Positions 1-42,791 of a DNA stretch of 42,791 nucleotides are shown here, piece by piece. The stretch is from a virus. Each line of letters starts with the position of its first letter. Positions within the stretch are counted from its first letter, which is position 1. The stretch is from positions 1 through 42,791 of IMG/VR virus record IMGVR_UViG_3300048904_000146. One strand, written 5' to 3'. The position numbers and the translations under genes are program-made. Below the pieces are notes generated by a model that was not told the DNA's origin, did not search any database, and saw only the letters and a program-made list of their open reading frames with translations.

Positions 1-127
1 GGGCAGCTGCGGTGGGAGTGGGAGCCCTGCTTCAAGATCGCGTGCGCCGTCGACCGCGCCGCGACCGAGCAGCTGGTCGCCGGGGACGTGTGCTGGGGCG
101 GCGTCTGGGACCGCTGGCTATCGCAAT
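1..127. repeat. Terminal overlap of the contig: 1-127 identical to 42665-42791 (circular closure; unique length 42,664 bp)
   Basis: Both ends read GGGCAGCTGCGGTGGGAGTGGGAGCCC...GACCGCTGGCTATCGCAAT; the overlap lies inside one continuous ORF. Confidence 0.95.
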
Positions 128-237
128 ACGGCGGCTCGCCCAATGCGATGCGGTTCGAGGTCAACTCGTACAGCGCCCGGCACCCCGGCCCTGACTTCCT
201 CGATGGGCCTCACTACCAGCTCGGGCGGCTCGGATGA
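1..237 (+). CDS. Endolysin, C-terminal part (zinc peptidase M15 / VanY-type cell-wall peptidase); continuation of 42404..42791
   Basis: Frame 1 open from base 1 to TGA 235-237 and in frame with ATG 42404 through the overlap; ends ...RHPGPDFLDGPHYQL, the C-terminal His context of M15 peptidases. Confidence 0.85.
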   Translation, partial: GQLRWEWEPCFKIACAVDRAATEQLVAGDVCWGGVWDRWLSQYGGSPNAMRFEVNSYSARHPGPDFLDGPHYQLGRLG

Positions 238-491
238 ACCCCGACAGCCAAGCCATGTGGGCGTACATGGCAACGCTCGGCGCCATCGTCGTCATGACCC
301 TGGCCGCCGCGCTGATCTGCATCTTCGTCGACGCAGACAAGCACCTCGCGCAGATCGTCGCGGCGCTCGGCTTCATCGGCGCCGCAGTGACCGGCCTGAT
401 CGGTGTGATCGGCACCTTCCGCCCGAAGGGTTCGCCGGCCGCCACCACGGAGAGCGGGGACGTCAACGTCAACCCCACGAAGGAGAAATGA
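234..491 (+). CDS. Holin candidate (85 aa, two transmembrane helices, charged C-tail)
   Basis: ATGA overlap with endolysin stop; hydrophobic stretches WAYMATLGAIVVMTLAAALICIF and IVAALGFIGAAVTGLIGVIG; position next to endolysin. Confidence 0.6.
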   Translation: MNPDSQAMWAYMATLGAIVVMTLAAALICIFVDADKHLAQIVAALGFIGAAVTGLIGVIGTFRPKGSPAATTESGDVNVNPTKEK

Positions 492-832
492 CCGTGAAGA
501 AGCTCTTGATCCTGGCAGCGTTCGCGCTGCCGTTGGCGGCCTGCAACGCCGGCCAGCTCGGCGCGCCCGGCAACGCGGCCAACGCAACCGTGCTCGACGA
601 GCAGATCGGCGTCGGCGCCGAGACGGCATACACCACGGCGGCGAAGCTCGGCACTGCGCTTGCCACCGCGGGCGTGATCGACAAGGCCGCGTTCAAGGCT
701 GCCGACGCCAAGGCGTATCAGGCACTGCTCGCCACGCGCGCCGCGTACCGGGCAGGCAACGCCGCCAGCTACCAAGCCGCAGCCGCGGAGGTCTACACGG
801 CCGTCGCGCAGATCCGCGATCTCGTGAAGTAA
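488..832 (+). CDS. Lipoprotein (114 aa), possible outer-membrane spanin component or other envelope lipoprotein
   Basis: ATGA overlap with holin stop, SD AAGGAGAA upstream; N-terminus MTVKKLLILAAFALPLAAC carries lipobox LAAC; Ala-rich mature part. Confidence 0.6.
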   Translation: MTVKKLLILAAFALPLAACNAGQLGAPGNAANATVLDEQIGVGAETAYTTAAKLGTALATAGVIDKAAFKAADAKAYQALLATRAAYRAGNAASYQAAAAEVYTAVAQIRDLVK

Positions 833-842
833 GGAGCAGGCC

Positions 843-1025
843 ATGAACCTCGACAATATCCTGAAGACGATCCTGCTGATCGGCTCCGATCTCCCTGCCT
901 ACAAGGCGTTGTTCGACCAGGTGCTCGGCGCCTTCAGCGAGAACGAGCAGGAGATCCTCAAGCAGACCTACGCCGAGGCGATCGCCGCGGCCGACAAGGC
1001 ACACGCGGCGGCGCAGGCGCTGTAG
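843..1025 (+). CDS. Hypothetical protein (60 aa)
   Basis: ATG preceded by SD AAGGAG; high GC3; follows the lipoprotein gene. Confidence 0.55.
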   Translation: MNLDNILKTILLIGSDLPAYKALFDQVLGAFSENEQEILKQTYAEAIAAADKAHAAAQAL

Positions 1026-1030
1026 CTCTC

Positions 1031-1098
1031 TGGCCCCTGTCATGCTAGTTGCGTTTCGGGATCAGTTCCCGTAGCATTACTCATATTGACAGGGGCCA
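1031..1098 (+). promoter_or_regulatory. 12-bp perfect inverted repeat TGGCCCCTGTCA / TGACAGGGGCCA enclosing a 44-nt AT-richer segment; right arm covers the SD of the ORF starting at 1101
   Basis: Arms at 1031-1042 and 1087-1098 are exact reverse complements; an inner 5-bp hairpin CGGGA-TCAGT-TCCCG is also present; located right after stop 1023-1025. Confidence 0.4.
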
Positions 1099-1100
1099 TC

Positions 1101-1292
1101 ATGACCGAAGCTCAATTCCAGGCACTTACCAAATTGCGCGATGCGATTCGCGAAGCGCACAGTGCCTTCTCCGGCCACCGGGATATCGCCTTTCTTCACG
1201 GCATGGCCGACCGCTTGGTGCGCGCCAACCGTTCCGACATGACCGACGAGCAGTTCCAAGCGCTCGGCGGCGGCACGCCGAAGGAAGCCTGA
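1101..1292 (+). CDS. Hypothetical protein (63 aa; MTEAQFQALTKLRD...)
   Basis: ATG 1101 with SD AGGGG 5 nt upstream (preferred over the TTG at 1086 listed in the ORF track); high GC3. Confidence 0.55.
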   Translation: MTEAQFQALTKLRDAIREAHSAFSGHRDIAFLHGMADRLVRANRSDMTDEQFQALGGGTPKEA

Positions 1293-1293
1293 C

Positions 1294-1788
1294 GTGCTGC
1301 ACGCAGCGAGCGGTTACGCGCTTATTGCGCTGTTCGCTGCGTGCGCCATCGGCGCCACCTATGCCGCCCGGCGCGACGACGATCTGCGCATGGTCGGCGG
1401 CATGCTGATCCTCAACCTGCTGCTGTCCAACCTGGTCGTCGCGATGACGCGCGATCCGCAAGCCCGCGCCGGCGTCTTCACCATGGTAGAAATCCTGGTA
1501 GCGGTCGCCGCCTATCTCGCCTATGCGATGGGCGCCCCGCACCGAGCGCTGATTGCAGTCGTAAGCCTCTGTCTTATATCGATTTCTTCGACCGTCGCCT
1601 ATGCCCTGATCCACGCGCCGTCGCGCGAGACGATCAATCTCTGGCACCTGGTAACCAACGGGTGCTTCGTTCTCAACTGCCTGCTGGTCGGGGTGACGGG
1701 GAGGCGCGATGCCGTGGGGTCTGATAATTTCTGGTCTTGGGCTCGTCGCGACCGGCGTCCTGCTCAACCGAATGCTGTTGATGGGTGA
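1294..1788 (+). CDS. Multi-pass membrane protein (164 aa, about 5 hydrophobic helices)
   Basis: GTG start 2 nt after preceding stop, SD AAGGAAG; helices such as MVGGMLILNLLLSNLVVAM, VFTMVEILVAVAAYLAYAM, ALIAVVSLCLISISSTVAYALI. Confidence 0.6.
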   Translation: MLHAASGYALIALFAACAIGATYAARRDDDLRMVGGMLILNLLLSNLVVAMTRDPQARAGVFTMVEILVAVAAYLAYAMGAPHRALIAVVSLCLISISSTVAYALIHAPSRETINLWHLVTNGCFVLNCLLVGVTGRRDAVGSDNFWSWARRDRRPAQPNAVDG

Positions 1789-2228
1789 GCACGATGGCCG
1801 ACGAAACCGCAACGATTGAGATGATCCGCGGGTGGCTTTCCACCGGCTTCCTCGGCGGCAACCTGTTCCTGCTGTCGCGCCTGGTTCCCGCGGGCCTGAA
1901 GCATCTCAAGGAAATGCGCCAGCAGAAGCTGGCCGAGAAGGCCGAGGACCGCGCCGGATGGGGCGAATTGATCGAGACGATGGGCGCGCAGATCAAGGCG
2001 CTCACCGAGCGCGAGCACGACTGCGAGCAGCGCATCGTCTCCATGCGCGACGACTATGAGCGCCGCATGAAGGTGCTCTCCGGCGAGATCGAGGGGCTGC
2101 GCCGGCTGATCATCATGCGTTCGTCGGTCGAGGGCGTCGAGCTTTCCCCGACTGTCGCCGCGGCGGCAGAGCGCTCGATCGGCCATCAGATCCGGGTTGC
2201 GGAAGAGAAAGACCGGCTAACCGAATGA
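1785..2228 (+). CDS. Membrane-anchored coiled-coil protein (147 aa; i-spanin-like architecture)
   Basis: GTGA overlap with preceding stop (alternative ATG 1794); N-terminal TM WLSTGFLGGNLFLLSRLVPAGL followed by charged heptad-like region; 3' end overlaps the convergent primase gene by 12 nt. Confidence 0.6.
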   Translation: MSTMADETATIEMIRGWLSTGFLGGNLFLLSRLVPAGLKHLKEMRQQKLAEKAEDRAGWGELIETMGAQIKALTEREHDCEQRIVSMRDDYERRMKVLSGEIEGLRRLIIMRSSVEGVELSPTVAAAAERSIGHQIRVAEEKDRLTE

Positions 2229-4112
2229 CGGCATTGCGAGGTGCTTGCGCCCGCCGAACGCTATCATCTCCAGCGCCCCTGTCTCCAGCGCGAACGACAG
2301 CACCTGTTCCCATTTCCGCTTGAAGTTCGACAGATCCTTCGAGCCGTCGTAGCGATCCTTGAACACCGATCGCGCTACCTCGACGTCGACGCATCTCTTC
2401 CCCTCGATGTCCTGCGCCTCCTCGACCAGCGCCCACTCGACGCTCTCGACCAACAGGTCGACGTGCTTCGGGGTCTTGGTGAGGTCGCGCTGTGACGGCG
2501 GCGCGTCCGACACATAGCAGGAAGTGACCGGCCGGCCGCGGCTGTCGTGGCCTAGCTCGCGCGGGATCAGCGTGAACACGCCGAGGGTGCGCTGCTGCGA
2601 ATCGCGCGACTTGGTGACCTGCAGCTCGCGGATGCTGTTCGTCTTCTCGCGCACGATCTCAAGCACAACGTCGACGTCGTTGTAGATCGCGCCGGCGCCC
2701 CGCTGGCCGCTGCCCCCTTTCGGCGGGTGGTGCGTCACCAGGACGAAGGCGTTGAGCATTTCCGACAGCTTCGACAGCGCCTTCATGGCGACGCCCGCCT
2801 CGCTGTTGTCGTTCTCGTCACGCAACAGCCCCGACGCCGACAGCGTGTCGACCACGATCATGCGAACGGGGATGCCGAACTCTGCCTGCATCGCGTCCAT
2901 CTTGGCGCGCAGGTCGATCGCCAGCGCGTCCAGCGCGCCCGGCGCGGCCAGGTTGTTGATGTCGCCCGCGGCGATCGGCAGCTTGTCGTCTTCGCCGAGC
3001 GCCTGCATGCGCGCCAGCACCGAGCGCCGGCCTTCGCCGGTGAGCAGGATGGAGCCGCCGCGCTCGTCGGGCTCGACGCCAAAGAAGGTCTTGCCTGTCG
3101 CCAGCGCGCGGGCGAGATGCATCGCCACGAAGGTCTTGCCGCCCTGGCTCGGGCCCGACAGCACGCCGACGCCGGTCTGCGGCAGCAGCTCGTAGAAGAG
3201 CCAGGTCGCATCGAAGTCGATGTCGTCGCCGTGCTGCTGCCAGCGGCGGTCGAGCGGCGGCTGCGCCACATAGCGCGGCGCCGGCATGTCTTCGACGCCG
3301 GCGAAATCCACGGCCGGGCTCTGGCCGCCGGCGGCCGACAGCGCGTAGGTGAAGGCGTTCTCCACCTTGGCGCGCAGCTCGTCGAGATCCCAAGGCGGCG
3401 CGCAGCGGGCGTTCCATCGATCGGCCATCAGGTCGAAGACGGCCTGCTCGGACAGCCCCATATCCTTGACGATGCAGGCGACGCGGAAGGTACAGAGATC
3501 GCCGCCCATCCCCTCGATCGCCATAGGCGCTTCGGTGTCCAGGTAGCGGGCGGCGCGGGCAATCGCGAACTCGGTGTCGAGCTCGGTCGCCGCGGCGGCG
3601 TTGCTGCGCTCGCGCGGCGCGTCCAGGCGCGCGATCAGGTGCTCGGGCGCCTCGGCCAGGGGCGCGTCGTTGTCGATCTCGTAGACCCCCTCAGGAACGA
3701 CCGAGCCGGGCGCGATGACATAGCCGTGAGCGCTGCGGATATCGAGCCCCTCGCCGATCTTGCCGACACTCAGGCTCTTCGAGGGGCCAGCGAGGTAGGC
3801 GTGGCGGCCGCCGGTCGGCGTGCGCACCATCAGCGTGTCGAGCGGCAGATCGAGGTCCAGGTAGCTCGACAGCCCGTCCTTGCCCTTCTTCATGTCGACG
3901 TCGACGACGATCATGTCGGTGGTGTCGACGCCGATATTGTGATCGAGCGGCCAGCCGGTGATCGGATCGGTCCACATGGCGAAGACCGCTTCGGAATCGC
4001 AGGTGGCGACGTCGTAGAACTCCTTGACCTTCGGCTCCTTGCGGCCGGCCACGCACGGGAACACCCGGAAGCCCCTGGCCGCCCACGCCAACGCATGATC
4101 GCGCATGGACAT
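2217..4112 (-). CDS. Bifunctional primase-polymerase (PrimPol N-domain) fused to RecA/RepA-type (AAA_25-like) helicase domain
   Basis: N-terminus RGFRVFPC...VVDVDMKKG...PTGGRHAYL (PrimPol motifs); C-half Walker A GPSQGGKTF and Walker B MIVVDTL; start ATG 4112 after GGGGAGGGAG (alternatives ATG 4106, TTG 4136 in TTGA overlap). Confidence 0.9.
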   Translation of the reverse strand: MSMRDHALAWAARGFRVFPCVAGRKEPKVKEFYDVATCDSEAVFAMWTDPITGWPLDHNIGVDTTDMIVVDVDMKKGKDGLSSYLDLDLPLDTLMVRTPTGGRHAYLAGPSKSLSVGKIGEGLDIRSAHGYVIAPGSVVPEGVYEIDNDAPLAEAPEHLIARLDAPRERSNAAAATELDTEFAIARAARYLDTEAPMAIEGMGGDLCTFRVACIVKDMGLSEQAVFDLMADRWNARCAPPWDLDELRAKVENAFTYALSAAGGQSPAVDFAGVEDMPAPRYVAQPPLDRRWQQHGDDIDFDATWLFYELLPQTGVGVLSGPSQGGKTFVAMHLARALATGKTFFGVEPDERGGSILLTGEGRRSVLARMQALGEDDKLPIAAGDINNLAAPGALDALAIDLRAKMDAMQAEFGIPVRMIVVDTLSASGLLRDENDNSEAGVAMKALSKLSEMLNAFVLVTHHPPKGGSGQRGAGAIYNDVDVVLEIVREKTNSIRELQVTKSRDSQQRTLGVFTLIPRELGHDSRGRPVTSCYVSDAPPSQRDLTKTPKHVDLLVESVEWALVEEAQDIEGKRCVDVEVARSVFKDRYDGSKDLSNFKRKWEQVLSFALETGALEMIAFGGRKHLAMPSFG

Positions 4113-4132
4113 CTCCCTCCCCTTCTCGCCGG

Positions 4133-4390
4133 TCAAAGGCTCTGGAGGCTATAGGTGCCCTTCAGCCGGCCCGGTCGGACCACCGCGCCGTGCTTATGCA
4201 GCCGGCGGTTCAGCTTGGTGATGTACGGCCCGAGATACTGCTGCGCCTGGCGCTGCGGCTTGTCTTCGTCCGGCCCGACCAGCGCGTTGAAGATGGTGAG
4301 GATCTCCACCTCGCCTTCGCCGTTAAGCAGGTCGTACAGCTGCTTGAGCTTCGGGGGCAGTTCGAGGGTCTTCGGTGCGGCGGACGCCAT
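4133..4390 (-). CDS. Small protein (85 aa) with winged-helix-like C-terminal pattern (possible DNA-binding regulator)
   Basis: SD ACGGAGAA upstream of ATG 4390; C-half YITKLNRRLHKHGAVVRPGRLKGTYSL resembles the I..LR.KL...GY.L wing pattern of OmpR/PhoB effector domains. Confidence 0.6.
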   Translation of the reverse strand: MASAAPKTLELPPKLKQLYDLLNGEGEVEILTIFNALVGPDEDKPQRQAQQYLGPYITKLNRRLHKHGAVVRPGRLKGTYSLQSL

Positions 4391-4417
4391 GTCATTCTCC
4401 GTTACAGGCGTGTAGGG

Positions 4418-4431
4418 CTAACAGGTTATGC
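4418..4431 (-). promoter_or_regulatory. Motif copy S3: GCATAACctGTTAG (read on minus strand), 27 nt upstream of ATG 4390
   Basis: One of four sense-oriented copies of GCATAAC-N2-GTTAR; lies in the 54-bp gap between 4445 and 4390. Confidence 0.45.
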
Positions 4432-4444
4432 GCTGCTAGGCAAC

Positions 4445-4705
4445 CTACTTCAGCCCTTCACGGCGGTTCTCAAAATCAGCCGCATGTTGGCAGCAGAAGA
4501 GCTTGCCGACGCCGTGCCCCGCTTTGCGTTTGCATCGATAGAGGTGGAGACGTAGCGATCCCGCGCCTGCGTATCCCGCGCACTGCCCCTCCGACCACGT
4601 CTTAGGTTCGTGGTCCTCTATAAAGCACTCGTAGCGACGCGCTTTTATCTTCCCGATTTCATCACTTGACATAGCGTTTGTCCTCCCGATTTCATCACTT
4701 GACAT
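4445..4705 (-). CDS. Cys/His-rich small protein (86 aa, or 75 aa from the second in-frame ATG at 4672)
   Basis: Two identical start contexts GGGAGGACAAACGCTATG created by the 33-bp tandem duplication; Cys pattern C-x17-C...C-x14-CC-x-H. Confidence 0.55.
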   Translation of the reverse strand: MSSDEIGRTNAMSSDEIGKIKARRYECFIEDHEPKTWSEGQCAGYAGAGSLRLHLYRCKRKAGHGVGKLFCCQHAADFENRREGLK

Positions 4706-4720
4706 AGCGTTTGTCCTCCC
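4651..4720. repeat. 33-bp tandem direct duplication (2.1 copies) TCCCGATTTCATCACTTGACATAGCGTTTGTCC
   Basis: 4651-4683 and 4684-4716 identical, plus TCCC 4717-4720; spans polA stop codon and the start of the downstream gene. Confidence 0.9.
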
Positions 4721-6947
4721 ATGCGCTCACCGCCACCGGCATGTCGGCGCACCATGCGTCCGGCTCTGCCATGATGGCGCGATATTCTTCGGCGGAGCCA
4801 AACAGCTCGTCGACTTCCGACAGGTTCTCGTCGTGCACGGTGAGCACTAGCGGGTAGCCGCGCTCCTCCAGCCGGAACATGCTGCTCACCAGCTTGTCGC
4901 GCGCGAGCCCTTGCACCACGTTGTTGAACTGCAAGCCGCCGTAGAGGGCCAGCCCGTCGGTCCACTTCTTGGTGTAGCTGTCGACCGCGGCGTAGAGCAC
5001 GCGCACTTTCTTGCGGCCCGCGTCGTCCTCGGTCATGTCGAGGCGCGGCATGGCGTAGGAGATCACGCGGCCGCTCGGCAGGCGGCAGTAGAGGAACCCG
5101 TTGGCCGCCAGGTACATCACCCGGCCTTGCAGCACCGGCACCTTGAGCCCCGGCGTCTGTACCGCAGCGATCGCCGCATCCTGCAGATCCCACCAGGCTT
5201 GCACGATATGCGGGTGCGCGGCACGCCAGGCGTTGACGACGCACTTCACGCCGGTCCACGTCTCATGGTCCAGGCCGCGGCTGTCGGCGACCGAGTAGCG
5301 CATCCAGGTATCGTGCCACGTCTCGAGATCGATCGCCGCCTTGGCCGCGGCGGCCACCTCGGCAGGCTTGATCATGTAGACGGCGGCCATGTTGATGTAG
5401 GCGCCGACGCTGCCCTGGTAGCCTAGCGCCAGCTCCTGCACCTTGCCGATCTGGCGCATGAAGCTCTTCTTCGGCATCGTCGCGATGTCGACGCCGAACG
5501 ACCGGGCATAGGACAGGTTGTAGAGGTCGTAGCCGATGCCGGCGTCGAACTGGCGGAATGCCTCGAGCTTCCACGCCTCGCCCGCGATCCAGGCGGCGCC
5601 GCGCCCCTCGATGTTGCTGAAGTCGCCGGAGACGAACTTCTTGCCGGGCGCGGCGATAAGCATCGCGCGCATGCACTTTGCCACCGCCTCCAGCGGCGGG
5701 CCGACGATCATCTCGATCGCATCGACGATCTCCTTGGCGCTGCGCGGCAGCGCGAGCAGGTCGAGGATCATCATGATGTCGGGCAGATCCTCGGCGTCGA
5801 AGCGGAGGAAGTTCTGCGGCTGGATCAGCCGGCCCGCCCACCGCCCGGTGGCCGCGCCGTGGTACGCCAGCGAACCGCGCACGCGCTGGTCGGCGCACAC
5901 GCAGTTCAGCATGGCCTTGAACTTGGCGGTCGACGTCTTGCCGGCCGCGCGCCGCAGGCGAATCGCCTCTTCGGCGGTGCTGTCGCCCATGATGGACGAC
6001 ATCAGCACGATCTCTTCGACTTCGCCCTTGGCGACGCTCTCGCACGGGATGCCGCGCTTGTTCAGCCAGGCGACCAGCTTGGCCGTCTCCGAGCACTTCC
6101 GCACGTCGCCGTCGGTGAGCCACCACATATGGTCGTCGGCGCGCTTCAGCGCCTCGGTCACGACGGCCAGGGCGTGCTCGACCGACTTCACGTCGATCAT
6201 GACGCCGCGGTCGTTGATGCGCTGGTCGAGCTCCCACACGCGCCGCTCTTCGGGAGATAGGGCCGGAATGGACCTATCCACGTCCGTCTCGGTGAGCACG
6301 TCCTGGTCGCAATATTCCTGCAGCCGCTCGACGCGCTCGGCGTCATCCCACCACACGACCGTGCCGTCGGGGTCGATGCGGCGCGGCTTGCACATCCGCA
6401 TCATCAGCGCATGGCCGTCCTTGTCCTTCTGCATCGGCGTCTTCAGCGCCCGCCCCAGCTGGTCGAGCCCGGCGGGCAGCGCCAGCGCGACGGCGCGCGC
6501 CATGGTGCAGTCCTGCTGCTCGACGACCAGGCGCGGCCAGTGTCGGGGGGCCTTGGCGTTCCACAGGTTGCGCTCGAACCCCGCATGGTGCGCGACGACC
6601 TTGCCGCCGGCGGCGACGTGATCGAGCAGCTCCTTGGGGTCTTTGTCGCCCGGTCGCCAGCGCTGCACCGGGCCGCTATCGCCGAGCCGCCACGACATGC
6701 AGATTATGCCCGTCGTGTGGTGCTCGGCGTAGCGGTAGACCCCGGCTTTCTTCAGGTCGACCGTCGAGCGTGTCTCGAAGTCTATGTGGGCTTCAATATT
6801 CGGCGCCGATCTGCCGGCGAAAGCTATTCGAGGCACAGGAGCCGGCGCAGGAGTTGGCGAGCCCAAAGACTCTCGGCTCCAACCATCGACGCCAAACTCA
6901 TGCCGTCGCTCGTAGAAGCCTTCTCCTTGGTACCCGCCGCCACTCAT
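4695..6947 (-). CDS. Family A DNA polymerase with N-terminal 3'-5' exonuclease domain
   Basis: Exo I HIDFETRS; motif A VSGDFSNIEGR; motif B RQIGKVQELALGYQGS; motif C LTVHDEN; ATGA overlap with upstream gene stop supports ATG 6947. Confidence 0.92.
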   Translation of the reverse strand: MSGGGYQGEGFYERRHEFGVDGWSRESLGSPTPAPAPVPRIAFAGRSAPNIEAHIDFETRSTVDLKKAGVYRYAEHHTTGIICMSWRLGDSGPVQRWRPGDKDPKELLDHVAAGGKVVAHHAGFERNLWNAKAPRHWPRLVVEQQDCTMARAVALALPAGLDQLGRALKTPMQKDKDGHALMMRMCKPRRIDPDGTVVWWDDAERVERLQEYCDQDVLTETDVDRSIPALSPEERRVWELDQRINDRGVMIDVKSVEHALAVVTEALKRADDHMWWLTDGDVRKCSETAKLVAWLNKRGIPCESVAKGEVEEIVLMSSIMGDSTAEEAIRLRRAAGKTSTAKFKAMLNCVCADQRVRGSLAYHGAATGRWAGRLIQPQNFLRFDAEDLPDIMMILDLLALPRSAKEIVDAIEMIVGPPLEAVAKCMRAMLIAAPGKKFVSGDFSNIEGRGAAWIAGEAWKLEAFRQFDAGIGYDLYNLSYARSFGVDIATMPKKSFMRQIGKVQELALGYQGSVGAYINMAAVYMIKPAEVAAAAKAAIDLETWHDTWMRYSVADSRGLDHETWTGVKCVVNAWRAAHPHIVQAWWDLQDAAIAAVQTPGLKVPVLQGRVMYLAANGFLYCRLPSGRVISYAMPRLDMTEDDAGRKKVRVLYAAVDSYTKKWTDGLALYGGLQFNNVVQGLARDKLVSSMFRLEERGYPLVLTVHDENLSEVDELFGSAEEYRAIMAEPDAWCADMPVAVSAWEDKRYVK

Positions 6948-7300
6948 GCCTTGGACTCGCCGACAATATCGACGCGGGCACTGCCGATCGGCCCCAACGG
7001 CAGCTGCGGCGTCGAGGTGTCGACGCAGCGATCTTCCGCCAGCTTGGCATAGCCCTGAATGTCGTGCCAGTTGTCGGTGTAATTGGGGTCACCCGAGATG
7101 ATGCGCGCGATCTTGTCGGCGATGACGGTGAGCGCCTGGCGCTTGACGCTATCGAGCTTCGCCCAGGGGTTGACGGGCTGGCCGTTCTCGTACTTGCGGA
7201 AGCCGCGCATCGCGTCCTGCAGATCCTGCGCGAGTTCGGCGTGGTCGGTGAAGTCGCCATAGCGCGCGCCGCGCTCGGCCAAGGTGTTGTCTACGCTCAT
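6944..7300 (-). CDS. Conserved phage protein, DUF6378-like (118 aa)
   Basis: ERGARYGDF...ADKIARIISGDPNYTDNWHDIQGYAKL matches my recollection of the R..YG ... K.aR ... D.w.Di.GYa.L pattern; SD ACGGAGCAGAA upstream. Confidence 0.65.
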   Translation of the reverse strand: MSVDNTLAERGARYGDFTDHAELAQDLQDAMRGFRKYENGQPVNPWAKLDSVKRQALTVIADKIARIISGDPNYTDNWHDIQGYAKLAEDRCVDTSTPQLPLGPIGSARVDIVGESKA

Positions 7301-7382
7301 GGTTCTGCTCCGTTTCTGCGCGGCTTCGTGTTAGGCCTATACCCGCGCCGAGCCCTGGCCTTGGGCGCCATCCCTTACGGGA

Positions 7383-8060
7383 TCAGAACAGGCCGGCCGG
7401 GTTGACGGCCGCTGCCTGCGCGCTGGTGTCGATCGCGACGCCGGCGAAGTCAGCACGCGGATCGCTGCTGCCCCCGCCGAGGTTGCGGTCGTCGGCAATC
7501 TTCATGATACCCTGCAGCCCGTAGCTGACACCCTTCTTCATCGTGGCGTCGAACGTGAACGGCCGCAACACGAAGAGATACCAGGCGCCGGACGTGATCA
7601 GCGCCGGATCGACGATAGGCGCACCCTGCGCATTTACGGCATAGGGCGCCCGCTGGTCGGCGGTGGCCGTGATGAAGATGCCGCCCGGCGTGTAACCTTC
7701 GAGGTTCAGCTTCTCGTCCTGACGCCGGAACGGCGTGTGCAGGGTGGGGCCGCCGACCTGACCGGCGTTCGGCCACTTGGCGAGCGCGGTTTCCGTCGCC
7801 CCCTGCTTCAGGATCGAGATATCCGCGGCCGGCGGGAACAGCGCGGTGGCGCTGAACTTGCCGCCGATCTGCCCGTTGGCCGTCTGCTTGATCGGCGCGC
7901 GGGTGAGCACGTGCTGCATGAAGCTGCCGCGCACCGGGCCGGTGCGGTAGTTGCCATTCTCCACGCCATTCTGATCGACGATCTTCATGCACGGGAATTT
8001 CGCCCACATGTCCTCGATCCACTTGGGATCCATGTCGGAGGCGTTCATCTGAAACGTCAT
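7383..8060 (-). CDS. ssDNA-binding protein, DUF2815 family
   Basis: ...PFRRQDEKLNLEGY...IVDPALITSGAWYLFVLRPFTFD...KGVSYGLQGIMKIADDRNLGGGSSDPRADF parallels the DUF2815 pattern; sits between DUF2800-type nuclease and polA as in the known replication module. Confidence 0.85.
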   Translation of the reverse strand: MTFQMNASDMDPKWIEDMWAKFPCMKIVDQNGVENGNYRTGPVRGSFMQHVLTRAPIKQTANGQIGGKFSATALFPPAADISILKQGATETALAKWPNAGQVGGPTLHTPFRRQDEKLNLEGYTPGGIFITATADQRAPYAVNAQGAPIVDPALITSGAWYLFVLRPFTFDATMKKGVSYGLQGIMKIADDRNLGGGSSDPRADFAGVAIDTSAQAAAVNPAGLF

Positions 8061-8121
8061 AGTCTCGATTCCTTGTTCTCGGTGTGAAAGATCCGCCCCT
8101 AGGCTAGCGGTTTGCCTATCT

Positions 8122-8367
8122 CTATGCGCGTTCGGCGCTGTGGTGCTCCTTGGCCGACTCTACGCTGCGCCTCGGCGCCCATAGCCCCTCTTCGTCTCGG
8201 ATAAGCTGAGACACAGGCAACCACAGCAGCCAGCGATAATACCGAACCTGAACGGCTTTCGCCGTCATGCGAATGGGTTCGCTAGTCAAGCCGAGATAGC
8301 CCCTCGGCCGGCGTAGGCGAACCTCTATGCCGTGCTGGTCCCGCTGCATGGCAGGACCGTCTTTCAC
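8122..8367 (-). CDS. Hypothetical protein (81 aa from GTG 8367; 75 aa from ATG 8349)
   Basis: GTGA overlap with nuclease stop; GC3 somewhat lower than neighbours. Confidence 0.45.
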   Translation of the reverse strand: MKDGPAMQRDQHGIEVRLRRPRGYLGLTSEPIRMTAKAVQVRYYRWLLWLPVSQLIRDEEGLWAPRRSVESAKEHHSAERA

Positions 8368-9671
8368 AGCTGAACTCCTGCGAAATCCGCGGCCGGCCCG
8401 GCGGCAACAGCATCCCGCCGATCGGTGTCGGGGGCGATGGTCTGCCCCGAACTGTCCTTGAGGGTGAAGCGCAGCGACAGATCGTCGAGCGCCTCCTTGC
8501 GCGCAGCCTTGTCGGCTGCGGGGATCTTGGCCTTGATCAAGCGCTCGGCCTCGGTGATTGTCGCCAGCTTGCGCGGGAAGACGTCATCGGCGTCGATGCC
8601 ATAGACCATCTCCAGATAGCCGGCGATCTCGCTCTCGTTGTCGATCCACTTCCGGCGGCCGATCTTGTCGACCAGCTTGAAGCCCGGCACCGGCACGCCC
8701 TGCTGCAGCAGCCCGAAGGCGAAGTCGCGCACCTGCTGTGCCCACGCCTCCAGCACGCCGAGCCCTTGCAGCACCTGGCCGATGCGCGCGGCGTCCATGT
8801 CGGCAGGCTTGGGCAGCGCCTTGGGGCTCATGCCCGCGATGTCGTGGAAGTCGACGCCGATCGACGCGACAACCTCCTGCTGCTTGGCAGGGCAGATCGC
8901 GGCCGCCGCGCACCAGCGGCAGTGCGATCCGGGGTTGAGCCCCGCAACCGGAACGGATCCGCTATCGCGAAGCCGTACCTGCCAGGCTTTCGCCTCCGTC
9001 ACGGCCTGCTCGATCGTGCCGATGAACTCGATCAGCTCGAACGTGTCCATCGCCCATCGCTTGACGCCAGGCACGTCATAGTCGTCGGCGTCTCGGGCGC
9101 GCGGCTGGACGATGACGAGCTCGATCTCGGCCAGGTGCCAGTCGGGATGCGACAGCGCCGCGCCCGCGCCGTAGAACTTCAGCTGTGGGCTGTCTTCGAC
9201 CGACACGCTGACGCCCTGGCCGTGCTTGTAATCGAAGATCACCAGGCGGCCGAGCGACGGGTGATAGACCAGCGCGTCGTTGGCGCCGAACACCTCGCCC
9301 GGCTCGGCCGACGAGATCGGCAGCTCGAACCGCTCTTCGATGAGCAGGATCGCGTCGGCGCTGCGGCCGAGCTCTTCGGCAACCGCGTCAAGATAAACCT
9401 GCACGGCGGCCGCCATCTCTTCGGTGACGATCTTCTTCGAGGCGAGCTTGGGGCTCGTGATCTCGTCGCCGATTCGCGTCGAGGCGTCGAAGCAGCGAGC
9501 GACGAGGCATTCTTCGGCCAGCTGGTGGGCGAAGGTGCCTTCGTCGGCATAGCTGCTCGACGCACGCTCTGGCACTGTCGCACAAAGGGCGACAGATCCA
9601 GGGCATGCGATGACGCGGCCGATGACCGAGCCACCGAAGGCGCTGTGTGCTTTGTTGGCGTGCTCGCTCAT
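8364..9671 (-). CDS. PD-(D/E)XK nuclease, DUF2800 family (Cas4-like Cys cluster)
   Basis: IFDYKHGQG core, N-terminal Cys ACPGS and C-terminal CRWCAAAAICP; SD ACGGAGA upstream of ATG 9671. Confidence 0.85.
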   Translation of the reverse strand: MSEHANKAHSAFGGSVIGRVIACPGSVALCATVPERASSSYADEGTFAHQLAEECLVARCFDASTRIGDEITSPKLASKKIVTEEMAAAVQVYLDAVAEELGRSADAILLIEERFELPISSAEPGEVFGANDALVYHPSLGRLVIFDYKHGQGVSVSVEDSPQLKFYGAGAALSHPDWHLAEIELVIVQPRARDADDYDVPGVKRWAMDTFELIEFIGTIEQAVTEAKAWQVRLRDSGSVPVAGLNPGSHCRWCAAAAICPAKQQEVVASIGVDFHDIAGMSPKALPKPADMDAARIGQVLQGLGVLEAWAQQVRDFAFGLLQQGVPVPGFKLVDKIGRRKWIDNESEIAGYLEMVYGIDADDVFPRKLATITEAERLIKAKIPAADKAARKEALDDLSLRFTLKDSSGQTIAPDTDRRDAVAAGPAADFAGVQL

Positions 9672-9697
9672 GGCTCTGTCTCCGTTCTCTGCGTGGA

Positions 9698-10351
9698 TCA
9701 GGCGGTCTTGGCGGCGACGAGCGCGTCGAGCACCTTGCGCATGATTGTGGGATCGTCCTTCGCCTTCTCGGCAACCGACGGCGAGCCGCTCGTCAGGCTC
9801 TTGCAGCCCGAGCTCTCTTCGAGGGTCTTCATCGCCACGCCCGCCGACTTGGCCTTCAGCAGATCGGACATCGCGTCCTTGAGCTGCTGCATCGTCACCT
9901 CTCCCGCAGCTGCCGCAGCGGTGTCAGCCGGGCTCGACGCCGCCGGCGCGGCGGCGACGGTTTCTTGGGTCGAAGTGGACGTAGATGGGGAAGCCGCCGC
10001 ATCGGCACTCCCACCATTCTGCGCGAAAGGGTCGACACCTTCCTGCTTGGGCGGGATGCTCTCGGCGGGCGGCGCGTCGGTGCCGCCGGGGGTCGGCTGC
10101 GGCTCGGGCGTGTGGACCGGCTCGATCGGCGTGCCGTCGGGGGCCTGCGTCGGCGCAGCAGCTTCGGTCTTCTTGCCGCGGCCGCGCGTCACGGGCTTGT
10201 CCGTAGCGGCCACGGCTTCCTGCGCGGCAGGCGTTGCGGCGATCTCAGGCATGATAGCCGCAGCGGCCGTCATCGTATTGCCGGCGAAGCGCGCGATCAG
10301 CTCGTTGAACTCGGTCACGCTTTCGGCGTGGATCTCAAGACGAATGGGCAT
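9698..10351 (-). CDS. Low-complexity Ala/Pro/Thr-rich protein (217 aa), function unknown
   Basis: ATG 10351 (MPIRLEIHAES...) with SD GGAGA; long disordered middle, structured N and C ends. Confidence 0.6.
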   Translation of the reverse strand: MPIRLEIHAESVTEFNELIARFAGNTMTAAAAIMPEIAATPAAQEAVAATDKPVTRGRGKKTEAAAPTQAPDGTPIEPVHTPEPQPTPGGTDAPPAESIPPKQEGVDPFAQNGGSADAAASPSTSTSTQETVAAAPAASSPADTAAAAAGEVTMQQLKDAMSDLLKAKSAGVAMKTLEESSGCKSLTSGSPSVAEKAKDDPTIMRKVLDALVAAKTA

Positions 10352-10374
10352 TGGGTGATCTCCAGTGTTGAGGC

Positions 10375-10388
10375 TTAACGTGTTATGC
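10375..10388 (-). promoter_or_regulatory. Motif copy S2: GCATAACacGTTAA (read on minus strand), 23 nt upstream of ATG 10351
   Basis: In the 53-bp gap between 10405 and 10351; preceded by TCGACA. Confidence 0.45.
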
Positions 10389-10404
10389 GTTGTCGATGAG
10401 GCTG

Positions 10405-10944
10405 TCAACCCCGTTCGACGGCAAGATGCTTTGCCATAGCGAGAGCGATCATACGCGCCATATAATCGACGTCGCGTGGCGACCAGTGCCGGTGCCGATC
10501 GTCGCCCATAGCGTAAGCCACGCTGCCGTTGCGGCTTTCCAGCACGATACGGAGTTGGCGCCGCATCTTGTCGGCTTCCGGCCCGTCAATCCGTGCCAGG
10601 TAGATCGCCGCCTCGATCACGTTTTCGGTGCGTACGAACTGCGGTGCCTCTTCCGATCCTCGGGGGCCAGCAGCCATCAACCGGACCGGCGGAAGCATTT
10701 GGAGCGCGCCGCCGAAAGCGCGAATGTCGCGCACCTCGCGCCGCATCACCTGCTCATTAAAGGCACTCTCCGGCCCTAGCAGATGCGCGATGTCTTCTGC
10801 CCACGTCGATAACCGGCTGCGTAGCTCCTGCGCTTCACGGCCGCGGGCGGCGCTACGGTTTAAGGCCTCCGATAGCAGGTCGTTTTTAGTCGCGATCTCC
10901 TCGCGCATATGCCGACGCTGGTTGCGCCCAAATCTTTTAGCCAT
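10405..10944 (-). CDS. Hypothetical protein (179 aa; MAKRFGRNQRRH...)
   Basis: ATG 10944 with SD ACGGAGAAG; high GC3. Confidence 0.65.
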   Translation of the reverse strand: MAKRFGRNQRRHMREEIATKNDLLSEALNRSAARGREAQELRSRLSTWAEDIAHLLGPESAFNEQVMRREVRDIRAFGGALQMLPPVRLMAAGPRGSEEAPQFVRTENVIEAAIYLARIDGPEADKMRRQLRIVLESRNGSVAYAMGDDRHRHWSPRDVDYMARMIALAMAKHLAVERG

Positions 10945-11116
10945 GATCTTCTCCGTTGTTAAAGCGAACGACGTCAAGTCGCATATCTTTCGGCGGGCAG
11001 CGAGAGGGCTTCTTCGGCTGGATCGCCATGAGACGCAACACCTCGCCCGATCGGCCGGCCAGCGCCGCGCGCACGCGCTGCTCGATCTCCGCTTTCGGCA
11101 GGTACGAGTTACCCAT
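10937..11116 (-). CDS. Hypothetical small protein (59 aa)
   Basis: ATG 11116 six nt after GAGGAGAA; 8-nt overlap with next gene. Confidence 0.5.
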   Translation of the reverse strand: MGNSYLPKAEIEQRVRAALAGRSGEVLRLMAIQPKKPSRCPPKDMRLDVVRFNNGEDHG

Positions 11117-11194
11117 CCTCACTTCTCCTCTGGAGGTGTGATACGGTCTCCGATCTTGCGGAAATCATCGTCTTCGAAGGCGCATGGATAGCCA

Positions 11195-11293
11195 TTAAGC
11201 CACCATGCGCCCTGATCCCACTGGCCGAACGCCGCCAGGCACCGCACGGCTGTCGATTATATCCGACGGCTTGCCGCATTCGGGGCACTTCAC
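11195..11293 (-). CDS. Micro-ORF with CPEC zinc-ribbon half motif (32 aa); possibly the 5' part of a frameshifted or split gene
   Basis: GTGA overlap with stop of 11290..12090; VKCPECGKPSDIIDSR...; GC3 signal moves to another frame after about codon 20. Confidence 0.3.
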   Translation of the reverse strand: MKCPECGKPSDIIDSRAVPGGVRPVGSGRMVA

Positions 11294-12090
11294 CGTGGAC
11301 CTCCGTGGTTGAGTGCTGCGAGAATGGCGGCGACCATTTCGTCATCGAACCGCCCGGCGTAGAACCGAGCAATCGGAAGACCATCTTTGGCGAGGATCGT
11401 CGTCTTGCTTGTGCCCTCGGCCGATACGGTCCACGCCTCCCGCACAGCATCCCCGGATACTGGTTGAGGGGTGGCGAGAGGAACACCGCCGCAACCTCCG
11501 CACGTGTCACAGGTCTGGCCAGCCACGGCCATGCCGCTCCCATCGCAGTGCGGGCAAATGTCCATGTCCGCTTCTCCTCCGCCGATAGCCTCGGGCTCCC
11601 TCACCTCGGAGATGGCGGCGCGGGCAACCACGCAAATGTCAGCTGCAAGCTCGTCCGAGAGGTTCACGTTTTCAAAGCCCAACGGCTGACACGGGTCTAG
11701 CTCGTGGAGTATCCTCAGTGCCGCCTCCCGCAACAAACCAGGAGACGCGCCGAAGGAGGTGGACAGGGCGGCGCGGGCGATGCCGGCAGCATAGTTCCCT
11801 GCGCGGTTGTAGCCCTGGCGATCTATCTTGTCGGCCCAATCGCCCGTTTCAAACGCCGGGGCAAACGCTGCGATTTTTCCGAGCGCTTCCCGCAACCGCT
11901 CCACCTCACCCATCAGCGCGGCTGTGGATTGATTGCGGTGGCGGGCGAGGATTTCTGCCGATTCCAGCAGGTCGCCATAATGGGCGTATCCAGGGGAAAA
12001 CCTGCCCTCACCCGCGTCGAAAAAGTCGCGTGCCGCTCGGATGAAGTTCAGGGCATCCTCTTCCAGGTCTGCATCAGTTACTTGCGTCAT
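11290..12090 (-). CDS. Hypothetical protein with DnaJ-type CxxCxGxG zinc-finger segment (266 aa)
   Basis: ATG 12090 with SD ACGGAGAACC; motif CPHCDGSGMAVAGQTCDTCGGCG. Confidence 0.7.
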   Translation of the reverse strand: MTQVTDADLEEDALNFIRAARDFFDAGEGRFSPGYAHYGDLLESAEILARHRNQSTAALMGEVERLREALGKIAAFAPAFETGDWADKIDRQGYNRAGNYAAGIARAALSTSFGASPGLLREAALRILHELDPCQPLGFENVNLSDELAADICVVARAAISEVREPEAIGGGEADMDICPHCDGSGMAVAGQTCDTCGGCGGVPLATPQPVSGDAVREAWTVSAEGTSKTTILAKDGLPIARFYAGRFDDEMVAAILAALNHGGPR

Positions 12091-13426
12091 GGTGGTTCTC
12101 CGTTCCGTAGTTTTCGATGGATGCGATCGCCGCGGTCTTCCGCGCAACCGTCTCACTCACAACCTCGTCGATCGAGCCCGCAAGCGAGATGAAGCGCGCA
12201 TTGACCCTGCGCCCCTGGCCGATCCGGTGGACGCGCATCAGCGCCTGCGCGTTGTCTGCCGGCGCCCAGCTGCTCTCGAACATGTCGAGATCCGACGCCG
12301 CGGTGAGCGTCAGCCCCGTGCCGGCCGCGCGGATGTTGCCGACGAACACCCGGTGCGCGGGATCGTTCTGGAACGACTGCACGGCGGCCATCCGGTCGGC
12401 CTCCTTGGTCTTGCCGTCGACCAGCGTCGTCCACAGCCCTTCGCCCGCTAGATAGCTGGTGATGATCTCCGCGGCGCGCGTGTGCCAGGTGAAAATCACC
12501 ATCTTGTCGCGGCCGTTCTTCATCTCCTCGGCGATCAGCTTGGCATATGCCGGCGCCTTGGCCTCGCCGACCAGGCGGCGCAGCGTGGCGATGTGCTGCG
12601 CGTCGAGAAACGACAGACCGCCCTGCTCGATCGCGTCGACGATCGCCTGCTCGAGCCCCGGCCACTCCTTCAGCAGTGCCTTGATCTCGCCGGTGTCGCC
12701 GTCGACCGTGGTCGTCGTGAGGTGGATCGGCGGCAGGTTGAGCCCCGCCTCGCGCTTTGAGCGCTTCAGCCGGAAGGCGTCGAGCGCCATCTTGAGCTCG
12801 GGGATCATCTCGTCGCGCGGCGTCTGCTTCGCGCTGAACGTGCCCATCCGGCTCTTGAAATAGCGTGCGGTGAACGCGGTCAGCCCGAGGGGCGTGCCGC
12901 CGACGAAGCGCAGCCACGGCCACACGTCGACCGGATCGTTCGGCATCGGCGTGCCGGTGAGGAACCACACATGTCCTGCCCAGCGCGCCAGGCCGCCGGC
13001 GCCGTCGCAGTGCGTGCCGAGCATCGCCCTGGTCCGCGCCGAGGTGGGCGTCTTGAGATAGTGCGCCTCGTCGAAGATCAGGGCGTCGAACACGTCGCCT
13101 TCGATCTTGTCGGCCCATTTGGCGGCGAGCTCGTAGGACAGCAGCATGACGTCGGCGCGGCCCTTCAGCCAAACGCCCAGGTCGTGGATGCTCTTGGCCT
13201 TGAGCACCTTGCGCGGGATCTTCGCGAACTTCTTGATCTCGCCGTGCCATACCTCGCGAACGGCTGCGGGGCACACGATGATCGCGCGGCGCGCGCCGAT
13301 CCGGTCGAGCGCGCCGATCGCCTGCGCGCTTTTCCCGATTCCCATTTCATCGTGCAGCCCGGCGCGGCTTTTCGACGCCAGGAACTCGGCACCGGTTACC
13401 TGGTAGGGCATCAGTTGCAGGGTCAT
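12074..13426 (-). CDS. SNF2-family (DEAD/H-like) helicase
   Basis: Motif I DEMGIGKS, motif II FDEAHYLK, motif III FLTGTP, motif V NIRAAGTGLTL, motif VI QALMRVHRIGQ; start MTLQLMPYQ at 13426 preferred over 13501. Confidence 0.9.
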   Translation of the reverse strand: MTLQLMPYQVTGAEFLASKSRAGLHDEMGIGKSAQAIGALDRIGARRAIIVCPAAVREVWHGEIKKFAKIPRKVLKAKSIHDLGVWLKGRADVMLLSYELAAKWADKIEGDVFDALIFDEAHYLKTPTSARTRAMLGTHCDGAGGLARWAGHVWFLTGTPMPNDPVDVWPWLRFVGGTPLGLTAFTARYFKSRMGTFSAKQTPRDEMIPELKMALDAFRLKRSKREAGLNLPPIHLTTTTVDGDTGEIKALLKEWPGLEQAIVDAIEQGGLSFLDAQHIATLRRLVGEAKAPAYAKLIAEEMKNGRDKMVIFTWHTRAAEIITSYLAGEGLWTTLVDGKTKEADRMAAVQSFQNDPAHRVFVGNIRAAGTGLTLTAASDLDMFESSWAPADNAQALMRVHRIGQGRRVNARFISLAGSIDEVVSETVARKTAAIASIENYGTENHHDASN

Positions 13427-13457
13427 AGCGCCCGCACCCGCTGGTTCGTATCGTCGT

Positions 13458-13664
13458 TCATGACTGAGTCTCCAAGGCGCGGCGAACCGCAAGGCCCTCA
13501 CGGTTCAGCACAATGTGGAAGTGCCCCTTATCCTTGATGATCGTTGACCAGAGGGGGAAGACCAAGGAGGACACCGCGTCCTCGTGGGAGCCTTGACCTG
13601 TTCTGACGAGGCGCTGCTGTGTTTTGCTCAGCTTGCTTGCGATCTCCCGCGCTTCGTCGTTCAT
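13458..13664 (-). CDS. Hypothetical protein (68 aa)
   Basis: ATGA overlap with upstream stop; high GC3. Confidence 0.6.
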   Translation of the reverse strand: MNDEAREIASKLSKTQQRLVRTGQGSHEDAVSSLVFPLWSTIIKDKGHFHIVLNREGLAVRRALETQS

Positions 13665-13846
13665 GACTGCACACTCCGGAGGGCTGCGACAGAATGATCA
13701 AGGGCGGCGGCGATCTTTCGCGCCCGATCTTCCGAGGGGAAACCTTCTGCACCGCAATCGAGCAAATATCCGTCATCCAAGCGAACGAACCATACGGTCC
13801 CGACGCCGCAGTCCGCGCGATGCTGCACCTTGCAAATCCGATCCAT
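13661..13846 (-). CDS. Hypothetical protein (61 aa)
   Basis: ATG 13846 six nt after AGGAGG (GTG 13849 alternative); overlaps upstream stop. Confidence 0.6.
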   Translation of the reverse strand: MDRICKVQHRADCGVGTVWFVRLDDGYLLDCGAEGFPSEDRARKIAAALDHSVAALRSVQS

Positions 13847-14157
13847 CACGCCCCTCCTGCGATCTTGGCACCACGGAGGGCTGCACGGGCCTGTTCCAGC
13901 GCATCGGCCTTGATGGTGCAGTCGTGGTCACCGTTCGGCTTGCAGGGCGACAGGTGCGTGGCTTCGTAGACCATGCGCTCCAGCGCCTCCACCAGCGGCT
14001 TTACTGCTTCTGTGCGGTGGCGGGCGAACCACTTGAGATCGTCGATATCATCCCATTCGCCAGCCCTGATGTTATCGGCGTCTCGCTGGCTCACGCGCCC
14101 GATACGGACGAAAAGATCAGCCATCGCCTCACGATCGGCCTGTGTAACCTCAGCCAT
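13846..14157 (-). CDS. Hypothetical protein (103 aa; MAEVTQADREAMADLF...)
   Basis: ATG 14157 with SD AAGGAGAG; high GC3. Confidence 0.65.
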   Translation of the reverse strand: MAEVTQADREAMADLFVRIGRVSQRDADNIRAGEWDDIDDLKWFARHRTEAVKPLVEALERMVYEATHLSPCKPNGDHDCTIKADALEQARAALRGAKIAGGA

Positions 14158-14170
14158 TGCTTTGCTCTCC

Positions 14171-14347
14171 TTAGAGATAGATGACGACACCATAGCCGCG
14201 CTCCTTCAGGGCTTTCGGGGCGTCTTGGACACTCCAGACAGCGCCATCAAATTCACCCACCGCCGGGTCTTGATCATGGGCGCACACTGCAACCTTGGCA
14301 GTCGCGGGCAGCTTCTTGAGTTCCGCGATCAACTTGCGAACGGTCAT
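14171..14347 (-). CDS. Hypothetical small protein (58 aa; MTVRKLIAELKKLP...)
   Basis: ATG 14347 two nt after upstream stop; common small-phage-protein N-terminus. Confidence 0.6.
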   Translation of the reverse strand: MTVRKLIAELKKLPATAKVAVCAHDQDPAVGEFDGAVWSVQDAPKALKERGYGVVIYL

Positions 14348-14349
14348 GC

Positions 14350-14559
14350 TCACCGGCTTTGCTCCTGATGGGTGGAGAGGGTGGGGGGGGGTTCCTCGAT
14401 CCAGTGCGTGGGCTCCCACTCAAGGCAGTCTTCCGGCTCGGTGGCCCAATAGTAGCCGCCGTAATCCGCCTCTGCTTTCTGGGCCTTGGCTACGTTCTCG
14501 CCATCGGTGACGAATGCCACCTGCCACATCGGGCAAGTTTCGATCAGCTTCCAACCCAT
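14350..14559 (-). CDS. DUF551-like small protein (69 aa)
   Basis: MGWKLIETCP... and ...PTHWIEEPPP resemble the W..IE..P / THW..lP.pP pattern of DUF551; TGATG junction with upstream gene. Confidence 0.6.
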   Translation of the reverse strand: MGWKLIETCPMWQVAFVTDGENVAKAQKAEADYGGYYWATEPEDCLEWEPTHWIEEPPPTLSTHQEQSR

Positions 14560-14762
14560 CACTTCGCCTCTCCCTTCACGATAGCCGCGATACGCACCGA
14601 GCGTGCGCGGCGGCTGTTGCACCAAGCCGGTTGGGACAGGGCGACATCGACGGGGCGAACTGTTGCGCGATCTCCGCTAATGCGCTCGACCACAGCGTCG
14701 TAATCCAAGCCGCGCGCTGGCCCGGCGCGCACGACTACCTTGTCGCCTACGGAAACTGTCAC
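14559..14762 (-). CDS. Hypothetical protein (67 aa)
   Basis: GTG start in GTGA overlap with upstream micro-ORF; high GC3. Confidence 0.55.
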   Translation of the reverse strand: MTVSVGDKVVVRAGPARGLDYDAVVERISGDRATVRPVDVALSQPAWCNSRRARSVRIAAIVKGEAK

Positions 14763-14860
14763 TTCGCGCCCTCCCCCATCTTGAAGATGCTCTCCACGAT
14801 CTCCGGGGAGATGGTAGGATGGGCTGCCTTGGCGAGGTCGAGAGGGGTGAAGTCAGTCAT
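14759..14860 (-). CDS. Micro-ORF (33 aa; MTDFTPLDLAKAAHPTISPEIVESIFKMGEGAK)
   Basis: ATGA overlap with RuvC stop and GTGA overlap with next start; high GC3; not in the >=60-aa track as such. Confidence 0.35.
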   Translation of the reverse strand: MTDFTPLDLAKAAHPTISPEIVESIFKMGEGAK

Positions 14861-15513
14861 ATCTTTGTGAACCCATCTGTTCTGCACGGCACGTTGCTGG
14901 AGCGCGGCGGCATACCCATCCGTGCCCGGGTGGCCTGCGCACTGATCACCTTGCGCTCCGCGGCGGCCTGCCGGGCCTGCGCGGCGCGCGCAATATCCGT
15001 CTCGTCGCGCGGCGTGCGCTGCGTGAACTGCCCTTTGACCCAGCGTTCGCCATAGAGCGCCAGCATGGCCGCTTCGGCCTTGCCGTCGTCCTTGACGCGC
15101 GGCCACAGGTGGCGGTGCGCGGGCAGCATCTCGCTGGCGCGGTGGCGCGCCGCGGTCTTGTCCTTCGGCACCTTGAGCGCCGCTTTCCACACCGCAGGCG
15201 GAACCGTTTCCAGCGCCAGCCCTGCAGCCATCGCGGCCATGCGGACAGCGCCATAGCCCTGGCCGAAGCTGAAGGCGGCCGGCGCGCTCTGCCCGGGAAT
15301 GCCGCCGACCTGCTCGATGAACAGGTGGGTAGCGCCGAGCGCCGCAAAGGTCTGGAGCAGCGACAGCACTTCGCCTTCGTCGATCACGTCGCGCAAGGCC
15401 CGGCCCTTGATCTGGCGCTTCTGCGTGGGCATCGGCACGACTTCAAACCGGCCGCTCTCCCAATCGTTGAAGCAGAAGGCACCTTCGATGCCGGGGTCAC
15501 AGGAGACGATCAC
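14857..15513 (-). CDS. RuvC-like Holliday junction resolvase
   Basis: VSCDPGIEGA..., FIEQVGGIPGQSAPAAFSFGQGYG, PAVWK, KDDGKAEAAMLALYG; start moved to GTG 15513 (GGAGG 7 nt upstream) instead of ATG 15543, which lacks an SD. Confidence 0.85.
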   Translation of the reverse strand: MIVSCDPGIEGAFCFNDWESGRFEVVPMPTQKRQIKGRALRDVIDEGEVLSLLQTFAALGATHLFIEQVGGIPGQSAPAAFSFGQGYGAVRMAAMAAGLALETVPPAVWKAALKVPKDKTAARHRASEMLPAHRHLWPRVKDDGKAEAAMLALYGERWVKGQFTQRTPRDETDIARAAQARQAAAERKVISAQATRARMGMPPRSSNVPCRTDGFTKI

Positions 15514-15546
15514 CAAAAATCCTCCAAGGTTGATCCCCGGCATATA

Positions 15547-15560
15547 CTAACACGTTATGC
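15547..15560 (-). promoter_or_regulatory. Motif copy S1: GCATAACgtGTTAG (read on minus strand), 33 nt upstream of GTG 15513, immediately after a strong hairpin
   Basis: Preceded by TTGTCA; lies in the 116-bp gap 15514-15629. Confidence 0.45.
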
Positions 15561-15566
15561 ATGACA

Positions 15567-15599
15567 AGGCCCGCCGCGACGGAAAATCGCGGCGGGCCT
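15567..15599 (-). terminator. Perfect 13-bp-stem hairpin AGGCCCGCCGCGA / TCGCGGCGGGCCT with 7-nt loop, 30 nt after stop of the HTH gene
   Basis: Arms 15567-15579 and 15587-15599 are exact reverse complements; no long U tract follows on the minus strand. Confidence 0.5.
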
Positions 15600-15629
15600 G
15601 AAAACCCCATGATTGCGGATAGCGCTTCC

Positions 15630-16283
15630 CTAGTCGAGAAGACCCACCGCGGCGTTCAAGTCGCGTGCCAGCTCGGCCATGAGGATCTGGCGCATTTCGA
15701 TCTCGGCGATCATGCGCCGCACCTGCTTGACGTTGAGCTTTTCGGCCAGGCGCTTGGTCGCGTAGGCCTGTGCGGTGGTGCGCGCGATGCCGAGCAACTC
15801 GGAGACTTCGCGGTCGTTGCAGCCGGTCGATTCCTTGAACCGCCCAATGAACGACGCGCCCAGATCGGTCTTATTCCGCGGCCGGGGCGCCGCTGGAGCA
15901 CGATCCGGGCTCTTGGCAGGGGTTATAGCCTCGGCGGCTGTTTCGGACTCCAGCGGCGCCGTGGGGGCAATTCGCTGCGCGCCGCACGTCATGCACCGAC
16001 CATTGCCGGCAACAGGCTCCTTGCCGCCGCACGACGCGCCCTGCAGCCCGTTGAGGCGGCACGGCTCAATACCGGGCACCGAAGCGACAGGAACGGCTGC
16101 AGCACTGGCCGCTGCGGTCAGGGTCTCGGCTGCTTCGATTGCAAGGGCGATCTCTAGCGGATCGTCGCAAGGCGTCGCGAAACCGCCGAGGAGCGCAGCC
16201 GCTTCAGCGGTGCGCTCCCCTTCGTTCATCAGCGGGAAGGTGGGATCGGCGGCAAGCGCGGCCCCTGCTTCGTCTGGCGTCAT
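15630..16283 (-). CDS. Zn-ribbon plus helix-turn-helix DNA-binding protein (217 aa), last gene of the early block
   Basis: C-x12-C-x13-C-x2-C segment (EPCRLNG...SCGG...RCMTCG) and C-terminal HTH NDREVSELLGIARTTAQAYATKR; ATG 16283 preferred over GTG 16298. Confidence 0.7.
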   Translation of the reverse strand: MTPDEAGAALAADPTFPLMNEGERTAEAAALLGGFATPCDDPLEIALAIEAAETLTAAASAAAVPVASVPGIEPCRLNGLQGASCGGKEPVAGNGRCMTCGAQRIAPTAPLESETAAEAITPAKSPDRAPAAPRPRNKTDLGASFIGRFKESTGCNDREVSELLGIARTTAQAYATKRLAEKLNVKQVRRMIAEIEMRQILMAELARDLNAAVGLLD

Positions 16284-16284
16284 C

Positions 16285-16452
16285 TCAATTCCCTTCACAA
16301 TACCAGGCGTCGGCGTTCCAGCGCGTGCCCGGCTGCGCAGCGGCGCAGTCCTTGTCCCATTTCGCCTGTAGCGCCAGGCCGCAGCAAAGCAGCGTGAAGC
16401 CTGACAGGATCCACACCGCGACGGCCACGCGGCGGCGATGGCGGGCGCTCAC
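16285..16452 (-). CDS. Micro-ORF encoding a single-pass membrane peptide (55 aa)
   Basis: GTGA overlap with upstream stop; VSARHRRRVAVAVWILSGFTLLCCGLAL...; high GC3; below the ORF-track cutoff. Confidence 0.4.
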   Translation of the reverse strand: MSARHRRRVAVAVWILSGFTLLCCGLALQAKWDKDCAAAQPGTRWNADAWYCEGN

Positions 16453-16595
16453 TTGCGCGGCGCTTTCATAGCCGCCGTCACCGAACGGCGGATCGTCTGC
16501 TGTACCAAGGCGCGGCCGCGCAGATGGTTGATAGCCTGCATGCGATCCATGCCGGTTTCGCGCATCACGCGCTCGATATCCTGTTCCTTGGGCAT
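16449..16595 (-). CDS. Micro-ORF (48 aa; MPKEQDIERVMRETGMDRMQAINHLRG...)
   Basis: ATG 16595 directly downstream of repeat copy A, which supplies SD ACGGAGAAACG; high GC3; below the ORF-track cutoff. Confidence 0.5.
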   Translation of the reverse strand: MPKEQDIERVMRETGMDRMQAINHLRGRALVQQTIRRSVTAAMKAPRK

Positions 16596-16598
16596 TGT

Positions 16599-16665
16599 CG
16601 TTTCTCCGTTGGTGCCATCATAGCCCCGCAGCGGCCAGCGCCGCGGGGCGTAGGGGCATCAAATC
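16599..16665. repeat. 67-bp intergenic repeat, copy A (stop codon + hairpin + SD)
   Basis: Identical to 16878-16944; contains hairpin 16623-16649, which on the minus-strand RNA is fully paired with one G-U. Confidence 0.9.
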
Positions 16666-16874
16666 TGTTCGTACTCAGCGATCAGCCAGCCCTTGACGCG
16701 GATCATTTCTTGTTCGTCGTGGCAGAATGCCATGAACGCATCTTCGAGATCGGCTTCGGGGTGGTGGCTGATGTGCAGTTCCTGCGCGCCGCTGCTGATG
16801 AACGCCTCCGTCCAGCCGAGGCGCGTGCAGTCCGCATCGCAGGTAGGGCGGACGATCGGGAAGTTGTGGGACAT
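16659..16874 (-). CDS. Hypothetical protein (71 aa) bracketed by the two 67-bp repeats
   Basis: ATG 16874 after SD of repeat copy B; stop inside copy A; high GC3. Confidence 0.7.
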   Translation of the reverse strand: MSHNFPIVRPTCDADCTRLGWTEAFISSGAQELHISHHPEADLEDAFMAFCHDEQEMIRVKGWLIAEYEQI

Positions 16875-16877
16875 GAC

Positions 16878-16944
16878 CGTTTCTCCGTTGGTGCCATCAT
16901 AGCCCCGCAGCGGCCAGCGCCGCGGGGCGTAGGGGCATCAAATC
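16878..16944. repeat. 67-bp intergenic repeat, copy B
   Basis: Identical to 16599-16665. Confidence 0.9.
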
Positions 16945-17315
16945 GCGAAGGCGACGGTAAAGCCTGCGTCGCGTAGACGCGCGTCCCAGCTACGGCCGTC
17001 GTCCTTCTCGAAAGCGGTGAACAGCGCGCCGAGCGCCTTGCGCAAATCTGCGTCGCTGCCGCACTGACCGGCGATCGTGCCGGCCTTGGCGATGTTGACG
17101 ACTGCGGCTGTCACGGCTGCGGTCGCTTTGTCGTAGCCATAGCCGGTTGCGCGGCCCTTCTGCATCGTGGTGCCCCAGATGTGCACATAGGCGGTTGCAG
17201 CGGAGCCGTATTTGATGACGATGCGGCCGATGGCCTGGCCGTCGAGGATCAGCACGACAGCGGTGGTGTCCTTGGTGGCCTTGTCGAACTGCTCGTAGAT
17301 GTTGGTGGTAGCCAT
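16938..17315 (-). CDS. Hypothetical protein (125 aa)
   Basis: ATG 17315 with SD ACGGAGAAACG; stop inside repeat copy B. Confidence 0.7.
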   Translation of the reverse strand: MATTNIYEQFDKATKDTTAVVLILDGQAIGRIVIKYGSAATAYVHIWGTTMQKGRATGYGYDKATAAVTAAVVNIAKAGTIAGQCGSDADLRKALGALFTAFEKDDGRSWDARLRDAGFTVAFAI

Positions 17316-17390
17316 GATCGTTTCTCCGTTGCTGACACAGCCTATGTAGCAAATATGATATGTTGGTGCAAGCCCCTCATAGCAAAAATG

Positions 17391-17735
17391 TTAGAAGAGG
17401 CTTTCAGGGTCGATATACCGCTCTAGTATGTGGCGGATGCGCGGCCCTGTCGGCCACCCGCCCGGCTGCTTGCCTTTGCGGCACCCCTTGTCGCGGCGGT
17501 AGAAGTTGCCAGTGCTCAACCCGCTGGTGAAGGTGAAGCTCTTGCCGCAGTCCATGCACCGCGTCTGCCAGGTCATGACGGCGCTCTCCTCGCCTGTCTT
17601 GGTGCGATGGGGCTCGACGCGCAGCAGGGTGAAGGCTTGGAGCGTGTCTATCTGGTGGGTCTGCTCGTTGCGGCGCTTGAAGATGACGACGCTGAAGGGT
17701 TCAGGCATGTCACTTAGCTCGAAGTACAAGGGCAT
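17391..17735 (-). CDS. First leftward gene: hypothetical protein (114 aa) with CMDCG...C segment, C-terminus ...IDPESLF
   Basis: ATG 17735 with SD GGAGAACC preferred over 17876; high GC3. Confidence 0.65.
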   Translation of the reverse strand: MPLYFELSDMPEPFSVVIFKRRNEQTHQIDTLQAFTLLRVEPHRTKTGEESAVMTWQTRCMDCGKSFTFTSGLSTGNFYRRDKGCRKGKQPGGWPTGPRIRHILERYIDPESLF

Positions 17736-18012
17736 GTTGGTTCTCCATGTTGCGGCCACGGCTCTACTCGAACCCCGTGAAAACCGCAACACTCCTATAC
17801 TCTTCTCTCTTGCTAGCAGAGACGGGGCGTCACTACCGTTCGCACCGCCGTCCTCACTCACGTTCGACGTCGCCACGGAGCGTCACCCGGATAGCTGCAG
17901 GTAGTAACCGGTAACGGGTGGTAATTTAGAAATTACAATGCGTTTTTGCTACGAGGTGTGCGGCTGCTGCCGTGGCCGGTGCTCAAATGCGCCTGTTTGG
18001 CCGGATATCCTC

Positions 18013-18042
18013 AGCATATCAGCGCCTTAGCGTGATGCTCAA
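18013..18042 (-). promoter_or_regulatory. Candidate leftward promoter TTGAGC-N18-TATGCT
   Basis: -35 = reverse complement of 18037-18042, -10 = reverse complement of 18013-18018; back-to-back with the rightward promoter. Confidence 0.3.
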
Positions 18043-18075
18043 CGCGCGCCTGTCTGGCGCTGCGTTCTCGTTGCG

Positions 18076-18104
18076 TTGACGGAATAGGGCCGATTTGGTA
18101 CTAT
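18076..18104 (+). promoter_or_regulatory. Candidate rightward sigma70-type promoter TTGACG-N17-TACTAT
   Basis: -35 18076-18081, 17-nt spacer, -10 18099-18104; about 95 nt upstream of terS ATG. Confidence 0.55.
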
Positions 18105-18200
18105 TTGCTCTTCGGCGACCCTCTACGGCTTCCAAACTCAGTGGGTTTTTGGCCGATTTGGACGTTCATCAACGCACCCAGCTTTTACAGGTGAAAGCAC

Positions 18201-18878
18201 ATGGCTCTCCTAGCACCGCATAACAGCTTCGACACCGATAATGCCGAAAAACCGCGCAAGCGAGGCCGCCCAAAAGGCTCTCGCAACAAGCTGGCGCAAC
18301 GCTTCTTCGAGGATCTCTACGAAGCCTGGGAAGAGCAGGGAGAGAGCGCCATTGCCCGCGCTGCCTTCCACGATCCAGTCGCCTTCGTGTCCATCGTGGC
18401 GCGCTTGATGCCGCAGAAGCTCGAAATCACGCAGCCCACCGACGGCATCAGCGATGAGCGCCTCGCCGAGATGCTCGATTATGCTGAGCGAATGGCAGCG
18501 CTGCGGGACAGCGCCGCAGCAGGCGACCAGGCGCGCGTCATCGAAGGGCGTGCGCACGTGTTGAGCGACGAAAACGGGGTCGCAGCAGAGGTGAACGGGA
18601 TGGGGGGCGGGGGGCCCGATGCGGGTTACCTCCTTGGCGGGGAAAAGACCGCACACACTATTGCGGCCGCACCGGCCGAGACGGCCCCCTCCCCACACAA
18701 GCATAACGGGTTAAGCAATCCCCTCTCCCCTCCATATAGCCTTTCTGCCACAACCCCGCTTCCCCATCCCGTCGGAAAACCACACCCTACTCCCGACCAC
18801 CTGGTCGAACAGCGCAACCGAAATCGGCTTTCCGATATCGCCCGCAACGACCCCATTGACCCCGCCTCGCTTTTCTGA
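18201..18878 (+). CDS. terS: Terminase small subunit (DUF5681-like N-domain) with atypical Pro/Gly-rich C-terminal extension
   Basis: N-terminus KPRKRGRPKGSRNKL...FFEDLYEAWEEQGE...ARLMPQKLEI typical of small terminases of GC-rich proteobacterial phages; position upstream of terL. Confidence 0.7.
   Translation: MALLAPHNSFDTDNAEKPRKRGRPKGSRNKLAQRFFEDLYEAWEEQGESAIARAAFHDPVAFVSIVARLMPQKLEITQPTDGISDERLAEMLDYAERMAALRDSAAAGDQARVIEGRAHVLSDENGVAAEVNGMGGGGPDAGYLLGGEKTAHTIAAAPAETAPSPHKHNGLSNPLSPPYSLSATTPLPHPVGKPHPTPDHLVEQRNRNRLSDIARNDPIDPASLF
18701..18714 (+). promoter_or_regulatory. Motif copy S4: GCATAACggGTTAA (plus strand) inside the terS 3' extension, about 235 nt upstream of tRNA-Gln
   Basis: Fourth copy of GCATAAC-N2-GTTAR, again in the sense orientation of the local genes. 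Confidence 0.4.
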
Positions 18879-18887
18879 TGTTATGCC
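18852..18887. repeat. 36-bp direct repeat, copy 1 (last 8 codons and stop of terS plus 9 nt)
   Basis: CCCATTGACCCCGCCTCGCTTTTCTGATGTTATGCC identical to 19018-19053. Confidence 0.9.
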
Positions 18888-18907
18888 TCTGAGCTAGGGC
18901 AGGCTCT

Positions 18908-18940
18908 CTGCCCTGCCGGTCTGTTCAGCCGGCAGGGCAG
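18908..18940 (+). terminator. 12-bp-stem hairpin CTGCCCTGCCGG / CCGGCAGGGCAG (9-nt loop) after terS
   Basis: Exact reverse-complement arms 18908-18919 and 18929-18940; upstream AGGGCAG (18896-18902) could pair alternatively with 18908-18914. Confidence 0.45.
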
Positions 18941-18947
18941 AACGTGT

Positions 18948-19021
18948 TGCTCTGTCGTCTAACGGTAGGACATCGGCCTTTGAAGCCGTCGACGCTGGTT
19001 CGACCCCAGCCAGAGCACCCA
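18948..19021 (+). tRNA. tRNA-Gln (anticodon UUG) with encoded CCA end
   Basis: Hand-folded cloverleaf: acceptor TGCTCTG/CAGAGCA, D arm GTCT-AACGGTA-GGAC, anticodon arm TCGGC-CTTTGAA-GCCGT (one T-T mismatch), variable CGAC, T arm GCTGG-TTCGACC-CCAGC, discriminator C, CCA. Confidence 0.85.
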
Positions 19022-19053
19022 TTGACCCCGCCTCGCTTTTCTGATGTTATGCC
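19018..19053. repeat. 36-bp direct repeat, copy 2 (starts at the discriminator base and CCA end of the tRNA)
   Basis: Identical to 18852-18887. Confidence 0.9.
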
Positions 19054-19109
19054 CTGGCCGATCCGGGTTCCTAGCAGTCTTCCCGGCTCGGCGGCTTCCC
19101 AAGGCCTCT

Positions 19110-19145
19110 CGCCCCCGCGGTTTTCCCCTCAGCACCGCGGGGGCG
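19110..19145 (+). terminator. GC-rich 11-bp-stem hairpin CGCCCCCGCGG / CCGCGGGGGCG followed by AATTTTA
   Basis: Arms 19110-19120 and 19135-19145 are exact reverse complements; short T run follows; lies between tRNA and terL. Confidence 0.45.
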
Positions 19146-19166
19146 AATTTTACGGAGACACCCCCC

Positions 19167-19301
19167 GTGGCCGAACGGCTCGCTATCGGAATGGTCGTCA
19201 CCTGCGCGGTGCTGTGCCTGGTGCCTGTGGTCTTCGGTGCAGTCGTTGCGCGCTGGGACAAGAGGTGGAGCCGATCGGATCGGAAGGGGCCGCTTCTGTG
19301 A
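19167..19301 (+). CDS. Micro-ORF encoding a single-pass membrane peptide (44 aa)
   Basis: GTG 8 nt after GGAGA; VAERLAIGMVVTCAVLCLVPVVFGAVVARW...; GC3 higher than the overlapping terL-extension frame; stop in GTGA overlap with terL start. Confidence 0.45.
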   Translation: MAERLAIGMVVTCAVLCLVPVVFGAVVARWDKRWSRSDRKGPLL

Positions 19302-20782
19302 GCGATGTCGATATGACGCCCGAAGAGTGGGCGGTGTTTCGCGATCGGCTGCGCAAGGAGCAGGAACAGCGGATCGCCGTCAACCGGCTGGCGCACTACA
19401 AGCCCTATACCAAGCAGCGCGAGTTCCACACCGCAGGGGGAAAGCTCGACGAGATCGGTGCACAGCTGATCTATGAGCGGCTGTTCATGGCCGGCAACCA
19501 GCTCGGCAAGACCTTTGCCGGCGCCGCCGAAATGTCCATGCATCTCACCGGGCGCTATCCGGATTGGTGGGAAGGGCGTCGGTGGGATCGGCCGATCAGC
19601 GCGCTCGCCGGATCCGTGTCGTCCGAGCTGACGCGCGACGGTGTGCAGCGCCTTCTCGTCGGCGCGCCCAAGATCGAGGCGGATTGGGGCACCGGCTATA
19701 TCCCGAAGGACACCCTGCTCGACTGGTCCCGCAAGCAAGGCGTGGCCGATGCGCTCGACAGCGTGACCGTTCGTCATGTGAACGGCGGCGCCTCCACCCT
19801 GCTGTTCAAGAGCTACGACCAGGGGCGCGAGAAGTGGCAGGCCAACACCGTCGATCTCGTCTGGTTCGACGAAGAGCCACCCGAAGACGTCTACAATGAG
19901 GGCATCACCCGCACGACCGCGACAAATGGGTCAACATACCTGACCTTTACCCCGCTGCTCGGCATGTCCAAGGTCGTGCGCCGATTCCTCAACGAGAGCG
20001 ATCGGCACCGCAGCGTCACCACCATGACGATCGCCGACGCCGAGCATATCAGCGAAGCCGATCGCGTCCGCATCATCGCGCGCTACCCCGAGCACGAGCG
20101 CGAGGCCCGCGCCAATGGCGTGCCTATCCTGGGCTCCGGCGTCATCTTCCCCATTGCCGACAGCCGGATCCTGATCCCGCCGTTCCGCGTGCCCGACCAC
20201 TGGCCCGGCATCAACGGCATCGACTTCGGTTGGGACCACCCCACCGCGGCGGCGCAGCTGCGTTGGGACCGCGACAATGATATCGTCTATCTCGTGCGCG
20301 AGCACCGCCTGTCCAACGCCACCCCCAAGCAGCATGCCGCCACCATCGGCGACGAGCGCAGCTGGGGCAATTTCCCCTGGTCGTACCCCCATGACGGCGA
20401 AGTCGCCGACAAGGGCACCGGCATCGCGCTCGCCCGGCAGTACAAGACCGCCGGGCTCAACATGCTCGGCGAGCACGCCACCAACGCCGACGGCACCAAC
20501 TCCGTCGAAGCCGCGGTGCTCGACATGCTCGAGCGAATGAACGATGGGCGGTGGAAGGTCTTCGACGGCGTGTGCCCGCTGTGGATGGAGGAAAAGCGCC
20601 TCTACCACCGCGACGAAGGCAAGATCGTCAAGGAATACGACGATCTGATCTCGGCTTCCCGTTATGCGATGATGATGCTACGACATGCGCGGGTAAGCCG
20701 CTCTCGGCGCAACCCTTTCGGCTTCAACGAGCGCGGCGGCCAAGGCGTGGTCGCTGCGGGAACTGGCGAGGTGAACTGGTGA
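19298..20782 (+). CDS. terL: Terminase large subunit
   Basis: YKPYTKQREFH...FMAGNQLGKTF (Walker A), ...VWFDEEP (Walker B-like), C-terminal nuclease-like half; GTG 19298 (SD GAAGGGG) or ATG 19313; the ORF-track start 18944 runs through the tRNA and is rejected. Confidence 0.9.
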   Translation: MSDVDMTPEEWAVFRDRLRKEQEQRIAVNRLAHYKPYTKQREFHTAGGKLDEIGAQLIYERLFMAGNQLGKTFAGAAEMSMHLTGRYPDWWEGRRWDRPISALAGSVSSELTRDGVQRLLVGAPKIEADWGTGYIPKDTLLDWSRKQGVADALDSVTVRHVNGGASTLLFKSYDQGREKWQANTVDLVWFDEEPPEDVYNEGITRTTATNGSTYLTFTPLLGMSKVVRRFLNESDRHRSVTTMTIADAEHISEADRVRIIARYPEHEREARANGVPILGSGVIFPIADSRILIPPFRVPDHWPGINGIDFGWDHPTAAAQLRWDRDNDIVYLVREHRLSNATPKQHAATIGDERSWGNFPWSYPHDGEVADKGTGIALARQYKTAGLNMLGEHATNADGTNSVEAAVLDMLERMNDGRWKVFDGVCPLWMEEKRLYHRDEGKIVKEYDDLISASRYAMMMLRHARVSRSRRNPFGFNERGGQGVVAAGTGEVNW

Positions 20783-20949
20783 GCTTTCTTCCGCGCGCAG
20801 CAGGCACGCTCCTCGGGGGTGCCGTTGGCGGCCAGGTGCTCGGCGGCGTCTTCGGTGCGAAGTCCGCCCCCACCGGCACCCCGCCGTACATTCCTTCGTT
20901 GTCCAATTCGCCTCGAATGGGTAGAGGTAGCACCTCGCTCTCCATGTGA
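20779..20949 (+). CDS. Micro-ORF (56 aa), Gly-rich N-terminal segment
   Basis: GTGA overlap with terL stop; VSFLPRAAGTLLGGAVGGQVLGGVFG... Confidence 0.4.
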   Translation: MSFLPRAAGTLLGGAVGGQVLGGVFGAKSAPTGTPPYIPSLSNSPRMGRGSTSLSM

Positions 20950-20972
20950 GCGCGATCGAAAGGAACCCCGCG

Positions 20973-21482
20973 ATGGACAACCTGAAGCATGTGCGCCAGC
21001 AGGGGCGCGACGCCAAGAAGCAGAACGACGACAACACCGACGCCAAGGGCAACGTGATCGACACCGGCATCACGATGCTGTCGGCGCACGACTGCCCCTA
21101 CGGCCCCGGCGAGCTGCGCGATGCGTGGATGGCCGGGTTCGGCGGACAGCAGGAAGCGGTCGAGCAGGTCGATACCTCGCCCGCGTCGTCGGAAGACGTC
21201 CGCACCGACGTCACCGCTGACACGGTGCGCGAAGGCGCCAAGCCGAAGAAGGGCAAGAAGGCCGCCGACCAGACCAAGGTCGTGACCGACGTGACCGGCA
21301 CCGGCGAGACGTCGCTGCAGACCAGGGTCGTGCCTGCCAACCCCGAGGCATCCGACCAGGTGCCCGCGCCCGAGACGATCATCGGCGACCCCGCCGCGTC
21401 GCAGGGCCCGAGCGATGCCAACGTCATGCACCCCAACGAGAGCAACGGCGATGACGCCGCTTCCTCGTCCGACCTGATGTAA
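20973..21482 (+). CDS. Protein with Rmf/CrpP-like motif followed by an acidic disordered tail (169 aa)
   Basis: DCPYGPGELRDAWMAGF has the same spacing as E. coli RMF CPYQTLNQRSQWLGGW (CPY-x5-R-x2-W-x2-G-[WF]); ATG 20973 with SD AGGAA (GTG 20946 alternative). Confidence 0.6.
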   Translation: MDNLKHVRQQGRDAKKQNDDNTDAKGNVIDTGITMLSAHDCPYGPGELRDAWMAGFGGQQEAVEQVDTSPASSEDVRTDVTADTVREGAKPKKGKKAADQTKVVTDVTGTGETSLQTRVVPANPEASDQVPAPETIIGDPAASQGPSDANVMHPNESNGDDAASSSDLM

Positions 21483-21494
21483 GGGAGACGCCCG

Positions 21495-21686
21495 GTGACC
21501 GCATTGTTCAGCAAGCCCGACGTGCCCGCCCCGCCGCCCGTACCCACGGTCGACGACGCGCAGGCTCGGGCCAATGCAACCGACCGGGCGCTGCGCCGTG
21601 GCCGCGCGACCACGGTGCTCACCTCCGACCAAGGACTTCCCGATCTGGGGAGCACGAAGCGGCCGACGGCATCCGCCGGCGGTTGA
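21495..21686 (+). CDS. Hypothetical small protein (63 aa), Pro-rich N-terminus
   Basis: GTG 6 nt after GGGAGA; ...KPDVPAPPPVPTVDD...RRGRATTVLTSD. Confidence 0.55.
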   Translation: MTALFSKPDVPAPPPVPTVDDAQARANATDRALRRGRATTVLTSDQGLPDLGSTKRPTASAGG

Positions 21687-21761
21687 TCGTTGCGGGGGCG
21701 ACGCGGGTGTATCTCCGTGCCGATGCGCCGCCCCCGCTAAACCACGCATGAGGAACCGCCC

Positions 21762-23399
21762 GTGGCCGAGATGAAGGAAACCGCTGCAGAGATCGTCAAG
21801 CGCGCCGACAAGGCGCGGAGCGATCGCGCGAACTTCGATCGGCAGTTCGAGCAGATCGCCAAATATGTGCTGCCCCGCGCCGACGGCTTCATCGGCAAGA
21901 CCACCAAGGGCGCTCGCAAGAACGAGCTGATCTTCGACAGCACCGCGCAGCTGGCGCTGCCGAGCTTCGCCGCGGCGATCGAGAGCCTCGTCATGCCGCG
22001 CACCCAGAAGTGGCACAATATCGTGCCCATGGACGCGCCGCTGCGCAGCAACCCGCGCGTCATGGCTTATTGCGAGGCGGTGCGCGACCTGCTGTTCCAG
22101 GTCCGCTACAGCCGCCGCGCCAACTTCGCCAGTCAGGCCAGCGAGGTCTTCATGTCGCTCGGCGCCTTCGGCACCGGCGGGCTGCTGGTCGAAGACGGCA
22201 TGTCGCGCGGCATCCTCTACCGATCGATCCCGCTGTCGCAGCTCTGGCTGATGGAAGACGCCTGGGGTTTCATCGTCGGCTTCTACTGGCGCTACACACT
22301 GGAGGTGCGCCAAGCGATCGACAAGTTCGGCCGGGAGAACCTGCCCGAGCATGTCACCAAGTTCGCCGAGAACGAGCCGTCGAAGGAGTTCGAGTTCCTC
22401 TTCCACGTCTGCCCCAACGAACAGCGCGTCGCCGGCAGCGTCGGCGCCAAGGGCATGGCCTTCTGCGCCTATGACGTCTGCATCGAGGGCAAGCACCTGA
22501 TCCGCGAGAGTGGCTACCGCACCTTCCCCTTGGCCGTCTCGCGCTACACCGTGGCGCCGGGCGAAATCTACGGCCGCAGCCCGGCATGGGACGCGCTGCC
22601 CGATATCAAGACGCTCAACGAGATGGCGAAGACCAGCCTGCGCTACGGCCAGCTGGTGACCGATCCGCCTTGGCTCACTGCCGACGTCGACAGCATGTCG
22701 CCGTTCAGCATGCGGCCCGGCGCCATAAACGCAGGTTTCATGGATGAAAGGGGCAACGTCCTGGCGAAAAGCGCGGCGCCACAAGGCGACCCGCGTTTCA
22801 GCCTGGAGCTGCAGGACCAGCGCCGGCAGTCGATCAACCGCGCCTTCCTCGTCACGCTGTTCCAGATCCTTGTCGAGACGCCCGAGATGACGGCGACCGA
22901 AGCGCTGCTGCGCGCGCAGGAGAAGGGCGCGCTGCTTGCGCCAACCATGGGCCGCCAGCAGAGCGAGTTCTGCGGCACGATCATCGAGCGTGAGCTGGAC
23001 ATTCTCGGCCAGGCCGGCGTGATCGAAGCGGCCTGCGGCCCGATGCCCGAGGAGCTGGCGGGCTTCCTCGATATCGAATATGACAGCCCCCTCACCCGTG
23101 CGCAGCGCAGCGAAGAGGCGCTCGGCACGATCCGCACGCTGGAGAGCGTCGGCACCATGGCGCAGTACGATCCCGGCGTGCTCGACGTGATCAACTACGA
23201 TCGCGCCTTCCGCGTGGTCGCCGACGCCAACGGCGCGCCCCTGAAGATCATGAACACGCCCGAAGAGCTGGCGGCGATCCGCCAGCAGAAGCAGCAGCAG
23301 CAGGATATGCAGCTCGCGCTCCAGGCGGCACCCGTCATCGCCGACACGGCGAAGAGCGCTGCGCAAGCGCAGCAGGCGTCCACGGCCGCGCCGTTCTAA
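21762..23399 (+). CDS. Portal (head-to-tail connector) protein, T7 gp8-like
   Basis: 545 aa; N-terminus ...RSDRANFDRQFEQIAKYVLPR parallels T7 gp8 ...NDRAPYETRAQNCAQYTIPS; position after terL; GTG 6 nt after GAGGAA. Confidence 0.85.
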   Translation: MAEMKETAAEIVKRADKARSDRANFDRQFEQIAKYVLPRADGFIGKTTKGARKNELIFDSTAQLALPSFAAAIESLVMPRTQKWHNIVPMDAPLRSNPRVMAYCEAVRDLLFQVRYSRRANFASQASEVFMSLGAFGTGGLLVEDGMSRGILYRSIPLSQLWLMEDAWGFIVGFYWRYTLEVRQAIDKFGRENLPEHVTKFAENEPSKEFEFLFHVCPNEQRVAGSVGAKGMAFCAYDVCIEGKHLIRESGYRTFPLAVSRYTVAPGEIYGRSPAWDALPDIKTLNEMAKTSLRYGQLVTDPPWLTADVDSMSPFSMRPGAINAGFMDERGNVLAKSAAPQGDPRFSLELQDQRRQSINRAFLVTLFQILVETPEMTATEALLRAQEKGALLAPTMGRQQSEFCGTIIERELDILGQAGVIEAACGPMPEELAGFLDIEYDSPLTRAQRSEEALGTIRTLESVGTMAQYDPGVLDVINYDRAFRVVADANGAPLKIMNTPEELAAIRQQKQQQQDMQLALQAAPVIADTAKSAAQAQQASTAAPF

Positions 23400-23420
23400 G
23401 GGCCACAACGGAGAACACAG

Positions 23421-23660
23421 ATGGACAACCAGCACAAGAAGATCAGCGGTTACCGCGATCTTTCCCAAGCCGAGATCGATAGCATGAACGCGGTCAAGGC
23501 GTTGGAAGCGAAGTTCAATTCGCTTATCGATCGGCTGCGCAACATGGAAGGCGTCGACCAGCGCAATGCCGCGCTAGCGGCGACCCACGGCGAAGATGCT
23601 TTCATGCGCGCGGTTCGCGCTATTGCGCAGCCGGCGCGCCTGACGGATGACAGCCAGTGA
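23421..23660 (+). CDS. Hypothetical protein (79 aa)
   Basis: SD ACGGAGAAC upstream of ATG. Confidence 0.65.
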   Translation: MDNQHKKISGYRDLSQAEIDSMNAVKALEAKFNSLIDRLRNMEGVDQRNAALAATHGEDAFMRAVRAIAQPARLTDDSQ

Positions 23661-23929
23661 ACGGCCTGATCCTTCCGCGCAAAGAGCGCGACAAGCTCGG
23701 CGTCTTGCACGAGCAGTTCCTGAAGAGCGAGATCGAGAGCTACGTCGTGATCGCCGTCAAGAACGACGGCACCTGCGAGGTGAACTTTGATCTGCACGAA
23801 GGCATGCACATGCCGGGCCTGAACAAGATCGGCGGCGGGCTGACGGCGGCGTATAACCACGTCGTCCAGCTGGCGATCGAGCTCGACGCGAAGCAGAAGC
23901 ATGAGGCGTCGCTGAAGAAAGCGAACTGA
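23657..23929 (+). CDS. Hypothetical protein (90 aa)
   Basis: GTGA overlap with preceding stop; high GC3. Confidence 0.6.
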   Translation: MNGLILPRKERDKLGVLHEQFLKSEIESYVVIAVKNDGTCEVNFDLHEGMHMPGLNKIGGGLTAAYNHVVQLAIELDAKQKHEASLKKAN

Positions 23930-24198
23930 TGGACACGCGCTACCGCCGCAAGCAAGTCGCGATCCGCCGCCTGTTGCTCGACCCGAACGGCCGACTCAAC
24001 CCCGGCGCGCGGGCCTTGGCCGTCGAGCTCAAGCGCGTCTGTAATCCCCGTGCCGTTCTGGTCTATGACCGGCACGGCGCGGTCGACCCTATCGGAACCG
24101 CGGCCGCTGCGGCAACCCGGGAGGTGTGGGACCATTTCGTCCGGCTCCTGCACCTCGAGCCTTTTGAAGCGGTGAACCTGAGAGAAGAGGAAGAATAG
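23929..24198 (+). CDS. Hypothetical protein (89 aa), portal-scaffold interval
   Basis: TGATG junction; high GC3. Confidence 0.6.
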   Translation: MDTRYRRKQVAIRRLLLDPNGRLNPGARALAVELKRVCNPRAVLVYDRHGAVDPIGTAAAAATREVWDHFVRLLHLEPFEAVNLREEEE

Positions 24199-24199
24199 C

Positions 24200-25138
24200 A
24201 TGGCAACGAGTGCAGCGTCCGCGCTTGCCGCGGGTAACGCTGACGGTGGGGCAGACCCCGCCGCCGGCAGCGAACCGCAGGGTGGGGGTGAACAACCCTG
24301 GTATCAGGCGGCGGGCATCGACCCGAAGTTCCACGGCGCCATCACGGCCAAGGGCTGGACCAGCCCGAACGATGTGCTCGACAGCTACACGAACGTCGAG
24401 AAGCTCGTCTCGCTGGAGCGCGGCGGCGACGTCGAGCGGATCTTGGTGCGCCCCAAGGAAGGCGCGACGCCGGAAGAGATCGCCGCCTTCAACGCCAAGG
24501 CAGGGTTTGCCCCGCCCGAAAAGCCCGAAGATTACGGCTTCACGCCGGAGACGGTCGGCAGCAAGGCGACCGAGCTGTTCGCCGCCAACCAGCTGCCGGC
24601 CGATCTCGCCGGCCAGTTCGCCGCCGAGATGACCCCCGTGGTCGAGCAGGCAACGAAGTGGATGCACGAGGCGGGCGTGCCCGCCGGCGTGGCATCGAAG
24701 CTCGTCGACCAGGTGCTCGGCTCGGAAGTCGCAGGGCTCAAGGCGTTTCACGCCAAGTCCGACGGCGATTATCGCGCGCTGGCGCAGGAGATGGGCGACA
24801 AGTTCGGCGACTTCGAGGAAGCCGGCCGCCGCGCGTTCCGCGCATCGGGCTTGGAGAGCGGCACGCTCGACAAGATCGAAATGGCGATCGGCACCAAGGC
24901 GATGCTGTCGATGTTTGCCAAGTTCGGCAGCGCCATGTCGGAGGCACAGGCACCGCAGCCGCCCAAGGGCGGCGGGGGTGCGGGCTTCCAGCAAACGGAA
25001 GCCGGCGCGCTGGCGCGCATCACCGCGCTGCGCCAGGACAGCGATTTCCAGGCCAAGCTGCTGTCGCCGAACCCGCAGGTGCGGGCGCCGGCGCAGAAGG
25101 AATGGGAAGAGCTGCACAAGGTAGCCTACCCCTCTTGA
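24200..25138 (+). CDS. Scaffolding protein (by position and composition)
   Basis: 312 aa, Ala/Glu/Lys-rich helical, directly upstream of the capsid gene; SD GAGGAAG. Confidence 0.65.
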   Translation: MATSAASALAAGNADGGADPAAGSEPQGGGEQPWYQAAGIDPKFHGAITAKGWTSPNDVLDSYTNVEKLVSLERGGDVERILVRPKEGATPEEIAAFNAKAGFAPPEKPEDYGFTPETVGSKATELFAANQLPADLAGQFAAEMTPVVEQATKWMHEAGVPAGVASKLVDQVLGSEVAGLKAFHAKSDGDYRALAQEMGDKFGDFEEAGRRAFRASGLESGTLDKIEMAIGTKAMLSMFAKFGSAMSEAQAPQPPKGGGGAGFQQTEAGALARITALRQDSDFQAKLLSPNPQVRAPAQKEWEELHKVAYPS

Positions 25139-25160
25139 CGAGAGCGTAGCAAACCGGATA

Positions 25161-25195
25161 TCCATCCGGGCTAGAAAACCGCTGGCCCGGATGGA
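25161..25195 (+). promoter_or_regulatory. 11-bp-stem hairpin TCCATCCGGGC / GCCCGGATGGA in the scaffold-capsid intergenic region
   Basis: Exact reverse-complement arms 25161-25171 and 25185-25195, 13-nt loop; 96-bp gap is unusually long for this genome. Confidence 0.4.
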
Positions 25196-25234
25196 CCGGA
25201 TAACTGGCATGGCACGCAATAGGGATACCCCGCC

Positions 25235-26140
25235 ATGTCTTTCCAGGTTCCAACCCATTTCGTTCAGGCCTACTCGAACAACGTCGAGATGCTGCTGCAG
25301 CAGCGCGGCGGCAAGCTGCTCGCCACGGTGTCGCAGGGCAGCTACACCGGCAAGGGGGCGAAGGCCGTCGAGCAGGTCGGCCCGGTCAAGCCGGTCAAGA
25401 ACCTGTCGCGCCACGCCGACACGCCGCTGATCTCGACCCCCGCCGACGCGCGGTGGGTCTTCCCGAACGACTATGAGTGGGCCGACCTGATCGACGATCA
25501 GGACAAGCTGCGCATGCTGATCGACCCGCAGTCGGCCTATGTGATGAACGGCGTGAACGCGATGCGCCGCGCACAGGACGACGAGATCCTGCAGGCGTTC
25601 TTCGCCACCTCGGCCACCGGCGAGAACGGCACCACCTCGACCGCCTTCCCCTCGGGCCAGATCGTCGGCGTCAATGTCGGCGGCACCAACTCGAACCTCA
25701 ACGTCGCCAAGCTGCGCGCCGCCAAGCGCCTGTTCATGGCCGCCGGCGTCGATCTCGATATCGAGCGTCTGTACGTCGCGATCACCGCGGCCGACCACGA
25801 CGGCCTGCTGAACGAGATCCAGGTGACCTCGCTCGACTACAACACCCGCCCGACCCTGGTCGAAGGGCGCGTGACGTCGTTCATGGGCTTCAACTTCGTG
25901 CCGATCGAGTTCACGGACACGACCGCCTATGACGCCGCGCCGCTGCTCACCTCGGGTTCGAACCGCTTGCTGCCGGTGTGGACCTCGGGCTCCATGCACC
26001 TCGGCATGTGGAACGATGTCACCACGCAGGTGAGCGTTCGCGACGACAAGCGTTACGCGACGCAGGTCTACGCCAAGACCACCATCGGCGCGACCCGCCT
26101 TCAGGAGAAGAAGGTCGTCCAGATCGTGACGACCGGCTGA
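25235..26140 (+). CDS. Major capsid protein, T7 gp10-like (HK97 fold)
   Basis: 301 aa; ...GKGAKAVEQVG...HADTP...WADLIDDQDKLRML...RRAQDDEILQAF parallels the T7 gp10 pattern SGKSAQFPVLGR...D..DAMNHYD...ADGAVL. Confidence 0.85.
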   Translation: MSFQVPTHFVQAYSNNVEMLLQQRGGKLLATVSQGSYTGKGAKAVEQVGPVKPVKNLSRHADTPLISTPADARWVFPNDYEWADLIDDQDKLRMLIDPQSAYVMNGVNAMRRAQDDEILQAFFATSATGENGTTSTAFPSGQIVGVNVGGTNSNLNVAKLRAAKRLFMAAGVDLDIERLYVAITAADHDGLLNEIQVTSLDYNTRPTLVEGRVTSFMGFNFVPIEFTDTTAYDAAPLLTSGSNRLLPVWTSGSMHLGMWNDVTTQVSVRDDKRYATQVYAKTTIGATRLQEKKVVQIVTTG

Positions 26141-26174
26141 TCTCGGCTCCTGAACTCGAAGAGGAAATCGCACC

Positions 26175-26609
26175 ATGGCAAATCTCTACTCCACCGAAAC
26201 CGCAGGCGTCGACACCCGCCCGGCCGTCAAGCCGAGCGCCGGCGCCTACGGTGCGCGCTATCGTCGCTACCGCGCGTCGATCACCCTGGCCGCGCAGGCG
26301 ACCACCGACAACATCCTGCTGGCGGTGATCCCGAGCGGCAGCATCTTCGCGGGCGGCGTGCTCACTGCGTCGGTGTCGCTCGGCACCGCGGTTATCGCGA
26401 TCGGCACCTCGCAGACGCATGCCAGCAACGGCCAGCTGCGCGCGGCCGGCACCTTCACCGCCGTCGACACGCCGACCAATTTCGGCAACACGGCAGTGAT
26501 GGCGCAGGCGGCGCTCGCGTCCGACACGCGCATCTATCTGACGATCGCCACCGCGGCGCTGCCGGCGTCGGGCACGCTCGTCGTCGACCTCTACTACTCG
26601 AACGCCTGA
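26175..26609 (+). CDS. Hypothetical structural-module protein (144 aa), possible head decoration or fibre
   Basis: SD GAGGAAA; beta-rich Ala/Thr/Gly composition; directly after the capsid gene. Confidence 0.6.
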   Translation: MANLYSTETAGVDTRPAVKPSAGAYGARYRRYRASITLAAQATTDNILLAVIPSGSIFAGGVLTASVSLGTAVIAIGTSQTHASNGQLRAAGTFTAVDTPTNFGNTAVMAQAALASDTRIYLTIATAALPASGTLVVDLYYSNA

Positions 26610-27115
26610 TGCGCGGGCTGGCGCTCCTCTTCGTCGCGCTGGCCGGGCTCTCCGCGAGCCCGGCCTTTGCGCAGGCGACATACCCCACCGTGGCGGGCTC
26701 GCGCGTCAACGGCGTGGTGAGCCTCACCTGCGACGCGACCGGCGCCAACTGTGCGCCGACGCCGGGCGGCCAGGGAGCGCCGACGTCCGACGCTAACGCC
26801 GGAATCGCGCAATCGTCGACGCCGACAGCGGCGGCCAGCCGCGTGATCAAGGCGTCCCCCGGCAACTTCTATGGCTACAACGTCACGTCTGGCGCGAGCG
26901 CAGGGTACATCCTGATCTACAACGCCACGACGGCGCCGGCGGACGGCACCGTAACGCCCGTCATGTGCTTGCCCTTGGCCGCCAATACCGGCGTAGATAC
27001 GAGCTACCGAACGCCCGAATATTTTAGCGTCGGGATCGTCATCGTCTTTTCGACGACCGGGTGTTTCTCGCAGACCGCGAGCGCCACCGCGTTCATTTCG
27101 GGCAACGCCAAGTGA
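26609..27115 (+). CDS. Predicted exported protein (168 aa) with cleavable signal peptide and 4 Cys
   Basis: MRGLALLFVALAGLSASPAFA-QA (n-h-c regions, AxA site); mature part has 4 Cys; TGATG junction. Confidence 0.65.
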   Translation: MRGLALLFVALAGLSASPAFAQATYPTVAGSRVNGVVSLTCDATGANCAPTPGGQGAPTSDANAGIAQSSTPTAAASRVIKASPGNFYGYNVTSGASAGYILIYNATTAPADGTVTPVMCLPLAANTGVDTSYRTPEYFSVGIVIVFSTTGCFSQTASATAFISGNAK

Positions 27116-27477
27116 TCCGTGCGTTGGTCTACGCAGCGATCGCGCTTTGCCTAGCCGCGGTGCCGTCGCGGGCGCAGGTCGTGTCCCCGCTGTACCCGAC
27201 CGGCTCGTTGATCGATCAGACCGTCGTTACGCTCGACGCCAGCGGCAACGCGACGTGGGCCTTCACGACCGTGTTTCCCGGCGTGCCCGCTATCGTTCAT
27301 CTGCCGAAGCAGATGAACGGCACTGACGCGCTGATCTGCAACTGGACGTCGGTTTCGCAGACCAGCGTCACCATTCATTGCTGGCGCACCAACGTGCTGT
27401 CGGGGCTGCTGTCGGGTTTGCTCGGCGGGTCTGTCACTGGCGCGCAGGTAAGTCTCGTCGCCCGCTATATTCCGTAG
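27112..27477 (+). CDS. Predicted exported protein (121 aa) with signal peptide and 2 Cys
   Basis: GTGA overlap; VIRALVYAAIALCLAAVPSRA-QV; two Cys in the mature part. Confidence 0.55.
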   Translation: MIRALVYAAIALCLAAVPSRAQVVSPLYPTGSLIDQTVVTLDASGNATWAFTTVFPGVPAIVHLPKQMNGTDALICNWTSVSQTSVTIHCWRTNVLSGLLSGLLGGSVTGAQVSLVARYIP

Positions 27478-27487
27478 GAGCCGCCGA

Positions 27488-27691
27488 ATGTCCGTCCAAT
27501 ACGACAGCACCCCGCGAGCGGTGGCCGATGCCTCGAACGTCGCCACGACGCTCGGCGCGGCGTCGCTAGGCGGAACGATCGCGGTGCGCGTGATCATCGA
27601 CGACGCGGTGATCGGCTCGAAGGACACGGCGCTGCGGCACATCGAAGCGGTGATCAAGAAGATCACCGAACAGACCTGGCCGGCGGCCTGA
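27488..27691 (+). CDS. Stand-alone paralogue (67 aa) of the N-terminal domain of the adjacent SGNH protein
   Basis: SD AGGAG; MSVQYDSTPR...LGG..VRVIIDDAV..SK..LR...WPA aligns with residues 1-65 of 27696..29054 at roughly 45 percent identity (hand alignment). Confidence 0.6.
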   Translation: MSVQYDSTPRAVADASNVATTLGAASLGGTIAVRVIIDDAVIGSKDTALRHIEAVIKKITEQTWPAA

Positions 27692-27695
27692 TCCG

Positions 27696-29054
27696 ATGGC
27701 GCAGCAGTACGACGCCACGCCGCGAACCGGAAACGACAACACCGGCATCGCGCTCTCTTCGGCATCCGGACTCGGCGGTCCGGGGGTTCGTGTCGTTGTC
27801 GACGACGCCGTAGCGACATCGAAAGCCGAGGTGCTGCGTATGCTCACTTCGGTCAAGAACCAGATCCTCAAGAACGACTATCCGGCCGTAGCAGGTACGC
27901 CGACACCAGGCGTTACTTTTGCCTTTCCCGCGGTTCAGTCGAAGATGGCGTCGGGGCAGCGATCCCAAATCGGTATCGTCGGTGATTCGGCCGTGGCAGG
28001 CTGGGGTTCGGGCATCCTCACCGGCAACGCTGCGGGGGCCAACGCAGGCAACCCCGGCAACTATGTACGCGCGAAGTCCTGGCCGTCGCAGCTCAAGAAC
28101 CTTCTTGTGGCTGCGGGCATTCCCTGCCGCAGCGATGCATACTTCTCATCGCAGATTGATACCAACCTCACCAACATGCAGTCGGCGAACCCCAATATCG
28201 TGGTCGGCAGCGGGTGGGTTTTGGCTGTATACAGCCTCAGCGGCACCGTCCTTCAGTCTCCCAACACCGTCACCTCGAATACGCAGTTCACGCCCGAGAT
28301 TGCGGCGGACAAGTTCGACATTCTGCACTCGGCGAACGCCGGGCTCGGCACGATCTTGATCACCGACGAGGATGGTCTAAACGTGTCGATCGACTGCAGC
28401 ACGAATGCAGGCGCGCAGGTCATCAACAGCACCGGCCTCGGCATGAAGCGCACCACGGTGTCTCGCCCGGTAGCCTCGACAAAGCCGATCCAGATCAGTC
28501 GCTCGACCGGCGGTGCCATCTACATCGAAGGCATCATCCCGTACAACTCCGTCACGCCCTGCCTTGAGCTGCTCAACATGGGCTGGCCGGGATCGCGGGC
28601 CTATGGCACGAGCGGATCCGGCATCTGGAATATCTGGGCTGATCCGTCCACGATGGGCGCGATCACGCCGTACAACGCCCTCGGCGCGCTCAACTGCGAC
28701 GCCTATATCATCGAGCTTGGAACGAATGACGCGGCAGCGAGCATCGCGGACGCGGACTTCCAGACCGCGATGACTAACATTGCGACCAAGCTGAAGGGCC
28801 AGGCAGGGAACAACGGGCTCAACGTCGCCGTGGTAAAGTGCCGGACGACGATCGGCAGCTACGCCAGCTACAACATGACCCCCGGCTACCTCGCCGCGCT
28901 GGACACGATCACGTCGAGCCTAGGCCTGTCCCCCGTCATCAACTTCAACACTATCAGTTTCGTCACCGCTGATCGCTTCGACGGCACCCATCTTACCGAG
29001 CAGGGCTACGGCAAGGAGGCCGTCGTCGCTCGTGTATCGCTGATAGGCTCGTGA
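27696..29054 (+). CDS. SGNH/GDSL-family hydrolase (probable polysaccharide or LPS esterase) with N-terminal adaptor-like domain
   Basis: Block I IGIVGDSAVAGWG, block III IIELGTNDAA, block V DGTHLTEQGY. Confidence 0.8.
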   Translation: MAQQYDATPRTGNDNTGIALSSASGLGGPGVRVVVDDAVATSKAEVLRMLTSVKNQILKNDYPAVAGTPTPGVTFAFPAVQSKMASGQRSQIGIVGDSAVAGWGSGILTGNAAGANAGNPGNYVRAKSWPSQLKNLLVAAGIPCRSDAYFSSQIDTNLTNMQSANPNIVVGSGWVLAVYSLSGTVLQSPNTVTSNTQFTPEIAADKFDILHSANAGLGTILITDEDGLNVSIDCSTNAGAQVINSTGLGMKRTTVSRPVASTKPIQISRSTGGAIYIEGIIPYNSVTPCLELLNMGWPGSRAYGTSGSGIWNIWADPSTMGAITPYNALGALNCDAYIIELGTNDAAASIADADFQTAMTNIATKLKGQAGNNGLNVAVVKCRTTIGSYASYNMTPGYLAALDTITSSLGLSPVINFNTISFVTADRFDGTHLTEQGYGKEAVVARVSLIGS

Positions 29055-29308
29055 TGAGCACCGCCACCGAACAGTTCGTCGCGGATTTCTGCGCCCCGTT
29101 CCTCCTGTCCATGAAGGCGCTGCTGTCCTTCGATGACACGCCTCGCCTGGGGTGCTTCGTCATGGACACCGAGCACCTGATCTGGTGGAAGGACGGGTTC
29201 TTCGCGGTCTGCGATCCCGACGCCCACGCGGACGCGGTGGCGCAGAAGCTGCGCAACCTGCTCGTGCTGACGTCGGTGTTCGACAATCAGGCCGCGGCGT
29301 CGATCTGA
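29051..29308 (+). CDS. Hypothetical protein (85 aa)
   Basis: GTGA/TGATG junction with the SGNH gene; 3' end overlaps the convergent regulator gene by 22 nt. Confidence 0.55.
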   Translation: MMSTATEQFVADFCAPFLLSMKALLSFDDTPRLGCFVMDTEHLIWWKDGFFAVCDPDAHADAVAQKLRNLLVLTSVFDNQAAASI

Positions 29309-29583
29309 TAGCCGTCCGAGTGTTGCGAGAACAGCAACCGGCCGCCGACCTTGCGATTGACGTTGTGCATGTGAATGCGGAGGATCTGATACGCCTCTTC
29401 GGGCCCGCCATCGGCACGGTCAGAATATAGCATATCGAGCAGGTCTTCGCGGGTGGTCCGTTGGCCTCGGCGCAGCAGCAGGATCTCGACCAGGCGCAGT
29501 TCGGTCGGCGTCAGGTGGACGGTGCGGCCGTTAGCTTGCAGCTGCTGGCGGCGGGTCATCGGCATGGTGAGGCGCACTTGCAT
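29287..29583 (-). CDS. Orphan OmpR/PhoB-type winged-helix DNA-binding domain protein (98 aa, no receiver domain)
   Basis: VHLTPTELRLVEILLLRRGQRTTREDLLDMLY...ILRIHMHNVNRKV...SDGYQI fits the trans_reg_C pattern (LTp.E..LL..L....g.v.sRe.L...v....l.vhI..LR.Kl....GY.l); high GC3 on the minus strand; SD GGGAGAA. Confidence 0.8.
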   Translation of the reverse strand: MQVRLTMPMTRRQQLQANGRTVHLTPTELRLVEILLLRRGQRTTREDLLDMLYSDRADGGPEEAYQILRIHMHNVNRKVGGRLLFSQHSDGYQIDAAA

Positions 29584-29612
29584 ATCGGTTCTCCCAACTC
29601 GACGGGGCCGCC

Positions 29613-29642
29613 AGCATAGTGTATCGCTGCGGCCATGAGCAA
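29613..29642 (-). promoter_or_regulatory. Candidate promoter TTGCTC-N18-TATGCT for the winged-helix gene
   Basis: -35 = reverse complement of 29637-29642 (inside the first codons of the tubular A gene), -10 = reverse complement of 29613-29618; same -10 hexamer as the candidate leftward promoter at 18013. Confidence 0.3.
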
Positions 29643-30261
29643 CCGCACCGAAGTCATCAACCGGGCGCTGATCAAGATCGGGGCCAACACGATCGCCTCT
29701 CCCGACGAGCAGAGCGAGCAGGCGCGCAAGGCTGCGCTGGTGTTTCCGACGGTCGCGAAGAGCGAGCTTCGGGGCCAGGCATGGAACTTCGCCCGCAAGC
29801 GCGCCACGCTCGCGCCCCTGGCCGACACGTCCGCCGGCGGGCAGGAGTTCTCGTCGGCGTTCAACCTACCCACCGACTGTCTGCGGCTGATCTCGCTCAA
29901 CGGCAACTGGGTGTTCTCGTCGATACGCGAAGGCAATGAAGGGCTGTCGCCCGCCTATGCGATCGAGGGCCGCACGCTTCTCACCGGCTCGCCCCGGCGC
30001 AGCAGCGACACCGCCGCGTACATCGCCTATGTCTCGGATCTCAGCGAGCAGGTGTCGCTATGGGATGCGACCTTCGTAGAGGCGTTCGCGTGCCGCTTGG
30101 CCGGCGAGCTGGTGCAGTCGATCGCCAAGAACATGACGCTCAAGCAGTCGCTCAAGCAGGACTATATCGCGGCGCTGCGCGAGGCGAAACGCACCAACGC
30201 TATCGAGCTGCCGCCGCAGACCCTCCCCGACGGCAGTTGGGTGCTGGCGCGCAACACCTGA
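29635..30261 (+). CDS. Tail tubular protein A / adaptor, T7 gp11-like
   Basis: INRALIKIGANTIASPDEQSEQARKAALVFPTVAKSELRGQAWNFA parallels T7 gp11 [46 protein letters not shown]. Confidence 0.8.
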   Translation: MSNRTEVINRALIKIGANTIASPDEQSEQARKAALVFPTVAKSELRGQAWNFARKRATLAPLADTSAGGQEFSSAFNLPTDCLRLISLNGNWVFSSIREGNEGLSPAYAIEGRTLLTGSPRRSSDTAAYIAYVSDLSEQVSLWDATFVEAFACRLAGELVQSIAKNMTLKQSLKQDYIAALREAKRTNAIELPPQTLPDGSWVLARNT

Positions 30262-30274
30262 AGCCGGAGGCCCG

Positions 30275-32545
30275 ATGTCCCGTTTCGCCCCCATCTGGAA
30301 CGCCTTCAACGCCGGCGAGCTGTCGCCGCTGATCGACGGGCGCACCGATCAGGAGAAATACTTCTCGGGCTGCAAGAAGCTCTGCAACTTCATCCCGACC
30401 GTGCAGGGTCCGGCGACGCGGCGCGGCGGCACGCGCTTCCTCGGCTCGACCAAGCTGTCGCGCCGGGCGTGGTTCACGACCTTCGAGTTCAACCAGGCGC
30501 AGAGCTATGTGCTTGAACTCACCGACGGCGCGATGCGCTTTTGGGTGAACCGCGGGCAGCTGCTCAGCGGCGGATCGCCTTACGAGATCGCGACGCCGTG
30601 GAGCGCCGCCGACCTGATCACCGAGGAAGGCACCTTCGCGCTGCGCTCCGTGCAGTCGGCCGACATCATGTGGATCTGCCACGGCTCGGGCGCGCGGCCG
30701 CCGCAGAAGCTATCGCGGCTCGGCGCCACCAACTGGACCCTGGCGCCCGCGCCGTTCGACAACGGCCCGTTCCAGGACGTCGACCCCGACAGCCCCGTCA
30801 CCGTCACGACGAGCGGCGTGGCCGGAACTATCACGATCACCGCCTCGGCGCCGATCTTCAGCGCCGACGACATCGGCACCTCCTTCTACATGGAGCAGGT
30901 CGACGGCACCGGCATCCGCACCTGGGGTGCCAACAAGGTGAACACTGTCGGCGACGTGCGCCGCTACGAGGGCAACTATTACCGCGCCACGGCGAATGGC
31001 GGCGGCACGAACCCGGCCACCGGCAACAGCCCGCCGGTCCACACCGACGGGCGCTATTGGGACGGCGACGGCTACACCGACGCGCCCAACGACGATCTCG
31101 GCAGGCTCGGCGTCGAGTGGCTCTACCTGCACTCGGGCTATGGGTGGGCCAAGATCACCGCGGTCGGCGGCGGGGGAACAACGGCCACGGCCACGGTCGT
31201 CAACGCCAACGGCATCGTCGAGCTGCCGCAGGTGATTTCCACCGACGGCACGAATCGGTGGGCCAAATCCGCGTTCAGCGCGGCACGCGGCTGGCCGACC
31301 AGCGTCGGCTTCTTCCGCGAGCGCCTGGTCTACGCGCGCGACCGCGAGCTGTTCATGTCGGTGGTTGGCGACTTCGACAATTTCACCAGCAAGGACGGGC
31401 CCGACATCACCAAGGAGACGGCGATCAAGCTCAAGATCGCCAGCGACCGGCTCGACCTGATCCGCTGGATCATGCCGAGCGCCGCGCTCCTTGTCGGCAC
31501 CGCGCGCAACGAGTTGTCGGTGCAGGAGCAGACGCCGCAGCAGGTGTTCGCCGCCGACAACGCGATCTCCGTGCCGCAGACCGAATACGGCTCCCGGCTG
31601 CTGGAGCCGATCCGCGTCGGCAACGCGGTGCTCTTCATCCAGCGCGCGGGGCGCAAGCTGCGCGAGATGATCTACGACTATGCCAGCGATCGCTACAAGG
31701 CCGACGACCTGACGGTCCTGTCCGAGCACGTCGTCGACGCCGGCGTGGTCGACATGGATTTCCAGCAGGAGCCCGACAACATCGTCTGGTGCGTGCTCAC
31801 CGACGGCACCATGGCGGCGCTCACCTACAACCGCGAGCGCGGCGTGATCGCGTGGGTGCCGCACGTCATCGGCGGGCCGGGCGCTTTCGTCGAGACAGTT
31901 GCGTCGATCTCCTCGCCCGACGGCCGCCGCGACGACGTGTGGATGGTCGTGCGCCGCACGATCAACGGCAACACCGTCCGCTACGTCGAGGTCATCGAAG
32001 ACCACCGCCTGGTCGAGACGAGCACAAGCGATGCCTTTTATGGCGACGGCGGGATCACCTATGACGGCTCCCCGACCAAGGTGATCACCGGGCTCGGCTA
32101 TCTTGAGGGCGCCACCGTGCAGATCCTCGCCGACGGCAGCGCGCATGCGCCCCTCACCGTCAGCGGCGGACAGATCACGCTAAACCGTTTTGCCTCCAAG
32201 GTGCAGATCGGGTTCGACAGTCCGGCGCAGCTGCAGACGATGCGCGCGGACGGCGGCGCGCAGGACGGCACCGCGCAGACCAGGGCGAAGTCGATCGCCG
32301 AGGTGTACCCGCGCCTGCTCAACACGATCGGCGGGCTGATCGGCCCGGCCTTCAACCGGCTGGACCCGATCCCGCAGCTGCGCCCCGACAACCCGGTGGG
32401 CACGCGACCAGAGCTGTTCAGCGGTGACCGCAAGATCGAGTTCCCCGCGACCTACGACACCGACGGCTATATCTGCCTGCAGTCTTCGCCTATGCTGCCG
32501 CTGACGATCGTATCGATTACGGCACGGATGGAAGTGAATGATTGA
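30275..32545 (+). CDS. Tail tubular protein B (nozzle), T7 gp12-like
   Basis: 756 aa; N-terminus FNAGELSPLIDGRTDQEKY...N.....G....RRGGT resembles gp12 GGISQQPDILRYPDQG...; position after the gp11-like gene; SD GGAGG. Confidence 0.75.
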   Translation: MSRFAPIWNAFNAGELSPLIDGRTDQEKYFSGCKKLCNFIPTVQGPATRRGGTRFLGSTKLSRRAWFTTFEFNQAQSYVLELTDGAMRFWVNRGQLLSGGSPYEIATPWSAADLITEEGTFALRSVQSADIMWICHGSGARPPQKLSRLGATNWTLAPAPFDNGPFQDVDPDSPVTVTTSGVAGTITITASAPIFSADDIGTSFYMEQVDGTGIRTWGANKVNTVGDVRRYEGNYYRATANGGGTNPATGNSPPVHTDGRYWDGDGYTDAPNDDLGRLGVEWLYLHSGYGWAKITAVGGGGTTATATVVNANGIVELPQVISTDGTNRWAKSAFSAARGWPTSVGFFRERLVYARDRELFMSVVGDFDNFTSKDGPDITKETAIKLKIASDRLDLIRWIMPSAALLVGTARNELSVQEQTPQQVFAADNAISVPQTEYGSRLLEPIRVGNAVLFIQRAGRKLREMIYDYASDRYKADDLTVLSEHVVDAGVVDMDFQQEPDNIVWCVLTDGTMAALTYNRERGVIAWVPHVIGGPGAFVETVASISSPDGRRDDVWMVVRRTINGNTVRYVEVIEDHRLVETSTSDAFYGDGGITYDGSPTKVITGLGYLEGATVQILADGSAHAPLTVSGGQITLNRFASKVQIGFDSPAQLQTMRADGGAQDGTAQTRAKSIAEVYPRLLNTIGGLIGPAFNRLDPIPQLRPDNPVGTRPELFSGDRKIEFPATYDTDGYICLQSSPMLPLTIVSITARMEVND

Positions 32546-32960
32546 CGTAATCCCTGCTCGGCCGTGGATGGCAGAGCGGCTACAGCTCCAATCGGCGCAG
32601 CGCCTGGCGGGCGCGATGATGACCCCCGCCGCGATCGAAAGCGCTATGGCCGGAGGTATGGCGCTGGCCGCCGTGGAAGGCGATCAGATATTCTGCATCG
32701 CGGGGATCTACGAGATATGGGACGGTCGCGGGCTGGCATGGGCGCTGCTCTCGCACGACAGCGGCAAGCATATGACCGCGCTCCACCGCGTCACCAAGCG
32801 GGCTCTCGACGTGACCGCCTTTCGTCGTGTAGAAGCGGACGTCTTGAACTCGCATAGCGAAGGGCATCGGTGGATGCAGCTGCTTGGCTTCCAACACGAA
32901 GGGGTGCGGCGCGCGTACTGGCAGGGCCAGGACTACGCGCTGTACGCGCGGGTGCGCTGA
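32538..32960 (+). CDS. GNAT-fold acetyltransferase-like protein (140 aa)
   Basis: C-half FRRVEADVLNSHSEGHRWMQLLGFQHEGVRRAYWQGQDYALYARV resembles the R.E..V...N..a......lGF..EG..r pattern of GNAT enzymes. Confidence 0.55.
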   Translation: MIDVIPARPWMAERLQLQSAQRLAGAMMTPAAIESAMAGGMALAAVEGDQIFCIAGIYEIWDGRGLAWALLSHDSGKHMTALHRVTKRALDVTAFRRVEADVLNSHSEGHRWMQLLGFQHEGVRRAYWQGQDYALYARVR

Positions 32961-33490
32961 TGGCGTTCATCGCTCCTGCCTTGGCCGCGCTGGGCACCGC
33001 GGTGGGTGCTTCGGGCGCGGCGGCCACCGCCGTCGGCGCAACCGTCGCATCGACCGGCGTTGCGGTGCTCGGCACCGCCGCCTCGTCGCTCGCCGCCTCG
33101 AACGCCGCCGACTTCCAGGCCAAGCTCGCGCAGCAACAGGCGCAGCAGGCGACCGATCAGGCGTCGGTGCGCGCCGGTGAGGTTGCCCGGGAGAGCCGCC
33201 AGCGCATGGCCGCCGCGCGCGCTGGCGCGATCCAGAACGGGTTCGAGCTTACCGGTTCGATGAACGATCTGCTCGACCAGACGTCGCGGCAGGGCCAGCT
33301 CGATTACCTGACGGCGGTCTATGACGGGTCCGTGCAGGCGACCGGGCTCAACGCCACCGCCACCAACTATCGCCGCCAGAGCAGCAGCGCATTGATCGGC
33401 GGCGCGCTCGGCGCCGGATCGCAGGCGCTCGGCGGGCTCGCGCAGGTCTACCGGCAGAAGGGCTCCTCCATCAGCGTGAGCGGAACCTAA
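32960..33490 (+). CDS. Internal virion protein (gp14-position; 176 aa) with Ala/Gly-rich hydrophobic N-terminus
   Basis: TGATG junction; MAFIAPALAALGTAVGASGAAATAVGATVAS...; coiled Gln/Ala-rich middle. Confidence 0.6.
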   Translation: MAFIAPALAALGTAVGASGAAATAVGATVASTGVAVLGTAASSLAASNAADFQAKLAQQQAQQATDQASVRAGEVARESRQRMAAARAGAIQNGFELTGSMNDLLDQTSRQGQLDYLTAVYDGSVQATGLNATATNYRRQSSSALIGGALGAGSQALGGLAQVYRQKGSSISVSGT

Positions 33491-36027
33491 TGGCGCAGCT
33501 TCCCACGATTGCCTCGACGGCCAACCGCCGGCTCCTGCCCACCGCCGATCTGCGCGTCGAGGGCGCGACGCCCGCGGCGTTCGGCGCCGCAGTTGGCGCG
33601 GGGCTCCAGCAGCTCGGCGAAGCGGGGCAGGGCGCGGGCGCCGCGCTCCAGCAGTTCCAGCAGGCCAAGCAGCAGGAACTCGACCGCCTGGCCGAGTTTG
33701 ACCGGCAGACGCAGTTCGTCAACTTCGGCTCGGATCAGTCGACCAAGCTCGAGGAAGCGGCGCGCGGCGTGTCAGGCCCGGCGGTCGATTTCACCAAGAG
33801 CCGGATGGAGCAGTTCGACACCGACGCGCAGCAGTTCCTCGCCAACGTACCGGAGCGCAACCGGCACGAGTGGCAGGCGCGCATGGCGCAGCTGCGCTCC
33901 GGCGTGGCGGGCGCGGCGCTCAAGACCGAGTTCGCGCAGCGCGACAGCTACTACAAGACGACCACCGGCGACGCGCTCGGCAAGCTGCTCAACGGCGCAA
34001 TGTCGTCGCCCGACAAGCTCGACGCATGGAAGGCGCAGGGCGAGGAGATCATCAACACCTCGGGCCTGTCGCCGCAGGACAAGTTCGAGTACCTGACGCG
34101 GTGGAAGGGCCAGATCGGCGTGGCCGCTGCGCAAGGCGACCTGCAGCGCGATCCCGAAGGTGCGCTCGCGCGGCTCGGTGGGATCGGCACCGAGATCGTC
34201 CAGGTCACCACCGGCGGCGCGAGCAGCGCGCAGCCGACCGGCAACTTCGCCAAGATGGTCGGCATCACCCTGTCGAGCGAGAGCGGCGGCAAACGGTACG
34301 GCCCGGGCGGCGGGCTGCTGACGTCGAGCGCCGGCGCCAAGGGCGAGATGCAGGTGCTCGACCGCACCAACGCCGACCCCGGCTTCGGCGTCAAGCCCGC
34401 CAAAGACAACAGCCCCGAAGAGCGTGCGCGCGTCGGGCGCGAGTACCTGGCCGCCATGCTCAAGCGCTACGACGGCGACGCGGCCAAGGCGTGGGCGGCG
34501 TACAATGGCGGCCCCGGCCGCGTCGACGATGCGGTCAAGGCGCGCGGCGCGAACTGGTTGTCGGCCATGCCGGGCGAGACGCAGAGCTATGTCGCCAAGA
34601 ACGTGCGGCAGCTGGGCGTCGCCGCCGGTAGCGCCGGGCCTGACGGCACCTTCGAGGCGCGGCCCAAGGGCGACGGCTCGGTCGACCCGCGCTATGCCGA
34701 TATCCCGATCGACGCGCGGATCCAGCTGATTGGCGCGGCCGAGCGCGAGATCGCGCAGCGCGATCGTCAGGAGCAGGCCGCGCAGCAGCAGGCGCACGAC
34801 CAGTGGCTGAACCAGTTCATGGTCGACCTGAACGACGGCAAGGCCGGCGCGGCCGATATCGAGGCGGCGCGCAAGTCAGGGCACCTCACCGACTTCGACG
34901 AGATCAACCGCGCGCAGAATATCGTCGAGGCCCGCCAGAAGGCGAACGTCGACATCAACACCTACAACACCCTGGTCGCCACGCCGGGCTTCGCGTGGAA
35001 CCCCTACGACGACCGGCAGCGCAAGGCCGTCGACGCCGCGGTCGCCGCGCAGGGCGGCACGCCGCAGGCGGCGTTCGATGTCTGGCAGCGCACCGGCATT
35101 CTCGGCAAGGCCGGCGGCGTGGCGCTGCGCGGCTCGATGATCTCGACCGATCCGAATCAGGTGAGCGCCGGCGCGTCGATCGCGTCGAACATGCTGGCGC
35201 GCAACCCCAACGCCTTCGCGGGCGTCGAGGGCGGCGAGGAGATCGAGCGCAACGCCCTGCTCTACGGCCACTATGTCAACGACCTCGGCTATAGCCCGCA
35301 GGATGCCGCCGCGCGCGTCGCGCAGCAGAACTCGCCGGAGATGCGCCGCAAGATCCAGATGGGCCAGCCCGAGGTGGCCGCCTTCCGCAAGGAGGTGCAG
35401 AAGACCAATGTGCAGAGCGTGCTTGGCCGCGCGCTCGACACGACATGGTTCGACGGCCGCCCGACCTTCGCGGGGCCGGAGCAGCGGCAGGCCGCGGCGC
35501 AGGACTATGCCGACCTGGCCGCCGACCACTTCCAGCGTTACGGCGACAGCAGCGCGGCGCAGGCGTTCGCGCTGGCGCAGATGAAGCGGCTCTATGGCGT
35601 GGTGAACGGGCAGCTGATGAAGTACCCGCCGACTCGTGCCTATCCTGCCATCGCAGGCTCGCAGAGCTATATCTTCGAGCAAGCAGCGGCAGATATCAAA
35701 AGCGTTACCGGCCGCACGGTCGATCCGAAGAACGTGTATCTTTTGCCAGTGCCGACCGCCACCGCCGAAGCGTTCCGCGCCGGCAAGGCGCCGCCCTACG
35801 AGGTCCACTATATCGACCAGGTGGGCGGGCAGAATGTCTATCGGGTGCTGAACGGTCAGGCATTCTACGCCGATCCCAACGCCGCGGCGCGCGCCGCGGG
35901 CACGCAGCGCAAGGCGCAGCTCCAGCGCGAGCGCCAAGATTATCTTGCGCGCGAGCAGTTCGGCCGCGATGCTACGACGGCGCGCTTCGGCATGCTGCCC
36001 GGCGTCACCGCACCCGCGAGGAAATAA
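33490..36027 (+). CDS. Internal virion protein with lytic transglycosylase (SLT) domain
   Basis: ITLSSESGGKRY...SSAGAKGEMQV...AWAAYNGGPGRV (catalytic ES, GxMQ, AYNxG motifs); 845 aa. Confidence 0.85.
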   Translation: MAQLPTIASTANRRLLPTADLRVEGATPAAFGAAVGAGLQQLGEAGQGAGAALQQFQQAKQQELDRLAEFDRQTQFVNFGSDQSTKLEEAARGVSGPAVDFTKSRMEQFDTDAQQFLANVPERNRHEWQARMAQLRSGVAGAALKTEFAQRDSYYKTTTGDALGKLLNGAMSSPDKLDAWKAQGEEIINTSGLSPQDKFEYLTRWKGQIGVAAAQGDLQRDPEGALARLGGIGTEIVQVTTGGASSAQPTGNFAKMVGITLSSESGGKRYGPGGGLLTSSAGAKGEMQVLDRTNADPGFGVKPAKDNSPEERARVGREYLAAMLKRYDGDAAKAWAAYNGGPGRVDDAVKARGANWLSAMPGETQSYVAKNVRQLGVAAGSAGPDGTFEARPKGDGSVDPRYADIPIDARIQLIGAAEREIAQRDRQEQAAQQQAHDQWLNQFMVDLNDGKAGAADIEAARKSGHLTDFDEINRAQNIVEARQKANVDINTYNTLVATPGFAWNPYDDRQRKAVDAAVAAQGGTPQAAFDVWQRTGILGKAGGVALRGSMISTDPNQVSAGASIASNMLARNPNAFAGVEGGEEIERNALLYGHYVNDLGYSPQDAAARVAQQNSPEMRRKIQMGQPEVAAFRKEVQKTNVQSVLGRALDTTWFDGRPTFAGPEQRQAAAQDYADLAADHFQRYGDSSAAQAFALAQMKRLYGVVNGQLMKYPPTRAYPAIAGSQSYIFEQAAADIKSVTGRTVDPKNVYLLPVPTATAEAFRAGKAPPYEVHYIDQVGGQNVYRVLNGQAFYADPNAAARAAGTQRKAQLQRERQDYLAREQFGRDATTARFGMLPGVTAPARK

Positions 36028-39000
36028 TGGCGCTCCGCCCGATCAGCACCGTCCGCCCTGCGCTCACCACGCCGATCGGGATGAACCCGCTTCCCGAGGA
36101 AGAGACGGCCAAGGCAGGCCCGTCGCCCGGCATCCTCGACGTCATCGGCGCTGCCTTTCGCAGCGAGAACACCGTCGGCTCTTTCCTGACGCGCGAGATC
36201 AACGGCTGGGGCATTGGCAACGAGGTGGACCCCAACTACAGCGCGTGGAACGAGATCAAGGGCACGCCCTACGAGGAGCACTGGTCGAGCTTCGCGAACT
36301 CGAACAACAGCCGGTACACGCAGTTCCTCAAGACGCAGATCGACCGCGAGAACGACGACCGCCGCACGCTGGCGGCCGGCGGCCTGGGTGGCACGATCGC
36401 GGGCATGGCCGCTGGGATCGTCGATCCTACGTTGCTGATCCCGGTCGGGGGCGAGGTGGCGCTGGCAGGCAAGGGCGTATGGAAGCTCGGGCGCGGCGCG
36501 CTCGCGGGCGCGCGGGCCGGCGGTATCGGCGTGGCCGTGCAGGAAGGGCTACTGCAGTCGACGCAGGAGACGCGCACCGCCGAGGAAAGCGCGCTCAACA
36601 TCGGCGGCGGCATCGTGCTCGGCGGGCTGCTCGGTGGCGGCGCCGCGGCGCTGCTATCGCGGCCGGAGCAACTGGCCGCCCAAGACGCGCTAGAGCGCCT
36701 GCACACCGCCGTCACGGCGCCGGGCAGCGCGGGCGCGGCGGCCACCGAGCGCGTGCCGCTGTCCGATCTGACGGTGGCCGGCAGCGTCACCGAGCGCGTG
36801 GCGGCCGCGACGCGGCAGATCGGGCCGAACCTGCGCGCCAACTTCCGCACGTCGCCGGCGGCGCGGCAGTTCAGCCAGGAGCTTGCCGAGAACACGCTGT
36901 ACCAGAACATGCACGGCGAAGGGCGCACGCTCGGCGCTGCTGTGGAGACGGAGGTGCGGTCGGTCTTCCATTCGCGCTTGGCCGATGCGGTGCAGGCGGG
37001 CGACGACATTTTCAGCGAGATGAAGAAGAGCGGCCTCAACATGAGCCGCAGCGACTTCGAGGAAGCGGTCGGGCGGGCCATGCGCCGCGGCGACGCGGGC
37101 GAGAACGACTTCGTGTCCCGCGCGGCCAAGGCGTGGCGCGAGCGCGTCTTCGAGCCCTTCAAGAACGAAGCGATCGACATGGGCCTGTTGCCGTCCGACG
37201 TCAGTGTCGACACGGCAGAGAGCTACTTCAGCCGCGTGTGGAACAAGGACGCGCTCACCGCGCAAGAGCAGGCCTTCAAGGACAAGGTATCCGACTATTA
37301 CAGCGGGCGGATCGCCGACGATTATGCGCAGAGCGCGCAGTCGTTTCGCGAGCGCACCGCGGCGCTCGACCAGGAGATCGCCGATTTGCGCATGCCGCCG
37401 GATCAGCGGGTGCAGACGCTCAAGCAGCTGGAGGATCAAGGCACGGCGCTCGACGCCGCCAACGCCGACGCGATCGACCAGGTGTCGCGGATCAACGAGC
37501 TGCGGCAGCAGGCACGCGCTGCGCGGGACGCAGGCGACGTGCGCGGCGAGAAGGCGGCGCGCGACGAGATCGCCAAGATCCAGGCGGCCGGGGGCACCAA
37601 GCTGGCCGACTATCTGAAGCAGCGCGGCAAGCTGCGCGCCCGCGCGCGCCGCGTCGACATGAACTACGCCGGGTTGACCGACCGGGCCGACGTGATCCAG
37701 CAGTCGCTCGACAATCTGCAGCAGGCGAATATCCGCGGCGTGCAACGCCTTGTCGGCCGCGGCCGCACGCTGGAACGCGAGGCGCAGCGGCTCGACCCGG
37801 AGAAGCTGCAGCAGAAGATTAGCGACTTGCGCACCAGCTTCTACGATATGGTGACGCGCTCCGAGAAGACGCAGGAGAAGCTCGCCGCCCGGCTGCAAAA
37901 GTTGGAGGGTCTGCCGGCCGACCAGCAAGCGGCGCTGGAAAAGGCGCTCGCCACCGAAGCGGCGCGGCACGAGAAGCTCAACAGCATCTCGGCCCGGCTC
38001 GAAGCGGCCGAGGCGCTCGACCCACACGCCAGCTTGGCCGAAGTGCGCGCATCGATCGACGAGATGGTGCAGCAGGTGTCCGAGGTCGCGATGGCGCGCG
38101 GCGAGAAGGCGGCACGGCTGCAGGCCCGCCTCGCCCGGCTGGACCCGAAGAAGATCGACGAGCGGATCAAGACGATCGAGCAGACCAAGAAGGATCTGGA
38201 GCGCGGCTTCTATGATCGCTACGAGATCCAGCGGCTCGGCCAGGGCGTCGATCCGCATGCGCCCGACGTGCGGCCCGACTTCAATGCGTCCGCGCGCGAC
38301 ATTGCCGACGAGGTGTTCGACAAGCTCACCGGCCGCGCCACCACGTCGTCGGCATCCACGCTGCCGGAGTATCTCACGCCGATCACGCGCGGCCCGCTCA
38401 AGGACCGGACATTCAATATCCCCGACCAGCTGGTCGAAGAGTTCCTCGACAGCAACGTGCGCAGCGTCGGCGAGCGCTATGGCCGCACCATGGCGAGCGA
38501 GATCGAGCTGACGCGCCGCTTTGGCCGCGCGGATATGCGCGATCAGATCCAGACCATCCGCGACGAATACCGCCAGCTGCGCGAAGGCGTGACCGATCCG
38601 GCACAGCTCAAGGCCCTGGCCGCCGACGAGAAGGGCGCGATCACCGATCTGGAGAGCATGCGCGATCTGATCCGCGGCACCTACAAGGCCGGCGAGAACG
38701 CGTCGAACTATGGGCGCACCGTCCGCGCGCTGATGGCGTTCAACTATCTGCGCACCATGGGCGGCGCGGTGATCGCCAACGTCTCGGAAATCTATCGGCC
38801 GGCCATGGTGCATGGGCTCGGTCGGTTCATGAACGAGGGCATCGCGCCGCTGCTCACCAACCTGTCGGCGGTCAAGCTGTCGGTGAAGGAAGCCAAGCTC
38901 GCCGGCCAGGTGGTCGAGCGTGTGCTGCAGCACCGCATGATGTCGCTCGGTGAGATCGGCGACCCGTACCGCTCGGGCACCGCTGTCGAGAAGTGGCTGA

Positions 39001-39962
39001 CGAACGCTTCGCGCCTGGCGTCGAAGTGGAACGGCTTGGTCTACTGGACCGATGGGATGAAGGCGATCTCCTCGGTCCTGTCGCAGAATCGGATCGTCGA
39101 GGCGGCGCTGTCCGCTGGCGAAAAGGACACGCGCCTGCTCGCCTATCTCGGTATCGACGGCGATATGTCGCGGCGCATAGCAACACAGTTCAGCGAGCAC
39201 GGCGACACGCTCGACGGCGTGAGAGTGGCGAACACCCAAGCATGGACAGACCCGCAGGCGGTGCGCGCTTACCGCGCGGCCGTGTCGAAAGACGTCGACA
39301 GCATCATCGTCACCAAGAGCGTGGGCGACGTGCCGCTGTTCGCGAACACGCCGACCGGCCGGCTGATCCTGCAGTTCCGCAACTACACCTTCGCGGCGCA
39401 TCAGAGGATCACCCTGCGGGCGATGCAGGAGGATAAGGCGCAGTTCCTTTCGGGCATGATCGGCATGGCGGCGCTCGGCATGGTCGGCGCGGCGCTGCGC
39501 TCCTGGCGCGGCGGCGCCGATCGGTTCGAGAAGTTCAAGGAGAGCGCCAGCAACCCCGGCTTCCTGATCGGTGAGGGGCTCGATCTGTCGGGCATGTTCG
39601 CGCTGCCGGTGGAGCTCGGCAACACTGTCGAGAAGCTGACGCAGCCCACCGGCTTCGGCTTCAACCCAGTCAAGTCGCCCATGCTGGCCGCAGGGACAAT
39701 GGTGGCGCCCAACGCGTCCATGCAAGGACAGAGCACGCGCTTCGCGTCTCGCGACCCCCTGGGCGCCATCCTCGGGCCCACGGCGGCGCTGCCTGCGTCG
39801 GTCGCCAAGGCTGCGGGCGCGCCGGCGAATTATTTGACGGGCGGCGAGGTGGCGGGGAGCCAAGCCAACGCCGCGGCCAGCCTGATCCCGTTTGGGTCTT
39901 ACCTCGGAATGAGAGAAGCGCTACAAGTCGCAACGGGCGATAGCCCGTACACGGACAGATAA
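36027..39962 (+). CDS. Large internal virion / DNA-ejection protein (gp16-position; 1311 aa)
   Basis: TAATG junction at 36025-36029; long coiled-coil region with internal repeats (RLDPEKLQQKISDL / RLDPKKIDERIKTI); C-terminal hydrophobic segments; upstream part of the 35445 ORF is overlapped by the previous gene. Confidence 0.8.
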   Translation: MALRPISTVRPALTTPIGMNPLPEEETAKAGPSPGILDVIGAAFRSENTVGSFLTREINGWGIGNEVDPNYSAWNEIKGTPYEEHWSSFANSNNSRYTQFLKTQIDRENDDRRTLAAGGLGGTIAGMAAGIVDPTLLIPVGGEVALAGKGVWKLGRGALAGARAGGIGVAVQEGLLQSTQETRTAEESALNIGGGIVLGGLLGGGAAALLSRPEQLAAQDALERLHTAVTAPGSAGAAATERVPLSDLTVAGSVTERVAAATRQIGPNLRANFRTSPAARQFSQELAENTLYQNMHGEGRTLGAAVETEVRSVFHSRLADAVQAGDDIFSEMKKSGLNMSRSDFEEAVGRAMRRGDAGENDFVSRAAKAWRERVFEPFKNEAIDMGLLPSDVSVDTAESYFSRVWNKDALTAQEQAFKDKVSDYYSGRIADDYAQSAQSFRERTAALDQEIADLRMPPDQRVQTLKQLEDQGTALDAANADAIDQVSRINELRQQARAARDAGDVRGEKAARDEIAKIQAAGGTKLADYLKQRGKLRARARRVDMNYAGLTDRADVIQQSLDNLQQANIRGVQRLVGRGRTLEREAQRLDPEKLQQKISDLRTSFYDMVTRSEKTQEKLAARLQKLEGLPADQQAALEKALATEAARHEKLNSISARLEAAEALDPHASLAEVRASIDEMVQQVSEVAMARGEKAARLQARLARLDPKKIDERIKTIEQTKKDLERGFYDRYEIQRLGQGVDPHAPDVRPDFNASARDIADEVFDKLTGRATTSSASTLPEYLTPITRGPLKDRTFNIPDQLVEEFLDSNVRSVGERYGRTMASEIELTRRFGRADMRDQIQTIRDEYRQLREGVTDPAQLKALAADEKGAITDLESMRDLIRGTYKAGENASNYGRTVRALMAFNYLRTMGGAVIANVSEIYRPAMVHGLGRFMNEGIAPLLTNLSAVKLSVKEAKLAGQVVERVLQHRMMSLGEIGDPYRSGTAVEKWLTNASRLASKWNGLVYWTDGMKAISSVLSQNRIVEAALSAGEKDTRLLAYLGIDGDMSRRIATQFSEHGDTLDGVRVANTQAWTDPQAVRAYRAAVSKDVDSIIVTKSVGDVPLFANTPTGRLILQFRNYTFAAHQRITLRAMQEDKAQFLSGMIGMAALGMVGAALRSWRGGADRFEKFKESASNPGFLIGEGLDLSGMFALPVELGNTVEKLTQPTGFGFNPVKSPMLAAGTMVAPNASMQGQSTRFASRDPLGAILGPTAALPASVAKAAGAPANYLTGGEVAGSQANAAASLIPFGSYLGMREALQVATGDSPYTDR

Positions 39963-39974
39963 GGGGCTACGAGC

Positions 39975-42095
39975 ATGGCGGTCGAGCTTACCGCGACGGA
40001 CTATTCGGGTGTCGGCACCGGCTCGCTGGCCGTCTACGGCACGGGCATCTACGCGAATGCCTCCGACCAGATCAAGGTCTACGTCAACGGCTCGCTGCAG
40101 ACGCTCGGCGATAACTATTCGTTGAACGGCATCGGCAGCGCTGCGGGCGTCAACGTCGTCGCCGTCTTCGCCGGCGGGGCGACCGTCTATATCGAGCGCG
40201 ACACGCCGATCACGCAGCTGGTCGACACGCAGAACAACGAGACGATCCTCGAAGACGTGCTCGACGCCGAGTTCGACAAGCTCACCCTGATCGCGCAGGA
40301 AGCCAACCGGAAGCTCTCGCGGGCGATGCTGGTGCCGAAAGGCGAGACGGCGCCGCCGCTTCCGCCATTGGCGCAGCGCGCAGGCTACGCCGCCTGGGAC
40401 GGTGCGGGCGGGCTGATCGGCACTTCGATCCCGTCGACGCTCCCTGGCGCCAACATCACGATCCTGTGCGCGACGCGCGCGGCGATGGCCGCCCTGCTCG
40501 CGCCGATCCCCGGCTCGATCGTGGCGCTGTCCGAAGCAGGTCGTGAAGGCTTCTTCATTTGCCGCGCCGGCAGCGTGCCGGTGTCGGATCCGCTGCAAGG
40601 CATCTATGTTGTTTCGGCCACGCCTAACCGCTACTTCGAGCGGTTGTGGGATGGCGACGTCGCGCCGCCGGAATGGTTCGGCGGCAAGGCAGGGGACATC
40701 AATTTCAACAACGCGCCGATCCTCCAGGCCATGCACGACATGGGCGTGAACTGGAGCATCCTCAAGCAATACTATATCGGCACCGGATCCGAAGGCGCGG
40801 GCACGGTGCTGATCAACATCACGCGCTCGGGCTTCCGTGTTCGCGGCCTGGTTGCATCGCAGACCCGAGCGATCGGCGCGGCGGTGCCCGCGACCTCGAG
40901 CGAGCTCATCATCAAGTCGCCCTATGCTATCGGCATCCTGGTCGGCCCTGCGGTCAATCCCGGCGGCAGCGGCGTGGTCAACTGGATCGAAGGCGTGATG
41001 ATCACGGACGTGTCGATCCCGCGCCTCACCACAACGCCGATCGCCAACCCGGCCAGCGGCATCACCAACGCGCCCGCGGCGATGATCGTGCAGTACGCGC
41101 AGGTCTGCACCTTTGCGCGCGTCTACACCTCCGAGCATTCCTTCGGCATCCGGTTCTCCAACACCGTGGCGATCCGCTGGGTTCAGTGCCGGCACCTGCG
41201 CTATACCAGCGGCGCGAACCTCGGCAACGACTTCTATGCCGGCTTCTATCAGGACAACACCCCGTCGTCGCCCTTCGTCTCGGGCAACGCCAGCGTCTTC
41301 TATCTCGACTGCGGCGTGTTCTCGAACATGGCCGCGGGCAACAGCTACACCTACAACGCTGGCATCCAGATCCGCGGCGGCTTCACCGACACCTTCATCA
41401 AGGGTCTGGAGACCGCCAACTGCGGGTACGGCGTGGACGCGGAGGGCCGGTCGACCACGGCGGTCGACTACCAGACGCAGGATTTCGAGGTGTCGGGCGG
41501 CGTCTTCGACGGGTGCCGCTGGGCGGCGGTGCGCATCGGCATCGCGGGCCCGCGCACTTCGGTCAAGATCATCGGCAACTACTGCCACGTCTCGAACGCC
41601 ACCGGCCCAGTGTCGATCGCGATCTATCTGGATAACGTCCAGGGCTTGCAGACGATCACGGCCAACGAGATCCTCGCCAACCCGGGCAACCCTGCCATCG
41701 GCATCTATGGCTTCAACTCGTCGGGGTTCAGGACCACAGGTAATATCATCTCGGATCTATCGCGGCCGGTCCTGCTGGAGAACTGCGTGGGCTTCATCAT
41801 GGACGACGCCGTGTGCGTATCCGTGGTCGTGCCCGGCATCGCCGCGATCGAGGGGACGAACTGCCAGTCTGGCGAACTCCGGCCGCTGATCAAGCGCAGC
41901 GCGGGCGCAGCGACGCTGCCGTGCGGCGTGCAGCTGAACGGCACCCTCAACCGGCGTGTCGAGGTGCGCGGTTCCGGCATCAACTCGGACAGCATCACCG
42001 GCGGCGCAGCGAACAAGCTCAAGTCGAACGGGGCCAGCGTTTCCTCGACCGGGACGTTTAATACCGATTGCCTCTATTCCGGCATCGCGGCCTAA
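39975..42095 (+). CDS. Tailspike / tail fibre with pectate-lyase-like right-handed beta-helix domain
   Basis: 706 aa; PEWFGGKAGDINFNNAPILQA resembles the FGAKGDG..DDT.AiQ.A start of Pectate_lyase_3 tailspikes; last structural gene; SD AAGGGG. Confidence 0.8.
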   Translation: MAVELTATDYSGVGTGSLAVYGTGIYANASDQIKVYVNGSLQTLGDNYSLNGIGSAAGVNVVAVFAGGATVYIERDTPITQLVDTQNNETILEDVLDAEFDKLTLIAQEANRKLSRAMLVPKGETAPPLPPLAQRAGYAAWDGAGGLIGTSIPSTLPGANITILCATRAAMAALLAPIPGSIVALSEAGREGFFICRAGSVPVSDPLQGIYVVSATPNRYFERLWDGDVAPPEWFGGKAGDINFNNAPILQAMHDMGVNWSILKQYYIGTGSEGAGTVLINITRSGFRVRGLVASQTRAIGAAVPATSSELIIKSPYAIGILVGPAVNPGGSGVVNWIEGVMITDVSIPRLTTTPIANPASGITNAPAAMIVQYAQVCTFARVYTSEHSFGIRFSNTVAIRWVQCRHLRYTSGANLGNDFYAGFYQDNTPSSPFVSGNASVFYLDCGVFSNMAAGNSYTYNAGIQIRGGFTDTFIKGLETANCGYGVDAEGRSTTAVDYQTQDFEVSGGVFDGCRWAAVRIGIAGPRTSVKIIGNYCHVSNATGPVSIAIYLDNVQGLQTITANEILANPGNPAIGIYGFNSSGFRTTGNIISDLSRPVLLENCVGFIMDDAVCVSVVVPGIAAIEGTNCQSGELRPLIKRSAGAATLPCGVQLNGTLNRRVEVRGSGINSDSITGGAANKLKSNGASVSSTGTFNTDCLYSGIAA

Positions 42096-42107
42096 CGGAG
42101 AAACGCC

Positions 42108-42383
42108 ATGGCGCTCACCAAAGTCGAATTTGTCAGCGAGACAAAGAACACCGTGCAGCTACGGGTGGTGACGCCTGGCGTGCCCGATCAGCTATACCGC
42201 GCGCGCAAGAGCCAACCCGCTATCCCGCCTGGCGACTCGCTCAAGATTGTCGTGTGCAACGAAGATGGCACACCCAAGCCGCCGGTCACCTACATGGACG
42301 GCAGCAGCGTCGCGCCCTATATCGGCGGCCATCTGGAGGGCTTCGCGGAGATCATGGGCCGCTTCACCTGGCCCGCATCCTAA
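42108..42383 (+). CDS. Hypothetical protein (91 aa) downstream of the tailspike
   Basis: SD ACGGAGAAACG upstream of ATG. Confidence 0.6.
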   Translation: MALTKVEFVSETKNTVQLRVVTPGVPDQLYRARKSQPAIPPGDSLKIVVCNEDGTPKPPVTYMDGSSVAPYIGGHLEGFAEIMGRFTWPAS

Positions 42384-42403
42384 CCGCTCAAGGGAGCCGC
42401 ACC

Positions 42404-42791
42404 ATGTTCAAGCTCGGGCAGCGCAGCCTCGACAATCTCGAAGGCGTCCACCCTGTCCTCGTGCGCGTTGTCAAGCGCGCGATCGAGATCAGCGAGGTGG
42501 ACTTCAGCGTTCACGAGGGCGTGCGCACGCTCGAGCGCCAGAAGAAGCTGGTCGCCGCCGGCGCCTCGAAGACGCTCAACTCGATGCACATCCCCATGCC
42601 GGATCGGCTGCGCACCGGCGCGGGCGTCGTCGGCCATGCGGTCGACCTGGTGCCCTACATCGACGGGCAGCTGCGGTGGGAGTGGGAGCCCTGCTTCAAG
42701 ATCGCGTGCGCCGTCGACCGCGCCGCGACCGAGCAGCTGGTCGCCGGGGACGTGTGCTGGGGCGGCGTCTGGGACCGCTGGCTATCGCAAT
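42404..42791 (+). CDS. Endolysin, N-terminal part (M15 / VanY-type zinc peptidase); runs off the window end and continues at 128..237
   Basis: SD AAGGGAG; ...VHEGVRTLERQKKLVAAGASKTLNSMHIP...VGHAVDLVPY (SxH and HxxD zinc-site motifs); full product 165 aa after removing the overlap. Confidence 0.85.
   Translation, partial: MFKLGQRSLDNLEGVHPVLVRVVKRAIEISEVDFSVHEGVRTLERQKKLVAAGASKTLNSMHIPMPDRLRTGAGVVGHAVDLVPYIDGQLRWEWEPCFKIACAVDRAATEQLVAGDVCWGGVWDRWLSQ
42665..42791. repeat. Terminal overlap, second copy (identical to 1-127)
   Basis: Direct reading of both ends. Confidence 0.95.

Follow-up and report, generated by a model that had tools for sequence, protein, structure and literature searches.

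The repeated element GCATAACNNGTTAR of the phage genome IMGVR_UViG_3300048904_000146 is, with a probability that we put at about 0.6, a dyad operator located on host sigma-70-type promoters and bound by a dimeric helix-turn-helix (HTH) protein of the phage, gp15630-16283, which would repress them. The window, i.e., the whole stretch of 42,791 nt that was analyzed, is a complete genome (~42.7 kb, 65% G+C) of a podovirus with T7-like structural genes. About 50 ORFs, nearly the full set, were scanned with Pfam or PHROGs, and no gene for an RNA polymerase or sigma factor was detected; a novel polymerase or sigma factor may be present among the phage ORFs. Neither an integrase nor other lysogeny functions were found by Pfam or PHROGs scans of the ORFs of the complete genome, and no prophage copy of the phage was found among 185,579 reference genomes. 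The phage is probably virulent.

Scanning for exact matches of GCATAACNNGTTAR returned the four copies listed in a preliminary description of this DNA, at 4418-4431, 10375-10388 and 15547-15560 on the minus strand and at 18701-18714 on the plus strand. The same scan of 100 dinucleotide-preserving shuffles gave no match, so that none is expected by chance. When two mismatches were allowed, only reverse-strand readings and two weak matches were gained; the many stray copies that were to count against a regulatory element did not appear. The complete genome contains TAACNNGTTA, the palindromic core, at four places only, and the half-site GCATAAC occurs eight times against 2.5 expected. The additional half-sites lie at 18218 (plus strand), 18880, 19046 and 20661 (all minus strand), those at 18880 and 19046 belonging to one 36-bp duplication. 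The distances of 33, 23 and 27 nt from the copies at 15547, 10375 and 4418 to the respective start codons had been given correctly, as had that from the fourth copy to tRNA-Gln (~235 nt, 233 nt by our count). The claim that all four copies are co-oriented holds for the flank GCA. Because the core is symmetric, the orientation is carried by this flank alone (GCA on one side), and as there are only four independent site classes, co-orientation would arise by chance about once in eight cases.

About ten related phage genomes from metagenomes carry the motif at equivalent gene boundaries, with syntenic copies in L001, L002/L127, L003/L113, L083, L084, L086, L087, L115-L118, and L121. Across 21 kb of L127 structural genes no copies were present. 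This conservation at operon boundaries agrees with the earlier view of a regulatory element most plausibly recognized by a phage factor. Comparison of 33 sites from the window and its relatives revealed that TAAC-N2-GTTA is invariant and that position 13, which was not demanded by the search, is A in 33/33 sites. The motif can be read as a degenerate version of the ideal palindrome GCATAAC-N2-GTTATGC. Perfect 7-2-7 forms occur in L118 (GCATAACGGGTTATGC) and in L115 (CTAACGCGTTAG), the L006 site reads GCATAAG-GC-TTTATGC, and distant relatives carry at the same position perfect 5-2-5 palindromes of the TAAAC-N2-GTTTA type (TAAACATGTTTA). The flanks are asymmetric, with A at position 3 in 30 of the 33 sites but T at its mirror position, 14, in only two; the strong half points upstream in almost all promoter-associated sites. 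These site comparisons indicate a dyad-symmetric operator of ~14-18 bp with mostly asymmetric outer flanks. Flank asymmetry of this kind is also expected from a directional element.

Copies 1-3 and their orthologues, though not copy 4, overlap a predicted sigma-70-type core promoter, the three copies of the window covering its predicted -10 region. Copy 1 (GCATAACctGTTAGcc, 4416..4431, minus strand; exact match with orthologous sites in L001, L002, L083, and L115) stands ahead of the winged-HTH-like gene 4133-4390 and the primase gene. The -35-like hexamer TTGCCT (4438..4443, minus strand), read from the sequence, lies 6 nt upstream of it and the predicted -10, TAGCCC, is made by the right half-site. 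At the orthologous sites TTGNNN was found 6-7 nt upstream in 5/5 relatives, three of which score at least 4/6 against TTGACA. Copy 2 (GCATAACacGTTAAgc, 10373..10388, minus strand; exact match with orthologues in eight close relatives) stands ahead of gene 9698-10351 and of recombination/replication genes, and TAAACNNGTTTA occupies its position in at least 14 distant relatives. Its -35 TTGACA (10403..10408, minus strand), identified from the sequence and the relatives, shares bases with the stop codon that ends the upstream ORF and is separated by exactly 17 nt from TAACAC, with the left half-site as -10. Nearly all relatives have TTGACR-N17-TA(A)AC at this place. Copy 3 (GCATAACgtGTTAGta, 15545..15560, minus strand; exact match with orthologues in eight relatives) stands ahead of the resolvase-to-helicase operon; the -35-like TTGTCA (15562..15567, minus strand) lies 1 nt upstream of it in the window and TTGNNN 6-7 nt upstream in relatives. 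The orthologues of copy 3 usually follow directly after a hairpin, which in the window is the structure at 15567..15599 (minus strand; 14-bp G+C stem, -33.9 kcal/mol, z -5.6 in the fold prediction) that closes the early operon and has a poor U-tract. Downstream of copies 1-3 a start codon follows within 23-33 nt with no terminator in between.

The position of the motif relative to the -35-like hexamers differs between site classes. In class 2 sites TTGACR lies 14 nt from the motif in 6/8 relatives, equivalent to N17 to TAAC; in class 3 sites TTGNNN lies 6-7 nt from it in 8/9, and at the post-terS sites a -35-like hexamer lies 16 nt upstream in 2/2. Overall, the distance is 1, 5-7, or 14-16 nt, or a -35 is absent. 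The distances of 14 and 6 nt differ by 8 nt, which is also how far apart the two TA dinucleotides of the motif lie. In the distant relatives L089, L096, and L097 a separate -10 (TAATAC, TAAGGT, and TAACTT, respectively) precedes the palindrome, which there occupies about -7 to +10. Moreover, at the corresponding gene boundary of the Ralstonia phage RpY1, TTGCGG-N17-TATATT is present without the palindrome, and RpY1 has no homologue of the gp15630-16283 HTH; thus the promoter is separable from the palindrome. We infer that the predicted host-type promoters fire.

A TANAWC-type -10 is known from alphaproteobacteria, and CATAAC fits it at 5/6 positions; together with the good TTGACA hexamers upstream and the L001 variant CTATAAC, which shifts towards TATAAT, this would suit a motif that is nothing other than the conserved -10, discriminator and start of strong host-type promoters, with no dedicated factor. 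We consider this extremely improbable, since with the spacings given above no single hexamer can serve as -10, the conserved second half GTTA and the two-fold symmetry are left unexplained, and copy 4 is intragenic and has no -35. Promoters read by a phage's own machinery (T7-type, T4 late TATAAATA, or phage sigma factors) are similar in that a conserved 14-nt element heads transcription units and is absent from the rest of the genome. The proposal of a phage-specific promoter nevertheless conflicts with the palindromic core, with the three or more registers relative to the host-type -35 of the predicted promoters, with the absence of a detectable polymerase or sigma gene, and with the location of the motif downstream of a separate -10 in the three distant relatives. 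On these grounds, membership in the class of own-polymerase or own-sigma promoters is not supported.

Copy 4 (GCATAACggGTTAAgc, 18701..18716, plus strand; exact match) had been described as simply lying upstream of tRNA-Gln and terL. It lies inside an ORF that had been overlooked, the small terminase gene terS (18201..18878, plus strand; 225 aa), which gave tblastn matches to 31 loci upstream of terL. The N- and C-terminal parts of TerS are conserved and the linker is variable; copy 4 falls in this linker, in frame, and is read as H-N-G-L. The site is kept in the relatives although the encoded residues vary (H/Y/T-N-x-L). It forces a TTA leucine codon, a codon that makes up 4/796 of the leucine codons counted, and this is the only TTA in a well-supported gene. 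Judged by codon and residue comparison, the TTA codon and the variable residues point to selection at the DNA level. No -35 was found at copy 4 in 7/7 relatives. As the copy is intragenic and has no -35, it marks no obvious start of a transcription module. Copy 4 has no promoter to repress, which counts against a repressor. Upstream of terS there is a TG-extended sigma-70-like promoter, TTGACG-N17-TACTAT (18076..18104, plus strand), that carries no operator, and an isolated strong half-site GCATAAC covers terS codons 6-8 (18218..18224, plus strand). In the relatives L117 and L118 full sites are located at the terS start or just upstream of it.

Two strong hairpins follow copy 4 before terL, at 18907-18941 and at 19109-19146, the latter with AAUUUUA. 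Antitermination of the lambda Q type combines a promoter-located binding element with a promoter-proximal pause and a downstream terminator. L5 stoperators, by comparison, are 13 bp long and number about 30 sites. An analogous loading site or roadblock acting on the elongating polymerase, which would control read-through of the hairpins in a Q-antiterminator- or stoperator-like manner, would fit a copy in a transcribed ORF followed by hairpins, the co-orientation of the sites with transcription, and a candidate protein that combines a Zn ribbon with a DNA-binding domain. As with stoperators, a short repeated site is co-oriented with transcription, one copy lies in a transcribed gene, and many operons would be under one regulator of the phage. 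We assign hardly any probability to this explanation. Hairpins lie downstream of copy 4 only, whereas copies 1-3 reach start codons within a few tens of nucleotides and no terminator intervenes; no sequence similarity to the Q family or to L5-type repressors was found among the phage proteins. The stoperators of Cluster A mycobacteriophages, which are bound by L5 gp71-type repressors, are intragenic and oriented, but they are asymmetric, monomer-bound and numerous across the genome (PMC9283540), whereas the phage has a palindromic core and four sites, three of them on predicted promoters. The sites thus fall outside the stoperator class.

The most likely binder of the operator, from its fold and its distribution, is gp15630-16283 (15630..16283, minus strand; 217 aa), one of the three factors proposed earlier and the best-supported of them by HTH fold, presence in relatives and co-variation. 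Homologue comparison, a sub-threshold Pfam match, an AF2 model and Foldseek divide it into a helical domain conserved at the N terminus, a Zn ribbon with four Cys, and an Xre-type HTH at the C terminus, whose recognition helix is RTTAQAY (168-175). The pLDDT exceeds 90 in both domains (91-98 for residues 141-216), and a long C-terminal helix (185-216) in the model could mediate dimerization. Pfam HTH_3/Xre-like matches lie below the gathering score in 6/7 family members; the Foldseek matches (SinR, C.Esp1396I, C.BclI, and HipB) have probabilities of 0.8-1.0 and rmsd of ~2.3 Å, with E-values of 0.2 or worse. On the basis of the model the protein has an HTH_3/Xre-type domain. This type of HTH domain is present in all relatives, in proteins of 217-470 aa, and stands behind an unrelated 270-aa region in the distant ones. 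GCATAAC operators occur with recognition helices of the form x-T-[AIV]-Q-A-Y and TAAAC operators with x-T-[YF]-[NTV]-N-[WY]; L087 has an N-terminal region of the distant type, yet it combines a Q-type helix with a GCATAAC operator. Regulators with Q172N (L115 and L121) go with a central GC in 6/6 operators, against 1/27 elsewhere. Two or three evolutionary events underlie this co-variation.

A weaker candidate binder is the putative DNA-binding protein gp4133-4390 (4133..4390, minus strand; 85 aa), which is conserved in 21 loci, always between PolA and primase. Its C-terminal segment reads by eye as an OmpR-like winged helix, and neither Pfam nor the PDB gave a match. It stays a candidate because it co-occurs with the operator in all relatives and a homologue is absent from RpY1. 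The third factor proposed, the OmpR-type protein 29287-29583, was rejected, as it is encoded in a strain-specific 2.1-kb insertion that is absent from the motif-bearing relatives. The core TAACNNGTTA is also that of the streptococcal AdcR/ZitR box TTAACNNGTTAA, a repressor operator at streptococcal promoters (PMC11580457), and binding of the palindrome by a phage protein is a prediction; a host transcription factor might therefore plug the phage operons into a host regulon. We regard this as very improbable. From one phage clade to another, the operator and the recognition helix of the phage HTH change together, and the site is kept although the G+C contents of the relatives look very different by eye, so that their hosts probably differ. 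AdcR, a zinc sensor of the MarR family, belongs to low-G+C Gram-positives, and the AdcR/ZitR regulon to streptococci or lactococci, whereas the phage has 65% G+C; no gene of the MarR family was detected in the window. Membership in the AdcR/ZitR regulon was therefore rejected and the match is a sequence look-alike only.

In the preferred repressor-operator model, the operator would lie within the core of host sigma-70-type promoters at the head of non-early transcription units, with one extra copy in terS, and would be recognized by a phage-encoded dimeric protein, likeliest through the C-terminal Xre-type HTH of gp15630-16283. The operator overlaps the predicted -10/start, since the -10 begins with one of the two TA dinucleotides of the operator, and binding should therefore occlude RNA polymerase. 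The bound operator would repress or throttle the replication operons. In terS, where the site has no promoter, transcription reading through into the late genes could be blocked or modulated by binding. We infer the binding by gp15630-16283, its dimeric mode and its negative effect; geometry favors repression. Other features fit an activator better, namely the gene order, with the regulator gene last in the early operon and followed by the hairpin and copy 3, and the poor -10 hexamers of the regulated promoters (TAACAC and TAGCCC), which lack the usual final T, whereas the palindrome-free RpY1 has TATATT. Moreover, it is not obvious what a phage with neither integrase nor prophage copies would gain from repressing its replication and late genes.

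It is possible, if on balance unlikely, that gp15630-16283 binds the motif to recruit or remodel host RNA polymerase at promoters with a defective -10, its Zn ribbon and conserved N-domain contacting the polymerase, and that a -35-less late promoter in terS is included. The asymmetric, co-oriented flanks, the lack of a -35 at copy 4 in all seven phages and the absence of detected lysogeny functions would suit such an activator, as would the restriction-modification controller proteins among the fold matches. Controller proteins can activate when occupancy is low and repress when it is high. Against activation, the center of the palindrome lies between about -16 and +5, from where activators are not known to act; the motif has several registers relative to the -35 and lies downstream of a separate -10 in distant relatives, where the regulator gene is inside the palindrome-headed operon, an arrangement that suits negative feedback better.

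Cro/CI (Xre-family) systems of phages share with the phage an HTH_3/Xre-type domain, several operators per genome, imperfect palindromes of 14-18 bp that overlap elements of sigma-70 promoters (-10, -35, or start; in the phage, of predicted promoters), and co-evolution of operator and recognition helix between relatives; on the phage side, binding and repression are predicted from sequence. The phage differs in having single operators instead of tandem sets of three, an HTH that is C-terminal behind an N-domain and a four-Cys Zn ribbon, one site in terS, and neither an integrase, a divergent repressor/cro pair nor prophage copies. The controller proteins C.Esp1396I and C.BclI, which rank near the top of the structural matches for the C-terminal domain, likewise place a dimeric Xre-type HTH on palindromic boxes within promoters. 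Controller proteins are HTH-only (~80 aa) and use paired boxes upstream of their own gene that overlap the -35, whereas the phage proteins are larger and their sites overlap the -10 at several operons. The palindromic element is most likely an ordinary gene switch, with predicted binding by the phage protein, rather than a phage-specific promoter. That the Zn-ribbon/HTH protein represents a new kind of phage transcription factor, redirecting the host polymerase to middle/late promoters, appears improbable; if true, this factor would supply the temporal program of T7-like podoviruses that lack an RNA polymerase of their own.

An exact pattern scan of the whole window with GCATAACNNGTTAR gave exactly four matches, at 4418-4431, 10375-10388 and 15547-15560 on the minus strand and at 18701-18714 on the plus strand (copies 1 to 4). 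These are the four copies of the motif GCATAAC-N2-GTTAR reported in the preliminary description, and no match was found in 100 dinucleotide-preserving shuffles of the window, whose G+C content is 63-69%. Allowing two mismatches added only the reverse readings of two of the sites and two weak matches, and the palindromic core TAACNNGTTA was restricted to the same four places as the full motif. The distances reported earlier between the motif and the start codons or tRNA-Gln also proved correct on checking. We assign a probability of roughly 0.8 to the reading that the motif is a palindromic operator bound by a protein. A hairpin at the RNA level was rejected, because its loop would measure only 2 nt, which is impossible, and the other stems that could form contain A/U pairs only. 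Within the early region, TAACCGGTAA (17905-17914) is a near-match; relatives do not conserve it as an operator, and it was rejected as well. The strong half-site GCATAAC occurs in four extra copies at 18218, 18880, 19046 and 20661 (eight in total vs. 2.5 expected); three of these four cluster around terS and the tRNA, two of them within a 36-bp duplication.

The first 127 nt of the window (1-127) recur unchanged as its last 127 nt (42665-42791), indicating a complete circular assembly of ~42.66 kb; an ORF spanning the junction looks, by eye, like an endolysin of the M15 peptidase type. The minus arm carries the small early genes (from 17734 to 15630), a 14-bp-stem hairpin (15567-15599; -33.9 kcal/mol, z -5.6) and the genes for resolvase, SNF2 helicase, DUF2800 nuclease, Enc34-type SSB, PolA and primase-helicase, ending at 2217. 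The plus arm carries the small terminase gene terS (18201-18878), tRNA-Gln and terL (GTG at 19298), as well as the genes for portal, capsid, tail tube B and internal virion proteins of T7 type, and lysis genes crossing the assembly junction. A 67-aa ORF (14559-14762) gave a sub-threshold KOW (Spt5/NusG-like) match (E 0.003, 17.9 bits vs. a cut-off of 28.9). No near-identical DNA was found among GenBank phages, and protein searches reached only distant cultured phages (≤45% identity), pelagiphages included, the nearest being the Ralstonia phages RpY1, DU_RP_II and C22 and the Burkholderia phages BcepC6B and KL4 (31-41% protein identity). The 185,579 reference genomes searched contained no prophage copies, only phage-sized mis-binned contigs in MAGs, and the phage is therefore probably virulent. 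The group to which it belongs is widespread and uncultured; its phages measure ~40-45 kb and have T7-like virions, a DUF2800/Enc34-SSB/PolA/primase replication module and no RNA polymerase of their own that could be found.

Conservation of the motif at corresponding gene boundaries, proposed as a check in the preliminary description, was observed in close metagenomic relatives. Four copies were found in the related loci L001/L085 and three in L002 and L127, which together cover nearly a whole genome and contain no motif in 21 kb of structural genes. The motif was also present in L003/L113, L083, L084, L086, L087, L115-L118 and L121. Sites were assigned to class 1 (ahead of the gene for an 85-aa protein and primase), class 2 (ahead of gene 9698-10351), class 3 (after the regulator gene and ahead of resolvase) or class 4 (within terS), and additional sites lie directly after terS in L084 and L115 and at the terS start in L117 and L118. 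L118 carries GCATAACGGGTTATGC, a perfect 7-2-7 palindrome, L115 carries CTAACGCGTTAG and L083 ACATAACCCGTTAT, while L006 and L119 have the variants GCATAAG-GC-TTTATGC and CATAAAGGTTTAT. In distant relatives (SNF2 41-50% identical), TAAACATGTTTA or TAAACAAGTTTA occurs directly after the helicase gene, which is the class-2 position, and a second copy of the palindrome lies ahead of the resolvase operon. Alignment of 33 non-redundant close-clade sites revealed an A at position 13, which the search did not require, in 33/33 sites; the outer flanks are not symmetric, with A at position 3 in 30/33 and, at the mirror position 14, G in 22 sites and T in 2. These 33 sites go back to no more than four to six ancestral ones, so that what they share in asymmetry and orientation is weak evidence for directionality, and chance co-orientation of the four site classes is expected in about 1 of 8 cases. 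HNH endonuclease genes are inserted beside operator sites in L113 (10753-11271), L116 (10726-11244) and L115 (6408-7103); in L113 and L116 the insertion separates the class-3 operator from the regulator gene.

The consensus sequences of sigma-54, ECF sigma, CtrA, LexA, DnaA, IHF, Zur, LacI-family proteins and TyrR do not fit the motif, and that of NtcA (GTA-N8-TAC) agrees with some sites of the distant clade but not with the window's motif. Stoperators resemble the motif in being repeated, co-oriented sites, but the test that defines them came out negative (PMC9283540), as did that for the AdcR box, which shares its core sequence with the motif (PMC11580457). A literature search with motif strings and for BcepC6B promoters yielded the AdcR box and FOXO sites but nothing on phages. 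Of the earlier reading of the motif as a phage-specific promoter or operator, the promoter part was not supported, as the tests defining such promoters were negative and no RNA polymerase or sigma factor was found in the ~50 ORFs scanned; no integrase was found in them either. The predicted operator system would instead work like Cro/CI-type operator control.

Inspection of the flanks suggested that the sites of classes 1 to 3 and those after terS are placed on promoters; both this placement and the promoters themselves are predicted from sequence. In class 2, TTGACA or TTGACG lies 14 nt ahead of the motif, exactly 17 nt from TAACAC, and TTGACR-N17-TAAACA is present in at least 14 distant relatives. 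In classes 1 and 3, TTGNNN lies 6-7 nt ahead of the motif, 17-18 nt from the TA of the right half, where the predicted -10 hexamers are TAGCCC, TAGTGC or TAGTCC; the class-3 site of the window is an exception, with TTGTCA 1 nt ahead of the motif and no -10 hexamer assigned. At the post-terS sites, a hexamer at 16 nt gives N17 to CATAAC. The class-2 and class-1/3 registers differ by 8 nt, the same spacing as that of the palindrome's TA dinucleotides, of which there are two, so that the operator always overlaps the predicted -10, via either half. The distant loci L089, L096 and L097 have a second site, at about -7 to +10, just downstream of a separate -10 (TTGACA-N17/18 followed by TAATAC, TAAGGT or TAACTT). 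At the same gene boundary, RpY1 has TTGCGG-N17-TATATT and no palindrome, which suggests that the promoter is older than the palindrome and separable from it. A search for a canonical sigma-70 promoter of the early genes on the minus strand was negative in 17735-18200, a 466-nt non-coding divergent region with blocks conserved in relatives, among them the palindrome GTAATTT-AG-AAATTAC (17921-17936) and TTAC/GTAG repeats.

Copy 4 is located inside terS, in a linker that varies among relatives and separates the conserved N-terminal 125 residues from the conserved last 40. It is read in frame as CAT AAC GGG TTA (H-N-G-L), and in relatives the motif persists in the DNA as the encoded residues change (H/Y/T-N-x-L). 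TTA accounts for only 4 of the 796 Leu codons in 26 genes, and the other three are all in one doubtful ORF. The rare codon and the retention of the motif despite residue drift are direct evidence for selection at the DNA rather than the protein level. A -35-like hexamer was found upstream of none of seven class-4 sites. For the site within terS, possible roles are those of a roadblock, of a looping partner and of a late promoter. Upstream of terS, a sigma-70-like promoter with a TG extension (TTGACG-N17-TACTAT, 18076-18104) has no operator; the stretch holding it did not align with relatives. The 3' end of terS is present as a perfect 36-bp direct repeat (18852-18887 and 19018-19053) bracketing a hairpin with a 14-bp stem (18907-18941) and tRNA-Gln (18948-19021), and the unit looks like a tRNA cassette insertion with target duplication. 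Further downstream, a 13-bp-stem hairpin followed by AAUUUUA (19109-19151) forms a terminator-like structure between terS and terL, ahead of a membrane-like ORF of 44 aa (19167-19301) overlapping the start of terL. An Rfam search of the window returned only the tRNA.

Three proteins had been proposed as the binding factor, and the Xre-type protein gp15630-16283 is probably the one that binds the operator. Its N-terminal helical domain (residues 1-62) was confidently modelled, four Zn-ribbon cysteines (C75, C85, C97 and C100) are invariant in 28 homologues, and the C-terminal HTH with a long helix (145-216) has pLDDT >90. Foldseek matched this HTH only to Xre-type proteins (SinR, C.Esp1396I, C.BclI and HipB; probabilities 0.8-1.0, rmsd ~2.3 Å, E-values 0.2 or worse), its fold resembling that of R-M controller proteins, and Pfam matches were sub-threshold. 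Iterative searches found the C-terminal domain in every relative, within proteins of 217-470 aa, whereas the N-terminal domain and Zn ribbon are confined to the close clade and an unrelated region of ~270 aa replaces them in the distant clade and in L087. L087 and L088-L111, compared with the window, display domain shuffling, one HTH being joined to two different N-terminal regions; one family member has a weak DNA-ligase-like N-terminal match. Recognition helices of the type x-T-[AIV]-Q-A-Y pair with GCATAAC-type operators and those of the type x-T-[YF]-[NTV]-N-[WY] with TAAAC-type operators, and in L087 a Q-type helix and a GCATAAC operator go together with an N-terminal region of the distant type. 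Moreover, Q172N occurs in two regulators only (L115 and L121), in which 6/6 operators have a central GC (TAACGCGTTA) vs. 1/27 elsewhere. These pairings tie the HTH of gp15630-16283 to the operator. RpY1 has neither the HTH domain nor the palindrome.

In the second candidate, the 85-aa protein 4133-4390, the C-terminal part was judged by eye to be an OmpR-like winged helix; the protein gave no match in Pfam or PDB, and PDB sequence searches with both it and gp15630-16283 were uninformative. Every relative has the gene for the 85-aa protein, in each case between PolA and primase, where it is usually translationally coupled and, outside the close clade, has no operator upstream; RpY1 lacks it. 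The 85-aa protein is more likely a replication protein than the binder. The third, the OmpR-type protein 29287-29583, was ruled out: it lies in a 2.1-kb insertion (27488-29634) whose flanking genes are adjacent in L003 and L006, and L003 carries the motif without the insertion. This insertion also encodes a 452-aa GDSL-lipase-like protein and two small ORFs, the OmpR-type winged-helix gene being on the opposite strand.

Mechanistically, a phage-encoded dimeric HTH protein would occupy the operator and occlude the -10 or the start site. A negative effect is somewhat favoured by the positions of the sites, centred at about -16 to +5, and by their variable register relative to the -35; negative feedback would also fit the distant relatives, in which the regulator gene lies inside an operon headed by the palindrome. 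The regulator may, as a less favoured alternative, act positively: its gene closes the early operon and is insulated by the hairpin from the promoters to be controlled, the promoters at operator sites have poor -10 hexamers, and a repressor of replication and late genes has no obvious use to a virulent phage.

An HTH protein on a palindrome within a promoter is a textbook principle, which makes the result useful rather than surprising; the operator system predicted from these sequences appears to be of a known type, in a phage group that is poorly known. Unusual details are the predicted operator maintained inside terS and the putative regulator family with its shuffled N-terminal region. The analysis provides the first concrete regulatory map for this group, with operon starts, a predicted controlling DNA element and a likely regulator gene. 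As operators and regulators co-vary between clades, the pairs lend themselves directly to tests of HTH specificity and might be used as orthogonal switches.

Follow-up and report, generated by a model that had tools for sequence, protein, structure and literature searches.

A predicted stand-alone OmpR/PhoB-class DNA-binding domain encoded antisense to the structural genes of a podophage-like genome

Introduction

The DNA-binding domains of PmrA/BasR, CarR (BqsR) and KdpE are the C-terminal halves of phosphorylation-controlled regulators, and in some members of the OmpR family the DNA-binding domain, when isolated, is a poor DNA binder. Stand-alone domains of OmpR/CtrA type have been annotated in the Roseobacter phages RDJL Phi 1 and RDJL Phi 2, in Rhodobacter and Paracoccus phages, and in uncultured Caudovirales. 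Like the protein described here, those of the RDJL phages (gp37 in RDJL Phi 1), of the Rhodobacter capsulatus phage RcSalem (gp58) and of the Paracoccus phage vB_PmaS-R3 (gp25) are receiver-less domains of the OmpR/PhoB class, and the homologues in RDJL, Rhodobacter capsulatus and Paracoccus phages are all found in phages of Alphaproteobacteria. Short genes of this type form phrog_731, a family without functional annotation, and the literature search retrieved no work on the function of receiver-less OmpR-type proteins encoded by phages.

Among the literature found, the nearest characterised analogue would be RoeA of Yersinia entomophaga, a PhoB-like protein of 15 kDa that regulates a phage-like lysis cassette and activates transcription without a phosphorylation domain (PMC10101115). 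In turn, alphaproteobacterial phages are described as using host CtrA-binding sites (PMC9437464).

Here we describe a gene for such a domain in the window, i.e., the whole stretch of 42,791 nucleotides of the IMG/VR virus record IMGVR_UViG_3300048904_000146. An earlier note on this DNA had pointed to the gene and knew of no described phage system of this kind, which is overstated, as short OmpR/CtrA-type genes had already been annotated. The kind of protein is known and unstudied; what is unusual in this case is the antisense position within a structural operon, together with a family-wide Ala-Ala ending.

The gene and its genomic setting

By its sequence, the window is a podophage of the BcepC6B, RpY1 and HTVC010P-like group; the cultured phages closest to it infect Ralstonia, Burkholderia, Stenotrophomonas and Pelagibacter. 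Its structural PHROG matches include tail tubular protein A (phrog_394), the nozzle (phrog_376), the portal, the major capsid protein and the large terminase, and a minus-strand arm carries a PrimPol-helicase, a family A DNA polymerase, an Enc34-type SSB, a DUF2800 nuclease and a SNF2 helicase. Pfam and PHROG scans of the window found no integrase, repressor or obvious lysogeny genes, and no histidine kinase domain among the called genes.

The open reading frame at 29287..29583 on the minus strand starts with ATG and encodes a product of 98 residues (MQVRLTMPMT...YQIDAAA). In a window of 65% GC, which holds many long spurious reading frames, length is no proof of a gene. Nevertheless, this is a genuine gene, and many layers of evidence exist for it. 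GC content by codon position is 0.71/0.40/0.80, a pattern that appears in that frame only. A Shine-Dalgarno sequence, GGGAGAA, lies on the same strand at 29589..29595, with 5 nt between it and the ATG at 29583, and supports M1 as the start codon; in the alignment, the family member P0006 begins with MQIRMTWPM, to be compared with MQVRLTMPM in the window protein.

Databases that derive from about 15 billion proteins, searched both through a word index and exhaustively with HMMER, yielded a single other copy, P0001, which is the only close homologue (92% amino acid identity). P0001 is encoded on a 378-bp contig (L001) that has the same junction with the gene for tail tubular protein A (tubA) as the window: the 51-bp spacer and the first 27 nt of tubA are 100% identical. 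Between both copies 21 codons carry synonymous and 8 carry non-synonymous changes, and the resulting dN/dS of 0.11, together with the shared tubA junction, points to purifying selection on the protein since its arrival at this position. In turn, the codon-usage score of the gene (0.24 per codon) is to be compared with 0.38-0.45 for the neighbouring core genes. Altogether, the Pfam match, codon GC, dN/dS, the Shine-Dalgarno sequence, and the AlphaFold2 model with its Foldseek matches agree with the earlier proposal of a real gene for a bare OmpR/PhoB-type effector domain.

The setting is also as first perceived. A codon-usage gene caller places no other minus-strand gene between 18201 and 42383, so that the gene is indeed the only one of its orientation in the 24-kb rightward cluster, and the gene calls bear out its antisense position in the structural operon, adjoining tubA (29635..30261, plus strand; phrog_394, E=2.6e-48). 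A divergent spacer of 51 bp (29584..29634) separates the start codons of the two genes. At the other end, the winged-helix gene shares its 3'-terminal 22 nt (29287-29308) with the end of a convergent 85-aa gene (29051..29308, plus strand; GC3 0.92), an overlap that the earlier note had correctly given. For the 85-aa gene, the Pfam, PHROG, NCBIfam and PADLOC scans gave no match, and none of the fetched loci contains a homologue. Its GTG start shares nucleotides with the stop codon of the preceding gene, which encodes a GDSL/SGNH-like esterase of 452 aa (27696..29054, plus strand). The N-terminal 64 aa of the esterase are paralogous to the 67-aa gene directly upstream (27488..27691). The PADLOC scan returned only a weak, meaningless TPR match.

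A winged-helix domain and little else

The Pfam search that the earlier note had proposed recovers the winged-helix domain: residues 19-92 align with positions 1-75 of the 77 in PF00486 (Trans_reg_C; E=1.2e-7), and the score of 32.1 bits exceeds the gathering cut-off, which is 26.2. An AlphaFold2 model built from a 37-sequence family alignment (mean pLDDT 91.4, pTM 0.82) predicts an N-terminal cap and β-strands in residues 3-23 (strands 14-17 and 20-23), helices at 26-37, 45-53 and 64-79, and a wing hairpin at 84-94, after which the DAAA tail ends the protein. The N-terminal sheet, the three helices with their α2-loop-α3 arrangement and the C-terminal hairpin wing of a winged-helix fold are thus all present in the predicted model, in which residues 64-79 (...QILRIHMHNVNRKV) would form the recognition helix. 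Foldseek relates the model to the DNA-binding domains of KdpE, PmrA, PhoP, PhoB and CovR with probability 1.0 and TM values of 0.65-0.78. The DNA-binding domain occupies all 98 residues, and no receiver (REC) or sensor part was matched by Pfam or NCBIfam profiles or seen in the model.

The best NCBIfam profile is that of PmrA (NF007928), with 36 bits against an equivalog cut-off of 330 and over the DNA-binding domain only; the second best is that of CtrA (NF045991), with 27.6 bits against a cut-off of 350 and over residues 13-55 only. In addition, the phrog_731 profile matches at E=5.3e-7. On these comparisons, the protein is classed as a diverged member on the CtrA/PmrA side of the OmpR family and as the orthologue of neither. 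Its likeness to CtrA lies in the α1-α2 region and the acidic loop (profile residues 13-55), and also in the terminal Ala-Ala, which resembles the ...VNAA end of the CtrA degron (PMC8138137). There are also differences: full CtrA has a receiver whereas the window protein has none, the residues of the recognition helix are others, and the score falls far below the CtrA cut-off.

The best solved matches in sequence and fold are domains of CarR (BqsR), PmrA/BasR and KdpE (PDB 4s04, 2m87, 9yfa and 3zq7), the closest chains by sequence being the CarR and BasR/PmrA domains. Unlike these, the window protein is not joined to a receiver, nor does the window supply a kinase. The predicted recognition helix (HMHNVNRK) is unlike that of CtrA and like that of PmrA/BasR; the stretch LRIHMHNVNRKVG of the window protein is similar to LEVHIHNLREKIG of BasR. 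Since this helix differs from that of CtrA while it resembles that of PmrA/BasR, no DNA specificity can be derived.

A phage-borne family of small domains

The exhaustive HMMER scan places the protein among many short relatives. Among the best 150 hits, 107 are not longer than 150 aa, and are hence stand-alone domains, and 36 share an N-terminal motif MT[WLM]P..RR (MTWPxxRR), which reads LTMPMTRR in the window protein. In 37 aligned sequences, T6 and P8 of this motif are invariant, and M5 and R12 are conserved in at least 90%; in the window protein the corresponding residues are L5-T6-M7-P8...R12, directly before the first strand. Membership of the subfamily was defined by a length of approximately 90-150 aa and an N-terminal M-T-[WLM]-P-x-x-x-R, both of which the window protein was found to have. 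On this sequence-based definition, it is one of a family of small OmpR/PhoB-class domains that phages carry as stand-alone proteins. The phrog_731 profile matches 24 of the 37 aligned members, and the NCBIfam profiles matched in this set are those of PmrA (21), PhoB (17) and CtrA (14). The recognition helices vary widely across the family. Among the full-length regulators examined, the closest are P0029 (51% identical), P0117, P0043 and P0071, all of which have the CtrA profile of NCBIfam as their best match.

Family members on sufficiently long contigs lie in phage DNA, where they are usually co-directional with early or structural genes. Early-looking co-directional operons are seen in the loci L100, L102 and L187, while the member in L188 comes after a 2197-aa virion gene and that in L189 is within a structural module. 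As the alignment of the whole family was too diverse for a locus scan, a subset alignment (A4) was used, which led to three viral loci.

Megablast of positions 27000-33000 and tblastn of the 98-aa protein gave no match in 50,697 phage records, the tblastn search not finding the RDJL, Rhodobacter or Paracoccus phages either. The scan of viral contigs with the window protein was also negative, and that of genome contigs returned only generic response-regulator C-terminal domains with 30-41% identity. The family member P0022, used as a query, retrieved short homologues in Roseobacter, Rhodobacter and Paracoccus phages. In structural terms, the best viral match is the 151-aa "transcriptional regulator CtrA" of RDJL Phi 2 (E=3.9e-4, TM 0.67).

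RDJL Phi 1 gp37 ("ctrA") is a near copy of the DNA-binding domain of CtrA (…DEPELKIIDVFVCKARRKL…ETVWGQGY), whereas the window protein has a PmrA-like helix. Furthermore, the RDJL protein carries a C-terminal extension of ~55 aa and does not end in Ala-Ala, whereas the window protein ends in DAAA, and the RDJL gene is co-directional in an early/replication operon, whereas the window gene is antisense in a structural one. RoeA is like the window protein in being a small, receiver-less PhoB-type winged helix with a phage-derived gene context (PMC10101115), but its gene lies on the chromosome of a gammaproteobacterium, and the protein is extended at the C-terminus by ~40 aa.

An accessory insertion at the head-tail junction

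The slot between the head genes and tail tubular protein A differs in every close relative. In these relatives (L004, L005, L190, L191 and L192/L193), whose capsid protein is 81-90% identical to that of the window, the slot is bordered by a conserved 67-aa gene on the left and by tubA, equally conserved, on the right. The winged-helix gene, the 85-aa gene and the esterase gene, which share this slot in the window, are absent at the same junction in 6/6 close relatives. In their place, L004 encodes a product of 285 aa, L005 products of 75 and 747 aa, L190 one of 280 aa, L191 four of 95, 654, 180 and 165 aa, and L192/L193 two of 281 and 122 aa, all from plus-strand genes. The slot of the window itself is also rearranged. 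The window becomes similar to the relatives again only some 22 nt before the tubA start codon, which sets the right-hand edge of the insertion near 29612. As the relatives lack it and carry other genes in the slot, the winged-helix gene, monocistronic and oppositely oriented, is an accessory insertion, outside the conserved regulatory circuit, and the head-tail junction is marked as a hotspot for accessory genes.

Such a gene recalls the morons, oppositely oriented accessory genes in late operons such as lambda bor, a concept that reportedly goes back to Hendrix and colleagues. The likeness lies in its absence from the same junction in close relatives and in its independent orientation within a late operon. 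In a classic moron, however, promoter and terminator can be recognised and the gene is expressed from the prophage, whereas the promoter of the window gene is doubtful, and neither a terminator nor lysogeny genes were found.

Indeed, the candidate promoter of the earlier note (29613..29642, minus strand) is only partly sustained. The hexamers TTGCTC (29642-29637) and TATGCT (29618-29613), their spacing of 18 nt and the overlap with the tubA start are as described, but the promoter status is not upheld, for the match to the sigma-70 consensus (3/6 and 4/6, that is 7/12) is at chance level: matches of 7/12 occur 1.6 times per kb per strand (P ~0.15 per 100 nt). In addition, the candidate -35 hexamer consists of tubA codons 1-3 and is conserved in every relative. 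A standard promoter scan reported nothing at 29613..29642, and whole-genome sigma-70 scans, with counts equal to the shuffle expectation, are uninformative here. The promoter of the winged-helix gene remains a guess.

No intrinsic terminator was found downstream of the gene (fold z = -1.0). A 10-bp inverted repeat spans its start codon, the folds not being significant, and the same holds for a hairpin in the 5' leader (z = -1.55) and for one on the plus strand (z = +0.2). From the geometry of the locus, late transcripts bound for the tail genes would traverse 326 nt antisense to the winged-helix gene.

Candidate targets and competing explanations

The reading that we prefer, and to which we would give about an even chance, is that of a phosphorylation-independent accessory transcription factor aimed at host or competitor DNA, which would be silenced by head-on late transcription and perhaps by ClpXP. 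As no receiver domain is present, DNA binding would be free from control by phosphorylation, and the activity of the protein would be set only by the amount synthesized and the rate of its destruction. Ahead of late transcription, host RNA polymerase would probably read the gene from a weak, improvised promoter at the border with tubA. Head-on late read-through should then shut the gene off, both by collision and by the 326-nt antisense overlap, and the C-terminal Ala-Ala-Ala may deliver the protein to ClpXP. Given that relatives do without the gene and that a search with exact hexamers and one known box gave no OmpR-style tandem sites in the phage, the targets would most likely lie outside the phage core circuit, either in host promoters, where the protein would mimic or compete with a CtrA/PmrA-like regulator, or in a competing genetic element.

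The search for sites within the phage bears on this point. It covered exact hexamers and one known box, so that degenerate sites would escape it. TTAA-N7-TTAA boxes, of CtrA/PmrA type, are not present in the phage even when one mismatch is allowed, and no exact hexamer repeated at 10-11 bp spacing in the window is AT-rich. The absence of such boxes and AT-rich tandems, together with the dispensability of the gene in relatives, points away from phage-internal targets. The earlier note had envisaged a mimic of a host response regulator acting on a phosphate or envelope-stress regulon; mimicry of a host regulator is plausible on the sequence data, and nothing indicates a link of the window protein to a pho-box or OmpR-box.

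A regulator of the phage's own DNA, binding the 51-bp tubA leader or its own promoter and thus tuning the tail genes or repressing itself, appears unlikely, although it has some arguments in its favour. The gene sits at the head/tail boundary, divergent from tubA, and the spacer is fully conserved in the contig that encodes P0001; few other DNA-binding proteins are recognisable in the phage, where only a weak Xre-like match (15630..16298) is found, and recognition helices that vary so widely across the family would be expected if operators were phage-specific. Nevertheless, the six close relatives have the same tubA and nozzle genes without the winged-helix gene, the window offers no tandem or known-box sites among those searched for, and the conservation of the spacer comes from one sequence with entirely identical flanks, hence it is uninformative. 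A passenger, that is to say a gene recently arrived by illegitimate recombination with the esterase and 85-aa block, expressed poorly or never, and without a selected function, is improbable. A chance-level promoter assembled from pre-existing tubA sequence, the missing terminator, the extreme rarity of the gene and its codon-usage score below that of the neighbouring core genes would all suit a passenger; the low dN/dS between two diverged copies sharing a junction implies instead selection since the insertion, and the intact reading frame and strong Shine-Dalgarno sequence go in the same direction.

Two further roles had been suggested in the earlier note, and the data leave little room for either. 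The head-on orientation to the late operon, the long antisense stretch and the lack of a terminator would fit a switch in which late read-through into the tail genes is throttled by the act of antisense transcription and not by the protein. Such a pure transcriptional-interference switch is very unlikely, since purifying selection acts on the amino acids, and the fold is conserved and confidently predicted; moreover, the promoter is weak and so could not hold up a strong late transcription unit, and the relatives need no such device. The least credible role, with hardly any probability left to it, is that of reader of the motif GCATAAC-N2-GTTAR. The motif is real: the window has 4 copies where 0.07 would be expected, and each copy precedes the first gene of an operon by 20-35 nt. 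Its half-sites TAAC/GTTA loosely resemble the TTAAC half-site of CtrA type, which is a lead only. However, the relative IMGVR_UViG_3300028590_000045 (41 kb) keeps three copies at equivalent positions, and a search of its six frames with the family HMM found no winged-helix gene (the loci L106, L004 and L186 cover the contig). Therefore the window protein is not the required reader of the motif and is removed as a candidate for reading this conserved 14-bp sequence. In addition, OmpR-family domains typically recognise tandem repeats, whereas GCATAAC-N2-GTTAR is an inverted one.

The C-terminal Ala-Ala and its possible meaning

Beyond this locus, the preferred reading of an accessory factor aimed at host or competitor DNA could be extended, in a way that we consider quite unlikely as a whole, to phages at large, chiefly those of Alphaproteobacteria. 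These phages would make short-lived, domain-only copies of CtrA-clade response regulators that mimic or compete with host regulators independently of phosphorylation. In the phage described here, where the gene is head-on to the late operon, late transcription would itself switch the regulator off and so give host reprogramming a self-timed early pulse. The features brought together here would be the MTWPxxRR cap, the Ala-Ala tag for ClpXP, and host cell-cycle or envelope regulators as targets. If such domain-only regulators act on host promoters, phages would bypass two-component signalling in a simple manner, supplying for a limited time an output domain without its phosphorylation switch. 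This would furthermore complement the use that phages make of host CtrA-binding sites (PMC9437464).

In ssrA-like tags, the terminal Ala-Ala is critical and necessary, but not sufficient, for recognition by ClpXP (PMC10862746), and the ClpXP degron of CtrA is listed as ...NEQVNAA (PMC8138137). The window protein ends in ...IDAAA. Judged against a baseline of alanine frequency, Ala-Ala endings in the family would appear enriched ~33-fold; this baseline proved too generous, and a control made of phage reading frames reduces the value to ~4-5-fold. This control consists of 1526 ORFs, called crudely in phage loci of high GC content; 5.4% of them end in Ala-Ala, so that many such ends would be fortuitous. 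In the family, Ala-Ala endings are present in 32/151 sequences (21%; Fisher p=6e-10), including 13 of the 36 that bear the N-terminal motif. This recurrence suggests regulated instability via ClpXP, and the family-wide ending leads to a prediction that is concrete and cheap, namely that these proteins would be unstable in a ClpXP-dependent manner.

A variable slot between head-associated gene and tubA

The stretch running from the 144-aa head-associated gene to the tail tubular protein A gene (tubA) is a hotspot where genes are replaced and rearranged, and its content differs in every close relative. It spans positions 26609-29634 in the window and, in the corresponding loci of the relatives, 6288-7364 in L004, 3686-6298 in L005, 7390-8466 in L190, 7391-11003 in L191 and 7393-8821 in L192. 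Gene order is also affected: the 280-aa and 122-aa genes of the relatives lie after the 67-aa gene, whereas their homologues in the window lie before it.

This 67-aa gene (27488-27691, +) precedes a gene encoding a 452-aa GDSL/SGNH-like esterase (27696-29054, +), whose match to Lipase_GDSL_2, at 31.4 bits, is just below the cut-off of 32.9. The 67-aa protein is 42% identical to the N-terminal 64 residues of the esterase, a resemblance suggesting that both carry a common virion-anchoring module, to which the C-terminal part of the esterase would be an enzymatic add-on.

The winged-helix gene and its relatives

Within the slot, the translation start of the winged-helix gene (29287-29583, -), start codon and Shine-Dalgarno site included, lies between the arms of a perfect 10-bp inverted repeat (29543-29552 and 29607-29616, 54 nt apart). 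The predicted folds are no better than those of shuffled sequence (z = -1.55). A 126-aa ORF (29556-29936, -) of high GC3 (0.83), antisense to tubA and overlapping the winged-helix start, shadows the reading frame of tubA and was passed over by the gene caller.

The only other known copy of the winged-helix gene resides in a 378-bp contig (L001, JACCDR011882037) of a very fragmented assembly (NCBI GCA_013565735.1). Its tubA junction is identical to that of the window, and 9 of the 10 positions of the inverted repeat are kept. Several capsid homologues in NCBI (P0154, P0161 and P0164), of about 2 kb, may come from the same unassembled phage.

At the protein level, members of the small stand-alone OmpR-type family (P0001-P0150, alignment A3) have two features in common: a cap at the N terminus (MTWPxxRR) and, between alpha2 and alpha3, a conserved loop that is acidic and rich in proline (PDPDxEP). 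The recognition helix differs strongly among members. A C-terminal Ala-Ala is present in 21% of the family, versus 5.4% of control phage ORFs.

A candidate regulatory motif and a probable anti-defense gene

The 14-mer GCATAAC-N2-GTTAR occurs four times in the window, versus 0.07 expected (4418-4431, 10375-10388 and 15547-15560, all -; 18701-18714, +), and each copy stands 20-35 nt upstream of the ribosome-binding site that serves the first gene of an operon. No consistent -35 element accompanies the four copies. A relative devoid of the winged-helix gene keeps the motif at equivalent positions (L106, 3955, +, and 589, -; L186, 5057, +). The motif probably serves the phage as a promoter or operator element. 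The copy at 18701 lies inside a 225-aa ORF (18201-18878, +) that scores very low as coding sequence (0.08 per codon); this region is probably the late-operon leader upstream of the terminase gene rather than a gene.

Finally, adjoining the portal gene on its downstream side, and co-directional within the structural module, a 79-aa gene (23421-23660, +) encodes a product matching the Acb2/Tad1 hairpin domain (PF24729, E=7.5e-20), likely a sponge for cyclic-nucleotide immune signals with a predicted anti-CBASS/Thoeris role.
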